Part shown: one piece after another, positions 1-41,656 of the stretch | Layout: every line of letters begins with the position of its first letter | How positions within the stretch are numbered: the stretch's first letter is position 1 | Source: an uncultured Methanomassiliicoccales archaeon | Lineage (GTDB): Archaea > Thermoplasmatota > Thermoplasmata > RBG-16-68-12 > CAYFXO01 | Direction: 5' to 3' | Assembly (NCBI GenBank): GCA_964347125.1 | Contig: CAYFXO010000005.1 | Location: 1 to 41,656 of the forward strand | DNA length: 41,656 nt | The notes under the pieces: generated by a model | Databases searched by the model: none | Told to the model about the DNA's origin: nothing | What the model saw: only the letters and a program-made list of their open reading frames with translations | Made by a program: the position numbers and the translations under genes

Positions 1-46
1 CACCGTCTCCCCCGGGTCGGGGCGGTACTCCTTCGTCGGGTGGTAG
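1..46 (+). CDS. 3' end of an upstream CDS running into the window (partial, product unknown)
   Basis: Frame 2 reads ...TVSPGSGRYSFVGW then TAG at 44-46. Every codon third position is G/C up to 46 and this bias collapses in 47-110, as expected at a coding/non-coding boundary in this genome. Too short to name. Confidence 0.3.
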   Translation, partial: TVSPGSGRYSFVGW

Positions 47-120
47 CCCGCTTCACGCTCTCCCGCAACCTTCGGTAGGTCTTTCTAGCGGAGGCTCCAT
101 GCACGGGCCGGAGGCGGGGC

Positions 121-1047
121 ATGCTGGAGTGGCTCTCCTCGAAGCTCGCCATGATGGTGGCGGCGGTCATCATCCTGGCGTCCGTCATCGGGTTCTTCGT
201 CCTCACCAACGAGAACTTCAAGATCGTGGAGCTGCAGAACGCCGCGGACCGGGTAGCGGCGGCTGTCAACGATGTGGGGGGTCTCGCCGCGGTCACGACG
301 GTGCGGGTGGGCTTCGACCCGGACGACCCGGCGGCCCAGTACGTCCTCCCGCGGACGGTGGGCGGCGAGGACTACGCCATTGAGTTCTCCCCGACCCTCG
401 TGTTCGTCCATCGCGGGGGGGTGACAGTCCGGGCGCACCTGAGCCACGCCATCCACATCTGGAACCCCGGGGACATGCACCGGGCCTCGGCGGCGCAGCT
501 CGCCCTCGCCGATGCCCAGTTCGTAAGCTTCCGCCTCCCCGCGGGGACGGCCTTCGACATCGTGCGGCGGGACATGGTCCCGGCGGGGTACCAGACCTTC
601 GTGTACAACCCCGCCACGGAGGACCTCCAGGCCCTGGCGAACGCCCACGCCGCGGAGATCGACGCCTTCACCGCCTACGCGTTCGACGGGGTCACGGAGG
701 ACTGGAACGAGACGGCGCCGCGGGCCGCCCCAGCGGGGGTGGACGCCATGCACCTCTACCCAACGATGTTCCTCCTCGAGCGGGACGGACTGCGGGTCGT
801 CCACTTCATGGAGGTCCGCCACATCTGGGACCCGGCGGCCGAGATTCCCGGCGCGGGCCACTGGCGCACCACCGCCGCGGAGCTGAACGCCGTGGACAAC
901 GCCACGCCCATCCCCGTGACGCTGGGCCCGGGGGCGGCCTACAGCCTGGAGCGGAAGGAGCTGGAGCTCACGGACCGGCCCCTGACGAACCCTCCCAAGG
1001 ACCCGCCGGAGTACGAGCACGTGTTGGAGTACTTCCTGTACGCCTAG
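121..1047 (+). CDS. Hypothetical surface protein with a pilin-like N-terminal hydrophobic head (308 aa)
   Basis: ATG at 121 with GGAGG at 110-114. Balanced composition and G/C third positions; the antisense ORF 85..1020 is R/G/P-rich. N-terminus MLEWLSSKLAMMVAAVIILASVIGFFVL is a short polar head plus a ~20-aa hydrophobic helix. No catalytic motif recognised. Confidence 0.7.
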   Translation: MLEWLSSKLAMMVAAVIILASVIGFFVLTNENFKIVELQNAADRVAAAVNDVGGLAAVTTVRVGFDPDDPAAQYVLPRTVGGEDYAIEFSPTLVFVHRGGVTVRAHLSHAIHIWNPGDMHRASAAQLALADAQFVSFRLPAGTAFDIVRRDMVPAGYQTFVYNPATEDLQALANAHAAEIDAFTAYAFDGVTEDWNETAPRAAPAGVDAMHLYPTMFLLERDGLRVVHFMEVRHIWDPAAEIPGAGHWRTTAAELNAVDNATPIPVTLGPGAAYSLERKELELTDRPLTNPPKDPPEYEHVLEYFLYA

Positions 1048-4000
1048 AGGCCCCCGCGGATCTCATAGAGGGAGACCTTGATGAGCCACAGGCTGATCTG
1101 CGCCCCCTCCTCCGCCTTGTAGCCGAACAGGGTGTCCGCGATGGACGCGGGGAAGCCCTCGATGTACACGCCGAAGTCCAGGCGCCAGCGCCCCCAGTCC
1201 TTCCCGATGAGGGCGGCGAAGAGGGGGAGGTTCGCCTGGATCAGGACGACGAACGTGACCTGGGTGGGGACCTCCCCCGCCATGGATTCGGGGACGGCGC
1301 CCCGGACGGAGGCGGGGACCCCGACGATGAGGTAACCCTCCAACCGGATGAACATGTGCTCCGGGACGCTCCGGGGGATGGTCGGGAAGGCCTGGGGGTT
1401 GTTGGGGGTCGTGAGATTGTGGAGGAAGGTCTTGAGGACGTCCACGAGCCAGCGGAGGAGGTCCGCGAGGCCGACGCCGTCGATGACGAAGGAGAGGCGG
1501 AAGCCGCCCCCCGCGGCGCCCTGGGTGCCGAAGGGGGAGATGGCCACGTCCACGTAGAAGAGGACCTCGATGACGATCTTCTCGATGAGGTCCAGGACCT
1601 TATCGATGAACTTCTCGATGACGGATCGGAGGAACTCCCCGACGAACTCCAGGGAGAAGGCCATCCGGTCCTGGAGCTCGAACCAGGTCTCCAGGAAGGC
1701 GTCCTTGAGGGCTCCGATGATGAGGGCCTTGATGTCCAGGGTCTTCTGGCCCGGGTTCGCCTCCCCCGGGGTCGCGGCCCCGAGGATCCACCGGGGGCCC
1801 CCGTCGTACTCCCGCTGGTACGTGAGGGCGGAATCCCAGGCGTTCCACTCGAAGCCCTCGAAGACGTACGCGAAGACCCGGTCGTCCTTCCTCAAGGGCG
1901 TGCGGTCCAGGAGCTCCCCGCCCGGGTCGTAGAGGAAGATCCCGTCCCCCGGGTCCAGGTAGTAGTCCATCATGGTGTCCAGCTGGTTGAGGATGCCCCC
2001 GGGGTCGATGGTCCACGTCCAGGACGGCGGCGTGGGGAGGCCGGTGACGTTCACGTGGAGGTAGCCCGGCCCCGCCTGGGTGCGCCAGGGGACGGTGTCG
2101 CCTGTTGAGAACGAATGGAGGAGGTCGCCGTTCGCGGTGCGGAGGGCGTACCCCACGAGGGGCTTCCCGCCGAAGGTGGCGGGGTTGCCGTCCCACCACT
2201 CCGGATTGAGGAGCTCGACCCACTGGGACCCCGCCGCGGGGGTCATCTCGAACTCGTTGATGGCGAGGGCGGTGACGACGGGGGAGTGGTACTTGATCTT
2301 CACCCCCAGGTCCACCGAGGCCTCCACGCCCAGGGGCGGGATGGGGATGGTGGGCTTCCAGCCCAGGACGTCACTGAGGGCCCAGCCCACCTCCTTGTAT
2401 TCCTCCAGATAGGGCATGTACCAGTCGAAGCCCCAGCCGTTCCCCTTGGCGTCCATGGAGGTGATGTGGAGCTCGCCGAGGTGGGGGAAGACGAGCATCA
2501 GCGGGTCGATGCGGAGGGTGACGAAGGTGCCGTCCCCAATGGTGATGTTCCCCACGCCCAGGACGTCCCACTCGGAGTCGCGGATGGGGGCGGGGAAGCG
2601 GTAGAAGGCGACCTCGAAGTCCACGTCGGCGCCGAAGGCCTCGCCCTCGAGGCTGATGATGAGCTCCCGGGGGTTCGTGTCCCCCGGGTCCTCCGGGGCC
2701 TCGAAGCGGAGGTAGAGGCCGAAGATCGGGATGACGAGGGCGTCGCCGACGAGCGCGTCCGCTAGGTCGCCGATCCAGTCGATGAGCTTCGAGACGAGGT
2801 CGACGATCCAGCCCAGGACGCTGTTGAGGACGTACTTGATGAACTTCTGGACCATGGAGACGACGAAGTCGATGGCCTCGACGATCAGCTTCACGATCTG
2901 CATCGCGAACTTGATCAGGGTCCCGATGACGTCCTGGAAGAAGGCGACGATCTTCGCGAAGAAGTCGATGATGTCCATGATGGGGTCGCCGATGACCTCC
3001 CAGACCTCCCGGAGGAGCCGGAGGATGAGGTCCGTGAAGTCCGACCACACCGTGTTCGAGAGGCGGTACTCCACGGTGGCCAGGGGCCATCCGGAGAAGA
3101 CGGCGACATTCACGGAGAACGCGAGGGTGACGGTGTCGTTGTACCACTGGTGGCCGTCCGTGCCCCGGTCAAGGATGGCTCGGCTCTCCGGGCGGGTGTG
3201 GAAGTCCACCTCCCCCAGGACGGAGACGTTCCACGTGGTCTCGTAGGGGCGGGTGCTGATTTCGTTGACGGCGGTGTAGTGCACGCCCACGGGCGGGCCG
3301 ATTTGGACGCGGACCGCCCCGTGGGGCGCGGGGGTCGCCGGGGTGATGGGGCCGGCCACGGCCTCCAGGAATTCATCGTCCTGCTCCAGGTGGAGGCGCT
3401 CGTAGCGGATCGTGTGCTGCGCGAGGGCCTGGGGGTGGCTCCCCACGTAGAAGTCGAAGGGCACCTCCATCTCCGTGGGCTGGAAGTACTCCGAGTTCGC
3501 CGCCTCCGCGTTGTAAAGGGTGTCCCGGGCGACGCGGACGAGGAAGTCCCGGAGGAGGTCGATGAGGCCCGTGCCGTGCATCACGTTGGCGGCGACGTCG
3601 GCGATGGCGTTGACGATCATCCCCGCGAGGCCGTCCACGTCGTCGAACATGAGGTAGTCCATGGCCTGGACCAGGACGCCGTCGTTCGGGTTCACCTCCG
3701 TCTGCATGGGGTCCGCGTCGCCCACTTCGCGGGCGCGTAGGACCGCGTAGGCGGCGTCCACTTCCTCCCCGAGGCGGCCCCGCAGGTCAGGGACGTACTG
3801 CCCGGTCCCGTTCACGTTCCCATCCCGGAAGAGGCCCGCGAGCACCGGGGGGGTGATGACGATGGGGGAGGCCCAGGCCAGGGAGGCGTCGTAGGCCGAG
3901 GTGTTGGCGACGAACTCCGACTGGACCACGTTCGTGGCCGCGACGGCGTCCCCCGCCAAGGCGTCCGCGAAGGCCCGGATGACCGCGGTGCGCTGGGCGG

Positions 4001-6113
4001 GCCACCCCGTGAAGAGGTCGTACCCCGACCGGAGGTAGTCCCGCAGGTCGCGGAACAGATCGATGCTCTTCTCAATCAGCTCCTTGATGAGCTGCTTGAC
4101 GAGGCCCTTGTGCTCCCGGTAGTAGGTGAAGATGTCGTTGAGGGCCCGCTCCACCTCCCGCGTGATCTCGCGGAGGAAGGAGGTGGTGTCCTCCGGGTTG
4201 ATGGGGATGCGCCCCTTCTGGAGCGGCAGGGCGCTCTCCAGGAGGAATCGGTGGTCCCAGACGAGGTCCTTCACGAGGCCGACCATGTGGTTGGCGACGG
4301 CGGTCACGACGCGGACGGCGGTCTCCCGGATGCCCTCGATGCGGCTCTTCCCGGGAGTGTCGTAGTAGGTGTCGTAGAACAGCTTCCACAGGGGCGACTT
4401 CGAGTCCGTCCACACGGGGGAGAAGGGGACCTCCCGGTCCGCGCCCGACACCGTCGCGGTGACGTTGAAGTGGACGTAGTCGTAGCCCACGATCGCCTCC
4501 GCCCCGTGGGACGCGTTGAGGCCGCGGTGGGCGGGCTCGCTGCCGTTCGTGTACCACGTGTGGTTGTCCGCGGTCTGGCGAACGACCCACTCGAGGAAGT
4601 AGGGGCCCTCGGAGACGTTGGCCCGCGGGTATGCGTCGATGACCCCCCCGCGGTAGGAGTCCCACTTCGAGCCCGACCGGTCGCGCACCATGAGCTGGAA
4701 GAGGCCGTTGGAGCCCAGGCCCGCCTTCTTCGCCGTGTCCTTGAGGAACGGCCGGAGGAGGTCGTGGTACCAGTCCGGGTCGCAGTCCGTGAACTGGCAC
4801 TTCACCCAGTCCACGACATCGTTGATGGTGTTCCAGAGGAGCTGGAGCCCCTTCCAGATGGCGTCCAGGATGGGCATCGCGAAGAAGTAGTCGAAGAACT
4901 TCAGCAGGAACTGGTCGATGATCACGTAGAAGCCCTGGGCGACCATGGCCTCCAGGTTAATCTGGAAGGTGTCGTTCGCCCCCATCCCCGTGTAGAGGGC
5001 GACGATGTCCGCGGCGTCCAGGGTGCCCCGGTCCACGTAGGTATCCAGGAGGTCCTGGATGCCCACGCCGGGGAGGCGCGGGAACTCCGCCGCCCCGGCG
5101 TCGTACCCCGCGTCGATGGCCCCGGGGACGTCCGCGTCGTAGGTGCGGTAGTGCTTCGCCACGGACAGCAGGAGGGCGAGGTTCACCGCCAGCTCCACGT
5201 CCTTGAGGGTGAGGAGGGCGGCGGTGTTCCCCCAGCGGATGGGGTCGGCCGTGAGGTTGTCCAGGGTCGTGTCCACCTTGATGGCGCCCGTCTGGTTGTC
5301 CCGCATCTCGGGGATGCCCATCATCCCGTAGCCCTGGAGGACGCGGTACTGGGCGACGGTCGTGAGGATGAACTTCGTCATCCGGGCGACCTCGGAGTTG
5401 GTGCCCTCCGCCGCGGTCTCGAAGTTCGCGAACTTCGTCTTCAGCAGGGGGTAGGGGTTGTCCACGAGGCGGTCGAACCCGAGGGTCTTCGAGAGGGTCA
5501 GGCCCCGCTCCGCGTCGGTCAGGGTGACGTCAAGGTGGCCCGTGACGCGGTAGTACGCGGTGGTGTTCACTTCCCGCAGGACGCCGCCGATCTTGTTGCT
5601 GAGCTTGTCCGGGTCGCCCTTCACCTGGCTGTGGTAGGCCTCGGAGGACTCCACGTTCTCGTAGGCTTGGGTCACCCCGCTGGGCGGCACCAGGTCGTGG
5701 CTCAGCTTCTGGTCGTAGAAGACGTCCGCGAGCCAGCCGTCGAGCCGGACGGTGAGGTCCCCCTCCGTGAAGGGGAAGCGGGTCGCGGCGTACTGGGAGA
5801 AGAACGACTGGAAGGTCTCGTTGATGAGGGCCTCGTCGTCCTCCTCCCCGGGGCCCGTGCCGTTCATGAGGGCGAGGGCGACGGCGCGCATGGCGCCGAA
5901 GTAGGCCTGGCTCTCCACCTCGTCCCGGAGGGTCTCGGCGGCGCGATCCAGGGCCTCCACCCCGAGGCGCTCCCGCTGGGAGATGAGGGCGTCGCGGTTC
6001 GCCGTGGTGATGAACACCGCGGAGACGCCCGCGAGGAGCAGGATGATGGCGGCGATGAGGGCGAAGGGGACGCGCCCCCGGGTGTCGTCGGCCAGGCGGG
6101 CCCGCCCGGGCAT
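1044..6113 (-). CDS. Giant (1689 aa) membrane-anchored/secreted protein of unknown function with a lamin-tail domain and amphipathic helical repeat blocks
   Basis: Track ORF 1044..7157 is over-extended: its first ~348 codons are R/G/P-rich and overlap two better same-strand genes. The real start is ATG at 6113 (cat 6111-6113), overlapping the TGA of the upstream gene (ATGA). N-terminus MPGRARLADDTRGRVPFALIAAIILLLAGVSAVFI is a charged head plus a hydrophobic helix. The rest has normal protein composition. Confidence 0.85.
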   Translation of the reverse strand: MPGRARLADDTRGRVPFALIAAIILLLAGVSAVFITTANRDALISQRERLGVEALDRAAETLRDEVESQAYFGAMRAVALALMNGTGPGEEDDEALINETFQSFFSQYAATRFPFTEGDLTVRLDGWLADVFYDQKLSHDLVPPSGVTQAYENVESSEAYHSQVKGDPDKLSNKIGGVLREVNTTAYYRVTGHLDVTLTDAERGLTLSKTLGFDRLVDNPYPLLKTKFANFETAAEGTNSEVARMTKFILTTVAQYRVLQGYGMMGIPEMRDNQTGAIKVDTTLDNLTADPIRWGNTAALLTLKDVELAVNLALLLSVAKHYRTYDADVPGAIDAGYDAGAAEFPRLPGVGIQDLLDTYVDRGTLDAADIVALYTGMGANDTFQINLEAMVAQGFYVIIDQFLLKFFDYFFAMPILDAIWKGLQLLWNTINDVVDWVKCQFTDCDPDWYHDLLRPFLKDTAKKAGLGSNGLFQLMVRDRSGSKWDSYRGGVIDAYPRANVSEGPYFLEWVVRQTADNHTWYTNGSEPAHRGLNASHGAEAIVGYDYVHFNVTATVSGADREVPFSPVWTDSKSPLWKLFYDTYYDTPGKSRIEGIRETAVRVVTAVANHMVGLVKDLVWDHRFLLESALPLQKGRIPINPEDTTSFLREITREVERALNDIFTYYREHKGLVKQLIKELIEKSIDLFRDLRDYLRSGYDLFTGWPAQRTAVIRAFADALAGDAVAATNVVQSEFVANTSAYDASLAWASPIVITPPVLAGLFRDGNVNGTGQYVPDLRGRLGEEVDAAYAVLRAREVGDADPMQTEVNPNDGVLVQAMDYLMFDDVDGLAGMIVNAIADVAANVMHGTGLIDLLRDFLVRVARDTLYNAEAANSEYFQPTEMEVPFDFYVGSHPQALAQHTIRYERLHLEQDDEFLEAVAGPITPATPAPHGAVRVQIGPPVGVHYTAVNEISTRPYETTWNVSVLGEVDFHTRPESRAILDRGTDGHQWYNDTVTLAFSVNVAVFSGWPLATVEYRLSNTVWSDFTDLILRLLREVWEVIGDPIMDIIDFFAKIVAFFQDVIGTLIKFAMQIVKLIVEAIDFVVSMVQKFIKYVLNSVLGWIVDLVSKLIDWIGDLADALVGDALVIPIFGLYLRFEAPEDPGDTNPRELIISLEGEAFGADVDFEVAFYRFPAPIRDSEWDVLGVGNITIGDGTFVTLRIDPLMLVFPHLGELHITSMDAKGNGWGFDWYMPYLEEYKEVGWALSDVLGWKPTIPIPPLGVEASVDLGVKIKYHSPVVTALAINEFEMTPAAGSQWVELLNPEWWDGNPATFGGKPLVGYALRTANGDLLHSFSTGDTVPWRTQAGPGYLHVNVTGLPTPPSWTWTIDPGGILNQLDTMMDYYLDPGDGIFLYDPGGELLDRTPLRKDDRVFAYVFEGFEWNAWDSALTYQREYDGGPRWILGAATPGEANPGQKTLDIKALIIGALKDAFLETWFELQDRMAFSLEFVGEFLRSVIEKFIDKVLDLIEKIVIEVLFYVDVAISPFGTQGAAGGGFRLSFVIDGVGLADLLRWLVDVLKTFLHNLTTPNNPQAFPTIPRSVPEHMFIRLEGYLIVGVPASVRGAVPESMAGEVPTQVTFVVLIQANLPLFAALIGKDWGRWRLDFGVYIEGFPASIADTLFGYKAEEGAQISLWLIKVSLYEIRGGL
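1755..2275 (-). other. Lamin-tail-domain (LTD)-like segment within the giant protein
   Basis: ALAINEFEMTPAAGSQWVELLNP ... LTYQREYDGGPRWILGAATPGEANPG matches the LTD hallmarks: an INE start, (E/Q)WVEL(Y/L)N, and a terminal S/T-Y-x-R ... W ... TPG-x-x-N. Confidence 0.6.
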
Positions 6114-6673
6114 CAGCGGACCCTCCAGAGGTAGAACTCCAGGGTGGCCTCCCCGGGCTTCCCGACGCTGAGCATGGAGGCGGTGAGGCTCGCGGCGAAC
6201 CGCTCCGCGGGGAGGGAGTCCGACGTCTGGAGGCCGACGTCGGAGACCGCGACGAGGTGGCTCCCGCCGGGGCCCTCGTAGGCCGCGAAGAGGGCGTAGT
6301 GGTACCGGGCCGTGTCCACGGCGGCGGACACCTCCGCGAGGAGGGCGTCCTCGTACCGCCCGGCGCCGTCGAAGCTCGCGGCGGGCACGCCGTCGTCGAG
6401 GAGGCGCAGCTCGTCCAGGAGGAGGTCCTCCACGGACCGGTCCCGCTTCGTCACCACGTTCCCCGCCAAGTCCACGTAGCTCGCCTCGCGCACGGAGGCC
6501 TCGAGGAGGGTGTCGAAGACCTCCCGGGAGTACCGGAAGTCGTCCTCGTTCCGCACGACCTCGCCGATGTTGAGGGCCAGGAGGGTGTAGGTGAAGATCA
6601 GGGTGGCCGCCACGAGCATGATGACCAGGAACATCACGGCGTCGAAGACGGACAGCTGGGCCTGGCGGTTCAT
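6113..6673 (-). CDS. Hypothetical pilin-like-headed protein (186 aa)
   Basis: ATG at 6673, 3 nt after the stop of the upstream gene. Its TGA (6113-6115) overlaps the giant gene's ATG. N-terminus MNRQAQLSVFDAVMFLVIMLVAATLIFTYTLLAL. Confidence 0.8.
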   Translation of the reverse strand: MNRQAQLSVFDAVMFLVIMLVAATLIFTYTLLALNIGEVVRNEDDFRYSREVFDTLLEASVREASYVDLAGNVVTKRDRSVEDLLLDELRLLDDGVPAASFDGAGRYEDALLAEVSAAVDTARYHYALFAAYEGPGGSHLVAVSDVGLQTSDSLPAERFAASLTASMLSVGKPGEATLEFYLWRVR

Positions 6674-6676
6674 TCC

Positions 6677-7147
6677 CTACCTCCACACGGTCACGATGAG
6701 GCGGCCCGCGTGGACCTGGTCGCTGTTGTTCCGGATCGTGACGGGGGACGTCACCGCCACGCGGGAGGCGCCCTCGGGGAGGGCCTCCCCGGCGCTCCAC
6801 TCGTACTTCCCCGGGTAGGTGCTCACGTCCACGACCCGCAGGTTCCAGTGCAGGCCCACCATGTCCGGGTGGAAATCGATGGCCATCTGGGCCGCGGTGG
6901 AGTCGTTCAGCGCCCCCGCGGAGAACTTCCCCTCCTCCCCGTTCACCGTGAGCGGCCCGTACGTGCGCACGCTCTCCGAGAACTCCACGGCGTTCTCGTG
7001 GAACCGGAGCTGGGCGAGGTACTCGCCGTACGCCGCGTAGGCCCCGGCGATGCTCAGCAAGAAGACGACGACGCCCACCAGCACGACGAGGAGCGCGGGC
7101 AGGTCCTCGAAGAACCCCGCGATGCCCACGCGGTTCCACCCTCCCAT
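6677..7147 (-). CDS. Hypothetical pilin-like-headed protein (156 aa)
   Basis: ATG at 7147 lies ~25-31 nt downstream of a TATA-like box (minus-strand TATTTAG, 7172-7178). N-terminus MGGWNRVGIAGFFEDLPALLVVLVGVVVFLLSIAG, then a beta-rich C-terminal part. Confidence 0.8.
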   Translation of the reverse strand: MGGWNRVGIAGFFEDLPALLVVLVGVVVFLLSIAGAYAAYGEYLAQLRFHENAVEFSESVRTYGPLTVNGEEGKFSAGALNDSTAAQMAIDFHPDMVGLHWNLRVVDVSTYPGKYEWSAGEALPEGASRVAVTSPVTIRNNSDQVHAGRLIVTVWR

Positions 7148-7171
7148 TGCCCGTCAATCCGAGCCTCCACT

Positions 7172-7178
7172 AAATACA
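7172..7178 (-). promoter_or_regulatory. TATA-like box for the minus-strand operon 7147..1044
   Basis: Minus strand reads TATTTAG, 25-31 nt upstream of ATG 7147 (leaderless geometry). Confidence 0.45.
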
Positions 7179-7201
7179 TTGCGGGGGGGCCCGACAAACG
7201 G

Positions 7202-7209
7202 TTATATAG
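7202..7209 (+). promoter_or_regulatory. TATA box for the plus-strand pair 7241..8182
   Basis: TTATATAG. The expected TSS near 7230-7235 lies just upstream of the in-frame GTG at 7241. Confidence 0.5.
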
Positions 7210-7240
7210 CGTCACCCGAATGCGCGGCCGGGGTGGTCCA

Positions 7241-7684
7241 GTGGGCGTTCCACAGGGTCCGTTCAGGCGTCTGGGGGGAGACCGAGCGGGGGCGTTGGAG
7301 GGGATGCCCCTCCAGCTCATCATCCTCGTCGTCATCGCGGGCATCGCCATCGCGATCATCGTGGCGTGGCTCACGATCTTCAGCGCGGCGGACCTGGCGC
7401 GCCTGGAGAAGACCTCCCCGACGGACGTGACGGATGCGACGACCAGCATCACGGTCAAGGCGTGGGACACGAACGGGAACCCGTTGAGCGGCGTCACCGT
7501 CACCATGGAGGGGTGCAACGTCGTGAAGGCGGGGACGACGGGAGGCGACGGGGCGTACACCGCCTCGGGCCTCAACATCCAGATCCCGGGCGGGAGCAAC
7601 TTCTGCACGATTACCGTGACGGGGACCTACACGGGGAACGTCGCGGTGACGAAGACCGCGAGCATCACCGTCGCCCGCTCCTGA
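7241..7684 (+). CDS. Small pilin-like-headed protein with a C-terminal beta-sandwich (Big/CarboxypepD_reg-like) domain
   Basis: Lies in the frame of track ORF 6257..7684, whose upstream part is artefact. Candidate starts are ATG 7220, GTG 7241 and ATG 7304; GTG 7241 fits the TATA spacing. Head DRAGALEGMPLQLIILVVIAGIAIAIIVAW is paralogous to the next gene. C-terminus is ITVKAWDTNGNPLSGVTVTMEG...TTGGDGAYTAS. Confidence 0.7.
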   Translation: MGVPQGPFRRLGGDRAGALEGMPLQLIILVVIAGIAIAIIVAWLTIFSAADLARLEKTSPTDVTDATTSITVKAWDTNGNPLSGVTVTMEGCNVVKAGTTGGDGAYTASGLNIQIPGGSNFCTITVTGTYTGNVAVTKTASITVARS

Positions 7685-7702
7685 GGCGGGGGCCGCGACG
7701 CC

Positions 7703-8182
7703 ATGCGGTTCCCTCGCGACCGTCGGGGGCTCGAGGGCCTTCCCCTGCAGCTCCTCATCATCCTTGTCATCCTCGGAATCTCGCTGCCGGTCATCTTCGC
7801 CACGTGGATGAACGTGGACGCGGCCTCCACGGAAGGGCGGGTCCAGGCAGAGGTGGAGCGCCTCGCCGCGGAGGTGGAGCAGGCCTACGCCTACGGCCCG
7901 GGGACGGGGCTTCGGGTGAACCGGGTTGACTTCTCCTCCGGCACCTTCTCCCCCGTGGAGTACGTGCGCATCGGCGACGACCCGGCGAAGAGCGCGGCGG
8001 CCCTCATCCGGTTCAAGCTCGGCGCCCAGGCGGAGCGCACCGTCATAATCCCTCGGGAGGTGCCCGTCACATCCCCCGGCGGGGTCACGTTCACCGTGGG
8101 CCCCGGCGTCTACGACTTCCTGCTGGAGACGGTGCGGGGCCCGGGGGGCCAGATCTACGTGGTCATCTCCCGCGCCCCCTAG
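7703..8182 (+). CDS. Small pilin-like-headed protein (159 aa), paralogous head to the preceding gene
   Basis: ATG at 7703. N-terminus MRFPRDRRGLEGLPLQLLIILVILGISLPVIFATW is a basic head, G, then a hydrophobic helix. Confidence 0.8.
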   Translation: MRFPRDRRGLEGLPLQLLIILVILGISLPVIFATWMNVDAASTEGRVQAEVERLAAEVEQAYAYGPGTGLRVNRVDFSSGTFSPVEYVRIGDDPAKSAAALIRFKLGAQAERTVIIPREVPVTSPGGVTFTVGPGVYDFLLETVRGPGGQIYVVISRAP

Positions 8183-8191
8183 CCGCGCAGC

Positions 8192-8198
8192 TTTAAAT
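8192..8198 (+). promoter_or_regulatory. TATA box upstream of the FmdE-like gene
   Basis: TTTAAAT, 20-26 nt upstream of GTG 8218. Confidence 0.45.
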
Positions 8199-8217
8199 CC
8201 GCGCCGCCCTTCCCGCG

Positions 8218-8631
8218 GTGGGGACATCTGCGGTGAACGAAGACCTCCAGGGGCTCAAGGAGTTCCACGGCCACCTGGGGCCCTACGTCGTGGTGGGCTG
8301 GCGGATGGCGAAGCTCGCCGTGGAGCGCCTCGGAGACGACTTCAAGGGCGCGGTGCGCACGGGCACGGACCCGCCCATGTCCTGCATCATCGACGGCATC
8401 CAGTGGGGCTCCCCCTGCACCGTGGGGCGGGGGAACTTGGCCATCTGGAACGAACGGCGGCCCGAGGCGATCTTCCGGAATGACAGCACCCGTCTGGAGA
8501 TCCGCCTCCTCCCGGCCATGTGGCGGGCCATCGAGGACGAGATGACCTCGGACACGGAGGAGGACCTGGCGGCGCGCCTCTACGACCGCCCGACGGGCGA
8601 GCTGTTCCACGTGATCGAGAAGCCCGCCTAG
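8218..8631 (+). CDS. FmdE-domain protein (formylmethanofuran dehydrogenase subunit E-like)
   Basis: GTG start. FHGHLGPYVVVGWRMA matches the FmdE-family FHGHxxPxxxxGxRM motif. 137 aa. Confidence 0.75.
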   Translation: MGTSAVNEDLQGLKEFHGHLGPYVVVGWRMAKLAVERLGDDFKGAVRTGTDPPMSCIIDGIQWGSPCTVGRGNLAIWNERRPEAIFRNDSTRLEIRLLPAMWRAIEDEMTSDTEEDLAARLYDRPTGELFHVIEKPA

Positions 8632-11600
8632 AACGTGATAGTGAAGGGCGGCTGGTCGCCCGTCACGAGCACCCAGTACCCGAAGCCGTTCGTCATCAGG
8701 TCCGCCGCCCCGAGCTGCTGGAGGTAGTAGGGCGCGGTGCCCGTGTCGTAGCCCTCCACCCGCTCCCACGAGACGGCCCCGAGGACGCTCCCCACCGCGT
8801 CGTCCGTCATGGACGCGTACCCGATGAGGTTCCATCCGTCGCACAGGCTCACCTGGGTGGAGGTGGGCACGGTGCCCGCCACGGTCCAGAGGCCCGCGGA
8901 GAGGCTGTCCACCCAGTACCCCGCGTCCCGGGATACGGTGGCGAGGGTGTTCGTCTGCTTCCCCACGTCGTAGGAAACCCACTCCTGGCTGCCGCAGGCG
9001 TCGAAGGCCTTCACCCAGCGGTACTCCGCGGTCCCGAAGACGGCGGTCACCGAGGGGTCCGCGGGCTGGATGGGTACGGAGACGAGCTGCGGGCCCGCTT
9101 GGAGCATCCGGGTGTACTTCGCCGCCTGGCCGGCGCACGCGCTGTCGCCCGCCGCGTTGGTGGCCAGGACGCAGTAGAAGTAGCTGTTCGGGTCCCCGTC
9201 CCCGGCGCCGCTGTGGGTGAAGGACGCCACGCCGCCCGCCACGGATCCCAGGAAGACGTAGGTCGCCGTGGAGGCGTCGTAGGTCGTCCCAAACCACACT
9301 TCGTAGTTCAGTACGTCCGGCTCGGAGATGGACAGGTCCCACTGGATCAGGACGTCCCCGGAGGCCACTCCGACGAGGGACGCCCGGACGTTCGTGGGCG
9401 CCTGGGGCGGCACGGGGCCGGTGCCGAGGACCTCGAAGGAGAGGCTCTGGAAGGGCCCCCAGTTCCCCCACTCGTCCTGGCCGTGGACGTAGAGGGTGTG
9501 GGTCCCGCCCGACCAGGGGGCGGCGGGGGTGGACCACTCCACGTCTTCCGCCGAGGAGGTGGGCGGGTTGACCAGGCTCATGGGGGTGCCGGTGCCGTCC
9601 GCCCCCGTGGCGTCGATGAAGAACTCCGCCGGGGTGATGGCGTGCACGTCGGATGCGCCCTTCAGGGAGTCGTCCACGGTGGCCGCGAAGGTGAGGGCGG
9701 CGCCCTGGGTCGCCGGGTTCGGGGAAAGGGTGACGCTCCCGGGCACGACGACGGGCCCCTGGGCATCCCCGCCGGGGCGGGTGATGCAGAAGTCCCCGTT
9801 GGAGGCGTCCGTGCCGTTCAGGGAGGGGATCCCGTTGTCCTGGGCGACGACCCTCACCTGGTAGCCACACCCGTTGGGGAGGCTTGAGATGTCCCACGCG
9901 TAGCTCCGCGGGGCAGCGCCGAGGGGCGCGATGAAGAACCAGGACTGGCCGGAGTTGGGGCTGTAGTACACCCCCTGGGTGTTTACGTTCGTCCCGCCGT
10001 AGGTGGTCACGTTCCAGTAGATGTTCGCCACATTGCCGGAGAAGGTCTCACCTCCATTCGGGTAAGACACCGTCAAGTCGGGGTGGTCCCGCTGGTCAAG
10101 TAGCCACTGGATCGTCTTGTCCATGACCTCGTTCCGGGTCGCATCGTTGTCCGTCTGGTAGTTCATCCCAGAGAACTCGAAGAAGTTCACCACGAGCTTC
10201 GAGAGCATCCCACCCCACACGCCGATGCCGAACGTGCCGTTGGGAAGGGAAGAGGTCCACTGGAGCCCCACGGTTCCGGGAATGCCGTCCTCCGTATCCC
10301 CGAAGTCCTCCCAGATGTCCTCCGTCGTGCCCCCGGCGGCGAGCATGGCCACCTCGTCCCCGGACCCGCCGTCCCGATGGGGCTCGTAGGGGATGCGGTT
10401 CACGCCGAGGTAGGCGCCGCTGATGAAGCGGCCGGAGACGCCCTGCATCTCTAGCCAGCGCTGGGGATCTTGGAGCCAATCGGCCTTCATGGTGGAATGC
10501 AGCCAGGCGTCCGTGCTGGCGTCGGAATACTCTTCGTTATTCGGCGCGTCCGTGTCGAAGCCCCAGGCCACGTCGTGAGAGGAGACGTAGAGACGGCCGC
10601 CGTTGTCCAGGTAGTCCGTGAGGAGTTGCCGCGAGGACGGCTCGAAGGGCGGGTATTGCTCCAGGCCCACCTGCCATGCTACAACCTTGTACTCCTGGAG
10701 GACGCTCAGGGGCGGGTCGCCGCTCCGCTCCACGTGCCAGAGATTGTAGGACCAGGCATAGGCATCGAAGGCGTCCCCGTAGTGCCCGATGCGGTCGGGG
10801 AGAATCGTGCTGTCGCCAATGACCAAGAGAATCTCGCCCTTCTCCGTCGTGGTGAAGGAGTAGTGGGCGCCGCCGTTGTCGTCCCGGGTGCTGTGGCCGA
10901 ACCAGTCTGTCGACTCGACATCGAAGAAGTATTGGGTTCCTGTCTCGAGGCTGATGAGGTCCACGGCGTGGTCCACCTGAAGGGCGGCGAGGGAGACGCT
11001 CCCCAGCTCCAGCCCCGTGGTCTTCCCGTAGTACACGACGGAGTCCGAGGGCTCGTCCGTGTCCCAGGTGACGGTGGCGGCGGCGTTCGTGATGTCGATG
11101 ACCTGGACGCCCGTGACCCGGGGGCCTGCGGCGTCGATGATCGCGTCGGCGGTGGCGGTGTGGACGGGGCTGACATCCGAGTAGGACGCAGTGACCGTAT
11201 CACCGTGGTGCACCTGCAGGACGCCGTCCGCGGCCACCGCCCCGAAGGCGGTGGTGATTGTGCCCTGCCAGAGGCCGGAGCCACCGACAGTCTCGGCGAG
11301 GCTGACGACCTCCGGGGTCGTCTCCGTCGTGCTCGTCATACTGACCTGCACGGAGGCGGCGTTGGTATCCTGCACGCGGATCGTGATGGTGTCGGATTCG
11401 CTGTACACCTCCCGGTCCATGAAGACTTGCCCCCAGCCGAGGTCGAGGTCCGCGAGGACCACGAGGGCGAAGGGCTGTGGGCCCGCGGGGACGTTCGCGC
11501 CGGTAATGGTGACTGTCCACTGGCCCGCGGACGCCAGAGGCGCGGGGAGGTAGACAGTTTCGACCGGGTGGGTCGCGTCGAAGCCCCCGCCAGTAACGGA

Positions 11601-13871
11601 GTATCCCTGCTGGAAGTTCCCGAAGAAGTTCCCCTTGTAGCTCGTGCTCAGAGGGGATGTCACCAAGAGGTCTAGGTTGTTCACAAGGGCAGAGTCCGTC
11701 CCGACGGATGCGGGGTAGTCGGACCACACCAGGGCGGCCTTGAAGCCCGCCAACGGTGAAGCCGCCCAGAAGCTGTAGGTGACGGATTGGCCCGTGTTCA
11801 GACCCTCCTTGTGCTCCACGACGCCCAGCTTCCGGCTCTCCCCGCTGAAATAGAGGGCGTTGTCCAGGACGGGGCGGCCCCAGCCCTGGGACCAGTTGGG
11901 CCACTTGAACTGGTTCTTGCTGTCCGAGTACTGGCCCGTCATCTGCTCCGCGGAGGCCACGAGCATGGCCTTCACGAGGGCGGCGGACGGGAGGAGGGTG
12001 TTCCCGGGGAGGGCGACGCCGTTGGGGTAGTAGCCGTCCGCGAAGTACTGGCGGATCATCGCGGCGGAGCCGGCGATGGCGGGGGCGGAGTAGCTCGTCC
12101 CCGTCCAGCCCTGCTCCCCGCCCGTGTTGCCGTTGGAGCCCGGGTCGCCGTCGGACTCCGCAGAGGTCCCCGAGAAGGGGGCCATGACCGTCGGCTTCGT
12201 CCGGCCATCCACCGTGGGGCCGCGACTGCTGCTGCCGTGGACGGCGTTCTGGCTCGCGTAGGCCACGGTGCCGCCCACAGAGACGGCGCTCTTCGCCGTC
12301 GCGGGGCTCCCAGCGTCGTGGGGGTCGGAGGACGTGGGCCCGCCGTTCCCGTTGGAGAAGATGATGAGCATGTCCTGGTTCTCCCACATGAACTTGTCCA
12401 CCATCATCGCCTCCAGGTCGTAGTCGGAGTTCTGGGAGCCCCAGCTGTTGGTGTGAATCCGCACCCCGTCGTTGTAGGGGAAGCTGAAGAGGAGCTCGTA
12501 GTCGTCGGGGATGTACCGGAGGATGTCGTCCCAGGCGTTCCCCAGGCGGGGGTTCTGCCCCACGGTGCCGATGTCCTGGACCCAGATCTTGGCCCCCTTC
12601 GCGACGCCGTCGTTGTTGCTGCCGGCGACGGGGTCGTCATTCCCCGCGGCGACGCTGGAGACGAGGGTGCCGTGGCCGGTGGTGCAGTTGTTGAGGAAGA
12701 AACAGTCGAAGCCGCTCTTCCAATCGCTGTCGCGGGTCGCGTAGATGTCCTTCGACGGGTCGACGCCCTGGGACCAGCTCATGGGCATGTAGCGGATGAC
12801 CTTCCGGTGGGTCGGGTTGGTGACATTGTCCACACTCCCGATCTGGGCGGGGCTCTGCCGGAACTGGTTGTGGTCGTAGTCCAGTCCCGTGTCGGCGACG
12901 GCGATGAGCTGGCCTGTGCCGTCGATGCCGTAGCTGTTCCAGAGCTTCCTCGCCGAGGGGTCGCCGATGGGAATCGTGTTCCCCGAGAGGTTCGTCTGCA
13001 TGACGGCCTGGGTCTCGTAGTTCGTGAGGCGCATCTCCTCCCAGGGCTCGACGTACTGGACGACCCGAAGGTTGGCGATCATCGGGAGGAGGTCCGCCGG
13101 GAGGCGGGCCTTCACGACCCCGAAGCTGGCCGCGACGGTGGAGCGGACGATGCCGGGGTTCGCGAGGTCGTCGTAGTCTACCCAGCCCATACCGGCCTTC
13201 CCCAGGGCGGCCAGGACGGGGCCGAGGGACTCGCCGCCGAACGTGATGACCTTGACTTCAACGAGGCCCGCCGCCTCCCGGAGGCGCGGCTGGATCTTGT
13301 AGGCGGGCTGGTAGGGACCGTGCCACCCCACGAAGGGGAGGTCGTCCAAGGCCGCGGGGACGGGCCCCCGGAAGTCCACGATGAATGCGCTGGTGGGCAC
13401 GTAGTCGAGGACGCGCCCGCCGAGGCGCTCCACGGCGTGGACCCACGAGTCCTTCACGGGTCCGATGAACTGCACCAGGTGGTAGCCCCACTCCCGCTCC
13501 AGGGCCGCGGGGACGCGGAGGTCGGAGGGAAGGTCCGGCTCCCCCCCTTGGGTGTCGAACTCGTAGCCGTCGATGCCGATACGTCCCGCGGGGAACGGCT
13601 GGACGAAAGCCCCCAGCCGCTCCAGGCTCGCCACCTGGCTCTCTGTGACTTCGGCGAGGAGGAAGGCGTGGTACTCCACCAGGGGGTCCGGGACCAGGGC
13701 GCGGAGGTCCGCCTGCGCCGCGAGGTCGGGAGCGAAGACGAGGGCGGTCTGCACCGGGTCCTCCTCGCTGCCCGCCCGACCCGCGTGAATCGCGAGGGCG
13801 GAGAGAACGAGGACGATCGCGACGGTGACGGTCGAAAACCTGACGATACCTGCCCCTAGGCGCTGCCGCAT
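8628..13871 (-). CDS. Secreted multidomain subtilisin-like serine protease (peptidase S8), 1747 aa
   Basis: ATG at 13871 with GGAGGAGG 7-14 nt upstream. Signal/anchor VTVAIVLVLSALAIHAG. Catalytic triad motifs appear in S8 order: AVADTGLDYDH (Asp), TTGHGTLVSS (His), GTSYSAPAIAGSAA (Ser). Downstream are Fn3-like segments (VTWDTDEPSDSVVYYG; NVRASLVG..WDLS..YEVWFG) and several Ig-like segments. Confidence 0.9.
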   Translation of the reverse strand: MRQRLGAGIVRFSTVTVAIVLVLSALAIHAGRAGSEEDPVQTALVFAPDLAAQADLRALVPDPLVEYHAFLLAEVTESQVASLERLGAFVQPFPAGRIGIDGYEFDTQGGEPDLPSDLRVPAALEREWGYHLVQFIGPVKDSWVHAVERLGGRVLDYVPTSAFIVDFRGPVPAALDDLPFVGWHGPYQPAYKIQPRLREAAGLVEVKVITFGGESLGPVLAALGKAGMGWVDYDDLANPGIVRSTVAASFGVVKARLPADLLPMIANLRVVQYVEPWEEMRLTNYETQAVMQTNLSGNTIPIGDPSARKLWNSYGIDGTGQLIAVADTGLDYDHNQFRQSPAQIGSVDNVTNPTHRKVIRYMPMSWSQGVDPSKDIYATRDSDWKSGFDCFFLNNCTTGHGTLVSSVAAGNDDPVAGSNNDGVAKGAKIWVQDIGTVGQNPRLGNAWDDILRYIPDDYELLFSFPYNDGVRIHTNSWGSQNSDYDLEAMMVDKFMWENQDMLIIFSNGNGGPTSSDPHDAGSPATAKSAVSVGGTVAYASQNAVHGSSSRGPTVDGRTKPTVMAPFSGTSAESDGDPGSNGNTGGEQGWTGTSYSAPAIAGSAAMIRQYFADGYYPNGVALPGNTLLPSAALVKAMLVASAEQMTGQYSDSKNQFKWPNWSQGWGRPVLDNALYFSGESRKLGVVEHKEGLNTGQSVTYSFWAASPLAGFKAALVWSDYPASVGTDSALVNNLDLLVTSPLSTSYKGNFFGNFQQGYSVTGGGFDATHPVETVYLPAPLASAGQWTVTITGANVPAGPQPFALVVLADLDLGWGQVFMDREVYSESDTITIRVQDTNAASVQVSMTSTTETTPEVVSLAETVGGSGLWQGTITTAFGAVAADGVLQVHHGDTVTASYSDVSPVHTATADAIIDAAGPRVTGVQVIDITNAAATVTWDTDEPSDSVVYYGKTTGLELGSVSLAALQVDHAVDLISLETGTQYFFDVESTDWFGHSTRDDNGGAHYSFTTTEKGEILLVIGDSTILPDRIGHYGDAFDAYAWSYNLWHVERSGDPPLSVLQEYKVVAWQVGLEQYPPFEPSSRQLLTDYLDNGGRLYVSSHDVAWGFDTDAPNNEEYSDASTDAWLHSTMKADWLQDPQRWLEMQGVSGRFISGAYLGVNRIPYEPHRDGGSGDEVAMLAAGGTTEDIWEDFGDTEDGIPGTVGLQWTSSLPNGTFGIGVWGGMLSKLVVNFFEFSGMNYQTDNDATRNEVMDKTIQWLLDQRDHPDLTVSYPNGGETFSGNVANIYWNVTTYGGTNVNTQGVYYSPNSGQSWFFIAPLGAAPRSYAWDISSLPNGCGYQVRVVAQDNGIPSLNGTDASNGDFCITRPGGDAQGPVVVPGSVTLSPNPATQGAALTFAATVDDSLKGASDVHAITPAEFFIDATGADGTGTPMSLVNPPTSSAEDVEWSTPAAPWSGGTHTLYVHGQDEWGNWGPFQSLSFEVLGTGPVPPQAPTNVRASLVGVASGDVLIQWDLSISEPDVLNYEVWFGTTYDASTATYVFLGSVAGGVASFTHSGAGDGDPNSYFYCVLATNAAGDSACAGQAAKYTRMLQAGPQLVSVPIQPADPSVTAVFGTAEYRWVKAFDACGSQEWVSYDVGKQTNTLATVSRDAGYWVDSLSAGLWTVAGTVPTSTQVSLCDGWNLIGYASMTDDAVGSVLGAVSWERVEGYDTGTAPYYLQQLGAADLMTNGFGYWVLVTGDQPPFTITF

Positions 13872-14154
13872 GCCGAAGCCTCCTCCATTCGTGGCGTTAC
13901 AAGCATGGTGTCGTGATGATGCCCACTATCACCACGCTCTGGGTCGTTCGTATGCGGCCTGGCGTATTAAAGGTTTAGCGGGAGGGGGCAGCCATCCCTG
14001 GGATGCATAAGGACGCCGGTGCGATCCGAACCAAAGAAGGAGAAAAAGAAAGGGGGAGTAAGCGGGATGGCTAGGATACACCCCCTTCTGCAACCAGTCA
14101 CGTAGCCGCGCCGGGGAAATCCCCCGGGCCATAAAACGATTTTTGAACGGCCTC

Positions 14155-14217
14155 TGTTACCAGGGAGGGGGGCGGAAACGGTTATATGTTATCAGATGTG
14201 TTACCAGGCGGGGGGCC
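14155..14217 (+). promoter_or_regulatory. Direct repeat TGTTACCAGG-(G/-)-(A/C)GGGGGGC (14155-14173 and 14199-14216) flanking a TATA box (TTATATG 14182-14188)
   Basis: The 10-nt core TGTTACCAGG is identical in both copies and each is followed by a G run. The copies are 44 nt apart and bracket the TATA box. The second copy covers the expected TSS, just before GTG 14224. Confidence 0.5.
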
Positions 14218-14223
14218 TGGCTC

Positions 14224-14808
14224 GTGTTCGTGCCCGAGAAGGAACTCAAGAACCTCATCATCTCTTACGTGAAGCAAGAAGAACGCTCCATCTCCGCCCT
14301 GGCCCGTGAGCTGGAGCGGGACGGCCTGCGGATGCACCGCCTCTTCCTCACCGGGTACCTGCGGGCCCTCGCGGACCTGGGCATCGTGCGGGAGAAGCAG
14401 ATTCCCCCCTCGAAGGTCTACACGACCTCCGTCTACAAGGAGAAGAACCTGTACGAGGCCGTGGGGGATGCCGTGCGTGCCATGACGGACGATGACAAGG
14501 AGCGGAGCCGCCTCGCCGTGGCGGTGCTCCAACACCTCTTCCGGCGGCCCGTGTTCCTGCGGGAGCTCAACGAGTGCGGCCTGGGGGAGATCGTGGTGGC
14601 CTCGCGGGTGACCGGGGACGAGCGGACGGAAGCCAGGAAGTCCCTCTTCAAGAACGGGGTGAAGGTCCCCGCCAACGACCCCGCCTACGTGGTGGGGGAC
14701 CCGGACACGGAGGAAGTGCAGGAGATCCTCGCCCACGTGCTCCTGGGCAAGTTCCGGGCGCAGCACCTCGTCCTGGACACGGTCCAGCTCCGGCTCCAGG
14801 GCGTCTGA
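14224..14808 (+). CDS. Winged-helix (wHTH) DNA-binding protein, putative transcriptional regulator
   Basis: Track ORF starts at 14143 but that extension contains the TATA box. An in-frame GTG at 14224 (or 14230) fits leaderless spacing. ISALARELERDGLRMHRLFLTGYLRALADLGIVREK is wHTH-like. No family-level call possible. Confidence 0.6.
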   Translation: MFVPEKELKNLIISYVKQEERSISALARELERDGLRMHRLFLTGYLRALADLGIVREKQIPPSKVYTTSVYKEKNLYEAVGDAVRAMTDDDKERSRLAVAVLQHLFRRPVFLRELNECGLGEIVVASRVTGDERTEARKSLFKNGVKVPANDPAYVVGDPDTEEVQEILAHVLLGKFRAQHLVLDTVQLRLQGV

Positions 14809-14845
14809 GGGTGAGAACCGGGCGCCGTCCGAGGCGACAACGACG

Positions 14846-15170
14846 GGACCGGTGCTAGGCCACTGGGGTTGACGCCCGACTCCGATGAAGGGTGATCAGA
14901 GACCTTCTCGACCCCGTGACCCCGCGAGCGCCGGTAGTCCGCGGTGAGGCTGCTCACTTCCGTGCCTGGCCCAGTCCCCGCGACTGGAACGGGGGATACG
15001 ACCCTCCGGTCGCACCCGTCGTCGCCACCTGCCCCGCGGGACAAGGTCTCACGGTCGATCCCCGGCCCGTTCGCCGTGCCGGATACGCCGCCCCCAGCTG
15101 TCACCCCCGCGTATTGGCGATTTCGGGTGACAGGGGACGCCAAGCCCCCCGGTCAAGCCTAGCACCTTTC
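14846..15170 (-). ncRNA. Signal recognition particle RNA (archaeal 7S RNA)
   Basis: Read on the minus strand. The terminal helix pairs GGUGCUAGGC (15166-15157) with GCCUAGCACC (14860-14851). Helix-8 motif CCAGGCACGGAAGUGAGCAGCC carries a GGAA tetraloop and AGCAGCC. Helix-6-like hairpin GCGACC-GGAG-GGUCGU carries a GGAG tetraloop. Long helix-5 pairings are present (GAGACCUU/AAGGUCUC). A TATA box lies ~25 nt upstream. Ends are +/- 5 nt. Confidence 0.88.
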
Positions 15171-15183
15171 GATTGGGGACACG

Positions 15184-15192
15184 CTATATAAT
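15184..15192 (-). promoter_or_regulatory. TATA box of the SRP RNA gene
   Basis: Minus strand ATTATATAG, about 20-27 nt upstream of the first base of the terminal helix. Confidence 0.55.
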
Positions 15193-15231
15193 GGTATAGG
15201 GACGGGCCGCCACCGGGGGGCGGGAGGGACG

Positions 15232-15600
15232 TTACCCGCTCATGAGCCGGATGATGGCCTCCGCGGGCTCCCCGTCGCACTCCTCCAGGGCCTTCCGGGC
15301 CTCCTCGAGGGACACCCCCGCCTTCTCCGCGACGAGCTCCACATCCTCCTCGGGGATGCTGAGGCCGGGCACTTCCTCGGCAGCTTCGGAGGCCTCCCGC
15401 ACCGTGGCCTGCCCGACGACCTGGAACGTCTTCTGCCCCTGGACCGTCATCTCCGTGACGGAGGCCCCCGGGATCACGTACTCCTTCTCCCCGGTCCGGA
15501 TGATGACCTCCCGGACGTCCTTCAGCTCCTCCGCCTCCACGCCGAGTTGCTTCATCATCCGCTTCAGCTGCCGCGGATCCATCCGCCCGCCAGGGATCAT
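15232..15600 (-). CDS. nac: Nascent polypeptide-associated complex protein (archaeal NAC, alpha-type with UBA domain)
   Basis: PRQLKRMMKQLGVEAEELKDVREVIIRTGEKEYVIPGASVTEMTVQGQKTFQVVG is the NAC domain. C-terminal VELVAEKAGVSLEEARKALEECDGEPAEAIIRL is UBA-like. GGGAGG precedes the ATG. Confidence 0.9.
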   Translation of the reverse strand: MIPGGRMDPRQLKRMMKQLGVEAEELKDVREVIIRTGEKEYVIPGASVTEMTVQGQKTFQVVGQATVREASEAAEEVPGLSIPEEDVELVAEKAGVSLEEARKALEECDGEPAEAIIRLMSG

Positions 15601-15628
15601 GAGCCTCCCTCGCCACCGATGGGGGGGG

Positions 15629-15658
15629 CCTCGGAAAAACCTTCCTCCCGCCCCGAGG
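15629..15658 (-). terminator. Inverted repeat with a T5 run downstream of the 86-aa gene
   Basis: Minus strand CCUCGG-N13-UUUUU-CCGAGG lies immediately after the stop at 15662. Archaeal terminators are oligo-T based. Confidence 0.3.
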
Positions 15659-15661
15659 ATC

Positions 15662-15922
15662 CTAGGCAGGCGCGGCCCCGTCGTCCCGCTGGACCCACGA
15701 GCGGTAGAGGGCCGCCTTCCGGTTCGCCCCCTCCGGCCCCAGGGTGGACGGGAGGGTCTTGTCCTGGAGGAGCTTGATGATCTTCAACAGGTCGTCCCGG
15801 GTCAGCGCGTCCGGGTCGGCGTCCACGTCCTGCACCCGCTTCCGGAGCATGAAGACCGCGAGCTCCCCCCAGATGCCTCGCATGTCGTCGAGGATGCTCT
15901 CGTAGACGGTCCGGACGTCCAT
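15662..15922 (-). CDS. Small hypothetical protein (86 aa)
   Basis: ATG at 15922 abuts the TAG (15923-15925) of the upstream gene. Balanced composition; no motif recognised. Confidence 0.6.
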   Translation of the reverse strand: MDVRTVYESILDDMRGIWGELAVFMLRKRVQDVDADPDALTRDDLLKIIKLLQDKTLPSTLGPEGANRKAALYRSWVQRDDGAAPA

Positions 15923-16249
15923 CTAGATGCCTTCCCCGAGTTCCGCTTCGAGCTTCAGGGCGTTCGCCCAGGCGGAGTACCCGATGTAGAACAGTGTCCC
16001 GAGGACGATGATGTTGAAGAGGGCGCTCCAGAACGCGGGGAAGACGGCCTCCCCAGCGATGCCGCCCACGGCGCCGACGGCCAGGAGGACGCCGATGAGG
16101 GCCATCCCCACGGAGATCGTGTACAGGATGCCGCCCTTCATCATCCGGACCCCCCGCTGGTAGAGGAGGAAGAACCCCACCACGCCGCAGGCGATGCTCA
16201 GTACGAAGACGGTGGTCTCGAAGACGGTGGTCGTCAGGTCGGGAGCCAT
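15923..16249 (-). CDS. Small integral membrane protein (108 aa, ~3-4 TM helices)
   Basis: Hydrophobic segments VFVLSIACGVVGFFLLY, ILYTISVGMALIGVLLAVGAVGGIA and FNIIVLGTLFYIGY. A TATA-like CTTATAC (minus strand, ~16283-16290) lies upstream. Confidence 0.7.
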   Translation of the reverse strand: MAPDLTTTVFETTVFVLSIACGVVGFFLLYQRGVRMMKGGILYTISVGMALIGVLLAVGAVGGIAGEAVFPAFWSALFNIIVLGTLFYIGYSAWANALKLEAELGEGI

Positions 16250-16345
16250 GGCCCAGGCCTCCGGCGCCCCCTGGAGCTGGGCGTATAAGTGCGCTCCCGC
16301 CTCGTTCTCGAAGCTGATAACATCCCCGGAGGGGGCCGGCCAAGG

Positions 16346-16353
16346 TTTTATAG
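16346..16353 (+). promoter_or_regulatory. TATA box of the ABCE1 gene
   Basis: TTTTATAG, 25-32 nt upstream of ATG 16378. Confidence 0.5.
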
Positions 16354-16377
16354 GCCACCCGCTCTCGGAGGGGGCGC

Positions 16378-18150
16378 ATGCGCGTCGCCGTGCTCCTCGA
16401 GGAGCGGTGCCACCCGGACCGGTGCAACAAGGAGTGCATCGCGTTCTGCCCGCCCCAGCGGACGGGCCAGGAGGTCATCTGGATCGGGGAGAGCGGCAAG
16501 CCCGTCATCTCCGAGGTGACGTGTATCGGGTGCGGCATCTGCGTCCAGAAGTGCCCCTTCGACGCCCTGCGGATCATCAACCTCGCCGACGAGCTGGAGG
16601 AGGATCTGGTCCACCAGTTTGACCGGAACGCGTTCCGGCTGTTCCGCCTCCCCGTCCCCAAGGAGGGGCAGGTCACGGGGCTCCTGGGCCCCAACGGAAT
16701 CGGGAAGACCACCACCCTCCGGATCCTCAGCGGGGAGATCGTCCCGAACCTGGGGGACTACGAGGGCGAGGCGACCTGGGACGCCGTCCTGGATGCCTAC
16801 GCGGGCACGGAGCTCCACGACTACCTGGAGCGGGTCGCCGACGGCGCCGTCCGGTCCTCCATCAAGCCCCAGTACGTGGACCAGATCCCCCGCCACTACA
16901 AGGGGGCGGTGAGGACCCTCCTGGACCGGGTGGACGCCGCGGGGCGGGCGGAGGCGCTGGTGGGGCGGCTGGGCATCGCCCACACCCTGGACCGGGACAT
17001 CGCCACCCTCTCCGGGGGCGAGCTGCAGCGGGTGGCCATCGCCGCCACGGTCCTCCGGGACGCGGACGTGTACTTCTTCGACGAGCCCTCCTCGTACCTG
17101 GACATCCGGGAGCGCCTGCGGGTTGCGCAGGTGATCCGCGAACTCTCGGAGGGCAAGCAGGTCCTGGTCATCGAGCACGACCTTGCGGTCCTGGACTTCC
17201 TGGCGGACAACGTCCACATCCTCTACGGCACGGAGGGGGCCTATGGCATCCTCACCCAGCCGCGGAAGGTCCGGGTGGCGGTGAACACCTACCTCAGCGG
17301 GTTCCTCAAGGAGGAAAACGTGCGGTTCCGGGACCGGGCCATCGCCTTCGAGGCCCACCCTCCCCGGAAGGGGTGGCGGCAGATCCCCCTCATCGCCTAC
17401 GGCACCCTGGAGGTGCGGTTCGAGACCTTCGCCCTGGAGGTGAAGGGGGGAACCATCCACCAGGGGGAGGTGGTGGGCATCGTGGGGCCGAACGCCACGG
17501 GGAAGACGACCTTCGTGAAGGTCCTCGCGGGGGTGCTGGAGCCGGACTCGGGGACCCTGGAGGCCACCGCCCGCGTCTCCTACAAGCCCCAGTACATCGA
17601 GTCCGACTTCGGCGGGAGCGTGGAGGAGCTGTACCGCACGGAGCTGGGGGAGGGCTGGGACTCGGGCTACTTCCGGTCCGAGGTGCTGGAGCCGCTGGGG
17701 GTGGTGAACCTGCTGGAGCAGGCCGTGGACGCCCTGTCCGGCGGGGAGCTGCAGCGGGTGGCGGTGGCCCTGTGCCTGGGCCGGGAGGCGGACATCTACC
17801 TCCTGGACGAGCCCTCCGCGTACCTGGACTCCAACCAGCGCATGGAGGCGGCCCGGACCCTCCGGCGGGTCATGGAGAACCGGGGGACGAGCGGGATGAT
17901 CGTGGACCACGACGTCTACTTCATCGACCTCGTCGCCGACTCCCTCATGGTGTTCGGGGGGGAGCCCGCGGTCCGCGGCGTGGGCGAGGGGCCGCTGTCG
18001 ATGCGGGCCGGGATGAACCAGTTCCTCCGCGACGCGGATGTCACCTTCCGGCGGGACGCGGAGACCCGGCGGCCGCGAATCAACAAACCCGACTCCCGCC
18101 TCGACCGCGAGCAGCGGGCGGCGGGGGAGTTCTACTACGCCCTGGCCTAG
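16378..18150 (+). CDS. abcE1: ABCE1 / RNase L inhibitor-type ribosome-recycling ATPase
   Basis: N-terminal Fe-S cysteines CHPDRCNKECIAFCP and CIGCGICVQKCP. Two ABC cassettes are present (GPNGIGKTT ... LSGGELQR; GPNATGKTT ... LSGGELQR). 590 aa. Confidence 0.95.
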   Translation: MRVAVLLEERCHPDRCNKECIAFCPPQRTGQEVIWIGESGKPVISEVTCIGCGICVQKCPFDALRIINLADELEEDLVHQFDRNAFRLFRLPVPKEGQVTGLLGPNGIGKTTTLRILSGEIVPNLGDYEGEATWDAVLDAYAGTELHDYLERVADGAVRSSIKPQYVDQIPRHYKGAVRTLLDRVDAAGRAEALVGRLGIAHTLDRDIATLSGGELQRVAIAATVLRDADVYFFDEPSSYLDIRERLRVAQVIRELSEGKQVLVIEHDLAVLDFLADNVHILYGTEGAYGILTQPRKVRVAVNTYLSGFLKEENVRFRDRAIAFEAHPPRKGWRQIPLIAYGTLEVRFETFALEVKGGTIHQGEVVGIVGPNATGKTTFVKVLAGVLEPDSGTLEATARVSYKPQYIESDFGGSVEELYRTELGEGWDSGYFRSEVLEPLGVVNLLEQAVDALSGGELQRVAVALCLGREADIYLLDEPSAYLDSNQRMEAARTLRRVMENRGTSGMIVDHDVYFIDLVADSLMVFGGEPAVRGVGEGPLSMRAGMNQFLRDADVTFRRDAETRRPRINKPDSRLDREQRAAGEFYYALA

Positions 18151-18779
18151 GGGCGCTCCCGGAAGGGCCCCCCGCGCCGGCGCCGCCACCAGAAGAAGTA
18201 GAGGACGAGGACGCCAGCCACGGCCGCGAGGGCCAGGATGTCCACGAACTCGAAGGTCTCCACCAGGTTCACCCACGCGGCCCCGAGGAGGTACCCGGCG
18301 ACGGCCAGGATGGTGTTCCACACCGCCGCGCCGAGGAAGGTGAAGAGGACGAAGGCGGAGAGCCGCATCTTCGCGATGCCCGCGGGGAACGAGATGAAGG
18401 AGCGGGTCCCGGGGAGGGAGTGGCCGATGAAGATGGATGCGCTCCCGTACCGCTCGAACCATTCCTCCGCCCGGGCCAAGTGGTCCTCGGTGATTCGGAA
18501 GTAGCGTCCGTAGCGGAAGATGAAGGGGCGGCCCACGAGGGAGCCGATGTGGTAGGCCACCGTGGACCCCGCCGTGGCCCCCAGGGTGCCCACCAGGATC
18601 ACGAGGAGGAGGTCGAACCGCCCGACGCTCGCCAGGTAGCCGGCGAACGGCATGATGATCTCGCTGGGGATCGGGGTGACGACGCCCTCGACGAACATCA
18701 TGAGGAAGAGGCCGGGGTAGCCGATCCACTCGATGAAGCCGGTGACGGCGGCGGTGAGGCCGGCCAGGAGGGAGGCCAT
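18147..18779 (-). CDS. DedA/SNARE-associated family membrane protein
   Basis: GYPGLFLMMFVEGVVTPIPSEIIMPFAGYL and the later FIGHSLPGTRSFISFPAGIAKM are typical DedA motifs. 210 aa. Confidence 0.8.
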   Translation of the reverse strand: MASLLAGLTAAVTGFIEWIGYPGLFLMMFVEGVVTPIPSEIIMPFAGYLASVGRFDLLLVILVGTLGATAGSTVAYHIGSLVGRPFIFRYGRYFRITEDHLARAEEWFERYGSASIFIGHSLPGTRSFISFPAGIAKMRLSAFVLFTFLGAAVWNTILAVAGYLLGAAWVNLVETFEFVDILALAAVAGVLVLYFFWWRRRRGGPFRERP

Positions 18780-18842
18780 GGGGTCCCGCGGTCATGGGCC
18801 GGGGACGTTAAGCGTTTTGCCGGACGGTCCCCGCGGGATCGC

Positions 18843-20093
18843 CTACGACTCGGGCGGGAGGTGGCGCCCCCGCCGCTCGATCTTCAGCTCCCGGCCCTCC
18901 ACGACGCGCTCCCCGCGGAGGAACACCGCCTGGGGGAAGAACGCGATCCGGCCCTCGAAGGCGGACCACCCGCTCCGGCTATGGAGGTCGTCCTCCCGGA
19001 TGCGGCTCTCCTCGTGGGGATGGAGGACGACGAGGTCTGCGTCCCGGCCGACGGCGATCCGGCCCTTCTCCAGCCCTAGGATCTCCGCGGGGCGCTCGCA
19101 CAGGGCGCTCACCATCCGCCGCAGGCTCAGCCGCCGCCTGCGGACGGCGGCGAAGAGTAGGGGGAGCATCGTCTCCACCCCGGGCATCCCCGGCGGGGCC
19201 GAGGCGAAGTCTTCCTTCTCTTCCCGGGTGTGGGGGGCGTGGTCGGACGCGACGACGTCGATGCCCCCCGCCCGCAGGGCCTTCCACAGGGCCGCCCGGT
19301 CCGAGTCGCCCCGCAGCGGCGGGTTCACCTTCCCCAGGGCGCCCAGGGCGTCCTTGGCGGTGAGGAGGAGGTGGTGGGGGGTCACCTCGCTCGTGAGACC
19401 CCCGCCCACGTGGGGGAGGGAGAGGCGGGAGGAGAGGTGGGCCACGTGGACCCGGGCGTCGCCCCGCACCTTCCGGAGGAGCTCGATGGCCGCCTTCTCC
19501 GCCTCCGGCGGGCGGCTCTCTCCGTACGTCTCCAGGTCCGTCCCTCTCCGGCGATGGAACCGCCCCACATGCTCGCCGTGGACGCTGACGGGCCGTCCCG
19601 CCTCCGAGGCCGCCTGCAACAGATCAGGGAGCGCCCCGTAGTCCTGGATCTGCAGCTCCCCGGTGCTGGGGGCCATGTAGAGCTTGAACGCGGCGACGTG
19701 GGGCGCCATCCCCGCCGCGTCGACCCCCTCCCGGAGGCCGCCGTACAGCACGTGGTCCACATGGGCCTTCCGCCGGATACCCTCCAACTTCTCCTTCGCC
19801 CGCTCGGGGGAGTCCGTGGGCGGGTCCGTGTTGGGCATGTCCGCCACGGTGGTCACCCCGCCGCAGGCCGCCGCCGTGGTCCCCGAGGCGAAGTCCTCCT
19901 TCTGCGGGGCCCCCGGGTCCCGGAAGTGGACGTGCAGGTCCGCCGCCCCGGGGAGGATGAGGGCGCCGGGGAAGCGGGTGCGCTCGTCCCCCTTGAGGAC
20001 CTTCGCGACCCGCGTCACGACGCCGCCCTCGACGCCGATGCCGCACTCGATCAGCTGGCCCTGGACGAAGGCGCGCCCCTCAATCACGTGCAT
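18843..20093 (-). CDS. pyrC: Dihydroorotase (amidohydrolase superfamily)
   Basis: The real start is ATG at 20093 (MHVIEGRAF...); the upstream 35 codons of the track ORF are R/P/S-rich. DLHVHFRDPG ... GGVTTVADMPNTDPP ... VASDHAPH are dihydroorotase motifs. Confidence 0.85.
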   Translation of the reverse strand: MHVIEGRAFVQGQLIECGIGVEGGVVTRVAKVLKGDERTRFPGALILPGAADLHVHFRDPGAPQKEDFASGTTAAACGGVTTVADMPNTDPPTDSPERAKEKLEGIRRKAHVDHVLYGGLREGVDAAGMAPHVAAFKLYMAPSTGELQIQDYGALPDLLQAASEAGRPVSVHGEHVGRFHRRRGTDLETYGESRPPEAEKAAIELLRKVRGDARVHVAHLSSRLSLPHVGGGLTSEVTPHHLLLTAKDALGALGKVNPPLRGDSDRAALWKALRAGGIDVVASDHAPHTREEKEDFASAPPGMPGVETMLPLLFAAVRRRRLSLRRMVSALCERPAEILGLEKGRIAVGRDADLVVLHPHEESRIREDDLHSRSGWSAFEGRIAFFPQAVFLRGERVVEGRELKIERRGRHLPPES

Positions 20094-20694
20094 GGGGGGC
20101 CTCCAGGTCTCGCCGGACCACCGCGCCGCCGGGGGCCGCCTCGGCGAAGATCTCGGCCTGGAAGCGCTCCACGATGGTCTCCGCCCGGAGCCACGCATCC
20201 GGGGGCAGCCCCGCCTTCAGGCACGTCTGGGACAGGAACTCCCTCGAGTCCCACCCCCACTCCACGGGGACCTGGGGCAGGAGGAGGCCCCGGGCCCGGT
20301 CCGTGGACACGATGAGGCCGTCCTCCCCGACCCGCACCAGGTCCGGGAGCCCGTCCCGGTCCTTGGCCTCCAAAACCTCCGGGGGCGTGAGGAGGCTCAC
20401 CTCGACCCGGAGCTTGTGGAGTTCCTCGGGTGTGACCGGGAGGAAACGGGGGTCCTCCGTGGCCGCCGCCCCCGCCGCCCGCTGGAGGGCGTCGCGGAGG
20501 GGGAAATACGCCTCGTGGTAGCCGATGCACCCCCTCAGATCCCCCGTCGCGTCCACGTTCAGGCTGACGAACACCCCCGCCTTCCGATCGAACGACTCCG
20601 GCAGGGGAACATCCTGGGCGCCGCTGCCTAATCGCGCCTCGATGGCCGCCCGGGCGGCCCGCACCGCAGCCCTCCCCTCATCGAGGGAGTACAT
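20080..20694 (-). CDS. AMMECR1-domain protein
   Basis: The real start is ATG at 20694 (MYSLDEG...), with a TATA-like box ~27-33 nt upstream. GVFVSLNVDATGDLRGCIGY ... LLPQV is the AMMECR1 core. The 3' end overlaps the pyrC start by 14 nt. Confidence 0.85.
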   Translation of the reverse strand: MYSLDEGRAAVRAARAAIEARLGSGAQDVPLPESFDRKAGVFVSLNVDATGDLRGCIGYHEAYFPLRDALQRAAGAAATEDPRFLPVTPEELHKLRVEVSLLTPPEVLEAKDRDGLPDLVRVGEDGLIVSTDRARGLLLPQVPVEWGWDSREFLSQTCLKAGLPPDAWLRAETIVERFQAEIFAEAAPGGAVVRRDLEAPHARD

Positions 20695-20790
20695 CGGGGC
20701 GTCGGAAGGGCGGGTTGGCCTAAAAGGCTTCCCGCGGGGCGCTGGCAGCCCCTCAGAAACCCTTTTGTAACGTCCCGAGCATCGAGGCAC

Positions 20791-21330
20791 GTGGACCTCC
20801 TGAACATCCGGATGCCCGTCATGGAAATCATGTCCAAGACGCCCCACAGCATCCCGCCGGAGAGCACCGTCCTCGACGCGGCGGCGGCCATGCGGGACCA
20901 CGGCGTGGGCAGCCTCCTCGTGGTCTCCGGCGGCGCCCCCGTGGGCATCATCACCGAGCGGGACGTGGTGTCGAAGGTGGTGGCGGAGAACGGCCTCCCC
21001 TCCGACTTCCCCGTGTCCCAGATCATGTCCCACCCCGTCATCTCCATCCACCCCCACAAGGAGGTCGTCCAGGCCGCGCGGACGATGGCGGACAACCGCA
21101 TCCGCCGCCTGGCGGTCATGGACGGGGACAAGCTGGTGGGCATCGTCACGGAGAACGACATCCTCCAGGTGTGGCCCCGCCTCATCGAGATCACCCGGGA
21201 GGCCGCCGCCATCGGCGCCGGCGAGCCCTCCGGGGCGACGTTGGGGTACTGCGAGGTGTGCGGCGTCTTCTCTGAGACCCTCGCGCTGGAGGACGGCCAG
21301 GCCCTTTGCCGAGAGTGCCGCGAAGGATAG
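20791..21330 (+). CDS. CBS-domain pair protein with a C-terminal zinc ribbon
   Basis: Two CBS repeats are present (VMEIMSKTPHSIPPESTVLDAAAAMRDHGVGSLLVV; VSQIMSHPVISIHPHKEVVQAARTMADNRIRRLAVM). C-terminus is CEVCG...CRECR. Starts at GTG 20791; ATG 20812 is an alternative. Confidence 0.85.
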   Translation: MDLLNIRMPVMEIMSKTPHSIPPESTVLDAAAAMRDHGVGSLLVVSGGAPVGIITERDVVSKVVAENGLPSDFPVSQIMSHPVISIHPHKEVVQAARTMADNRIRRLAVMDGDKLVGIVTENDILQVWPRLIEITREAAAIGAGEPSGATLGYCEVCGVFSETLALEDGQALCRECREG

Positions 21331-21377
21331 CGGCGACGTAACGCTTAATAGGGAACCTAGACTACGCGGGGACCGGC

Positions 21378-21785
21378 ATGCGCTTCGTCAAGGTCTCCCA
21401 AGAGGAGATCGTGGCCACCCGGAAGCTCTACGAGAGCGTCATGTCCTACGCGTGCCACGGGCTCCTCCAGCGCGAGGGGAACGCCGTGGGGCGGGGCGTG
21501 GCGGACATCGCGCTGAAGACCCCGGAGCAGTACTTCGACACGATCCGGAAGGTCCTCGTGGGCCGGGGCTGGGTGGAGGAGATGACGTTCAATGAGACCG
21601 GCGTCCGAGCGAAGGGGTCCATCGAGACCTTCCCGGGGAGCGAGAGCGAGACCTGCCACCGCCTCCGGGGGATCCTCGCGACGGTCTACGAGGCGAACCG
21701 CGGCGAGCGCATGCGATGCGTCGAGGAGGAGTGCGAGAGCCTCGGCGCCGACCACTGCCAGTTCCGAATCGAGCCTGAGGGATGA
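21378..21785 (+). CDS. V4R-domain (4-vinyl-reductase-like) protein
   Basis: 135 aa with a C-terminal ETCHRLRGIL...CVEEECESLGADHCQF cysteine pattern typical of V4R domains. TATA-like CTTAATAG lies ~30 nt upstream. Confidence 0.65.
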   Translation: MRFVKVSQEEIVATRKLYESVMSYACHGLLQREGNAVGRGVADIALKTPEQYFDTIRKVLVGRGWVEEMTFNETGVRAKGSIETFPGSESETCHRLRGILATVYEANRGERMRCVEEECESLGADHCQFRIEPEG

Positions 21786-21788
21786 CCC

Positions 21789-22145
21789 ATGGCGACACTC
21801 GAAGAGATGTTGGGCACGCTGAACGACGAATGTGGGGCCACGGCCTCGGCGGTGGTGAGCAAGGACGGGCTTGTGCTCGCGTCCTCCATGCCCGACGACA
21901 TCGCGCCGGAGACCTTCGGGATCATGACGGCCACGATCCTGGGCGCCAGCATCACCGCGTCTTCGGAGATCAAGAACCCCGCCCCCAGCCGAGTGGTCAT
22001 CGAGAGCGACAGCTCCCGGACGATCATCTTCAATGCCAGCCGCCGCAGCATCCTCGTGGTCGTCGTGCCCGGAGACGTCGTCCCGGACGATGTGGCGAAC
22101 CTGTCCAAGACGATCCTGGCCGAGGTGGCCAAGGGGCAGTCCTAG
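21789..22145 (+). CDS. Roadblock/LC7 (MglB-like) domain protein
   Basis: LNDECGATASAVVSKDGLVLASSMPDDIAPETFGIMTATILGAS... is a typical Roadblock/LC7 fold signature. It starts 3 nt after the V4R gene. Confidence 0.8.
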   Translation: MATLEEMLGTLNDECGATASAVVSKDGLVLASSMPDDIAPETFGIMTATILGASITASSEIKNPAPSRVVIESDSSRTIIFNASRRSILVVVVPGDVVPDDVANLSKTILAEVAKGQS

Positions 22146-22165
22146 CCCCTCCAGTCTTTTATATT

Positions 22166-22196
22166 CCACAAGGCGTGTACAAATCAGATTAAATAG
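22166..22196 (+). promoter_or_regulatory. Locus-specific promoter/operator, site 1: ACAA-N-GTACAAAT-N4-TTAAATAG
   Basis: GTACAAAT at 22177-22184, then 4 nt, then TATA TTAAATAG at 22189-22196. An upstream ACAA lies at 22168-22171. The same architecture occurs at 23264-23295 and 29194-29225. Confidence 0.6.
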
Positions 22197-22285
22197 TAGG
22201 CGCCACTAACGAGAAGTGCCGAGGGGGTAGGCCCACGAGGTATACCCAGGTCGCCGCGGTCGCATCCCTTTTCGTCGTAGCGGGC

Positions 22286-23221
22286 GTGCTACTCCTTGGC
22301 GCGGCCGCGGCCTACCGGGAGAGCCGGCCGGTGGCGGACATCGGCATGGACAACCAGCTCCAGCTCTTCCTGCGCCTCCAGGTCCCCGTGGACGTCGTGG
22401 AGAGCGGGGACACCCTCCCCTTCGACGTCCTCGTTGAGGACCAGCACGCGAACCCCGTCCCCGGCGCCCACGTCCGAGTGTGGTGGGAGGGCGCCCTGGC
22501 GGTGTCCCCCACGGAGGCGGCGACGGACTCGCAAGGACGGGCCCGGTTCCACCTCACGAGCCCCGACGGCACGGAGGGGCAGTTCCTCCTCCAGTTCGAG
22601 GTGGAATACCCGGAGGCCATCCCCGACGCCGCGACCATGGAATTCCTCATCTTCACCCCGCCCGCCCCGACGCCGGTCTCCCAGGACGTCCAGGTGGTCT
22701 CCGCGGGCCTCGCGATTCTCGGCCTGGCGGCCCTGGCCGGCTCCGAGGCGGGGCGGTACGGGCTCTTCAACGCCCTGGTCTTCCCCCTCTACACCCGCCT
22801 GAAGCGTGAGGAGGTCCTGGACCACTTCGTCCGGGGCCAGATCTACGGCCACATTCTCTCGAACCCCGGGGAGCACTACACCGCGATCCGGGAGCGCCTC
22901 AAGGTCACGAACGGCACCCTCTCCCACCACCTCCGCACGCTGGAGGTCCAAGGCTTCATCCAGTCCCGCCGGGAGGGGACCCGGAAGCGGTTCTACTCCG
23001 TGAACATGGTCCTCCCCCGGGACCGGGGGATCCGCCTGAGCGACCTGCAGCTGGAGATGCTGGAGCGGATCGACGGCGGCGACGGGCCGACGCAGAAGGA
23101 CATCGCGGACGCCGTGGGGACGAGCCAGCAGTCCGTGAGCTACAACCTGCGGGCCCTCCTCCAAGAGGAGAAGGTGCGGGTCGAGCGAGAGGGGCGGAAG
23201 AAGCGCTACTACCCCTCGTAG
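22286..23221 (+). CDS. Membrane-bound transcriptional regulator: extracytoplasmic Ig-like domain, TM helix, two cytoplasmic wHTH domains
   Basis: Ig-like (Big_1-type) segment VLVEDQHANPVPGAHVRV...ATDSQGRARFHLTSPDGTEG. TM helix VVSAGLAILGLAALAGS. wHTH 1: GQIYGHILSNPGEHYTAIRERLKVTNGTLSHHLRTLEVQGFIQSRREGTRKRFY. wHTH 2: PTQKDIADAVGTSQQSVSYNLRALLQEEKVRVEREGRKKRYY. The first canonical start is GTG 22286, but the frame is open from 22193 (see findings). Confidence 0.75.
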   Translation: MLLLGAAAAYRESRPVADIGMDNQLQLFLRLQVPVDVVESGDTLPFDVLVEDQHANPVPGAHVRVWWEGALAVSPTEAATDSQGRARFHLTSPDGTEGQFLLQFEVEYPEAIPDAATMEFLIFTPPAPTPVSQDVQVVSAGLAILGLAALAGSEAGRYGLFNALVFPLYTRLKREEVLDHFVRGQIYGHILSNPGEHYTAIRERLKVTNGTLSHHLRTLEVQGFIQSRREGTRKRFYSVNMVLPRDRGIRLSDLQLEMLERIDGGDGPTQKDIADAVGTSQQSVSYNLRALLQEEKVRVEREGRKKRYYPS

Positions 23222-23263
23222 GGCCCTGGCCTCCCCGGGGCTCACCGCAACCGCCTTATAGTC

Positions 23264-23295
23264 CCACAAACGGGCGTACAAATTTCTTTTTATAG
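23264..23295 (+). promoter_or_regulatory. Locus-specific promoter/operator, site 2
   Basis: ACAA at 23266-23269, GTACAAAT at 23276-23283, 4 nt, then TATA TTTTATAG at 23288-23295. Confidence 0.6.
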
Positions 23296-23416
23296 CATCA
23301 TCCAGTTAGCCGGGGCTCGATGCTCGGGTATCCCCTAGAAGCGCTCCCAGAGCGACCGAGCGTCGGTGCCCTGGGCCGTCCGCGGTCCGCGGCGCCGTGG
23401 GACTAGGAGGAATGGA

Positions 23417-26236
23417 ATGGAATCGAGACGATTCGGTGCGATTGCCATGGTCTCCGTGACCGTGGCGCTCGCCCTCGTGGGTAGCAGCCTTTTCCTGGCC
23501 TACGCGGGCGCGCACAATGTGAGCGGGACACGTCAAGAGTTCGTCTTGCGCATCGGCGCCCAGGACGACATCGAGACGAAGAACATCTTTGGTCACTACC
23601 TCTCGCCTGATGTGTGGACGGCGAACGTGCTGGACCCCCTGTACGACGGGTTCCTGCAGGCGGACCCGGACACGGACCAGCTGCTTCCCTACATCGCGCG
23701 GGGCGTGGACTTCGACGAGAGCGGCACGCTCGAGCGGGACGAAGTCGGCGTCTTCGCGAAGCAGGCGGGATCGGACCAGAGAACGGTCACGATCTACTAC
23801 GACCTGAGCGGCGTCCAGTTCGACGACGGGACCCCGGCCACCGTGGAGGACCTCCTGTTCTCCTTCCACGCGGAAGTGAAGATCCCCACATCCATTAGCA
23901 AGGACGTGATCAAGGACCAGATGGGGCTGGCGGGTTCGAACTACTCCACGACCCGATGGCTCCACCTGTACCGGATGGACAACATGAACATCTGGGAGGA
24001 TGAAGGGACGGGCAATCCCTCCACGAATCCCGCCCGGGTGGCCCTGCAGTTCAAGCTCCAGGGCGACTTCTACAACTTCTACCGGGCGTCCACGAGCGTC
24101 ACCCTGTATCCGCGCTACCTGTGGGAAGGGACCGGCTCCTCGATTACGTGGGACAACCCCGGCTCCCGGTTCCACGGTCAGGTCGTGGACTGCACCCACG
24201 CGGACTGGGGCAACGCGCTGGACACCTCCACCTGGAACGGTGTGCCGGAAGCGGACCCCGCGGCGTGGGACTTGGACAGCGCCTCCCAGTGGACCGTGCC
24301 CGACGGCTGCATGATCGGGACGGGCCCGTACGTGTGGGACCAGTGGATCCCGGGCAGCTTCGCGAAGCTGAACCGGAACCCCCAGTTCTTCTCGACGGTG
24401 GACGGGGCGGGATACGAGTACATCCACGCGCCGTTCCTGGACGGGATGCGCTACCAGATCTACAAGACGGTCCAGGCCGCGGTGTTCGCCCTCCAGGCGA
24501 ACGAGATCGATGTGATCTCGTGGTCCATCCCACCCGACCAAGTGGCGGACCTGCAGAACAACCCGGACATCACCGTGAGCAGCAACGCGGAGAAGGGCTT
24601 CTTCTACCTGGCGTACCACATGCAGATCGCCGGCGGCGCGCCGTGGGCCTATGAGGACGGCGATCCGACGAAGGCGGACATCGGCATCCCCTTCCGCCAG
24701 GCGGTGGCCCACACCATCGACAAGCGGCAGATCGTCACCTCGCTGTTGCAGAACTTCGGCGTCATCGCGGACGGCGTCGTGTCGCCCGTGTCGACGCGGT
24801 GGTACAACTCGTCCCTGCCCCAGTACGACTTCGACCTGGCGCAGGCGGCGGCCATCCTGGACACGTTCTCGACGGACCCGGGAGGCACCTGTCAGCAGGA
24901 CGGGACCGGGTGCCGGAGCTTCGTGGGCATCGGGTCGTCCCTCTTCGACATCCAGTGCCCCCAGGCCGACTACGACCCCATCCGGGCCGCGGCGTGCAGC
25001 ATGATCGAGACCCAGATGCGGGCGGTCGGGATGAACGTGAAGGCGACGCACCTGGCCTTCTCCCAGATCACCCAGAACCTGGACAACCGGGACATGCGCA
25101 TGTGGATCCTCGGGTGGCGCATCGGCAGCGACCCGCCGGACTACCTCCACGCGTTCTTCTACTCGGGGAACTACCCCGACGGGCAGAACTACCCCGGCTA
25201 CGCCAACCCCGTGTTCGACCAGCTGGTGACGGACATCCGCGCGAACCTGGACCCCGACAGCCAGGCGGACCAAGTGAAGTACGCCCAGGGCATCATCTCC
25301 ACGGAGCTCCCGTACGACGTCCTGTACTACCGGACGAACATCGAGGCGTACCGGAACGACCGGACGAGCAACTGGACCGTGGGGGCGGCGGGTTCCATCT
25401 TCGGCGGTTCGTACTGGTCCTGGATCGGCGTGGAGCCGCCGAAGCCGGGATCGCTGCGGGCCACGGTCACCACGGAGACCGCCGTCGCTTCGGGCGGCAC
25501 GATCCCCGTGACGGCCACCGTGCGGGACCCGGACAACAGCCCCTTCGCCAACGCCGACGTGACCCTCCGGGCCACGGGCGGCACCTGGGCCAACCCGGGA
25601 GCCGACCCCCTGACCACCTCCGGAACGACCCTCTCCACGGGCAAGTTCACGGGCAACTACATCGCGCCCACGGTGACGACGAAGCAGAAGGTCTTCATCA
25701 GCGTCTCGGCGAGTGACCCCGGCGGCGTGTTCGGGGACTCCCTGGAGACCTCCGTCGTGGTCACGGTGTTCCCGCCCGGGGTGAGCTTCCTCTCGATTAC
25801 GGCCGACGCGACGAGCACCGTCGCCGAGGTCGGGGACGCCATCCTGATCGACGTGACGGTGCGCGACGAGGCGCGGGTCACCGTCGATACGGCCGACGTC
25901 GCCGTGGCGGTACAGCCGACGGCGAGCCCGGGAGCGACGCCCACCAGCGGGCAGACGGACTCGGCCGGGAGGATTCAGATCTCCTTCCAGGTCGATGACA
26001 TCGGCGGCGTGGAGTCGAAGGACTACCAGTTGACCTTCAACGCCACGAAGGCCGGCTTCGAACCTGCGCCGGGACGGGTCCTGGACCTGACCATCTTCGA
26101 ACCAGAAACTCCTGGTGGAACGGGAGGCGACGGCGGACCGGTGGTCCCCGCCCTTGACATGCTGGCCGTCCTCGCGGTGGTCGGCACCCTGGCGGTGGCC
26201 TACGGCTACGTCCGAGAACGAGGGAAGAGGGAGTAG
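23417..26236 (+). CDS. ABC transporter substrate-binding protein, family 5 (Opp/Dpp-type), with C-terminal Ig-like repeats and a TM anchor (copy 1)
   Basis: ATG at 23417 with GGAGG at 23406-23410 (track start GTG 23366 is possible). Signal/anchor FGAIAMVSVTVALALVGSSLFLAYAG. The SBP_bac_5-like core has GTGPY, FAKLNRNPQFF and NPDITV. The tail has two Big_1-like repeats and the TM helix LDMLAVLAVVGTLAVAYGYV. Confidence 0.85.
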   Translation: MESRRFGAIAMVSVTVALALVGSSLFLAYAGAHNVSGTRQEFVLRIGAQDDIETKNIFGHYLSPDVWTANVLDPLYDGFLQADPDTDQLLPYIARGVDFDESGTLERDEVGVFAKQAGSDQRTVTIYYDLSGVQFDDGTPATVEDLLFSFHAEVKIPTSISKDVIKDQMGLAGSNYSTTRWLHLYRMDNMNIWEDEGTGNPSTNPARVALQFKLQGDFYNFYRASTSVTLYPRYLWEGTGSSITWDNPGSRFHGQVVDCTHADWGNALDTSTWNGVPEADPAAWDLDSASQWTVPDGCMIGTGPYVWDQWIPGSFAKLNRNPQFFSTVDGAGYEYIHAPFLDGMRYQIYKTVQAAVFALQANEIDVISWSIPPDQVADLQNNPDITVSSNAEKGFFYLAYHMQIAGGAPWAYEDGDPTKADIGIPFRQAVAHTIDKRQIVTSLLQNFGVIADGVVSPVSTRWYNSSLPQYDFDLAQAAAILDTFSTDPGGTCQQDGTGCRSFVGIGSSLFDIQCPQADYDPIRAAACSMIETQMRAVGMNVKATHLAFSQITQNLDNRDMRMWILGWRIGSDPPDYLHAFFYSGNYPDGQNYPGYANPVFDQLVTDIRANLDPDSQADQVKYAQGIISTELPYDVLYYRTNIEAYRNDRTSNWTVGAAGSIFGGSYWSWIGVEPPKPGSLRATVTTETAVASGGTIPVTATVRDPDNSPFANADVTLRATGGTWANPGADPLTTSGTTLSTGKFTGNYIAPTVTTKQKVFISVSASDPGGVFGDSLETSVVVTVFPPGVSFLSITADATSTVAEVGDAILIDVTVRDEARVTVDTADVAVAVQPTASPGATPTSGQTDSAGRIQISFQVDDIGGVESKDYQLTFNATKAGFEPAPGRVLDLTIFEPETPGGTGGDGGPVVPALDMLAVLAVVGTLAVAYGYVRERGKRE
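24454..25461. repeat. 1008-bp tract 100% identical to 27343-28350 (copy A)
   Basis: Base-by-base comparison at both borders and at sampled internal lines. The off-frame track ORFs are identical (24649..24888 = 27538..27777; 24651..25004 = 27540..27893). Constant offset of 2889 nt. Confidence 0.9.
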
Positions 26237-26263
26237 GCTCCCTCTCCCCCTCTCAACCTTTTT
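26227..26263 (+). terminator. Stem-loop spanning the stop codon of copy 1, followed by a T5 run (possible partial terminator/attenuator between the two binding-protein genes)
   Basis: GAGGGAG-TAGG-CTCCCTC (26227-26244) is a perfect 7-bp stem. A pyrimidine-rich tail follows, with TTTTT at 26259-26263. Confidence 0.35.
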
Positions 26264-26302
26264 CCCCTCTTTCGGTCATCCAGGGGAAAGGGAGGAGTGG
26301 AC

Positions 26303-29110
26303 ATGGAACCCAGAAGCCCCGCGAGGCGAAGCGTAGCCCTCGTCCTAGCCATAGCCGCCGCGCTGCTGGCCGGGACGGTCTTCGCGACCGCCGCCGCGGC
26401 CTACGATAGGAACGGGACACGTCAGGAGTTCGTCCTGCGCATCGGCGCCCAGGACGACATCGAGACCAAGAACTTCTTCGGGAACGCGCTGTCGCCGGAC
26501 GTGTGGACGGCGAACGTCCTGGGGCCCCTCACGGACGGGGTCCTGCAGGCGGACCCGGACACGGACCAACAGCTGCCCTACGTCGCCCGGGGCGTGGACT
26601 TCGACGAGGACGGCACCTTCGAGCGGGACGAGGTCGGGGTGTTCGGGAAGCAGGCGGGGACGAACCAGCGGGTCGTCACGGTCTACTACGACCTGAACGG
26701 GGCGGAGTTCCACGACGGGACGCAGGCGACGGTGGAGGACCTGATGTTCTCGTACCACGCCACGACGAAGATCCCCACGGTCATCAGCAACGACGTGATC
26801 AAGGACCAGGCGGGCCTCGCGGGGTCGAACTACTCCACGACCCGGTGGCTCCACATCTACAAGTTGGACCCGCTGAACGTGTGGGAGGATGAGGGGACGG
26901 GCTCCCCGTCGGGCGACCCCTACCGCGTGGCCCTCCAGTTCCAGTTGCAGGGCGACTACTACGACTTCTACCGGAGCACGATCTCCGTCGGTCTCCTGCC
27001 GCGGGCCCTCTGGGAAGGGACGGGGGCGAGCATCATCTGGAACAACCCCGGCTCGCGGTTCAACGGACAGACGGTGGACTGCACCCACGCGGACTGGGGT
27101 CAGGTCCTCGACACCTCGATCTGGAACGGCGTGCCGGAGACCGCCCCGAACGCCTGGGACCTGAACGGGGCTGCGGAGTGGACCGTCCCCGACGGCTGCA
27201 TGATCGGGACGGGCCCGTACGTGTGGGACCAGTGGGTCCCGGGGAGCTTCGCGAAGCTGAACCGGAACCCCCAGTTCTTCACCACGGTGGACGCGAGCGG
27301 CTACGAGTACATCCACCCGCCCTTCCTGGACGGGATGCGGTTCCAGATCTACAAGACGGTCCAGGCCGCGGTGTTCGCCCTCCAGGCGAACGAGATCGAT
27401 GTGATCTCGTGGTCCATCCCACCCGACCAAGTGGCGGACCTGCAGAACAACCCGGACATCACCGTGAGCAGCAACGCGGAGAAGGGCTTCTTCTACCTGG
27501 CGTACCACATGCAGATCGCCGGCGGCGCGCCGTGGGCCTATGAGGACGGCGATCCGACGAAGGCGGACATCGGCATCCCCTTCCGCCAGGCGGTGGCCCA
27601 CACCATCGACAAGCGGCAGATCGTCACCTCGCTGTTGCAGAACTTCGGCGTCATCGCGGACGGCGTCGTGTCGCCCGTGTCGACGCGGTGGTACAACTCG
27701 TCCCTGCCCCAGTACGACTTCGACCTGGCGCAGGCGGCGGCCATCCTGGACACGTTCTCGACGGACCCGGGAGGCACCTGTCAGCAGGACGGGACCGGGT
27801 GCCGGAGCTTCGTGGGCATCGGGTCGTCCCTCTTCGACATCCAGTGCCCCCAGGCCGACTACGACCCCATCCGGGCCGCGGCGTGCAGCATGATCGAGAC
27901 CCAGATGCGGGCGGTCGGGATGAACGTGAAGGCGACGCACCTGGCCTTCTCCCAGATCACCCAGAACCTGGACAACCGGGACATGCGCATGTGGATCCTC
28001 GGGTGGCGCATCGGCAGCGACCCGCCGGACTACCTCCACGCGTTCTTCTACTCGGGGAACTACCCCGACGGGCAGAACTACCCCGGCTACGCCAACCCCG
28101 TGTTCGACCAGCTGGTGACGGACATCCGCGCGAACCTGGACCCCGACAGCCAGGCGGACCAAGTGAAGTACGCCCAGGGCATCATCTCCACGGAGCTCCC
28201 GTACGACGTCCTGTACTACCGGACGAACATCGAGGCGTACCGGAACGACCGGACGAGCAACTGGACCGTGGGGGCGGCGGGTTCCATCTTCGGCGGTTCG
28301 TACTGGTCCTGGATCGGCGTGGAGCCGCCGAAGCCGGGATCGCTGCGGGCGACCCTGACGACGGCCTCCGCCGTCGCCTCCGGGGGGAGCGTGTCCGTCT
28401 CGGCGACGGTCCGCAACCCGGACAACGACCCGGTGGCGGGGATGGATGTGACCCTCCGGGCCACGGGAGGCACGTGGCAGAACCCGGACCCGAACGACCC
28501 CAACGGCCTGACGACGAAGGGGACCACCCTGGTGACTGGGAAGTTCACCACGAACTACATCGCGCCCACGGTGACGACGAAGCAGAAGGTCCCCATCACC
28601 GTCCAGGCGAAGGACCCGAACGGGATCTTCGGCGAATCCCTCGAGACCTCCCTCATCCTCACCGTATTCCCCGCGGGGGTGGACTTCCTCTCGGTGAGCG
28701 TGGACCCCACGAGCGACCTGACCGTGGAAGGGGACCCCGTCCTCATCACGGTCACCGTGCGGGACCAGGACCAGATCCCCGTGGGCGCTTCCGACGTCGC
28801 CGTGACGGTGCAGCCCACGGCCAGCCCGGGCGCCAGCCCCACGACGGGGCCGACGGACGCCTCGGGGCTGATCCAGGTGACCTTCCAGGTGGATGACATC
28901 GGCGGCGTCCCGTCCAAGGCCTTCGAACTCACCTTCAACGCCACGAAGGCGGGCTACGCGGAGGCGCCGGGCCGCATCCTGGAGGTGAACGTCCTTGAGC
29001 TGGAGGAGACGCCGCCCCCGCCGGACGGCATCCCCGCCCTGGAGATCGCCGTCGTGGTCATGGCCATCCTCGCGGTGGCGGTCATCGTGCGTTGGCGGCA
29101 GCGCTGGTAG
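26303..29110 (+). CDS. ABC transporter substrate-binding protein, family 5, with C-terminal Ig-like repeats and a TM anchor (copy 2)
   Basis: ATG at 26303 with GGAGG at 26291-26295 (track start GTG 26297). Same architecture as copy 1. C-terminal anchor is IPALEIAVVVMAILAVAVIVRW. Confidence 0.85.
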   Translation: MEPRSPARRSVALVLAIAAALLAGTVFATAAAAYDRNGTRQEFVLRIGAQDDIETKNFFGNALSPDVWTANVLGPLTDGVLQADPDTDQQLPYVARGVDFDEDGTFERDEVGVFGKQAGTNQRVVTVYYDLNGAEFHDGTQATVEDLMFSYHATTKIPTVISNDVIKDQAGLAGSNYSTTRWLHIYKLDPLNVWEDEGTGSPSGDPYRVALQFQLQGDYYDFYRSTISVGLLPRALWEGTGASIIWNNPGSRFNGQTVDCTHADWGQVLDTSIWNGVPETAPNAWDLNGAAEWTVPDGCMIGTGPYVWDQWVPGSFAKLNRNPQFFTTVDASGYEYIHPPFLDGMRFQIYKTVQAAVFALQANEIDVISWSIPPDQVADLQNNPDITVSSNAEKGFFYLAYHMQIAGGAPWAYEDGDPTKADIGIPFRQAVAHTIDKRQIVTSLLQNFGVIADGVVSPVSTRWYNSSLPQYDFDLAQAAAILDTFSTDPGGTCQQDGTGCRSFVGIGSSLFDIQCPQADYDPIRAAACSMIETQMRAVGMNVKATHLAFSQITQNLDNRDMRMWILGWRIGSDPPDYLHAFFYSGNYPDGQNYPGYANPVFDQLVTDIRANLDPDSQADQVKYAQGIISTELPYDVLYYRTNIEAYRNDRTSNWTVGAAGSIFGGSYWSWIGVEPPKPGSLRATLTTASAVASGGSVSVSATVRNPDNDPVAGMDVTLRATGGTWQNPDPNDPNGLTTKGTTLVTGKFTTNYIAPTVTTKQKVPITVQAKDPNGIFGESLETSLILTVFPAGVDFLSVSVDPTSDLTVEGDPVLITVTVRDQDQIPVGASDVAVTVQPTASPGASPTTGPTDASGLIQVTFQVDDIGGVPSKAFELTFNATKAGYAEAPGRILEVNVLELEETPPPPDGIPALEIAVVVMAILAVAVIVRWRQRW
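27343..28350. repeat. 1008-bp tract 100% identical to 24454-25461 (copy B)
   Basis: See copy A. Confidence 0.9.
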
Positions 29111-29193
29111 GCCGGCCGCGCCCGCGACCGGGCAGCGGCGCCGAGACGCCCCGCCGGAGAGGTCGAAGCAGAGGCCGAACCCATGGAGAAAAA

Positions 29194-29225
29194 CGACAAT
29201 CGGGTGTACAAATGACGTTAAATAG
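29194..29225 (+). promoter_or_regulatory. Locus-specific promoter/operator, site 3
   Basis: ACAA at 29196-29199, GTACAAAT at 29206-29213, 4 nt, then TATA TTAAATAG at 29218-29225. ATG 29259 is preceded by GGGGAGG. Confidence 0.6.
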
Positions 29226-29258
29226 GGCAGGGATTATGAGAACGGGGAGGCGGGCCCC

Positions 29259-30956
29259 ATGAGGATTTGGAGGTACCTGGCCAGGCGTGCCATCCAAACC
29301 GTCATCACCCTGATCGTGGTCGTCATCCTGCTCTTCGTCATCTTCCGCCTGATGCCCGGCGACCCGACGCGGTTCTTCATCCAGCCCGGGCAGACCCAGG
29401 AGAACATCGACCGCCTCTGCATCCAGTTCGGGCTCTGCAAGGCCGTCCCCGCGCAGGGCACGGACTACGAGTCGGCGTTCAACACGAACGACCTGGGGGC
29501 CTACGAGATCGTCATCACCGTGAGGGACAGGAGGGACAACGTGGGGACGTTCTACGCCGCCCATACGCGGGAGCCCGGCTTCCCCCCGGGCGCCCTGGGC
29601 ATCGTCAACATCTCCGCCTCCCCGTACCACATCGTCAACGTCACGGACGCGGTGGTGCTGAACGCGGAGCCCCGGGTGCCGGGCGGCGGACCGTTCAACC
29701 TGTGGGCGGTGATCGAGTATCCCGACAGCTCGATGGACAACGTCACCCTCGCCCCCACTGGCTCGGTATACTACCAGGCCACCTTCACCCCCGACCAGGC
29801 GGGGGTCTACCGCATCACGTTGGGCATCCAGGCCGCCGGCTCCATCGAACGCGCCCCCTTCACCGTCGCGGCCAACGACCTCCCGGCGGACTTGGACCCA
29901 TTCCTCCTTCAGGACGACCACGTCTACATCGAGCGGGTTCTGACGGGGACGCAGGTCGTGGACCCGTTCCGGAACCGGGTCCATGTGAGCGTCGTCTCCA
30001 CCGCGGCGGGGGGCGGCCTCGGCTCCATCCAGAACGTCACGGCGACCATCACGTCCCACACGTGGGACACCCAGGGGGACGGGGGACAGGGGGCCTACGG
30101 GGCGTTCTCCGTGGTCGTCGAGAACCTCCCCTTGATTCACGTGGACGAGGTCGTGCGTACGACGGCGTGGGAGCAGTTCGTCCCCTACTTGCAGTCCATG
30201 CTGACGTTCGACTTCGGGAACTCCTTCTTCAGCCGGCAGCCGGTCATCGACGAAATCTCCCAGCGGATCCCCCCGACCCTCCTGTTGTTCGGCAGCGCCC
30301 TCATCCTCTCCACCTTCATCGGGGTCGCCCTGGGCGTCCTCCTGGCGTGGTACCGGGGGACGAAGTTTGAGATGAGCGCCATCGTGGTGTCCCTCTTCTT
30401 CTACTCCATGCCCCTGTTCTGGTTCGGCCTCATCCTGCTGTGGGCCTTCGGCTTCCGCCTGGGCTGGTTCCCCCTCGGCGGCATGATCACGCCGGGGCTA
30501 TGGGAAGGGGGCCCCCCGGACATCGGCACCCAGATCCTCGACATCGGCCGCCACCTGGTGCTGCCCCTCGCCACCCTGATGATCCTGGGGCTCGCGGGGA
30601 CGATCCTCCTCATGCGGAACTCCATGCTAGAGGTCCTGGGGGAGGACTACATCACCACCGCGAAGGCGAAAGGGCTCTCGGAGCGGCAGGTCATGTACCG
30701 CCACGCGGCGCGAAACGCCCTCCTCCCCGTCACGACGGCGGTGGCCATCGCCGCCGGAGGGGTCATCAGCGGGGGCGTCCTCACGGAGACGATCTTCTCC
30801 TGGCCCGGGATGGGCTTCTACCTGGTCAACCGCACCCTGCGCCAGGACTACCCCGCCATCCAGGCCACCTTCTACATCCTGGCCATCCTGACCATCATCG
30901 CGAACTGGGTCGCCGACATGCTGTACGCCGTGCTGGACCCCCGGGTGAGGTTGTAG
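29259..30956 (+). CDS. ABC transporter permease (DppB/OppB-type) with a ~240-aa extracytoplasmic insertion
   Basis: N-terminus MRIWRYLARRAIQTVITLIVVVILLFVIFRLMPGDP is the canonical DppB head. The C-terminal core has the EAA-like loop ITTAKAKGLSERQVMYRHAARNALLP. 565 aa, versus ~310-340 for typical family members. Confidence 0.9.
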   Translation: MRIWRYLARRAIQTVITLIVVVILLFVIFRLMPGDPTRFFIQPGQTQENIDRLCIQFGLCKAVPAQGTDYESAFNTNDLGAYEIVITVRDRRDNVGTFYAAHTREPGFPPGALGIVNISASPYHIVNVTDAVVLNAEPRVPGGGPFNLWAVIEYPDSSMDNVTLAPTGSVYYQATFTPDQAGVYRITLGIQAAGSIERAPFTVAANDLPADLDPFLLQDDHVYIERVLTGTQVVDPFRNRVHVSVVSTAAGGGLGSIQNVTATITSHTWDTQGDGGQGAYGAFSVVVENLPLIHVDEVVRTTAWEQFVPYLQSMLTFDFGNSFFSRQPVIDEISQRIPPTLLLFGSALILSTFIGVALGVLLAWYRGTKFEMSAIVVSLFFYSMPLFWFGLILLWAFGFRLGWFPLGGMITPGLWEGGPPDIGTQILDIGRHLVLPLATLMILGLAGTILLMRNSMLEVLGEDYITTAKAKGLSERQVMYRHAARNALLPVTTAVAIAAGGVISGGVLTETIFSWPGMGFYLVNRTLRQDYPAIQATFYILAILTIIANWVADMLYAVLDPRVRL

Positions 30957-30957
30957 G

Positions 30958-33900
30958 ATGGCGGGGCGCAGCAAGTGGAAGGAGCGCTACCGGGCGTACG
31001 CGAAGGTCTTCAAGCAGAACTGGGAGCTCTACAAAGCGAGCCGCATCGGGCTCGTGGGCATCGCCATCATCATCTTCTTCCTCCTCATGGCCCTCTCTGC
31101 CCCGTACCTAGGCTTGCGTGACCCCATTGGGTGGTTCGCCCCCGACGAGGACATTATCGCGGTGGACCAGTACCACCCCCCAGGCATCGATACGGGAGTG
31201 CCCCCCTACAACGTCCGCACCACCCCTATCACCGAAGAGATCACCTTCCGCCTCCGACCGAAGTCGGAGGAGCCTCGTACGGACCGTGTCTATGTCACCA
31301 CGGACGACCACATCTACGCCATCCGTCCCATCACGGGCATCCAGAACTGGCTCTTCCCCGGTAATTTCACCGCCGACGGGACGATCACGACCCCCGTCGT
31401 GGTGATCAACTTCGGCCACCACACGGAGCCGGACAAGGCCGACTTCGTCCTGTACTTCGGCACGGAACAGGGCACCCTCTACGCCCTGAACGACTCGAAC
31501 ACCCAGATCGGGAACGTCCCCGTGGGGCAGAACGCCTTCTCCGTCGCCTTGGACGGGAGCCCCGTGGAGTCTGTGGCGGCCTACTCCTTGGACATTGAGG
31601 CGGGGCGGCGGGGGAGCGTCCGCATCGAACAGGACAACACTCCTGACTTGGATGGCGTCGACACTCCCTTTGCTGTCGACCTAGGCGGGTCCTTCCAGAT
31701 CTACTATTCCGGCAACAACTCGGAGGAGGACAGGTGGGGCATTCTGAGCCTGAGTTCCCGGGACGGGTTGAGATTCGTGCGTGGCGGCTCGAAGGGAGCA
31801 AACGATGTGTTCAGTACCCCGAGCCTCTGGGATGGGGAGGGGGAGATGGATCCGTACGTCTTCCAGGATTCGCTCGGTAGCTGGCTGATGTACTACGTTG
31901 GATTCGATGGTTCGGCGTACCGCATTCTCCGGGCCACATCCCCGGATAGGCTCGACTGGACGAAAGCCGCTACCCCCGTCCTATCGTCCTCACGGCCCGA
32001 GGACGCCGCAGGCATGCGCCGCCCCTGGCTCGTCCGCGAGCCCGGGCTCTGGACCCTGCTGTATGCCGGATATGACGGGACGATGTGGAGACTCCTTAGC
32101 GCGACATCAACGGATGACGGGGCGAATTGGTCCGGCCCCTCGGTCGTCCTGGATGACGCCCGCCACCCGACGGTCTACGAACCGGAACCGGGTTCTGGGA
32201 ACTACACAATGGTCTATACGGCCAACGTCTCCGGCGCGCCCCGCCTCTTCGAGACCACCTCGATGGACCCGGGGGTTTGGTCTCCCGGCGTCGAGATCGT
32301 GGGTCCGGGAGACGCCCTTCGCCTCGTGGACACGGGTCACCCAATCTTCGACCCCCTCAGTCTGGAGGCCCAGATCTCTCAAGGGGCCCAGAGCCCGATG
32401 GTGCTTCCCCTGGAGGACGGGAGTTTCCGCATGTACTACGTCTCCCCCTACTTCGAGCAGCGGGCAGGGGGAGAGGACATGGCCGCCATCGTGACCCAGA
32501 CCTCCCCAGACGGTCTCATGTGGATTCGCGAGCACAAGGACCTCTACGTGGCGACCACGCAAGCGGGCTGGGTGTATGCATTCTCCGCGGTAGACAACCA
32601 ACTCCTGTGGCAACGGAAGATCAGCGACCTACCCACCCGGGTGTCCGGCACCCCCCTCATCCCCGCGAATGACCCCACCTACTCCTCGGCCTTCGACCGG
32701 GACGGCGCCATCGTCGTGGTGGGGACCCAAGACGGGGAGATTCATGGGCTCCGGACGAGGGACGGCGTGCTCGCCTGGGAGGACCCCTTCCACCTGGGCC
32801 TGCCCGAAGGAGGGACCTGGTGGACGCCCCCTGTCGTAGCGGAGCAGTCCGCCATACCCATCGCGAACGGGACAGACTTCACCGACGTGGCGTACGCAGC
32901 TTCCAGCGATGGATGGCTATACGCGGTCTTCGTCAAGGACGGGCAGCTGATCCCCCATTGGAAGGACTCCGCATCGGGGTGGGAGCGAGAGATCGGCATC
33001 CCCGTCCGGGATGCGGGAGGGGACCTCGACTTGGGGAACCTGTCCGCCCCATCCGTGCGCGGGACCACCCTCTACGTAGGGTCGTCCACGGGGCGAGCCT
33101 ACGCCCTCTACCGTGACAATGTGGGCCTCACCATCAAGGCGGGAGACACGAAATGGGAATTCGGAGACGAGGCCCTCCGGGACAAGAACGCCACGTTCGC
33201 CATCCGTCCCACGAACTGGAACCCGCTAGACTTGGTCTTCTTCGTCGCGAACCACGACAACGGGACCGAGAACGACCCCACGGACGACCGGTCCGCGGTG
33301 TACAGCATCGCCTTGGACGGCGAAATCTCGTGGAAACAGAACTTCGAGGGCCACGTCGCCGGGCCTGTCATCGTCTGGCGCTCTGAGGAGCCCGTGTCGG
33401 GCACCCAGGGGCAGCTCCAGCCCGCCGTCTGGTTCGGGACGGACCACGGCATCGTATACGCGTACTCCGCGGCGGGGAAGGTCATCGCACCACTTCCGCC
33501 CACCTGGCTCCGCCCGGTGCAGAGTGGCAACGTCTACTGGCTCGGGACGGACGATCGGGGGCGGGACCTGTTCAGCCAGCTCATGTACGGCGCGCAGATC
33601 GCCCTCATCGTCGGCTTCCTGGCGGCCTTCTTCTCGATCTCCATCGGCGTCATCATCGGCCTCGTGGCCGGCTACTCCGGCGGGCGGGTGGAGTCCATCC
33701 TCATGCGGTTCACCGACGTCATCCTCGTCCTGCCCGGCCTCCCGTTGGTCATCATCCTGGCCGCCGTCCTCGGCGCGAACATCTGGAACATCATCTTCGT
33801 CATCGCCATCGTCGGGTGGCCCGGGGTCGCCCGCGTCATCCGCGCCGAGGTCCTCTCCCTCAAGGAGCGGCCCTTCATCGATTCCGCCCGGGTCACGGGC

Positions 33901-34206
33901 GCGAGCAACATCCGGATCATGTTCCGGCACGTGGCCCCGAACATCCTCCCCCTCGCGTTCCTGTACATGACCTTCGCGGTGAGCGGGGCCATCCTCACGG
34001 AGGCGGCCCTGAGCTTCATCGGGCTCGGGGACGTGAACACCCCCTCCTGGGGCCAGATGCTGGAGGCCATCCAGCGGGCCAATGTGTTGGGGTCGTGGTG
34101 GTGGCTCCTTCCACCGGGGCTGGGCATCACGTTCCTGTCCCTGGCCTTCTACCTCGTCGGGCGCGGCTACGAGCAGATCGTCAACCCGCGGCTGAGGGCA
34201 CGGTGA
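30958..34206 (+). CDS. ABC transporter permease (DppC/OppC-type) with a ~805-aa extracytoplasmic beta-propeller insertion
   Basis: OppC-type N-terminal helix RIGLVGIAIIIFFLLMALSAPYLGLRDP. The canonical continuation NVYWLGTDDRGRDLFSQLMYGAQIAL appears only ~800 aa later. The permease core has SARVTGASNIRIMFRHVAPN. 1082 aa, versus ~280-300 typical. Confidence 0.9.
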   Translation: MAGRSKWKERYRAYAKVFKQNWELYKASRIGLVGIAIIIFFLLMALSAPYLGLRDPIGWFAPDEDIIAVDQYHPPGIDTGVPPYNVRTTPITEEITFRLRPKSEEPRTDRVYVTTDDHIYAIRPITGIQNWLFPGNFTADGTITTPVVVINFGHHTEPDKADFVLYFGTEQGTLYALNDSNTQIGNVPVGQNAFSVALDGSPVESVAAYSLDIEAGRRGSVRIEQDNTPDLDGVDTPFAVDLGGSFQIYYSGNNSEEDRWGILSLSSRDGLRFVRGGSKGANDVFSTPSLWDGEGEMDPYVFQDSLGSWLMYYVGFDGSAYRILRATSPDRLDWTKAATPVLSSSRPEDAAGMRRPWLVREPGLWTLLYAGYDGTMWRLLSATSTDDGANWSGPSVVLDDARHPTVYEPEPGSGNYTMVYTANVSGAPRLFETTSMDPGVWSPGVEIVGPGDALRLVDTGHPIFDPLSLEAQISQGAQSPMVLPLEDGSFRMYYVSPYFEQRAGGEDMAAIVTQTSPDGLMWIREHKDLYVATTQAGWVYAFSAVDNQLLWQRKISDLPTRVSGTPLIPANDPTYSSAFDRDGAIVVVGTQDGEIHGLRTRDGVLAWEDPFHLGLPEGGTWWTPPVVAEQSAIPIANGTDFTDVAYAASSDGWLYAVFVKDGQLIPHWKDSASGWEREIGIPVRDAGGDLDLGNLSAPSVRGTTLYVGSSTGRAYALYRDNVGLTIKAGDTKWEFGDEALRDKNATFAIRPTNWNPLDLVFFVANHDNGTENDPTDDRSAVYSIALDGEISWKQNFEGHVAGPVIVWRSEEPVSGTQGQLQPAVWFGTDHGIVYAYSAAGKVIAPLPPTWLRPVQSGNVYWLGTDDRGRDLFSQLMYGAQIALIVGFLAAFFSISIGVIIGLVAGYSGGRVESILMRFTDVILVLPGLPLVIILAAVLGANIWNIIFVIAIVGWPGVARVIRAEVLSLKERPFIDSARVTGASNIRIMFRHVAPNILPLAFLYMTFAVSGAILTEAALSFIGLGDVNTPSWGQMLEAIQRANVLGSWWWLLPPGLGITFLSLAFYLVGRGYEQIVNPRLRAR

Positions 34207-35510
34207 GTCCCGTGGCCATGCTGGATGTGAGGAACCTGAAGACGTACTTCCGCATCCTCAAGGGGAGCGTGAAGGCCGTGGACGGGGTGACCTTCACCCT
34301 GGACCGGGGGGAGACCATGGGCCTCGTGGGCGAGTCGGGGTGCGGGAAGACGACGACGGCGTTCGCCATCACCCGCCTCCTGCCCTCGAATGGGGACATC
34401 GTCGGCGGGGAGATCCGCTTCAACGACGTCGTCATCGGCCGGGCGGACCTGGCCACGGAGGTCAACGAGATCCTCAAGCAGGGGGACTGGCAGCGGCAGG
34501 TGCAGAAGGCCCTCGCCCGGAGCCAGGCCCGCCTCGAGGCGATGCAGGCCCTGGACGAGGAGGAGGACGTCGAGGCGGAGGTGATGGACACCGAGGACGT
34601 CCGGGAGCGGGAGGCCCGGGTCCTGGGGCTCCTGATGGAGGCCATGGCGACGGCGACGGAGGAGGATGGGGAGTCCCTGCGCCTCCGGCTCCAGCGCCTG
34701 GTGGACAAGGAGATCCGGTCGTGGTCGGGCCGCCGCCGCAAGAAGCGGATGGAGCGGGAGATCGAGGACCGAATGACGAACATCCGCTGGGACGAGATCT
34801 CCATGATCTTCCAGGGCGCCATGAACGCCTTCAATCCCGTCTACAAGGTGGGGGACCAGATCATGGAGGCGCTCCTCACCCACGAGGACATCTCGAAGGA
34901 GGACGCCCGGAAGCGGGTCGCGGAGCTCTTCGACCTCGTGGGGCTGGACGAGGCCCGCATCGAGGGGTACCCCCACGAGTTCAGCGGGGGCATGCGGCAG
35001 CGCGCCATCATCGCGATGTCCCTGGCCCTGACGCCCCAGCTCATCATCGCGGACGAGCCCACCACCGCCCTGGACGTGATCATGCAGGACCGCATCCTCG
35101 CGGAGATCCGGGACATCCAGCGGCGGATGGGGATGGCCATGATGATCATCACCCATGACATCTCCGTCGTGGCGGAGGTGGCGGAGAAGATCGCCATCAT
35201 GTACGCCGGGAAACTCGTGGAGATCGGCGGCATTGAGGAGGTGTTCGGCCGTCCCGCGAACCCCTACACCATCGGCCTCATGGCCGCCTTCCCCAGCATC
35301 AAGGGGGAGCGGGAGCGCCTCCAGGCCATCCCCGGCTCCCCGCCGGACCTGGCGAACCCGCCGTCCGGGTGCCGGTTTCACCCCCGCTGCCGCTACGCCA
35401 AGGACATCTGCAAGGTGGAGGAACCCGACCTTCTGGAGGTGCGGGAGAACCACCTGGCCGCGTGCCACTTCGCCAAGGAGATCTTTGCGGGGGAACTGGG
35501 GGAGACGTAG
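34203..35510 (+). CDS. ABC transporter ATP-binding protein (OppD/DppD-type) with a ~105-aa charged helical insertion
   Basis: GTG 34203 overlaps the permease stop (GTGA); GTG 34212 and ATG 34218 are alternatives. Walker A GESGCGKTT, signature FSGGMRQR, Walker B LIIADEPTTALD. The C-terminal oligopeptide-ATPase domain has NPYT ... GCRFHPRC. Confidence 0.9.
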   Translation: MSPVAMLDVRNLKTYFRILKGSVKAVDGVTFTLDRGETMGLVGESGCGKTTTAFAITRLLPSNGDIVGGEIRFNDVVIGRADLATEVNEILKQGDWQRQVQKALARSQARLEAMQALDEEEDVEAEVMDTEDVREREARVLGLLMEAMATATEEDGESLRLRLQRLVDKEIRSWSGRRRKKRMEREIEDRMTNIRWDEISMIFQGAMNAFNPVYKVGDQIMEALLTHEDISKEDARKRVAELFDLVGLDEARIEGYPHEFSGGMRQRAIIAMSLALTPQLIIADEPTTALDVIMQDRILAEIRDIQRRMGMAMMIITHDISVVAEVAEKIAIMYAGKLVEIGGIEEVFGRPANPYTIGLMAAFPSIKGERERLQAIPGSPPDLANPPSGCRFHPRCRYAKDICKVEEPDLLEVRENHLAACHFAKEIFAGELGET

Positions 35511-36716
35511 TTGGAAGCCGAGCTGCAGGCCCTGGGCGAGATCGAGCCTCCCTCCGCGGAGGTCGTCTGGGAGGTCGACAACCTAGTGAAGTGGTTCTCC
35601 GTGAGGGCGGGGTTCCTCAGCGCCATCATGGGGAAGGAGCTGTTTGTCCACGCCGTGGACGGGGTGAGCTTCGACATCCACAAGGGGGAGATCCTGGGCG
35701 TCGTGGGGGAGTCCGGGTGCGGGAAGACCACCACGGGTCGGCTCCTGGTCCGGCTGGAGACCCCCACCTCGGGGAAGATGGTCTTCGACGGGGAGGACAT
35801 CGGCGGCCTGAAGGGACGGGCCCTGAAGGACTTCCGACGGAACGTCCAGATGGTGTTCCAGGACCCCTACGAGAGCCTGAACCCGCGGTTCAACGTGTAC
35901 AACACGGTGGCGGAGCCCCTCGTCGTCCACCATGTGGGGGAGACCATCGAGGAGCAGGAGGAGATGGTCATCCAGGCCCTGGAGAACGCGGAGCTGAAGC
36001 CGGCGGACGACTTCATGTACCGCTACCCCCACGAACTCAGCGGGGGCCAACGGCAGCGCGTCGCCGTGGCCCGCGCCCTGGTCCTCCGACCCAAGTTCAT
36101 CGTGGCCGACGAGCCGGTGTCCATGCTGGACGTCTCCATCCGGGCGGGGATCATGAACCTCATGCTCCTCCTGCGGCAGCAGTACGAGATCCCCTTCATG
36201 TTCATCTCCCACGACGTCTCCGTGACCCGGTACATGAGCCACCGGATCGCGGTGATGTACCTGGGGAACATCGTGGAGCTTGCGCCCTCGGAGAAGGTCA
36301 TCAAGGACCCGAAGCACCCCTACACGGAGGCCCTCCTCTCCGCGGTGCCCGTGCCCGACCCCACGGCGAAACACGGGCGTGTCCAAATCCGCGGGGAGCT
36401 GCCGAGCCCCATCCACCTCCCCACCGGGTGCGCGTTCCACCCCCGCTGCCTCTACAGGCGGGAGATCTGCGAGGTCGTGAAGCCCGAGCTGAGGGAGGTG
36501 GAACCCGGCCACTGGGTCCAGTGCCACTTCGCCGAAGACCTGGACCTCCAGAGCCCCGACGACGTGGACGTCCGGGAGATCGGGTTCTGCGAGAAGTGTC
36601 GGGAGCCGGTGCTGAAGAGCATGCTCTCCGAAGTGTGTGAGTGCCCCAACAAGATCTACCATGAGGAGTGCGCCATCGAGCTGGCCCAGTGCCCCATCTG
36701 CCAGAAGACGTTCTAG
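35511..36716 (+). CDS. ABC transporter ATP-binding protein (OppF/DppF-type) with a C-terminal Cys/His zinc-binding extension
   Basis: TTG start directly after the TAG of the previous gene. Walker A GESGCGKTT, signature LSGGQRQR, Walker B FIVADEPVSMLD, then HPYT ... GCAFHPRC. A ~55-aa extension ends in CEKC..CEC..HEEC..CPIC. Confidence 0.88.
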   Translation: MEAELQALGEIEPPSAEVVWEVDNLVKWFSVRAGFLSAIMGKELFVHAVDGVSFDIHKGEILGVVGESGCGKTTTGRLLVRLETPTSGKMVFDGEDIGGLKGRALKDFRRNVQMVFQDPYESLNPRFNVYNTVAEPLVVHHVGETIEEQEEMVIQALENAELKPADDFMYRYPHELSGGQRQRVAVARALVLRPKFIVADEPVSMLDVSIRAGIMNLMLLLRQQYEIPFMFISHDVSVTRYMSHRIAVMYLGNIVELAPSEKVIKDPKHPYTEALLSAVPVPDPTAKHGRVQIRGELPSPIHLPTGCAFHPRCLYRREICEVVKPELREVEPGHWVQCHFAEDLDLQSPDDVDVREIGFCEKCREPVLKSMLSEVCECPNKIYHEECAIELAQCPICQKTF

Positions 36717-36724
36717 GTGATGGG

Positions 36725-37303
36725 ATGAACAAGCGGGCCGCTGCCCTGGCCGTCACGTTCCTCGTCGTGGGCGTCACCGCGGGCTTCTTCATGTACCGCA
36801 CGGCCACCAACTACGACGCCGCCACCGAGGCCATCCTCACCCTCAGCCCGAGCATGGTCCAGGTGGAGGAGGTGCGGATCCCGCCCATCACGTCGATGCA
36901 GGAGACCATCTCCGTGGAGGTGGCGTTCAACGTGACGAACCCCACCCGCCAGGCCATCCTCGTGTGGCCCATCTCCTTCAAGCTGTACAACGACGACGTG
37001 ACGGACCAGCGGCCCTTCCTCCACAAACTCCAGGACCGGCTCGTGAACCTGGGGATCGCCACGGCTCCCGAGGCGCCCTACCGGCTGGAGCCCGGGATCT
37101 CCGTCACCATGGAGGGGACGGTCCTCGTGGGGGGCATCGTGGGGCACATCGACGTGCTGAACGTCACGGACCCAGACGGGAACTACCACCCGTTCATCAC
37201 GGCCTCCATGCTCGCGGAGCTCGCCGACACCGGCATCAAGCGGGACATCGAGGGCATCCTGTACGTCTCGGGGCCGGAGGGGGTGCCGCCGTATGAGGGG
37301 TGA
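36725..37303 (+). CDS. Membrane-anchored beta-sandwich protein (possibly LEA_2/WHy-like), function unknown
   Basis: ATG 36725 (the track ORF starts earlier at 36668). TM helix AAALAVTFLVVGVTAGFFMY. ISVEVAFNVTNPTRQAILVWPISFKLYNDD resembles the LEA_2 NPN-type strand motif. Weak call. Confidence 0.6.
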   Translation: MNKRAAALAVTFLVVGVTAGFFMYRTATNYDAATEAILTLSPSMVQVEEVRIPPITSMQETISVEVAFNVTNPTRQAILVWPISFKLYNDDVTDQRPFLHKLQDRLVNLGIATAPEAPYRLEPGISVTMEGTVLVGGIVGHIDVLNVTDPDGNYHPFITASMLAELADTGIKRDIEGILYVSGPEGVPPYEG

Positions 37304-37829
37304 GTCCTGGAAGCTCTACCTGGGCGGCCTGCTCTGGGCGGGGGTGGGGGCGGTGGTCATCGCCTTCGTGTTCACGTCCGCGTTCATGCGGACCTTCACC
37401 CCGATTCCCATGGACGCCTTCAACGCCGTCGTCATCGGCCCCCTCTTCGTCGGCTTCGTGGTGGGGGCGCTCCTGACGGAGGCGGACATCCGCGGCATCG
37501 CCTACGCGGCCATCCTCACCGCGATCCTGTCCATGGCCCTCATCTACGTCATGATGTTCATCCCCATGATTACGGGGACCGCGACGAACATGCTCCAGCT
37601 CCCCATGACAGACTTCGAGCGCCAGGCGATCATCCTGTCCAGCGTCTTCCTCATCCCCCTGACCATCATGGGGACCATCCTCGGGAAGGCCTTCGGGGAG
37701 ATGGCCCTGCCCTCCGACGAAGAGGTGGAGCGTCGGCGCCTGATCCTGCGGGAGACGCGGGAGTGGCACGCCCTCCTCCGGGGCACGCCCCCCGGGAAGC
37801 GGGGCCGGCCCCGGGACGAGGAGGAGTAG
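37293..37829 (+). CDS. Integral membrane protein (4 predicted TM helices) with a charged C-terminal tail, function unknown
   Basis: Overlaps the previous gene by 11 nt. Hydrophobic segments LGGLLWAGVGAVVIAFVF, AVVIGPLFVGFVVGALL, AAILTAILSMALIYVMMFIPMI and AIILSSVFLIPLTIMGTIL. Confidence 0.7.
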   Translation: MRGESWKLYLGGLLWAGVGAVVIAFVFTSAFMRTFTPIPMDAFNAVVIGPLFVGFVVGALLTEADIRGIAYAAILTAILSMALIYVMMFIPMITGTATNMLQLPMTDFERQAIILSSVFLIPLTIMGTILGKAFGEMALPSDEEVERRRLILRETREWHALLRGTPPGKRGRPRDEEE

Positions 37830-37838
37830 GGGGGCGAG

Positions 37839-37911
37839 TGGGCCGAGGCGGAATCGAACCGCCGATCTCCGCCTTGTAAGGGCGGCGTCATGGCCCCTAG
37901 ACCATCGGCCC
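37839..37911 (-). tRNA. tRNA-Val(UAC): tRNA-Val (anticodon UAC)
   Basis: 73-nt cloverleaf folded by hand. Acceptor GGGCCGA/UCGGCCC, U8, D stem GUCU/UGAC (3 WC pairs plus U-U). Anticodon stem CCGCC/GGCGG with loop CUUACAA. T arm GGCGG-UUCGAUU-CCGCC. Discriminator A; no encoded CCA. Confidence 0.92.
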
Positions 37912-37919
37912 GGCGTCCC

Positions 37920-38711
37920 TCATCTTCGGCGCCGCTTTTCAGACTTCCCTCGCCGGCGGCTTCGGCGGGAGGGGACCCGGGGCAGGTCCGCCACCTGGCC
38001 CATGAAGGTCCCGTCCTCCAGGAACACCCGGGCCCCGTCGAGGTCCGCCACGTCGGGGCGCATCAGGGGGCCGCGGAGGCGCCGGCTCCTGGAGTTGACG
38101 GGGGCGCCGCCGAGGAGAGGGTTGAAGGCGGGGAGCTTGATGAGCTCCTCGGGGAGGCGGGGGTACCGGGGGTGCTCCTCCCGGAAGGCGGTCCGGATCC
38201 AGCACCGTTGGTGGGTGACCTTGCCCAGGGCGTCCTCGAAGGCGACGACGGGGTGGTTGTGACCCACGGCCAGGACTTCCGCCGCCATCACCTCCTCCGA
38301 AGGCCACCGGTGTCCGTGGGCGAAGCCGCAGTCCCCGTGGACGGCGCCCGTGGCGGGATGGAGGTCCACGCCATCCGGGACGAGGTCCCGCAGGCCGGCG
38401 TCGTGGTTCCCGGGGACGACGTGCACTTCCGCGAAGATGCCCTGAAGGCCCTCCAGGAACCGGGGGACCTCCCGCCGCTCCCACCGCGTGGAGTAGCCGA
38501 TGGTGTGCTTCAGGTCGCCGAGGATGAGGAGGGTCGTCGCGCCGCGGGCGCTCGCCAGGGACGTCAGTCGCTCCAGGAACTCGTCCACCACGCTGGGGAC
38601 GGCGGCCCCCGCGTGGATGAACTCCTTCTCCACGCCGATGTGGACATCGGCGATGGCCAGGGCGTCGTCGACCTGCAGGACGGGCTCCCCGAAGATGGGC
38701 TCGGGCGGCAC
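37920..38711 (-). CDS. Metallophosphoesterase (calcineurin-like, archaeal ICC/MJ0037-type)
   Basis: The real start is probably GTG at 38711, 39 nt after the stop of nnr; the track ORF extends to 39350 across nnr in another frame. Motifs occur in order: DVHIG, GDLKH, GNHD, HGH, GHNH. The C-terminal tail is basic. Confidence 0.8.
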   Translation of the reverse strand: MPPEPIFGEPVLQVDDALAIADVHIGVEKEFIHAGAAVPSVVDEFLERLTSLASARGATTLLILGDLKHTIGYSTRWERREVPRFLEGLQGIFAEVHVVPGNHDAGLRDLVPDGVDLHPATGAVHGDCGFAHGHRWPSEEVMAAEVLAVGHNHPVVAFEDALGKVTHQRCWIRTAFREEHPRYPRLPEELIKLPAFNPLLGGAPVNSRSRRLRGPLMRPDVADLDGARVFLEDGTFMGQVADLPRVPSRRSRRRGKSEKRRRR

Positions 38712-38749
38712 GGGAGGGCCACGAAGGGGTCGATAGAAAAACGTTGGCC

Positions 38750-40189
38750 CTAGAGGTGGGCCTTCAGGATCTCGGGGACCATCGCCGCGACGTCGGAGGC
38801 CGTCATCCCGTAGCTTCGACGGGCGAAGGCCCATTCCCCCGCCAACCCCGTCATCCAAGCTGCCAGGCGGGCGGCGTCGAAGGGGGCCATCCCCCGGCCC
38901 ATGAGGCCGCCGGCGACTCCCGCCAGGACGTCCCCCGTGCCCCCCACGGTCATCGCGGCGCACCCGGTCCGGTTGCGCTTCGTCCGCACCCCGTCGGTGA
39001 TGATGTCCACCCGCCCCTTGACCAGGAGGCAGACGTCCCACTGTTGGGCGAACGTCTCCGCGGCGTTCAGGCGTTGGTCGACGCCGCCCCGAACGGGCTT
39101 CCCGCGGAGGATGTCGAACTCCCCCGCGTGGGGGGTGAGGACGGCGTCGGCGTTCTCCAGGCAGGTCGGATCCTCGGCCACGGCCTTCAGGCCGTCGGCG
39201 TCGACGACCACGGGCACGTCGGCGGCCCGGATGACCTGGCGCAGGGCCTCGAGGGTCTCCGGGTTCAGGCCCGCCCCTGGACCAACGAGGAGGACGTCGG
39301 CGGCCTCCGCCAACCATTGGATGTCCTTCACGTCGTCCGGCCGGAGCCACTCCTCGCCCACGGCGTCCACGAGGAAGTTCGGGGAGTAGGAGGCGACGAC
39401 GGTCCGGATGGAGGAGGGCACGGCGAGGTCCACGAGGTCCACCCCGGCGGCGTAGGCGCCGAAGGCGGACAGGGCGGGGGCGCCGGTGAAGGGGCCGCCG
39501 CCCACCACGAGGAGCCGCCCGTTGTCCCCCTTGTGGGAGTCCGGGCGGGACGCGGGGTAGAGGGTCATCTCCCCCGGGCCCGTGAAGGTCTCCGCCTCCT
39601 CGGGGATCCCGATGGACATCACGATGATCTCCCCGGAGTTGCGCTCGTTCATGCCTTCCTTGACGTCGTGGAGGGTCACGGTGGCCGTGGGCTTCACCGC
39701 GGTGCGGGTCCCGAGGCCGCTGGGGACGTCGATGGAGACCACGGGCACCTCGACGGCGTTGAGGGCGGCGATGGCGGACGCGTAGGGCTCCCGCACCTCC
39801 CCCGTGAGGCCGACGCCGAGGAGGGCGTCGATGAGGACGTCCGACCCCTTCAGGGCCGCCGCGAGATCCTCGGGGGCCTCGAAGACCTCCACGGTCTCCG
39901 GCAGGGCCTCCAAATTGCTCTGGGAGAGCTCCGTCCGGAGGCCCTCCCGCCCGCGGAGGAGGATGACCCGGACCTGGCTCTTCTCCGCGAGGTACCGCGC
40001 GGCGACGAGGCCGTCCCCCGCGTTGTTGCCGGAGCCGCAGACGAGGGTGACCGTCTTCCCCTCCGTCTCGAACTCCCGGGTCGCGACGGCGGCCACGGCC
40101 CGCCCCGCGTTCTCCATGAGCTCGGAGGTGGGGACGCCCAGGGCCTCGGCGTTCCGGTCGAGGACGCGGATTTCGGGAAAGGGGAGCAC
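38750..40189 (-). CDS. nnr: Bifunctional NAD(P)H-hydrate repair enzyme (NAD(P)HX epimerase / ADP-dependent dehydratase, YjeF-type)
   Basis: N-terminal YjeF_N: VLDRNAEALGVPTSELMENAGRAV ... VCGSGNNAGDGLVAARYL. The C-terminal carbohydrate-kinase part has HKGDNGRLLVVGG and GGTGDVLAG. TATA-like TTAATAG lies 24-30 nt upstream. Confidence 0.9.
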   Translation of the reverse strand: MLPFPEIRVLDRNAEALGVPTSELMENAGRAVAAVATREFETEGKTVTLVCGSGNNAGDGLVAARYLAEKSQVRVILLRGREGLRTELSQSNLEALPETVEVFEAPEDLAAALKGSDVLIDALLGVGLTGEVREPYASAIAALNAVEVPVVSIDVPSGLGTRTAVKPTATVTLHDVKEGMNERNSGEIIVMSIGIPEEAETFTGPGEMTLYPASRPDSHKGDNGRLLVVGGGPFTGAPALSAFGAYAAGVDLVDLAVPSSIRTVVASYSPNFLVDAVGEEWLRPDDVKDIQWLAEAADVLLVGPGAGLNPETLEALRQVIRAADVPVVVDADGLKAVAEDPTCLENADAVLTPHAGEFDILRGKPVRGGVDQRLNAAETFAQQWDVCLLVKGRVDIITDGVRTKRNRTGCAAMTVGGTGDVLAGVAGGLMGRGMAPFDAARLAAWMTGLAGEWAFARRSYGMTASDVAAMVPEILKAHL

Positions 40190-40265
40190 GGCGCCGGATT
40201 CGGAGGTCGGCCTATTAACGTTGCGGGCTCGACACCGTTAAGACCCGCTCTTTGCTTCGGGGACC

Positions 40266-41354
40266 GTGGCCCGCCTGGACTCCCGGATGCTCGTGGCCAT
40301 CGCTCTCGTCCCGGTCCCCATCAGCCTCATCCTCCGGTTCGCGGGGGGCCCGCCCGCGGCCCTCTTCGCCGTGGCGGGGATCGCCATCATCCCTCTCGCG
40401 TACCTCATGGGGGTGGCCACGGAGGAGCTGGGGAAGGACATGGGGGCGGGCATCGGCGGCCTCCTCAACGCGACCTTCGGGAACGCCACGGAGATCATCA
40501 TCGCGTTGTTCGCGCTGAACGCGGGCCTCATCACGGTGGTGAAGGCGAGCCTCACGGGGTCCATCGTGGGGAACATCCTCCTGGTGCTGGGCCTGAGCCT
40601 CCTCCTGGGGGGCGCGCGGCACAAGCGGCAGACCTTCGAGCGGCGCGCGGCGGCCACCCGCTCCACGATGCTCACCCTCGCCGTCGCGGGCCTCCTCATG
40701 CCCACGGCCGCCCTCCTGGCGTTCAGCGTGGGCGGGCTGGACCCGGCGGAGGAGGCGCGCCTCCAGGGGATCCTGGGGGACCTGAGCGTGTGGATCGCCC
40801 TCGTGCTGCTGGCGACCTACTTCCTGGGCCTCCTGTTCTCCCTCCACACCCACCGCCACCTCTTCAATCCCGCGGGGGAGCACGCGCCGCGTATCTGGAG
40901 CCGCCGGATGGCCTTCGGGGTGCTCGTGGGGGCGACGGCCTTGGTCTCCCTGGAGAGCGAACTCCTCGTGTCCTCCCTGGAAAGCGCGAAGGACGCCCTC
41001 GGCGTGAACGACCTCTTCATGGGGGTCATCATCATCGCGGTCGTGGGGAACGCCGCGGAGCACGGGTCCGCCATCCTCACCGCGTGGCGGAACGAGATGG
41101 ACCTGGCGGTGGGCATCGCCACCGCCTCCAGCACCCAGATTGCCCTGTTCGCCGCCCCCATCCTGGTGTTCGCGGGAGTCCTCATGGGACAGGCCATGGA
41201 CCTGGCCTTCGAGACCTTCGAGATCCTCTCCATGGCCCTGGCCGTGGCCGTGGTCGCCATGGTGGCGGGGGACGGGGAGTCGAACTGGTTCGAGGGGGTG
41301 CTCCTCTTGATGCTGTACGCGGTCATCGCCATCGGATTCTACTTCCACCCGTGA
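40266..41354 (+). CDS. Ca2+/H+ (cation) antiporter, CaCA family
   Basis: Two alpha-repeat motifs, GNATEIIIALFA and GNAAEHGSAI, and ~10-11 hydrophobic segments. Starts at GTG 40266; ATG 40287 is an alternative. Confidence 0.85.
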   Translation: MARLDSRMLVAIALVPVPISLILRFAGGPPAALFAVAGIAIIPLAYLMGVATEELGKDMGAGIGGLLNATFGNATEIIIALFALNAGLITVVKASLTGSIVGNILLVLGLSLLLGGARHKRQTFERRAAATRSTMLTLAVAGLLMPTAALLAFSVGGLDPAEEARLQGILGDLSVWIALVLLATYFLGLLFSLHTHRHLFNPAGEHAPRIWSRRMAFGVLVGATALVSLESELLVSSLESAKDALGVNDLFMGVIIIAVVGNAAEHGSAILTAWRNEMDLAVGIATASSTQIALFAAPILVFAGVLMGQAMDLAFETFEILSMALAVAVVAMVAGDGESNWFEGVLLLMLYAVIAIGFYFHP

Positions 41355-41360
41355 TGCGTC

Positions 41361-41656
41361 ATGCGGAAGGCCCTCACCGCGAACGTCGTCCTCCTGGGGG
41401 TGGTGAGCCTCCTCACGGACTTCAGCTCGGAGATCCTCTTCCCCCTGCTCCCGTTCTTCCTCACCCTCGAGCTGGCGGCGAGCTTCGCGCTGCTGGGCGT
41501 CATGGAGGGGGTGGCGGAGGCGCTGGCCTCCGCGTCCCAGATCGCCTGGGGGCGGGTGAGCGACCGGACGGGCCGGCGGACGCCCCTCATCCGCCTGGGC
41601 TACGGTCTCTCCGCGATGTTCAAGCCCCTCTTCGTCGTCGCCCCGGGGGCCCTCCA
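41361..41656 (+). CDS. MFS-type transporter (5' partial, runs off the window)
   Basis: ATG 41361. MRKALTANVVLLGVVSLLTDFSSEILFPLLPFFLT ... GRVSDRTGRRTPLI resembles the TM1 through loop 2-3 motif (G-x-x-x-D-R-x-G-R-R) of MFS proteins. Absent from the ORF track because there is no stop in the window. Confidence 0.65.
   Translation, partial: MRKALTANVVLLGVVSLLTDFSSEILFPLLPFFLTLELAASFALLGVMEGVAEALASASQIAWGRVSDRTGRRTPLIRLGYGLSAMFKPLFVVAPGAL

Follow-up and report, generated by a model that had tools for sequence, protein, structure and literature searches.

In a window of 41,656 nucleotides from an uncultured Methanomassiliicoccales archaeon (contig CAYFXO010000005.1), six genes lie together at positions 121-8182, and we put forward, with a probability of roughly 0.5, that they encode a set of type IV pilin-like surface proteins specific to Thermoplasmatota, which probably builds an adhesive filament or tip complex. 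The set is conserved, and the module has not been described before. A preliminary description of this DNA had proposed a surface-filament/adhesion module, and that proposal stands in part: counted in its favor are a class III signal layout with a conserved G/A site, the predicted fold of one small protein (p156), the start of the model of a 1689-aa giant, the helix plus Ig-like domain of two others (p147 and p159), the recurrence of the module, and the precedent for pilins whose machinery acts in trans; counted against it are the lack of machinery in cis, the Foldseek results, a loosely kept charged residue at -2, the +1 residue of the giant, and p308, which is leaderless.

Gene structure and promoter region

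All six coding sequences are real and sit where they were first placed (open reading frame list of the window; Table 1), each with a single hydrophobic segment at its N-terminus. High GC3 (0.88-0.99) backs the frames of five, and this filter did not separate out p147 as its own frame. The start of p147 is ambiguous, the gene caller having taken ATG 7304 (126 aa, P0068), and GTG 7241 is preferred here because the peptide upstream of ATG 7304 is kept in most of ~100 homologues. Translational coupling, claimed for the minus-strand genes, holds at both junctions and needs correction in form at one of them: p156 and p186 are indeed separated by 3 nt (6674-6676), and the p186/giant overlap, reported as ATGA, is TGATG, with the p186 stop at 6115-6113 and the giant ATG at 6113-6111 sharing 1 nt. 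GGAGG-like motifs precede both downstream starts (p186 and giant), and at its far end the giant converges on p308, with CTAG at 1044-1047 common to both.

Archaeal TATA boxes lie ~26 nt ahead of the transcription start. The 93-bp divergent spacer, read directly, does hold the two TATA-like boxes announced for it, TAAATACA (7171-7178, leaving 27 nt to the p156 ATG) and TTATATAG (7202-7209), both standing out in 68% GC DNA. Their distances to the two start codons, the p156 ATG and GTG 7241, agree with such a placement.

Table 1. Features of the gene cluster and its downstream neighbor (positions in the window).
Feature	Position	Strand	Description
p308	121..1047	+	308 aa
giant	1044..6113	-	1689 aa
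giant LTD segment	1893..2270	-	aa ~1282-1407, via alignment to homologues
giant helical hairpin	2757..3047	-	aa ~1023-1119, hydrophobic/amphipathic, like the helical repeat region of phage tape measures
giant leader + hydrophobic domain	6006..6113	-	aa 1-36, candidate class III signal
p186	6113..6673	-	186 aa
p156	6677..7147	-	156 aa
divergent spacer	7148..7240		intergenic, two AT-rich TATA-like boxes
p147	7241..7684	+	147 aa
p159	7703..8182	+	159 aa
S8 protease	8628..13871	-	1747 aa, subtilisin-like, Pfam Peptidase_S8 E 4.3e-34, Sec-type signal

A module conserved across Thermoplasmatota

Co-occurrence of homologues in other archaeal genomes had been named as a check on the module, and it is found at ~130 Thermoplasmatota loci, in which the families recur as three units: p147 paired with p159, p156-p186 as an operon that may include the giant, and p308 as a partner. 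The p147-p159 pair is in tandem in most of 80 loci; in 11-12 other loci p156-p186 precedes the giant, with p186 directly adjoining and co-oriented in 11, and p186 stands beside p156 without the giant in L043 and L047-50; in ~14 loci a p308 homologue sits directly downstream of the giant and converges on it, and in L064, L074, L077 and L079 p159 is followed in tandem by a short p308 of ~170 aa. The units also meet one another, with p156/p186 within 10 kb of the p147-p159 pair in L043, L047-50, L065, L066, L070, L071 and L075, several of these arrangements apart from L043 being directly divergent, and with all six families together in L070. Complete genomes bearing the module include CP070767.1, CP070629.1 and OY970070.1, the p147 family is present in Methanomassiliicoccaceae MAGs, and the six families were seen only in records named Thermoplasmatota or synonyms.

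These neighborhoods already contradict the idea that unrelated small membrane proteins with ordinary signal anchors happen to surround a large surface protein, which we regard as very improbable: lone N-terminal hydrophobic segments are common, and the profile matches to named families are all below threshold, but the same families regroup in varying order and orientation across many divergent Thermoplasmatota, translational coupling is present, and p147 and p159 are paralogues in the head region.

N-terminal heads

Class III signals have G, A or S at -1, a charged residue at -2 and a cleavage site ahead of the hydrophobic domain (PMC4371748). Such heads had been claimed for all six proteins, and five carry a short leader with a conserved small residue directly ahead of a hydrophobic helix of ~20 residues (a slash marks the putative cleavage site): ...GGDRAG/ALEGMPLQLIILVVIAGIAI in p147, MRFPRDRRG/LEGLPLQLLIILVILGISL in p159, MGGWNRVG/IAGFFEDLPALLVVLVG in p156, MNRQA/QLSVFDAVMFLVIM in p186, and DDTRG/RVPFALIAA in the giant, whose charged leader of 13 aa has G as its last residue. 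The sixth, p308, is rejected as a class III precursor, being without any leader and beginning directly with its hydrophobic helix (MLEWLSSK-LAMMVAAVIILASVIGFF); this N-terminus is conserved in its family as M[LI][DE][WY]LxSK.

Directly ahead of the helix, G or A is found in 91-100% of the homologues counted in families other than p186, namely in 15/15 giant proteins and 29/29 giant locus ORFs with the motif (38 ORFs in all), in 40/41 p156 homologues, and in 73/80 or 80/80 members of the p147/p159 family, depending on which of the two neighboring small-residue columns counts as -1. The giant thus does possess the pilin-like head first ascribed to it, with F at +4 in 15/15 proteins and an atypical R, K or T at +1. 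Conserved acidic or proline positions follow the site, with E at +6 (45/46) and P at +9 (46/46) in p156 and an invariant E-G-x-P-L in p147/p159 (80/80). The p186 family motif, [RK]x[GA]/Q..hhD, resembles an EppA-type site (known sites are RAQI and KGQV; PMC4371748), the [GA]/Q site being found in 12/19 homologues. The charged -2 rule, in turn, is followed by only 53-78% of family members (32/41 in p156) and, among the five candidates in the window, strictly by the giant and p159 only. The shared heads go beyond chance, since their motifs are kept across homologues of 20-35% identity and other secreted proteins of the window have ordinary Sec- or RR-type signals.

A possible but less probable alternative is a surface complex anchored in the membrane and independent of pilus machinery, in which the six proteins together make up a fixed envelope structure (scaffold, cell-cell contact site or glycocalyx organizer) of these mostly wall-less archaea. 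Their N-terminal helices would then be signal anchors that stay uncleaved, and the residues conserved ahead of and inside the helices would help these pack against one another in the membrane. Against this speak the near-invariance of G/A at the helix start in four families that are otherwise ~25% identical, the +1 Gln of p186, invariant where the motif is found, and the acidic residues at +2 to +7, a pattern that marks peptidase and assembly sites and not generic anchors, as well as the predicted pilin arrangement of p156.

The view that none of the six can be assigned to a characterized family is confirmed. Known pilin models of Pfam and NCBIfam (Pilin_N, Class_IIIsignal, DUF361-type) gave no match at E<=1, matches to the uncharacterized Pfam families DUF7285/7287, DUF7286 and DUF7266 are below curated cut-offs and that of p159 to DUF7311, likewise uncharacterized, is at threshold, and the literature searched makes no mention of any of these DUFs.

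Predicted folds and domains

The AlphaFold2 (AF2) model of p156, a family of 251 clusters (50% identity, E<=1e-3), has a pLDDT of 90.8 and consists of a 52-residue helix (10-61) beginning right behind the putative cleavage site and then a four-stranded antiparallel sheet preceded by a short alpha/beta loop, a layout like that of bacterial pilins, so that a pilin-type helix-plus-sheet fold is predicted with high confidence. Foldseek with this model returned no pilin and no significant PDB match (best E 0.02, ribosomal uS3), an outcome that favors the anchored complex. By profile, the match of p156 covers the C-terminal half of DUF7285, p186 has no match in Pfam or PDB, and p308 matches DUF7266 only, weakly (E 0.036).

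The p147/p159 search yielded 107 clusters. Behind its head, p147 has an Ig-like domain with weak Pfam matches to Big_1, CarboxypepD_reg and MG4, and p159 matches DUF7311 over its full length (E 8.5e-6, 26.8 bits, cut-off 27), with PF23993.3 entered for it in the precomputed table, and, at its N-terminus, weakly GspH (E 0.0024). Against PDB, a four-sequence profile of the family weakly matches Thermus thermophilus PilA5 (E 0.019) and PAK pilin, and an 80-sequence profile, also weakly, C5 MG domains (E 0.003), archaeal 8fk7 (E 0.011) and AapB 8q30 (E 0.11). The family architecture, as read from sequence, is a helix plus an Ig-like domain, as in archaeal pilins, and p147 is a candidate filament subunit.

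Behind its helix the giant continues as a large acidic extracellular body, and its family (18 protein clusters, 30 genome loci) is Thermoplasmatota throughout. The AF2 model of residues 1-1200 (pLDDT 62.6) starts with a 66-residue helix followed by long beta hairpins at pLDDT 80-90; Foldseek found no match for it in PDB or BFVD, and on this model the giant corresponds to no known fold. No PilY1 or DUF2341 match was reported against Pfam at E<=1, and DUF7286 is matched by the N-terminal ~56 residues only (56/1000 profile positions). The lamin tail domain (LTD) segment had been noticed at the outset; aligned homologues pass Pfam LTD (P0007, E 1.1e-9), and the window's own sequence gives no match to it at E<=1. 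The helical hairpin, modeled with low confidence as two long helices (1023-1063 and 1071-1119), matches the PDB profiles of the monocin tape measure FtbJ (9j1k_J, E 4.4e-13; PMC11830787) and 6v8i, and residues 1005-1157 are matched by five PHROG tape-measure families (best 1e-6); this match may be compositional, since a designed helical bundle also scores against the hairpin.

Pilus machinery and proposed assembly

The window contains no assembly machinery, as originally reported: no T2SSE ATPase, T2SSF protein or A24 peptidase appears among 26 ORFs compared with Pfam (the six cluster genes at E<=1 and 20 others at E<=0.001, a few short ORFs being left out). Nor is there a T2SSE-type ATPase motif within ~10 kb of any homologue (~125 loci), or an A24 motif, by a simple, unvalidated pattern, in ~123 loci, and the three Pfam families are missing from the called genes of 16 loci with precomputed Pfam tables and from the top 25 of 73 families listed for flank P-loop ORFs. 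Any tie to the machinery of type IV pili is thus one of analogy only. These results suit a membrane-anchored complex, as do the setting of the loci among housekeeping genes (RNA polymerase, ribosomal proteins, IF-2) and the leaderless p308; furthermore, three Methanomassiliicoccus-type genomes have no pilus ATPase at all (PMC4858521), which, together with p147 in Methanomassiliicoccaceae MAGs, counts against assuming machinery dependence. Pilins encoded far from their machinery are normal in archaea, including Thermoplasmatales with a distance of ~500 kb (PMC4858521; PMC12448462), and loci for archaeal type IV filaments often include large adhesin-like proteins (bioRxiv 10.64898/2026.04.22.720090).

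What the analysis shows is the structure of the genes, the conservation of their motifs and of the module, and a pilin-type fold predicted for p156; for the type IV pilin-like reading we infer that leaders are cleaved, that the proteins assemble with some as major and others as minor subunits, and that the product adheres, most probably as follows. The proteins would be inserted by Sec, the leaders of p147, p159, p156, p186 and the giant would be trimmed by a PibD/EppA-type prepilin peptidase encoded elsewhere, and the N-terminal helices would pack into a bundle that a PilB/PilC-type machine, encoded in trans, could extrude, giving a thin filament or else a short pseudopilus. The repeating subunit would be Ig-like p147, with p159, p308, p156 and p186 as minor or priming subunits, and the giant may sit at the filament tip as an adhesin whose LTD and hydrophobic helical hairpin touch a surface or another cell.

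Comparison with known systems

The closest parallels are found in euryarchaeal pilin sets ('system 2'/clade 2, Makarova 2016) and the EppA-processed Epd pilins of Methanococcus, which share several small short-leader proteins with G/A at -1 and a hydrophobic helix, a +1 Gln as in p186, Ig-like or beta-rich heads, pilin genes apart from those for ATPase and platform, and a large adhesin-like partner. Unlike these, the cluster has head motifs of its own (GFxEELP, LEGxPLQL, GRVPFA), families confined to Thermoplasmatota-named records, and no machinery-bearing locus among those found.

The likeness first drawn to a minor-pilin/PilY1 complex is a reasonable working analogy and does not extend to membership. 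As in the priming complexes of PilY1 (T4aP) and GspH-I-J-K (T2SS), about four small pilin-like proteins and one giant partner have their genes side by side and translationally coupled. However, PilY1 has an ordinary signal peptide, unlike the giant with its pilin-like head, and sequence relation to the bacterial complexes goes no further than the weak p159-GspH match. With phage tape-measure proteins the likeness is confined to the ~100-residue hairpin, whereas the rest of the giant and of the locus is not phage-like.

Neighboring genes

The gene seen to enter from upstream of position 1 encodes an LTD+VWA protein, 963 aa or more in length, and ends at window position 46; on the other side lies the S8 protease. 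It is improbable, though conceivable, that the small proteins form a short pseudopilus or bindosome-like device that holds or releases these large exoproteins, on the pattern of the pseudopilins of type II secretion or of the bindosome in Sulfolobus. S8 proteases of ~1,750 aa, sometimes duplicated, adjoin the p147-p159 pair in the window and in L004, L043 and L046-L050, and VWA proteins are known pilus-associated components (PMC4858521), which would suit such a device. However, the protease, a recurrent neighbor whose membership in the module is uncertain, accompanies the pair in the closest relatives alone (p147 E 1e-42 to 1e-46), which may reflect simple lineage synteny; it is absent from most loci, its signal is of the ordinary Sec type, and the partnership of p156 and p186 with the giant is conserved more widely.

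A recurring set of six protein families

All six coding sequences that the preliminary description had placed at 121-8182 are present there (the proteins are named by length in amino acids, with the largest called the giant), and the frames of five are backed by a third-position GC of 0.88-0.99; p147 was not separated as its own frame by the GC filter. Each of the six proteins carries one N-terminal hydrophobic segment, and the bodies are acidic to near-neutral (pI 4.4-6.3). When the module was mapped by phmmer over the six-frame ORFs of homologous loci, the co-occurrence that had been raised as a question proved real, since the six families recur together across archaeal genomes in varying arrangement. 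The p156 and p186 genes lie directly upstream of the giant and co-oriented with it in 11-12 other loci, in about 14 loci p308 comes next downstream of the giant and converges on it, and p147 and p159 form a tandem in most of the 80 p147/p159 loci. Also, p156/p186 sit within 10 kb of the p147-p159 pair in L047-L050, L065, L066, L070, L071 and L075, several of these being directly divergent; L070 holds all six families in a different order, L043 has p156/p186 near the pair and no giant, and in one metagenome-assembled genome (MAG) the module is split between two contigs, with the pair in L045 and the p156-p186-giant operon in L027. Neighborhoods that recur and yet are rearranged imply that the six families are functionally linked but modular. 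Chance clustering of the six genes is excluded. In L064, L074, L077 and L079, p159 and a short form of p308 stand in tandem, in that order.

Giant homologues fall into 18 protein clusters from sources named Thermoplasmata or Thermoplasmatota, and into 30 loci in one-genome-per-species contigs, all of them Thermoplasmata, Methanomassiliicoccales or similar MAGs by name. The p147/p159 search gave 107 protein clusters and, in genomes, 95 confirmed loci of which 80 were kept, with Thermoplasmatota-type names or the broader Methanobacteriota, Euryarchaeota and euryarchaeote; the p156 family comprises 251 clusters at 50% identity in an exhaustive HMMER search (E<=1e-3) and 47 in a word-indexed profile search, the latter being unnamed Thermoplasmatota proteins without a Pfam domain. 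No functional name is carried by the homologues of the giant, p156 or p147/p159. Pfam and NCBIfam scans of the six proteins returned sub-threshold DUF matches only, in keeping with the earlier statement that no named family could be assigned, and by these profiles the module belongs to none; DUF7311 (PF23993) alone was matched at about threshold, by p159 (26.8 bits, cut-off 27, covering profile positions 14-149 of 150; PF23993.3 is also listed for it in the precomputed Pfam table). The matched DUF families are named in no paper of the searchable library, and the accessible portions of two archaeal type IV filament surveys mention no module of this kind. The module is well founded and conserved over a wide range of genomes, has not been described before and stands out for its giant component; its mechanism would be drawn by analogy. 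Six linked protein families are defined here, five of which lack a Pfam model. Members of the Thermoplasmatota abound in sediments, oceans, guts and acidic sites; most are without a cultured representative, and little is known of their surface biology.

Coordinates of the module and of neighboring features (window positions unless a homologous locus, L001 etc., is named)
Feature	Position	Strand	Description
LTD+VWA protein	L001 117-3008, with its end at window position 46		LTD-like N-terminus, VWA domain
p308	121-1047	+	308 aa ORF
giant	1044-6113	-	1689 aa ORF
giant/p308 3' overlap	1044-1047; L004 15088-15091; L010 9570-9573; L005 13753-13767		CTAG in the window
tape-measure-like helical hairpin of giant	2757-3047	-	aa ~1023-1119
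p186	6113-6673	-	186 aa ORF
p156	6677-7147	-	156 aa ORF
p147/p156-type start sites affected by internal-start calls	7241-7304 and 7129-7147
TATA-like box TAAATACA	7171-7178
TATA-like box TTATATAG	7202-7209
p147	7241-7684	+	147 aa ORF
p159	7703-8182	+	159 aa ORF
S8 protease	8628-13871	-	~1,750 aa, Sec-type signal
S8 protease elsewhere	L004 2217-7484; L043 10936-20447; L047/L049/L050
311-aa protein	22286-23221	+	Big_1-like and winged-helix domains
ABC transporter operon	23366-36716	+	oligopeptide type
166-aa HExxH protein	L043 8312-8815	-	cytoplasmic-looking

Gene junctions and start sites

The minus-strand genes had been described as coupled through an ATGA overlap and a 3-nt gap. The gap between p156 and p186 is there (GGA at 6674-6676), and so is an overlap between p186 and the giant, which is 1 nt through TGATG (stop 6115-6113, ATG 6113-6111) rather than ATGA; GGAGG-like motifs precede the starts of both p186 and the giant. 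At the other end, the giant and p308 are convergent with stop codons that share CTAG, and since relatives as distant as L005 and L010 retain an overlap of the two 3' ends, termination may be coupled or control may be by antisense. The 93-bp divergent spacer between p156 and p147 is GC-rich apart from the two TATA-like boxes reported for it, TAAATACA and TTATATAG, the former lying 27 nt from the p156 ATG. In archaea the TATA box usually precedes the transcription start by about 26 nt, and because of this spacing the GTG at 7241 is plausibly the start of p147 in preference to the ATG at 7220, which would be too near the TTATATAG box for use. Automatic gene calls often begin at internal start codons and drop the leaders (protein clusters P0023, P0068, P0096 and P0104); since the deleted leader peptide is conserved, the longer starts are right, and the leader-less calls hide p147- and p156-type proteins from class III signal-peptide screens.

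Prepilin-like heads

The archaeal prepilin site, at which PibD, FlaK or EppA would cleave, is defined in FlaFind-type criteria by G, A or S at -1 and a charged residue at -2, near the N-terminus and ahead of the hydrophobic domain, and the substrates of the peptidase EppA carry Gln at +1, with known sites RAQI and KGQV/L/I (PMC4371748). Of the class III layout that had been claimed for all six heads (a short charged or polar head, often ending in G or A, then a hydrophobic stretch), the small residue at -1 before the helix is present in five proteins and their families, as G or A, and is missing in p308, whose family lacks a leader and opens with M[LI][DE][WY]LxSK. Further positions are conserved in p156 (E at +6 in 45/46, P at +9 in 46/46), in p147/p159 (E, G, P and L invariant, 80/80), in the giant (F at +4 in 15/15) and in p186, where Q stands at +1 in all 12 motif-bearing sequences. 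In the window itself the -2 residue is charged in the giant and p159 (R in both), and is V in p156, Q in p186 and A in p147, these three having their charge at -3 instead. Elsewhere in the window the signals of exported proteins are of the ordinary kind, Sec-type in the S8 (subtilisin-like) protease and RR-type in two solute-binding proteins.

N-terminal signatures of the leader-bearing families (a slash marks the proposed site)
Family	Signature	G/A at -1	Charged -2
p156	MxxW[DN]Rx[GA]/[VI][AG]GFxE[ED]LP...	40/41	32/41
p147/p159	[DE][RK]G[AG][LVI]EG[LM]PL...	73/80 or 80/80, varying with the choice between two adjacent small-residue columns	~42/80
giant	D..[GA]/[RKT][VI][PS]F[AS]...	15/15 proteins; 29/29 loci ORFs (motif-bearing, out of 38)	11/15 and 17/29
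p186	[RK].[GA]/Q..hhD	motif in 12/19 distinct sequences	8/12

The type IV pilin fold is a long N-terminal alpha-helix with a beta-rich head packing on the C-terminal half of that helix. The p156 model, built on 47 homologues with a pLDDT of 90.8, begins its helix (10-61) just past the proposed site and continues through a short alpha/beta loop into four antiparallel strands, and this predicted layout is that of a type IV pilin. Foldseek comparison of the model with the PDB returned no pilin and no significant match (best E 0.02, ribosomal uS3), and the p156 sequence profile reached PilE1 at E 0.45. Against DUF7285/DUF7287, p156 scored 21.6 bits (cut-off 27) with its C-terminal half alone, and weak DUF7285 matches occur in 8 of 58 distant relatives (best E 2e-4). 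A profile-profile comparison of p156 with p186 aligned the last 19 residues alone, at a probability of 14%, which does not establish paralogy. The p147/p159 profiles match Ig-like and MG domains, and filament subunits weakly; a four-sequence profile gave weak PDB matches to Thermus thermophilus PilA5 (E 0.019) and the PAK pilin, and an 80-sequence profile matched complement C5 MG domains at E 0.003 and, weakly, the archaeal filament subunit 8fk7 (E 0.011) and the Aap pilin 8q30 (E 0.11).

Considering the heads, the predicted p156 layout and the analogy with known filaments, I would put at about one in two the probability of the best-supported reading, that the module is a lineage-specific type IV pilin-like set, in which p147 would be an Ig-like subunit, p159, p308, p156 and p186 accessory or minor subunits and the giant a pilin-headed adhesin, with a prepilin peptidase cutting the leaders and a machine carrying out assembly, both of which would be encoded elsewhere in the genome. 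Should cleavage and assembly take place, the known archaeal type IV filaments would gain a candidate adhesin and a filament or tip complex specific to this lineage.

Assembly machinery

The window had been said to hold no assembly ATPase, platform protein or prepilin peptidase, and 26 of its ORFs compared with Pfam (the six cluster coding sequences at E<=1 and 20 others at E<=0.001, together all but a few short ones) gave no such match. The T2SSE Walker A plus Asp box motif was found in none of 43 sources and in none of 80 further loci (1.2 Mb), likewise with a looser pattern, for about 125 loci with flanks of about 10 kb overall; an A24 peptidase motif, which is simple and not validated against a known sequence, was found nowhere in the flanks of the same loci, and in 16 loci with precomputed tables no called gene has a T2SSE, T2SSF or A24 Pfam family. 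For flanking P-loop ORFs of 350 aa or more, the best 25 of 73 Pfam families are of the ABC, GTPase, AAA, Cdc6, MCM and SRP54 kinds, with no T2SSE, T2SSF or A24 among them. In the loci searched, the module shows no genomic link in cis to PilB/ArlI, PilC/ArlJ or a prepilin peptidase.

This absence removes the sole genomic evidence able to tie the module to a pilus machine, and it is here that the main rival reading comes in, a membrane-anchored complex whose pilin-like helices would undergo neither cleavage nor ATP-driven assembly, which would put the pilin head to a novel use outside pilus machinery and which I consider rather unlikely. A pilus role is not refuted by missing cis machinery because archaeal pilins, according to the accessible part of one survey, are often encoded in trans (PMC4858521), and the pilins of Cuniculiplasma lie about 500 kb from their machinery (PMC12448462). 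The accessible part of the same survey, by Makarova et al., also reports three Methanomassiliicoccus-type genomes without a secretion ATPase (PMC4858521); the p147 family is present in Methanomassiliicoccaceae and Methanomethylophilaceae MAGs, and a p147-family search aimed at cultured Methanomassiliicoccus, reported to be without pilus ATPases, returned MAGs only.

The giant protein

A model of residues 1-1200 of the giant, of moderate quality (pLDDT 62.6), opens with an N-terminal helix of 66 residues and also contains helical bundles, a long helical hairpin and extended beta hairpins, the last at pLDDT 80-90; these residues found no significant match by Foldseek in the PDB or BFVD. Against DUF7286 (PF23957) the giant scores 17.7 bits (cut-off 27) over positions 1-56 of 1000 alone; 4 of 5 matching homologues cover just the first 38-66 positions, and protein cluster P0013 matches positions 3-269, sub-threshold. 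The helical hairpin matches the monocin tape measure FtbJ in the PDB (E 4.4e-13), and five PHROG tape-measure families match aa ~1005-1157 (best E 1e-6). Since a designed helical bundle also scores against the hairpin, this similarity may be generic to helical repeats. The hairpin could be membrane-active or form a coiled coil, or the resemblance could be one of composition. A second stretch similar to it lies near aa 1460-1510. The giant was rejected as a phage tape-measure protein, the match being limited to aa ~1005-1157 and the neighbors being cellular genes; a mobile-element or phage origin of the locus, which this segment had suggested, was likewise rejected, as the locus sits among housekeeping genes and keeps its synteny from genome to genome.

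Further along, a lamin tail domain (LTD, PF00932) is assigned to aa ~1282-1407 by alignment to homologues that pass Pfam (P0007 at 39.1 bits, cut-off 34.3, with precomputed LTD for P0006-P0009), the giant of the window itself falling short of E<=1. The likeness to a PilY1/minor-pilin complex that had been suggested survives as a working resemblance of the module to the sets of minor pilins plus adhesin found in type IV filaments of bacteria and archaea. For the PilY1 part of it, the giant has no Pfam match to the PilY1 C-terminal beta-propeller or DUF2341 at E<=1, and no structural match over the modeled residues 1-1200 of its 1689. The hairpin and LTD also enter into a different and improbable reading, in which the module would be a self-contained, Thermoplasmatota-wide apparatus outside any type IV pilus machine, its pilin-like helices bundling without an ATPase and the hairpin and LTD of the giant contacting or penetrating the membrane of another cell. 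If true, such an ATPase-free apparatus would serve cell-cell bridging, fusion or exchange, and a pilin-derived device of this sort would be a new principle.

Neighboring genes

The gene seen running into the window from upstream, read on another assembly of the same organism, encodes the LTD+VWA protein of at least 963 aa, and VWA proteins are listed in the accessible part of one survey among known pilus-associated components (PMC4858521). The S8 protease adjoins the p147-p159 pair in the window and in seven related loci, and is tandemly duplicated in several of these; this neighborhood could reflect lineage synteny or a functional partner, and a pseudopilus serving the protease is in my view very improbable. 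The C-terminal regions of the S8 and VWA proteins match marginally (29% over 94 aa, pairwise E 0.008).

Downstream, the oligopeptide-type ABC transporter operon encodes a 1,082-aa permease with a PQQ-like beta-propeller insert and two solute-binding proteins of unusual length, 956 and 937 aa, that consist of SBP_bac_5 plus Big_1 and bear RR-type signals. In the 311-aa protein, a hydrophobic segment at the N-terminus and an Ig domain resembling Big_1 occur together with two DNA-binding domains of the winged-helix type (HTH_HVO_0163_N and MarR-like), an odd architecture for a membrane-anchored regulator. In L043, where the giant is missing, the gene next to p156-p186 encodes the 166-aa protein with an HExxH motif (HVLLHEYLHALG).

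Follow-up and report, generated by a model that had tools for sequence, protein, structure and literature searches.

An Opp/Dpp-type ABC importer operon of Thermoplasmata with large ectodomain inserts in both permeases

Gene and promoter organization

The locus (Table 1), located in the 41,656-nt stretch of archaeal DNA analysed here (the window), is identified by its domains as a Thermoplasmata-type Opp/Dpp (PepT-family, type I) ABC importer operon, with core subunits homologous to DppA, DppB, DppC, DppD and DppF. Core assignment by Pfam and NCBIfam, Foldseek against DppB/DppC and ATPase alignments against OppD/DppD bears out the family-5 (Opp/Dpp) importer of the original prediction, and the eight features it listed, from the regulator to the promoter motif, all lie about where it had placed them. 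Transcription would occur in three units: the regulator alone, SBP1-SBP2, and permease 1-permease 2-ATPase 1-ATPase 2-m1-m2.

Table 1. Features of the importer locus, in window coordinates unless residues are given
Feature	Position	Strand	Description
Candidate promoter/operator 1, 5' of regulator gene	22167..22196	+	CACAAGGCGTGTACAAAT + 4 nt + TTAAATAG
Membrane-bound transcription regulator	22286..23221	+	Big_1-type Ig-like ectodomain, TM segment, two cytoplasmic wHTH domains
Candidate promoter/operator 2, 5' of SBP1	23265..23295	+	CACAAACGGGCGTACAAAT + 4 nt + TTTTATAG
Binding protein 1 (SBP1, 939 aa)	23417..26236	+	N-terminal TM/signal segment, family-5 SBP domain, two Big_1-like Ig domains, C-terminal TM anchor
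Binding protein 2 (SBP2, 937 aa)	26297..29110	+	SBP1 paralogue; SBP_bac_5 140.7 bits
Candidate promoter/operator 3, 5' of permease 1	29195..29225	+	GACAATCGGGTGTACAAAT + 4 nt + TTAAATAG
Permease 1 (565 aa), DppB/OppB-like	29259..30956	+	BPD_transp_1_N 4-71, BPD_transp_1 355-564
Permease 1 tandem Ig-like beta-sandwich domains	residues about 60-300, nt about 29436-30158	+	between scoop-like helices and membrane core
Permease 2 (1082 aa), DppC/OppC-like	30958..34206	+	TM1, ectodomain about 800 aa, membrane core residues 851-1082
Outer PQQ/BamB-like propeller, N-terminal blades (residues 90-213)	31225..31596	+	pLDDT mostly 73-95
Nested five-repeat GH130/GH32-like propeller (residues 214-527)	31597..32538	+	profile matches, five sequence repeats
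Outer PQQ/BamB-like propeller, C-terminal blades (residues 528-850)	32539..33507	+	PQQ_2 at 530-720; pLDDT 80-97
ATPase 1 (430 aa), OppD/DppD-like	34218..35510	+	split alignment to M. tuberculosis OppD 8j5q_D
ATPase 1 charged insert, about 105 aa	34452-34766	+	between Walker A and Q-loop
ATPase 2 (401 aa), OppF/DppF-like	35511..36716	+	ABC_tran 117.9 bits, oligo_HPY 74.6 bits
ATPase 2 C-terminal eight-ligand Cys/His module	about 36588-36713	+	C-x2-C...C-x-C...H-x2-C...C-x2-C
m1 (192 aa)	36725..37303	+	one N-terminal TM segment + ectodomain of about 165 aa
m2 (178 aa)	37293..37829	+	four TM segments + charged cytoplasmic tail (TM scan, 7-orthologue alignment)

The regulator, co-encoded in every complete locus, matches HTH_HVO_0163_N (50.8 bits, above cut-off), the wHTH model MarR_2 (44.2 bits) and Big_1 (29.1 bits, below cut-off), in line with the Ig-like ectodomain and two wHTH domains ascribed to it, the Big_1 match being weak. 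Its ectodomain resembles the Big_1 stalk domain of the binding proteins (E 1e-4). Upstream of the first canonical start codon, the frame continues through a hydrophobic N-terminal segment devoid of ATG, GTG or TTG, and the true start probably lies near 22235.

Three promoters had been said to share a motif found nowhere else in the window, and GTACAAAT occurs there exactly three times (0.06 expected), each site 4 nt upstream of a TATA-like box; SBP2 has no promoter motif of its own. Across the family, ACAA-N8-TACAAAT beside a TATA box precedes regulator, SBP and permease genes, and the motif is kept in seven loci of very different GC content. The promoter 1 motif also precedes the regulator genes of L088 and L170, the promoter 2 motif precedes the SBP genes of L003, L089, L170 and L088, and promoter 3 is nearly identical in L002 and L086. 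The motif is a candidate operator, probably of the co-encoded membrane-bound regulator, and part of it may simply be a lineage-specific BRE. By binding this direct-repeat operator, the regulator, composed of an SBP-stalk-type Ig ectodomain and two wHTH domains, would control its own gene and the operon.

The two binding proteins of ~935 aa were found as predicted, each with SBP_bac_5 (136 bits in SBP1), two Big_1-like repeats (a weak Big_1 match in SBP1) and TM segments at the N- and C-terminus (residues 10-28 and 910-928 of SBP1). In the identity profile, a 1008-bp core of SBP2 is identical to SBP1.

Alignment of ATPase 1 with M. tuberculosis OppD confirms the claimed charged insert of ~105 aa as extra residues 80-184, 44% charged and free of Pro, conserved in six loci. 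ATPase 1 also keeps C-x5-C-x6-C-x17-C, the spacing of the DppD [4Fe-4S] ligands (PMC12136057). The C4HC3-type module expected at the C-terminus of ATPase 2 is confirmed and conserved in at least 12 loci; it occurs in L002, L086, L087 and L170 and in 12 metagenome loci, and Pfam RING-type matches to it are not significant. At the 3' end lie the two anticipated membrane proteins, whose genes overlap by 11 nt and which are both kept in 7/7 loci checked, with m1 matching no Pfam or NCBIfam model. Regulatory or assembly functions may fall to m1/m2 and to the extra modules of the ATPases, helical in ATPase 1 and zinc-type in ATPase 2.

Ectodomains of the permeases

The predicted ~240-aa beta-sandwich insert of permease 1 is seen in its AF2 model (pLDDT 88), whose residues about 60-300 consist entirely of beta structure and resemble two-domain Ig chains. 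Foldseek aligns permease 1 with DppB (8z1v_A, 38% identity outside the insert), with additional matches to Fab and filamin. The insert comes after helices 37-56, just past TM1, and the equivalent segment of E. coli DppB (residues 32-62) is the scoop motif entering the DppA cleft (PMC12136057). Permeases with this Ig insert form >120 sequence clusters, with insert length and position conserved.

Permease 2 combines OppC_N, PQQ_2 (38.3 bits, above cut-off) and BPD_transp_1 (97.9 bits), its membrane domain matching DppC (8z1w_B, 41% identity) in Foldseek, with further matches to BamB and double-propeller proteins. Of the ~805-aa propeller-in-propeller insert claimed for it, the outer propeller stands and is confidently modelled; the nested propeller is present, named from five sequence repeats and profile matches to GH130 and GH32, and poorly modelled by AF2 (pLDDT 24-60). 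The outer propeller shares PQQ_2 and Foldseek matches with BamB/PQQ-like beta-propellers, among them designed 8- and 10-blade propellers, but is set into an ABC permease, between its TM1 and TM2, and is interrupted by the nested domain. It bears no sign of PQQ enzyme function. Its N-terminal blades align in all propeller-bearing homologues, and 766-aa homologues lack the nested part (residues about 214-527).

The nested domain matches profiles of 9fj8 (1.2e-9), 1uyp (2e-7), PLL lectins (about 1e-6), GH43 and GH117. With GH130 beta-mannoside phosphorylases/hydrolases (9fj8, 7fip) it shares repeats consistent with a five-bladed propeller and an acidic proton-donor residue, D298 occupying this position and 4/4 divergent variants carrying D, D, D and E there. 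The conserved phosphate-binding Arg and +1-subsite Lys/Arg of these enzymes are missing (residues per PMC7660257), so that of the GH130 residues only the one at the proton-donor position is kept; because that residue is acidic in all four variants, a catalytic or sugar-binding role stays a candidate. Unlike GH130 enzymes, the nested domain falls below the Pfam cut-off and sits inside another propeller in a permease loop.

The same insertion point carries Kelch repeats in P0135 and P0137, other repeats in P0140 and a GH32/GH130-like domain in P0136, and in related loci (one syntenic) the permease 2 loop holds Kelch, an unrelated repeat propeller or nothing. L086 has downstream genes in common with L002 and the window, and GC3 falls to 0.79 in the nested part vs 0.93-0.99 in the rest of the operon. 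Given the common insertion point, the L086 synteny and the GC3 dip, the nested propeller is, in sequence terms, an optional cassette, with GH130-like, Kelch or other propellers in the same loop across related genomes. This exchange of nested propellers at one permease 2 loop is new here.

Conservation and comparison with known systems

The same operon is present on at least seven related contigs from Thermoplasmata archaea and metagenomes. Conservation of the whole locus, which the original prediction had put forward for checking, holds in L002, L003, L086, L087, L089 and L170, and genomes of Thermoplasmata and 'Geothermarchaeales' again contain the whole 8-gene operon. Among the 150 nearest OppC-type permeases, most bear inserts of at least 200 aa. 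Because the permease 1 Ig insert, the 8-gene operon and OppC-type inserts all recur, the locus is, judged by these homologues, not unusual within its own lineage. The literature searched yielded no paper describing such a design, in keeping with the claim of an undescribed architecture; public records label the proteins no more specifically than 'peptide/nickel transport system permease' or 'ABC transporter permease'.

An origin of the inserts by fusion of separate genes, through misassembly or frameshift, is effectively refuted. P0001 (65% identity) is colinear with permease 2 across all 1082 residues, full-length colinear homologues (43-66% identity) occur on many independent contigs, and the independent contig JABAOH010183432.1 matches 33358-35296 at 99.9%, spanning the junctions at 33525, 34452 and 34770. 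All ORFs are uninterrupted, with high GC3. The sole oddity on the side of fusion is the 1008-bp identical run of SBP1/SBP2, a possible trace of assembly collapse within these two genes. The extra modules are genuine and folded, and keep their positions in many related loci, in support of the original prediction.

With the solved type I peptide importers (E. coli DppABCDF/OppBCDF and M. tuberculosis OppABCD/DppABCD), the window system shares a family-5 binding protein, permeases at 38-41% identity to DppB/DppC (TM-score 0.75 to targets), two ATPases with an oligo_HPY C-terminal domain and four-Cys [4Fe-4S] signature, and, in the B subunit, scoop-like helices following TM1. It differs in its binding proteins, about 400 aa longer through the Ig stalk and C-terminal membrane anchor, and in its permeases, where the B subunit has about 240 aa of Ig insert and the C subunit a double propeller of about 800 aa, both absent from the solved importers. 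The D-type ATPase gains an insert of about 105 aa and the F-type ATPase a zinc-type tail, with two membrane subunits and a dedicated membrane-bound regulator added. The long Mollicute OppD/OppF models (NCBIfam NF043079 and NF043078; 561 and 649 positions) match the window ATPase in two pieces; their coordinates suggest that Mollicute Opp ATPases also bear a Walker A/Q-loop insert, which is longer than that of ATPase 1 and without detectable sequence relationship to it.

The MalF P2 loop of E. coli MalFGK2-MalE, like the permease 1 insert, is a folded Ig-like extracytoplasmic domain in a type I importer permease; it contacts the binding protein and is the best functional analogy for that insert. 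The P2 loop, however, belongs to another permease family and another loop and consists of just one domain of about 180 aa, and the maltose importer has only one decorated permease, with no propeller and no nested cassette.

Possible function

We favour, at roughly even odds (about 0.5), a peptide-type importer whose ectodomains dock tethered binding proteins and whose nested propeller is a variable head. The substrate, most likely oligopeptides freed by the giant surface subtilases that these archaea encode, would be captured by two binding proteins tethered to the membrane and elevated on stalks of two Ig domains each. The lean toward peptides comes from the solved SBP relatives, the S8 peptidases and a published pairing. 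The nearest solved relatives of SBP2 are AppA, a Thermus peptide-binding protein and DppA; the 19 solved relatives are annotated for peptides, haem or antimicrobial peptides or carry generic names only, with no sugar binder among them. Giant S8 proteases lie near the locus, with S8 peptidases in the window and in L003, and Thermoplasmatota genome reconstructions pair extracellular peptidases with Opp/Dpp systems (PMC6461988). Against this lean, the DppA Asp responsible for holding the amino group of the peptide has no Asp aligned to it in the window SBP.

In permease 1 the tandem Ig domains adjoin scoop-like helices, the SBP-docking region of E. coli DppB, and from this position the ectodomains may be docking scaffolds for the tethered binding proteins. 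Together with the permease 2 propeller, the Ig domains would form a tall extracellular platform on which the stalked binding proteins dock and are kept above the translocation pore. The nested propeller may be a lectin-like or partner-binding head, fitted to niche rather than transport chemistry. A mainly structural role is unlikely, in which the ectodomains are spacers or anchors in the archaeal envelope (S-layer or glycocalyx), or stabilize the complex with m1 and m2, handling neither substrate nor SBP, while the nested propeller meets species-variable envelope components. PQQ/BamB-like propellers do serve as scaffolds, as in BamB; m1 too has an ectodomain; and the inserts of related OppC-type permeases are very diverse (PKD, CARDB, propellers, acidic repeats), which agrees more with adaptation to the envelope than with a common step in transport. 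The Ig insert, however, is kept in length and position across the permease 1 clusters, and its placement beside the docking element suggests a role at that site, not away from it.

Archaeal Opp-like systems are known sugar carriers, and Kelch propellers such as those of related loci could bind sugars, which counts toward the original prediction that the membrane complex captures and processes an extracellular polymer, possibly a glycan. The nested GH130-like propeller would then be an active glycosidase or a glycan-specific lectin, feeding oligosaccharides to the binding proteins and pore. Its matches to GH130 mannoside phosphorylases, GH32, GH43, GH117 and propeller lectins and the acidic proton-donor-position residue agree with this, and an extracellular site suits GH130 hydrolases better than phosphorylases (PMC7660257). 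The claim nevertheless fared poorly and is quite unlikely, because the solved SBP relatives are of peptide type, the neighbouring genes include subtilases, sugar genes are missing and a single GH130 residue is retained. All Pfam glycoside-hydrolase models fall below cut-off in the window protein, many genomes have the same operon without any nested domain, Kelch or other propellers take its place in related loci (one of them syntenic), and the neighbour-gene domain tables of every locus examined contain no glycoside-hydrolase or sugar-metabolism genes, including sugar-catabolic genes flanking the loci.

It is more improbable still that the system is chiefly a sensor, a 'trigger transporter' pair in which the Ig ectodomain of the membrane-bound regulator reads the occupancy or conformation of the transporter ectodomains and controls expression. 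Such a role is consistent with the presence of this regulator in every complete locus, the operator at its own gene, the Ig type shared with the SBP stalk and the extra cytoplasmic modules on both ATPases. The full set of importer parts and the two binding proteins argue for uptake, and in the window the operator lies only at the operon's own promoters, which points to self-regulation of an uptake system.

Importer core, gene layout, and distribution

The operon comprises nine high-GC3 forward-strand ORFs encoding a regulator, two binding proteins (SBP1 and SBP2), two permeases, two ATPases, and two small membrane proteins (m1 and m2), with an opposite-strand tRNA-Val marking the end of the locus. 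From permease 1 to m2, successive junctions measure 1, 11, 0, and 8 nt, ending in an 11-nt overlap of the m1 and m2 genes. The window has a GC content of ~67%. It also contains an archaeal ABCE1/RLI gene, the product of which is best matched in Thermoplasmata MAGs (60-66% identity); the source is therefore a member of the Thermoplasmata, without a close relative among species-representative genomes.

Coordinates of features in the window and in related loci
Feature	Position	Strand	Remark
2037-aa protein, without clear family	1044-7157	-	upstream of operon
Peptidase_S8 (subtilase), 1747 aa	8628-13871	-	upstream of operon
CBS-pair protein	20791-21330		precedes V4R and Roadblock/LC7 proteins
V4R-domain protein and Roadblock/LC7 protein	21378-22145	+	adjoin regulator promoter on upstream side
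Nine ORFs of the operon	22.2-37.8 kb	+	
GTACAAAT element core	22177, 23276, 29206		three promoters of the locus
Hydrophobic segment upstream of regulator	within 22200-22290		
ACG codon	22235		follows Shine-Dalgarno-like sequence
Identical SBP1/SBP2 segments	24454-25461 = 27343-28350		1008 bp
Nested part of permease 2	31597-32538		
Stretch matched by JABAOH010183432.1	33358-35296		99.9% identity
Repeated stretch of ATPase 1	35263-35296		corresponds to L172 1939-1942
m2 cytoplasmic tail	37680-37829		LPSDEE...R..L..eTreWH
Kelch-only ORF of L088 (CP070767.1)	11697-12767		357 aa

The system has the tested parts of an Opp/Dpp importer (PepT, TC 3.A.1.5), namely a binding protein, two permeases, and two ATPases, in agreement with the family-5 core of the original prediction. 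Both binding proteins match Pfam SBP_bac_5 (136 and 141 bits; cut-off 32.4), both permeases carry BPD_transp_1, with BPD_transp_1_N added in permease 1 and OppC_N in permease 2, and each ATPase combines ABC_tran with oligo_HPY (74.5 and 74.6 bits). The top Foldseek matches of the AF2 models are E. coli DppB for permease 1 (8z1v_A, 38% identity) and E. coli DppC for permease 2 (8z1w_B, 41% identity), and their M. tuberculosis counterparts are also matched. A predicted cluster motif, C-x5-C-x6-C-x17-C, is kept in both ATPases, with the same spacing as the [4Fe-4S] ligands of E. coli DppD (Cys284/290/297/315) and DppF (PMC12136057). In NCBIfam searches of the core proteins, the Opp, Dpp, and Nik equivalogs were matched only below cut-off.

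The inserts carried by these core proteins are not artefacts. Permease 2 is colinear with a 1083-aa homologue of 65% identity (P0001), whose contig shows the same gene order, with products of 560, 1083, 428, 401, 191, and 183 aa. Four related loci (L003, L004, L005, and L089) encode a regulator, a binding protein of ~940-965 aa, a permease 1 of ~546-549 aa, a propeller-bearing permease 2 of 756-766 aa, an ATPase 1 of 422-424 aa, an ATPase 2 of 346-351 aa, and two small proteins. The near-identical contig JABAOH010183432.1 spans three junctions (33525, 34452, and 34770) that had been named for checking, and together with the colinear homologues it speaks against a fusion of separate genes by assembly or frameshift.

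The architecture is a widespread lineage trait. Insert-bearing permease 1 occurs in MAGs of Thermoplasmata, 'Methanobacteriota', RBG_16_68_12, and Geothermarchaeales, in >120 clusters at 43-52% identity that all bear generic names; a genome scan with an alignment of permease 1 picked up chiefly ordinary DppB genes through their membrane-domain motifs and provided no estimate of family size. An exhaustive search with the permease 2 sequence, run without a profile, revealed roughly 15-20 representative clusters sharing propeller and core, most next-best OppC-type matches measuring 480-860 aa with other inserts (PKD, CARDB) or without a Pfam match. A metagenome scan yielded ~45 further propeller-bearing loci, and the only match of a genome scan with permease 2 was a bacterial one to the membrane domain. 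A literature search, with most subscription journals outside its coverage, returned no description of the architecture, and genome-based studies of Thermoplasmatota list such genes simply as Opp/Dpp systems (PMC6461988). The proposal of an undescribed system thus stands as regards a real architecture undescribed in the searched literature, yet one common in the lineage.

Ectodomains of the permeases

The AF2 model of permease 1 (pLDDT 88) is composed of TM1, short helices at residues 37-40 and 47-56, an all-β region at residues 60-300, and a DppB-like core, in line with the predicted ~240-aa β-sandwich insert. Among the Foldseek matches of the all-β part are chains with two Ig domains, such as Fab heavy chains and filamin 14-15. 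In E. coli, the DppA cleft is entered by a scoop motif, DppB residues 32-62, after TM1 (PMC12136057), and the Ig insert of permease 1 therefore adjoins the expected docking element.

By repeat signature and modelled fold, the outer part of the permease 2 ectodomain is a PQQ/BamB-like β-propeller: PQQ_2 reaches 38.3 bits (cut-off 27.6), the flanking parts are modelled as one propeller at pLDDT 80-95, and BamB (4imm_A) is among the Foldseek matches. Residues ~222-527, missing from 766-aa homologues in the alignment, contain five sequence repeats and are modelled at pLDDT 24-60. A profile of four nested domains matches GH130 (9fj8, 1.2e-9), further GH130 structures, GH32, and propeller lectins; the AF2 model is too uncertain for fold comparison, and the GH130 assignment comes solely from sequence profiles. 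Of the propeller within a propeller originally proposed, the outer one is thus upheld by model and Pfam, and the inner one is a candidate by repeats and profiles. A homologue search with the nested domain alone as the query returned no match.

What fills the loop at window residues ~215 to ~530 depends on the homologue: a GH130/GH32-like propeller in the window protein, P0001, P0002, and P0136; a Kelch propeller in P0135 and P0137; a seven-repeat 'AYYD' domain in P0140 and six metagenome loci; and only 10-25 residues in the 747-831-aa forms. P0156 has a BNR-type domain at another insertion point. This exchange of domains, read from alignments, is a new observation, and the swappable nested propeller provides a clear natural example of a cassette exchanged within a membrane protein loop. 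The Kelch locus L086 shares Metallophos, YjeF_N/Carb_kinase, MFS, and Peptidase_M54 genes downstream with the related locus L002, one of them (YjeF_N/Carb_kinase) also being present in the window, so that L086 looks orthologous to the L002 and window loci. GC3 falls from 0.97 in the membrane core, and 0.93-0.99 elsewhere in the operon and neighbouring genes, to 0.86-0.90 in the outer propeller and 0.79 in the nested part, which fits later acquisition of the nested domain and suggests the same for the ectodomain parts in general.

Two further arrangements were observed. The 1148-aa OppC-type permease P0007 bears an extremely acidic, repeat-like insert of ~870 aa in its TM1-TM2 loop, unrelated to the propeller. 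At L088, in a near-complete genome, a Kelch-only ORF follows permease 1 with no membrane core or ATPases after it; this may be a decayed or rearranged operon copy.

Substrate and possible role of the exchangeable heads

SBP1 and SBP2 have a TM segment at both termini and two Big_1-like repeats C-terminal to the SBP domain, Pfam and TM scan agreeing with the long, anchored binding proteins predicted. Over 1008 bp the two genes are perfectly identical, with flanks 70-86% identical, the cause being either assembly collapse or a recent conversion event between the paralogous genes; SBP1 and SBP2 consequently differ only in the N-terminal lobe and the Ig stalk.

The original prediction of capture and processing of a polymer such as a glycan holds for its architectural part, and the idea of glycan processing is weak. 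The 19 solved relatives of the binding proteins are annotated for peptides, haem, or antimicrobial peptides or bear generic names, none as a sugar binder, and the domain tables of neighbouring genes contain no glycoside hydrolase or sugar-catabolic gene in the loci examined. Directly 3' of the operon, L003 encodes a 2016-aa S8 peptidase and another SBP. The alignment places no Asp of the binding protein at the DppA position that binds the peptide amino group. On balance we tentatively lean towards peptides as substrate. The residues that define GH130, in Uhgb_MP numbering, are the proton donor D104, the phosphate-binding R168 and H231, and R150 of the +1 subsite (PMC7660257). In the profile alignment to 9fj8, D298 of permease 2 (GEMDPYVF) falls on the proton-donor Asp of the EDPR motif, a position occupied by D, D, D, and E in the four nested variants. 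The R168 position is Ala or Gly, the R150 position is E, S, F, or I, and the H231 region lies outside the alignment; Pfam Glyco_hydro_130 (PF04041) does not match the window protein, and no GH model reaches cut-off, with BNR_2 at 16 bits and GH32N at 15.5 bits. With the phosphate-binding Arg and the +1-subsite Lys/Arg not kept and no GH model at cut-off, a phosphorylase is unlikely, and a hydrolase or a lectin-like binder is possible.

A more far-reaching reading, with a probability of about one in four, is that the permease 2 ectodomain is a modular receptor. A constant PQQ-like propeller in the pore subunit would carry an exchangeable head (GH130-like, Kelch, or 'AYYD'-repeat) recognising one specific macromolecule or surface outside the cell, for instance another cell, a glycoprotein, or a particle of detritus, with recognition coupled directly to ABC import and, via the Ig-bearing membrane regulator, to transcription. 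If true, this would be a 'receptor-permease' class, one not known for any ABC importer. Across the solved type I importers used for comparison, permeases offer the binding protein only short loops, whereas the window family has Ig domains and a predicted ~800-aa double propeller there, plus two subunits; the accepted docking and handover picture may therefore not hold for this family. To our knowledge, the MalF P2 loop is the exception to the short-loop rule. Thermoplasmatota are abundant in sediments and soils, and the protein degradation attributed to them from reconstructed genomes is based in part on these 'Opp/Dpp' genes; what the system truly imports and what the heads do matter for the feeding mode of these archaea.

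Regulator, ATPase modules, and small membrane proteins

The regulator is composed of a Big_1-like segment, a central TM segment, HTH_HVO_0163_N (PF24266; 50.8 bits, cut-off 31), and a MarR-type wHTH, matching the predicted membrane-bound protein with an Ig-like ectodomain and two wHTH domains. Its ectodomain is similar to the second of the Big_1 domains in SBP1 (E 1e-4). The function of HVO_0163-type regulators is not described in the literature searched, most subscription journals being outside that coverage. Relatives start with a signal-like hydrophobic segment, whose window counterpart (VAAVASLFVVAG...) is in frame but precedes the first ATG/GTG/TTG, so the annotated start is probably too late. 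An ACG follows the Shine-Dalgarno-like GAGGGGGT, which suggests either a start at a non-canonical codon or an erroneous base.

As predicted, a motif is common to three promoters of the locus and found nowhere else in the window: GTACAAAT, with three occurrences against 0.06 expected. The full element reads (C/G)ACAA-N7/8-GTACAAAT, followed after 4 nt by a TATA-like box, and recurs 5' of SBP, regulator, or permease 1 genes in six related loci of widely different GC (L002, L086, L170, L003, L089, and L088). The element has two ACAA half-sites and the co-encoded regulator two wHTH domains, which suggests that the regulator binds there; a conserved operator would offer direct access to the regulon.

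Relative to M. tuberculosis OppD, ATPase 1 has extra residues 80-184, 44% charged and free of proline, confirming the charged insert; its place and length are kept in six loci. In L172 (JABAOH010183432.1), ~34 nt of ATPase 1 are repeated relative to the window, which is either an assembly error or a short tandem duplication. The ATPase 2 C-terminus carries a putative zinc module, an eight-ligand Cys/His pattern kept in at least 17 loci that may have cross-brace-like spacing and correspond to the predicted C4HC3 module; the RING match is weak (zf-RING_5, 11 bits, E 0.41). One Cys is replaced by His in L188, L195, L201, and L215 (YH-x-EH-A versus YH-x2-C-A), leaving eight ligands. A functional link between module and nested domain was suggested by five of five early loci and weakened by the non-nested loci L196 and L202, which have the module. 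It is present in all eight nested-domain loci and in these two and absent from other non-nested loci, a distribution that looks like shared ancestry with no strict functional link.

The two additional membrane proteins at the 3' end are likewise confirmed, with orthologues of m1 and m2 in all seven loci compared; neither has a Pfam or NCBIfam match. m2 has a long, conserved cytoplasmic tail in the five loci with the ATPase 2 module and a short one in L003 and L089, both without it; tail and module may be interaction partners, or the pattern may come from common ancestry.

Follow-up and report, generated by a model that had tools for sequence, protein, structure and literature searches.

For very few archaeal transcription factors have both the binding site and the regulon been defined. 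In bacteria, the membrane regulators ToxR and CadC place winged-helix (wHTH) domains on direct repeats beside the core promoter, and BcrR regulates the ABC transporter encoded next to it. In archaea, the best-studied regulator of binding-protein ABC transporters is TrmB, a repressor. ToxR, CadC and BcrR belong to the transmembrane transcription regulators (TTRs), which have been surveyed in a census; membrane-tethered regulators were found to be widespread, and in archaea ArnR/ArnR1 alone were cited as characterised (PMC10269533). ArnR and ArnR1 of Sulfolobus acidocaldarius are membrane-bound one-component activators of the archaellum promoter, and both ArnR boxes are needed for binding (PMC6396743). 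Furthermore, TFB-RF1 (P. furiosus), EarA (Methanococcus), the ara-box factor (Sulfolobus) and Ptr2 (M. jannaschii) recruit TFB or TBP from a site just 5' of BRE/TATA (PMC5512572). For TrmB and TrmBL1, which act with the Thermococcales glycolytic motif (TGM), the operator position relative to BRE/TATA decides the outcome (PMC4158304, PMC4706686).

The locus described herein lies in a 41.6-kb window, that is, the whole stretch of DNA analysed (41,656 nucleotides from an uncultured Methanomassiliicoccales archaeon). It carries the gene of a predicted membrane-anchored regulator, here called REG, and the genes of an Opp/Dpp-type peptide ABC transporter. The system resembles that of ArnR in having a membrane-tethered archaeal transcription factor, two cis boxes 5' of BRE/TATA and target genes for a cell-surface system. 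However, the REG family differs from ArnR in its DNA-binding domains, in domain order (N-terminal cytoplasmic HTH, HAMP-like region and C-terminal TM in ArnR, reversed to ectodomain, TM and two wHTH in REG), in direct versus inverted repeats (the ArnR boxes being TCGAC-N5-GTCGA at -43 to -84) and in boxes that abut the TATA box at a fixed 4 nt. The likeness to TFB-RF1, EarA, the ara-box factor and Ptr2 lies in site position, short repeated boxes and a locus-specific regulon, and TACATA, the EarA site that occurs four times, is similar to TACAAA; these four proteins are soluble, whereas REG is predicted to be anchored in the membrane. With ToxR, CadC and BcrR, REG shares the design of a single chain that connects a DNA-binding domain with a sensor in the membrane or outside the cytoplasm. 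The bacterial proteins are OmpR-like or XRE regulators of sigma-70 promoters, whereas REG combines MarR/ArsR-like and HVO_0163_N-like domains at archaeal TATA/BRE promoters, and a tandem of wHTH domains in one chain with an Ig-like ectodomain is specific to the REG family in this comparison.

TrmB and TrmBL1 are alike in being archaeal wHTH regulators beside a binding-protein ABC transporter, but TrmB is soluble and carries a sugar-binding domain, and its TGM is the palindrome TATCAC-N5-GTGATA. This palindrome was not found in the three promoters of the window considered below, and the weak Pfam TrmB match to REG (26 bits) covers the HTH only, with no effector or sugar domain; the distinguishing features of the TrmB/TGM system are thus lacking. 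So is the palindromic operator of dimeric wHTH repressors of the MarR/ArsR type, as the boxes are direct repeats, and REG carries two wHTH domains in one chain. No description of the REG family or of its motif was found in the literature searched. Judged from its sequence, the REG system would be a new, autoregulated local operator of a one-component regulator with an unusual architecture.

Organization of the locus

The three sites that are the subject of this analysis precede REG, the first substrate-binding protein gene (SBP1) and the first permease gene in the Pfam-annotated gene order. The genes and other features to which the text refers are as follows.

14853-15164, SRP RNA (Rfam match)
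20791-21330, CBS protein (Pfam)
21789-22145, Roadblock/LC7 protein (Pfam)
22235-23221, forward strand, REG regulator gene (predicted signal peptide/TM1, Ig-like ectodomain, TM helix and two wHTH domains)
23417-26236, forward strand, SBP1, substrate-binding protein 1 (SBP_bac_5, C-terminal Ig-like region and membrane anchor)
26227-26263, forward strand, hairpin and T5 between SBP1 and SBP2
26297-29110, forward strand, SBP2, substrate-binding protein 2 (family 5)
29259-30956, forward strand, permease 1 (BPD_transp_1, Pfam)
30958-34206, forward strand, permease 2 with a large beta-propeller insertion (PQQ_2 match at residues 530-720; Kelch-type in orthologues)
about 34203-35510 and 35511-36716, forward strand, two Opp-type ATPase genes (ABC_tran and oligo_HPY, Pfam)

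The first canonical in-frame start of REG is GTG at 22286, and the full N-terminus needs an in-frame ACG at 22235. No RNA run containing this sequence was found. In the only DNA run with the locus (about 5-7x depth), the Logan contigs break across 22145-22348, leaving the start region of REG uncovered. Identity between the two substrate-binding proteins is 80% and rises to 100% over a central block of about 300 residues. Neither the motif nor a TATA-like box precedes SBP2, and the whole interval from 23295 to 29217 is free of TATA-like boxes. With the hairpin and T5 but no such box between the two genes, expression of SBP2 by read-through from SBP1 is plausible. Extra SBP paralogues in other genomes bear their own copy of the motif.

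A shared element at three promoters

The element was defined as GTACAAAT-N4-TTWWATAG and counted in the window, which has a base composition of 68% G+C. The corresponding pattern, GTACAAATNNNNTTWWATAG, was matched three times (22177-22196, 23276-23295 and 29206-29225), always on the forward strand. No further site was found in the window when up to two mismatches were allowed, and 100 dinucleotide-preserving shuffles of the window yielded 0 matches, for a chance expectation of 0. The anatomy of the three promoters is given below.

22155-22165, forward strand, TATA-like box TCTTTTATATT upstream in the REG promoter, the remnant of a 'module A' (equivalent kept in L001, L005, L011, L038 and other orthologous loci)
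22168-22172, forward strand, distal box ACAAG of site 1 (ACAA at 22168-71, then a 5-nt gap)
22177-22184, forward strand, proximal box GTACAAAT of site 1, followed by the spacer CAGA
22189-22196, forward strand, TATA box TTAAATAG of site 1, REG promoter, exactly 4 nt past the proximal box
23243-23261, forward strand, degenerate upstream SBP module CACCGCAAC-N2-CCTTATAG (box and TATA-like box), 33-34 bp 5' of the main module
23266-23270, forward strand, distal box ACAAA of site 2 (6-nt gap counted from ACAA)
23276-23283, forward strand, proximal box GTACAAAT of site 2, followed by the spacer TTCT
23288-23295, forward strand, TATA box TTTTATAG of site 2, SBP1 promoter (predicted 5' UTR of about 100 nt)
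29196-29199, forward strand, distal box ACAA of site 3, then a 6-nt gap
29206-29213, forward strand, proximal box GTACAAAT of site 3, followed by the spacer GACG
29218-29225, forward strand, TATA box TTAAATAG of site 3, promoter of the permease/ATPase operon (ATG at 29259, 33 nt downstream)

Each site carries a TTWWATAG TATA box, as in archaeal core promoters, where an AT-rich 8-bp TATA box stands about 23-27 bp 5' of the transcription start, and an ACAA located 5-6 nt 5' of GTACAAAT. The two boxes form direct repeats, ACAA(A) followed by 5-6 nt and GTACAAAT, whose ACAA cores stand 11-12 bp apart from start to start, an offset of one helical turn. Counted from TATA, the proximal box occupies -12 to -5, overlapping the upstream part of the BRE zone. 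Apart from an internal GTAC, no dyad symmetry was found in the boxes, and the flanks of the three sites are mutually unrelated. One site is thus shared by several co-functional promoters, one of which belongs to the gene of a DNA-binding protein, as expected of a local autoregulated regulon.

A preliminary description of this DNA had placed the element at exactly three promoters of the ABC locus, with a second ACAA 11-12 nt upstream of each; the pattern search agreed on both points, with coordinates and description correct. Its statement that other TATA boxes of the window are without GTACAAAT also proved right for the eight AT-rich TATA-like boxes inspected (7201, 8191, 13964, 14139, 14182, 15184, 16345 and 20763), which include those 5' of the SRP RNA and of several protein genes. 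Several of these boxes have RAAA 2-3 nt from TATA instead, so that the A-tract of the motif lies 2 bp farther from TATA than in the generic RAAA-N2-3-TATA promoters of the window. When the 16 nt 5' of 38 non-motif TATA-like boxes from high-GC loci were profiled, no clear generic BRE emerged, leaving no firm reference against which to argue for a weak BRE at the motif-bearing promoters. The G-rich pentamer noted between the boxes is indeed present in the window, but its inclusion in the element did not stand: it reflects base composition and lies outside the motif, being replaced in lower-GC relatives by GAATC, AAGAC, ACGCC and the like.

At sites 1 and 2, the preliminary description had missed a second TATA-like box, which stands about 33 bp 5' of the main one (22155-65 and 23254-61). 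It is kept in orthologues, whereas the permease promoter is without it. At site 1, TCTTTTATATT overlaps the T-run of a terminator-like hairpin 3' of the Roadblock gene. The SBP1 5' leader of about 100 nt was considered as a riboregulator and dropped, as it folds no better than its shuffles (z = -0.22) and has no Rfam match.

Conservation, register and regulon

An exact look-up of the regulator protein called in the window returned no second contig, and REG homologues are numerous in Thermoplasmata MAGs. For an assessment of conservation, 85 orthologous loci (649 kb, both strands) were chosen by REG protein similarity alone, ignoring the motif; they comprise contigs of individual homologues and 80 loci recovered when metagenomes were scanned with an alignment of REG proteins. 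A relaxed core, [GC][TC]AC[AC]AA[AT]N4[TC]TWWATA, was matched 83 times in these loci, against 0.015 expected from base composition. The matches fall at REG (26), SBP (44) and permease 1 (3), and the remaining 10, judged from where they lie, belong to REG promoters or to promoters downstream of REG that are truncated at a contig end. Away from REG, SBP and permease promoters no match was found (0 of 83 in the 649 kb), and none of the roughly 12 neighbouring promoters per syntenic locus carries the motif. The motif is still present where regulator identity has fallen to about 38-50%, dozens of species-level MAGs share it, and its place at orthologous promoters is kept in genomes at only 40-60% protein identity. 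The information profile peaks solely over the boxes, the TATA box and the upstream module, while the flanking intergenic DNA diverges. Conservation in relatives, on which the preliminary description had made its proposal depend, is therefore strong, and its concern that the motif might be a BRE variant of strong promoters in general is rejected by the placement of all 83 matches at REG, SBP or permease promoters.

Individual loci illustrate both constancy and drift. The locus L001 (63% regulator identity) is syntenic over CBS, V4R, Roadblock, REG and SBP, and its promoters carry GTACAAATcacgTTAAATAG 5' of REG and GTACAAATcaccTTTTATAC 5' of SBP, each preceded by CCCACAA. At about 50% identity, L002, L003 and L005 have the motif 5' of REG, SBP and permease. 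In L004 the exact motif stands solely 5' of SBP; the proximal box of its REG promoter is degenerate (ATCCCAAT), and no copy is present in the 72 nt between its SBP and permease genes. Proximal-box variants are clade-specific (GCACAAAT, GTACCAAT, CTACCAAW and ATCCCAAT); of the two boxes, the distal CACAA(A) varies less. Autoregulation of REG through its own site, as originally proposed, is supported by the site found 5' of REG in most clades, but in clade L179-L199 no recognisable copy was found at the REG promoter. Since the proximal box has drifted in another clade (ATCCCAAT, CTACCAAW), autoregulation would not be universal.

The register of the element is strict. Among distinct contexts in the protein-found loci, the proximal box lies 4 nt from TATA in 67 of 69. 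Between the distal ACAA and the proximal 8-mer there are 6 nt in 56 distinct contexts and 5 nt in 4, and a distal ACAA 5-6 nt 5' of the proximal box occurs in 60 of 67 distinct orthologous promoters. The N4 spacer itself is class-specific: GTACAAATGACGTTAAATA is identical in seven of eight distinct permease promoters, down to about 46% protein identity, the exception being L005 with TTATATA. In approximately 25 lineages, the REG start codon follows the TATA 8-mer at 23 nt, a leaderless arrangement; in high-GC lineages it stands 32-41 nt (about 36) past TATA and is preceded by GGGGA, a Shine-Dalgarno-like run. This spacing of the REG start codon is indirect evidence that the TATA within the motif is the working core promoter.

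In addition, SBP promoters and many REG promoters of the orthologues contain a second complete module about 33 bp upstream, as in ACAAA-N5-GTACCACAA-N3-TTTTTATA followed by ACAAAA-N5-GTACAAAT-N4-TTTTTATA. The full tandem module of orthologous SBP promoters reads GTACCAMWAA-N3-TTTWWATA, and remnants are seen in the window as CACCGCAAC..CCTTATAG (23243-61) and TCTTTTATATT (22155-65).

The regulon was delimited further by scanning the GTDB species representatives (one genome per species, 596 Gb) with the pattern ACAAN{5,6}GTACAAATNNNNTTWWATA. At least 117 stretches were obtained, and about 45 of those listed are Thermoplasmata, Methanomassiliicoccales or 'Methanobacteriota' MAGs. Among the archaeal-MAG matches listed, the first downstream gene is a REG orthologue in 20 cases, an SBP gene in at least 22 and permease 1 in 6. 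A few listed archaeal matches precede other genes, namely a PKD-domain secreted protein, a NosD/beta-helix secreted protein and two small membrane proteins, one of which directly follows Opp ATPase genes. The remaining matches listed are AT-rich bacteria in unrelated contexts, as chance predicts at 596 Gb. The genome-wide search that had been suggested for defining the regulon thus gives, in Thermoplasmata and among the matches listed, almost exclusively REG, SBP and permease genes.

For most motif-bearing SBP genes with upstream sequence available, REG lies directly upstream. Other motif-bearing SBP genes are unlinked to REG or form arrays of two to three SBP paralogues (L034, L037 and L085). 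In UBA147, for example, the unlinked SBP promoter of L037 bears the motif and REG is found on another contig, L081; in CSMAG_2432, where REG is in L017, an extra match (L015) precedes an unrelated membrane protein. As the motif occurs at SBP genes unlinked to REG, the factor that reads it would act in trans on a small regulon, essentially of peptide-transporter genes.

The candidate regulator

In REG, Pfam recognises an Ig-like Big_1 region followed by HTH_HVO_0163_N and MarR_2/HTH_20, and DNA-binding domains and a predicted TM segment are thereby joined in one polypeptide, as in transmembrane regulators. In an alignment of 17 homologues, the N-terminal half is variable and the C-terminal half nearly invariant. 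The invariant part is FPLYTRLKKEEVLDHFVRGQIYG...NGTLSHHLRTLE...GIRLSDLQ...SQQxVSYNLR, in which NGTLSHHLRTLE and SQQxVSYNLR are the near-invariant recognition helices. The AlphaFold model (mean pLDDT 77) consists of a beta-sandwich (28-123), a long helix (133-152) and two wHTH domains (170-238 and 251-310). Because the orthologues begin with a hydrophobic signal-peptide-like segment ending in AxA, and given the modelled domain order, in the likely topology the ectodomain faces outward, a single TM helix crosses the membrane and the two DNA-binding domains lie in the cytoplasm. A structure search with the whole model matched mostly Ig-like ectodomains (S-layer, intimin and CARDB) and no informative complex of a tandem wHTH with DNA, and a PDB sequence search returned generic wHTH matches only (best 5duk, E = 4e-5). 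Recognition helices and boxes change together in two instances, SHH to SYH with GTACAAAT to GTACCAAT, and the 'MMGF' clade with CTACCAAW. Since each pairing is a single evolutionary event, this co-variation is suggestive and was not counted as evidence.

Proposed mechanism and alternative explanations

The reading that we prefer, with a probability of roughly 0.65, is that the element is a direct-repeat operator read by the adjacent REG, with autoregulation, and that it probably activates through recruitment of TBP/TFB. The element would then be a composite of operator and core promoter, its boxes held in a fixed 4-nt register with TATA. Its binder would almost certainly be REG, a predicted type-I membrane protein in which one TM helix links an Ig-like domain on the outside to two wHTH domains in the cytoplasm. 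From the presence of two DNA-binding domains in one chain and two boxes one helical turn apart, we infer a match in which each domain may read one box. On the most economical view, REG would control its own gene, the SBP gene or genes and the permease/ATPase operon, and an extracellular signal could, via REG, set the expression of the whole uptake system. Activation is preferred as the sign of regulation because the site lies just 5' of TATA in an invariant 4-nt register and because archaeal activators provide precedents; REG may accordingly work by recruiting TBP/TFB. Several points speak against this reading: the clade L179-L199 without a recognisable site at REG, the drifted proximal box of another clade, the repressor role of TrmB, and the second TATA-like box that precedes the motif of REG and SBP promoters. 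If that upstream box were active, the operator would lie between TATA and start, the classic position of a repressor.

Repression by REG through the same operator would run as follows: REG, once bound, would cover part of the BRE zone and keep TFB out until an extracellular peptide signal releases it; at REG and SBP promoters, placed past the additional TATA-like box but ahead of the start belonging to that box, it would obstruct RNA polymerase as well. The proximal box at -12 to -5 does overlap the upstream part of the BRE zone, the TATA-like box about 33 bp upstream has been kept at REG and SBP promoters, and substrate-released repression is common for archaeal sugar ABC transporters (TrmB family). 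Yet a strict 4-nt register in 67 of 69 promoters goes beyond what simple occlusion requires, the permease promoter has no upstream TATA-like box and still preserves every letter of the element, and the REG start codon is spaced to the downstream TATA, not to the upstream one. We regard repression as somewhat unlikely, though a serious alternative. The operator may also be real and read by another trans factor encoded elsewhere, such as an Lrp/AsnC-type or EarA-like protein, with REG a mere member of the regulon. Motif-bearing SBP promoters without REG nearby (L034, L037, L054, L066 and L085) would fit this, as would the resemblance of the EarA site TACATA to the TACAAA core (PMC6396743). It appears quite unlikely nonetheless: REG stands directly 5' of most motif-bearing SBP genes where upstream sequence exists, two of the genomes with unlinked matches, UBA147 (L037) and CSMAG_2432 (L015), do carry REG (L081 and L017), and the two DNA-binding domains of REG match the two boxes, with recognition helices as invariant as the motif itself.

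An explanation without any dedicated regulator would be a specialised class of core promoter, in which an extended BRE is read by an alternative TFB/TBP paralogue. The fixed TATA register of the proximal box and its overlap with the BRE zone agree with such a class. However, TFB-BRE contacts reach about 7 bp, and the conserved distal ACAA, about 21-26 bp 5' of TATA, lies beyond them, for which reason an alternative-TFB class is very unlikely; moreover, the motif keeps to a single functional set of genes next to a DNA-binding protein. As for chance similarity, or recent duplication of one promoter within the genome, SBP1 and SBP2 do bear signs of recent duplication or gene conversion at the locus. 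This origin is excluded for the motif, however, considering that 0 matches are expected by chance, that the flanks of the three sites are unrelated and that the motif occupies orthologous positions in genomes with only 40-60% protein identity.

Biological significance

Uncultured Thermoplasmata are thought to live on detrital protein, and the motif system may therefore be a switch for peptide uptake in these organisms, with a pattern that extends across dozens of species. Comparative genomics alone provides a precise operator, an exact TATA register, a small coherent regulon and a candidate binder with tandem wHTH domains, a winged-helix design that is unusual. Within the preferred reading of REG as a recruiting activator, a more elaborate scheme can be formulated. 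REG would be a membrane-resident monomeric activator with one wHTH per box, touching TBP/TFB at 4 bp and pulling the transporter genes to the membrane where their products insert; its Ig-like ectodomain would sense peptide via the Ig-like C-terminal region of the SBP, and the 33-bp tandem modules would give cooperative, high-gain induction. Such a scheme is speculative and unlikely to hold in all of its parts. If it were true, a widespread family of archaeal transmembrane transcription factors, so far uncharacterised, would for the first time have a defined regulon and mechanism. The system is also small, in that a soluble domain of 150 residues and DNA fragments of 60 bp suffice for in vitro work.

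Substrate-binding proteins and second permease of the transporter

The tandem substrate-binding proteins of the Opp/Dpp-type ABC transporter, SBP1 (23417-26236) and SBP2 (26297-29110), share 80% identity overall in the window. Since residues ~384-683 are 100% identical, recent gene conversion between the two paralogues is suggested by their sequences. Arrays of two or three such paralogues were also found in other genomes (L085, 1147-7999; L037, 3467-8000), and there an internal paralogue has its own motif-bearing promoter, whereas SBP2 in the window lacks one.

The second permease (window 30958-34206) is ~1,100 aa long, with the permease domain at its C-terminal end and a beta-propeller region marked by a PQQ_2 match at residues 530-720. 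Kelch-type matches are found in this region of the orthologues. Membrane components of the Opp type do not usually have such a design, yet it is kept throughout the clade. Orthologues of the second permease are:
L002 15889-19215
L004 15841-19407

Start codon and promoter region of the regulator

The frame of the regulator, a predicted membrane-anchored tandem winged-helix protein, is open from 22193, with GTG 22286 as the earliest ATG, GTG or TTG; no canonical in-frame start covering the N-terminal signal/TM segment is present in the window (22197-22290 region). An in-frame ACG lies at 22235-22237, 38 nt past the TATA box and directly 3' of GAGGGGG, and orthologues carry ATG at the equivalent position. 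Because an in-frame ACG at offset 35-39 recurs in three other high-GC lineages (L159, L160 and L166/L172) besides the window, either a conserved ACG initiation codon or a recurrent T-to-C change or error is suggested. In the single public DNA run holding the window sequence, Logan contigs break on either side of the regulator promoter and start region (22145-22348) at a depth of ~5-7x, so that independent support for its exact sequence is thin.

Motif and promoters in related genomes

In a sister clade of the regulator (L123, L126, L129-L139, L143-L149, L167, L200), the promoter box reads CTACCAAWCGACCTAAATA. Here the regulator gene is followed, in place of a substrate-binding protein, by a secreted protein of no recognised family (…TRTITYPFIAGSFVIPMD…), the promoter of which lacks the motif. 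The full motif, with its distal ACAA box and proximal box, also precedes other genes in a few Thermoplasmata matches, which may represent either additional regulon members or chance matches:
L036 3718-6922, PKD-domain secreted protein, 1,053 aa
L080 2563-4454, - strand, NosD/beta-helix secreted protein, 611 aa
L015 2363-3023 and L031 7279-7920, two small membrane proteins

Other features of the window

Rfam matches at gathering level in the window were confined to the SRP RNA and one tRNA, and two very large ORFs sit upstream of the transporter locus:
1044-7157, - strand, ORF of 2,037 aa
8628-13871, - strand, ORF of 1,747 aa
14853-15164, - strand, archaeal SRP RNA (181 bits)
37839-37911, - strand, tRNA

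At the corresponding end of the syntenic close relative (L001), a Peptidase_S8 protein of 1,755 aa is encoded. Both ORFs may encode large secreted proteases, which, if true, would suit a peptide-scavenging lifestyle.

Follow-up and report, generated by a model that had tools for sequence, protein, structure and literature searches.

The window, a stretch of 41,656 nucleotides from an uncultured Methanomassiliicoccales archaeon, carries a complete Opp-type importer operon (table 1) that comprises SBP_bac_5 binding proteins, a DppB-type partner permease and two oligo_HPY ATPases, and its gene order is identical in the related loci L001 and L002. The start of the DppD-type gene was taken to be the in-frame GTG or ATG directly after the permease stop. 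Two small genes downstream encode predicted membrane proteins, and L001 and L002 have genes of comparable size after those for the ATPases. The nearest solved relatives of binding protein 2 are the peptide binders AppA and DppA, although these matches are weak (E 1e-16 to 1e-10), and a gene for an S8 subtilase of 1747 aa lies ~12 kb upstream (8628-13871). The cargo is more likely to be peptides than free sugars. The DppB partner has its own extracellular insert of ~270 aa, which separates its N-terminal helix from the BPD_transp_1 domain.

Table 1. Operon genes and parts of the OppC/DppC-type permease in the window (positions in nucleotides of the window; aa, residues of the permease)
Feature	Position	Strand	Basis or remark
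HTH regulator (HVO_0163/MarR-type) with Big_1-like N-terminal part	22286..23221	+	Precedes the operon, as it does in L002
Substrate-binding protein 1: SBP_bac_5 and Big_1 Ig-like domain	23366..26236	+	
Substrate-binding protein 2: SBP_bac_5, Big_1, C-terminal membrane anchor	26297..29110	+	
DppB/OppB-type partner permease, 565 aa	29259..30956	+	
OppC/DppC-type ABC permease with giant extracellular loop	30958..34206	+	Intact ORF, 1082 aa plus stop
TM1 (aa 30-48)	31045..31101	+	Sequence kept in all family members
Outer propeller, N-terminal part (aa 57-212): putative blades 1-2 and first strand of blade 3 (PVESVAAYS)	31126..31593	+	Alignment with insert-free homologs
Inner propeller, predicted five-bladed, GH130/GH43/GH32-like (aa 213-528)	31594..32541	+	Homolog alignment, AF2, Foldseek, profiles
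Outer propeller, C-terminal part (aa 529-855): remainder of blade 3 and putatively about five more blades	32542..33522	+	PQQ_2, family profile
Permease core: GTD-x-x-GRD motif, TM2 onward, BPD_transp_1	33523..34203	+	Pfam, NCBIfam, motif
DppD-type ATPase (ABC_tran and oligo_HPY)	34212..35510	+	
DppF-type ATPase (ABC_tran and oligo_HPY)	35511..36716	+	
Two small predicted membrane proteins	36668..37829	+	No Pfam match

The OppC/DppC-type permease is recognizable by its membrane domain. Pfam BPD_transp_1 matches aa 897-1080 with 97.9 bits against a cut-off of 26.4, and the NCBIfam model Opp4C matches aa 858-1078 (E 1.8e-70), which is below its equivalog cut-off. At the N-terminus, OppC_N aligns with aa 19-52 (E 0.0011) at 19.3 bits against a cut-off of 23.9, and the homolog P0002 exceeds this cut-off with 25.1 bits. 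The segment preceding TM1 contains nine lysines or arginines versus two aspartates or glutamates and is predicted to be cytoplasmic; all 10 N-x-S/T sequons of the protein fall within the ectodomain. The motif PYLGLRDP occupies aa 49-56 (31102-31125) and WLGTDDRGRD aa 861-870 (33538-33567). In ordinary importers, TM1 and TM2 are joined by a short loop that looks toward the binding protein. Here this first extracellular loop, between TM1 and the permease core, is enlarged to ~800 aa. The original prediction had placed an ectodomain of that size between the OppC N-terminal helix and the permease core, and the intact ORF bears this out; furthermore, all 13 motifs that it quoted occur in the translation, roughly at the positions given for them.

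On the evidence of profile matches, the outer domain of this loop is a PQQ/BamB-like propeller, as had been proposed. Pfam PQQ_2 matches aa 530-720 with 38.3 bits, above its cut-off of 27.6, and a profile of the insert-free family members matches PQQ-like designer propellers, 3hxj, BamB and PQQ dehydrogenases in the PDB, the nearest relatives being the designer "Cake" propellers. Eight G-x-h-Y-A motifs are present, two in the N-terminal part (HIYAIRPITGIQNW and GTLYALNDS, at aa 118-131 and 172-180) and six within aa 537-842, and the putative count of eight blades comes from these motifs alone. The AF2 model of the whole ectodomain is of low confidence (pLDDT 56.5, pTM 0.55). Foldseek searches with this low-confidence model gave TM scores of ~0.2, with propeller-like structure only locally; the C-terminal outer part is its best-predicted region (pLDDT ~70-90). 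When the ectodomain alignment was used as a search profile, the only additional proteins were generic PQQ proteins.

Several lines of evidence indicate that a second propeller separates the first strand of outer blade 3 from the second. Its boundaries were set by alignment with insert-free homologs, which align on both sides of aa 213-528, and they agree within ~20 nt with the limits proposed earlier (31615-32535). Because these homologs keep a continuous outer propeller, the nested insertion is real, with a predicted propeller-within-propeller arrangement. The inner domain contains five units of the aromatic-YY / S-x-D-x-G-x-x-W type across aa 246-522; it is a member of a very regular subfamily of repeats that is frequent in giant surface proteins. 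AF2 was run on it separately, with an alignment of its own as for the whole ectodomain, and the resulting model has five blades with a pLDDT of 82.4 and a pTM of 0.85. The top Foldseek matches of this model are GH43 (4qqs), GH130 (9fj8/7fip) and GH32 (BT1760) structures with TM scores of 0.62-0.70; a family profile of the inner domain matches GH130 7fip in the PDB (E 6e-26), and hhalign aligns the domain with 9fj8 at 97.8% probability. We therefore confidently assign it, as a modeled structure, to the five-bladed GH130/GH43/GH32 fold, the kind that had been suggested from the repeats. The NCBIfam beta-1,2-mannobiose phosphorylase model gives a sub-threshold match (E 2.3e-7, 30.5 bits against a cut-off of 450), GH32N is likewise below its cut-off (E 0.02), and Pfam GH130 (PF04041) has no match in the inner domain of the window's protein. 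The orthologous insert of a homolog, P0022, exceeds the Pfam cut-offs for both GH130 (33.2 versus 26) and GH32N (36.2 versus 22.1). The BNR/sialidase fold is six-bladed, and Asp-box-like S-x-D-x-G-x-x-W motifs are not specific to sialidases. The earlier alternative of a BNR/sialidase-like domain fails on the five blades and on BNR_2 scores of 15-16 bits, below the cut-off of 31.4.

Homologous permease fusions were sought in other archaea and found: a scan with the N-terminal alignment showed the outer propeller to be common to ~26 Thermoplasmata-class species genomes. The related loci belong to metagenome-assembled genomes of this class, for which soil, groundwater and sediment are the named settings, and an origin in Marine Group II was rejected on this ground. 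The closest protein, P0001 (1083 aa), is encoded in a syntenic operon of another metagenome, shares 57% identity over the ectodomain and 66% over the full protein, and is colinear through both junctions. P0022 has the same nested architecture in a third, low-GC lineage. The inner insert of the window's protein is 48% identical to that of P0001 and ~30% identical to that of P0022, with the blade motifs intact. These three are the only proteins of the family with a GH130-like insert; a single-protein scan of species-representative genomes gave no close relative, and a metagenome scan for further nested permeases of GH130 type returned only non-permease surface proteins. Elsewhere in the family, blade 3 either is uninterrupted or hosts a Kelch propeller or a third kind of repeat, which is unclassified. 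About 14 of the 26 genome loci have no insert, and the ectodomains of insert-free homologs measure 472-531 aa. Kelch inserts occur in P0023 (where the Kelch match reaches 198 bits), P0027, L004 and L013, and the third repeat, for which searches of the PDB and Pfam gave no match, in P0005, P0007 and P0031. In each of the family loci that were examined, the DppB partner is enlarged, at 534-663 aa. The outer propeller and the enlarged DppB partner are the constant part of the family, and the inner propeller is an exchangeable accessory. Within the gene of the window, GC3 is lowest in the inner domain (0.79 versus 0.86-0.97). Both kinds of propeller also occur outside permeases: the outer propeller with a Kelch insert is found in P0039 and P0061, which are secreted or anchored and have Ig-like tails, and GH130-like propellers are frequent in giant surface proteins such as P0021 (5844 aa, with 27 matched stretches).

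In enzymes of GH43 and GH32, the inner strands of blades 1, 3 and 4 supply an acidic triad. Among the three orthologs with a GH130-like insert, no acid is conserved at the corresponding positions of blades 3 and 4, which read RRP/RGP/TSP and RHP/QDP/SSG, and the inner-strand residues of blades 3-5 differ. The only conserved acidic inner-strand residues are D235 of blade 1, which is invariant, and D/E298. In GH130, phosphorylases carry three basic phosphate-binding residues and hydrolases a Glu227/Glu268 pair, and extracellular members without the phosphate site are established hydrolases (PMC4599007); at the -1 subsite, bound mannose is recognized by Asn/Asp/Asp (PMC4264767). By sequence alignment only, the positions of the basic residues and of the Glu pair read YAG/YTA in the hhalign register or YTA/YVS in the hmmalign register, and the third Asp of the -1 subsite has no counterpart, being Y in the window, F in P0001 and E in P0022. 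Both hhalign and the profile alignment place D298 (E in P0022) on the invariant Asp of GH130 (Asp142 of BT3780, Asp92 of Teth514_1788), whereas phmmer with hmmalign uses a different blade register that places R356 there. A GH130 phosphorylase was rejected because the phosphate-binding site has no counterpart in these alignments. The glycosidase activity that had been suggested for the domain finds neither the GH130 basic residues or Glu pair nor conserved acids on blades 3 and 4 to support it; because the best profile-profile alignment puts D298 on the invariant GH130 acid, the inner propeller may nevertheless have weak or unusual catalysis.

We tentatively favor, at somewhat short of an even chance, the hypothesis that the inner propeller has no catalytic role and serves a peptide importer as a module for ligand capture or docking. 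The outer propeller and the ectodomain of DppB would form a platform over the translocation pathway that docks or holds the membrane-anchored binding proteins. Beside the importer, the GH130-like propeller would bind a glycan, a glycoprotein, a glycopeptide substrate or a partner exo-enzyme, and peptides rather than free sugars would be imported. A broader scheme, which we regard as rather unlikely, would make the ectodomain of Thermoplasmata-class Opp-type importers a modular socket, in which a constant PQQ-like propeller displays swappable ligand-binding propellers at blade 3 that recruit polymer or exo-enzymes above the pore. It would then correspond, in a single archaeal polypeptide, to the Bacteroides utilisome, and the GH130-like unit in the window would perhaps have low-rate glycosidase activity on glycopeptides.

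Other explanations have to be weighed against a capture or docking module. An active extracellular hydrolase of GH130/GH43 type, which would trim a glycan or glycopeptide at the importer mouth and couple cleavage to uptake, would suit a domain whose fold and profile are nearest to GH130, GH43 and GH32 enzymes, whose D298 falls by hhalign on the invariant GH130 Asp and whose blade-1 D235 is invariant, and phosphate-site-less extracellular hydrolases have precedent (PMC4599007). Against it, both the three basic phosphate-binding residues and the Glu227/Glu268 pair are absent, the third -1 subsite Asp has no counterpart (PMC4264767), the inner strands of blades 3-5 vary among orthologs, the domain scores under the Pfam and NCBIfam cut-offs, and relatives replace it with Kelch or have none; we consider this reading improbable. 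The coupling of polymer cleavage to import, as originally proposed, is speculation, and the binding proteins resemble peptide binders. It is also doubtful that both propellers are purely structural, as a scaffold or spacer that keeps the anchored binding proteins in place or bridges the envelope, with the inner domain a ligand-less passenger. The many loci without an insert, the low GC3 of the inner domain, the few surface residues shared by the three orthologs and the scaffold role of BamB, the nearest solved relative of the outer domain, are consistent with such a role. However, three different complete propellers became established independently of one another at blade 3, a pattern indicative of a selected function, and the insert has been kept with intact blade motifs at the identities given above.

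The outer propeller with Kelch occurs in non-permeases, and therefore the module may serve a purpose other than transport. This observation, the Ig-like tails of P0039 and P0061 and the abundance of GH130-like propellers in giant surface proteins such as P0021 would fit an ectodomain that serves adhesion to or recognition of particles, cells or episymbionts, with the permease as a mere membrane anchor that has no part in transport. We think this quite unlikely, since the ectodomain is invariably placed in the loop directed at the binding protein, and an enlarged DppB together with a complete Opp operon always goes with it. The suspicion that the ORF stems from chimeric misassembly or from fusion by a sequencing frameshift, raised with the original prediction, is effectively refuted by independent colinear homologs and is exceedingly improbable. 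P0001 lies on an independent metagenome contig with conserved junctions in the same operon, P0022 repeats the architecture in its low-GC lineage, and the reading frame is free of stops or frame changes over 3249 nt.

Several known systems resemble parts of this arrangement. The MalF P2 loop of E. coli MalFGK2 is a single Ig-like domain of ~180 aa that is extracytoplasmic and reaches the binding protein. It too is an enlarged extracytoplasmic permease loop of a type I ABC importer, but the loop in the window comprises ~800 aa and two propellers in an Opp/Dpp-type permease, and docking would be its putative function only. In GlnPQ and OpuA, canonical substrate-binding domains are fused to the permease. 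These are likewise extracellular domains covalently joined to the membrane subunit of an ABC importer, although ligand binding by ours is conjectural, the window encodes separate SBP_bac_5 proteins and the fused domains are propellers. With GH130 beta-mannoside phosphorylases and hydrolases (7fip, 9fj8, BT3780) the inner domain shares the predicted five-bladed fold, and in the hhalign register its D298 falls on their invariant Asp; unlike them, it has neither the phosphate-binding residues nor the Glu pair, scores below cut-off, is extracellular and is nested in another domain. The outer propeller has the repeat motif and PQQ_2 membership of BamB/PQQ-like eight-bladed propellers (3hxj) but is archaeal, lies in a permease loop and hosts an inserted domain. 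A similar nesting is known from integrin alpha, whose I-domain, a ligand-binding vWA domain, interrupts a seven-bladed propeller between its blades 2 and 3. There, too, a domain is nested near blades 2-3 and is present or absent depending on the paralog, but in integrin a vWA domain is the guest and a eukaryotic receptor the host, whereas the guest in the window is itself a propeller. The Bacteroides SusCD levan utilisome, with GH32 BT1760, also positions a five-bladed propeller of a GH fold at the entrance of an importer, and its chains (8a9y, 8aa2) are among the Foldseek matches of the inner domain; it is, however, a non-covalent outer-membrane complex with a proven enzyme, whereas the window encodes a covalent part of a cytoplasmic-membrane permease and a putative module.

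No described example was known when the original prediction was made, and our literature search likewise found no published description of a propeller-in-propeller ABC permease. To our knowledge, type I ABC importers are thought to contact substrate solely through binding proteins, and large permease ectodomains are rare. The family places ~800 aa of propellers where the binding protein docks, and the inner propeller swaps between lineages. Should substrate or partners indeed be captured by the module, the protein would be a natural case of a propeller that serves as an insertion scaffold for another propeller, of interest to protein design, and would represent a new coupling of extracellular polymer handling to uptake in wall-less or lightly walled archaea.

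An Archaea_SRP RNA marks the window (~68% GC) as archaeal. The permease ORF (1082 aa) is open throughout, and all of the motifs quoted in the original prediction are found in its translation at approximately the claimed positions. Its C-terminal part, aa 858-1080, matches Opp/Dpp/Nik-type C permeases in NCBIfam, and aa 323-420 give a sub-threshold match in the same collection to a GH130 beta-1,2-mannobiose phosphorylase; a BNR_2 match likewise falls below the Pfam threshold. Based on the charge bias of the N-terminus (nine K/R against two D/E) and the placement of all ten N-x-S/T sequons between TM1 and TM2, the ~800-aa stretch between these helices is extracellular.

Features of the window, with the Pfam domains of the propeller permease
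Feature	Position	Strand	Remarks
2037-aa ORF	1044-7157	-	No Pfam match
Peptidase_S8 (subtilase) protein	8628-13871	-	1747 aa; Pfam
Archaea_SRP RNA	14853-15164	-	181 bits
HTH regulator	22286-23221	+	Big_1-like N-terminal segment; HVO_0163-type and MarR-type HTH
Binding protein 1	23366-26236	+	SBP_bac_5; Big_1 Ig-like domain(s) after binding fold
Binding protein 2	26297-29110	+	SBP_bac_5; Big_1 after binding fold; C-terminal membrane anchor
DppB-type partner permease	29259-30956	+	565 aa; ~270-aa insert in first extracellular loop
Propeller permease	30958-34206	+	
OppC_N (in permease)	aa 19-52		Pfam, weak match
PQQ_2 (in permease)	aa 530-720		Pfam, 38.3 bits (cut-off 27.6)
BPD_transp_1 (in permease)	aa 897-1080		Pfam, 97.9 bits
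DppD-type ATPase	34212-35510	+	ABC_tran matched as two separate stretches
tRNA-Val(TAC)	37838-37911	-	

A search with the ectodomain recovered P0001, a 1083-aa permease with 57% identity across the entire ectodomain, together with permeases that are shorter (755-777 aa) or longer (1172-1186 aa). In a full-length alignment the outer propeller of the short forms is unbroken, and the permease of the window and P0001 have ~315 additional residues (aa 213-528). These residues lie in the third G-x-h-Y-A unit, with the strand PVESVAAYS on one side and the strand pair LYVATTQAG-WVYAF on the other, and both junctions are kept between the window and P0001. On the P0001 contig, which is from another sample, the genes are arranged alike: a 560-aa DppB precedes the permease, and two ATPases, two small ORFs, and YjeF follow it. 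Because the two are colinear with common junctions, a chimeric assembly is ruled out for practical purposes, and the fusion has a syntenic homolog in another metagenome. The matched protein P0005 is also encoded in a matching operon, which includes the HTH regulator and a binding protein.

The profile of the insert-free ectodomains (alignment A7) matches PQQ-like designer 'Cake' propellers, the archaeal protein 3hxj, BamB, and PQQ dehydrogenases. A model of the whole ectodomain was poor (pLDDT 56.5, with 70-90 reached only at aa ~470-750; pTM 0.55), and Foldseek matched it to double-propeller proteins and BamB at TM ~0.2. Thus, the evidence that the inner propeller is nested in the outer one is the alignment and not a three-dimensional model. 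The predicted nesting of eight plus five blades is upheld as to the nesting; the count of eight outer blades comes from motifs alone.

For the inner domain, AlphaFold2 with a 12-row alignment (A5) gave a model of ~18 strands (pLDDT 82.4, pTM 0.85) that in Foldseek searches of the PDB matched exclusively five-bladed propellers, the best being GH43 4qqs, GH130 9fj8 and 7fip, and GH32 BT1760, followed by GH62, GH117, and GH93 (TM 0.6-0.7). The family profile (GH130 7fip, E 6e-26; GH117 3r4y, 9e-25; GH130 9fj8, 3e-23) and hhalign against 9fj8 (probability 97.8%) agree with the proposed five-bladed propeller of the GH130/GH43/GH32 kind. The inner domain of the window scores above no Pfam cut-off, and the orthologous insert of the homolog P0022 exceeds those for both GH130 and GH32N. 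GC3 falls from 0.96-0.97 (permease core, DppB, and binding protein) through 0.86-0.89 (outer propeller) to 0.79 in the inner domain (31594-32541); the low inner value is weak evidence that would fit later acquisition.

An exhaustive HMMER search matched 877 representatives, ~35 of them with the outer propeller and hundreds with the inner domain alone, many being giant multi-repeat proteins such as P0021 (5844 aa), with 27 matched stretches of the GH130-like module. P0025 (3302 aa) and many more also contain this regular five-bladed module many times over, and P0011 and P0014 join it to a Peptidase_C39-like domain. The propeller-permease family is encoded at 26 loci in species-level genomes, all of them MAGs labelled Thermoplasmata, Methanomassiliicoccales, or Methanobacteriota, with soil, groundwater, and sediment mentioned in record titles. 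Assigned from ectodomain length and motifs, the blade-3 insert at these loci is absent (~14), Kelch (five: L004, L005, L013, L014, L021), a third repeat (four: L017, L018, L019, L024), or GH130-like (none). The GH130-like nested variant is found only in the window, P0001, and P0022, and a metagenome scan added no further examples. The Kelch insert, a propeller of six repeats confirmed in P0023 (198 bits) and present in P0027, also interrupts outer blade 3, but one hairpin after the GH130-like insertion site, between LYAFSGE and ELWNR. The third type occupies the GH130-like site, also in P0005, P0007, and P0031, and comprises 7-8 repeats of ~45-50 aa (G-x-Y-T-S-L-A-(x)n-P-x-I-A-Y-Y-D-x-x-x-x-x-L-K-Y-A) with no match in Pfam or PDB sequences. 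P0039 (814 aa) and P0061 (1091 aa) combine the outer propeller and Kelch insert without a permease domain; therefore, the nested module exists as a free surface protein too. P0061 instead begins with a signal or anchor and ends in Ig/FN3-like repeats.

The operon encodes the HTH regulator (upstream also at L002), two SBP_bac_5 proteins that are tandem paralogs, DppB, the propeller permease, DppD, DppF, and two small membrane proteins. DppB is enlarged (534-663 aa) at every related locus examined, and the insert in the DppB of the window, covered by no Pfam match, is probably beta-rich. DppD orthologs are long for their type (428-429 aa), so the nucleotide-binding domain may carry an insertion. 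The subtilase and the 2037-aa ORF product are probably large surface proteins. Given this subtilase, and with AppA, DppA, and a peptide binder from Thermus as the nearest matches of binding protein 2, all of them binding peptides, peptides or glycopeptides seem the more likely cargo.

The fold could suggest that the inner propeller is an active glycosidase, as originally raised. GH130 enzymes have an invariant Asp and either three basic phosphate-binding residues or a Glu227/Glu268 pair (PMC4599007), with an Asn, Asp, Asp triad in the -1 subsite (PMC4264767). Profile-based alignments place D298 (MDPY) on the invariant Asp; single-sequence alignments, one blade off in register, place R356 there. 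In both registers YAG/YTA/YVS stand where the basic phosphate-binding residues or the Glu pair would be, which excludes a GH130 phosphorylase. Across the window, P0001, and P0022, the conserved acidic inner-strand residues are D235 and D/E298 only, and blades 3-5 are variable. A hydrolase is unlikely, and the glycosidase suggestion is not supported. The propellers might instead be a purely structural scaffold, or the ectodomain an adhesion module with the permease as anchor only. We favor the hypothesis that the outer propeller, together with the ectodomain of DppB, would form a docking and holding platform, and that the inner propeller may act as a non-catalytic ligand-capture module.

Full-text literature searches, in line with the original statement that no described example was known, returned neither a propeller-bearing Opp permease nor a propeller-nested-in-propeller of such kind. 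All component parts are from known families; what is new is their combination and a blade-3 insertion site with interchangeable guests.
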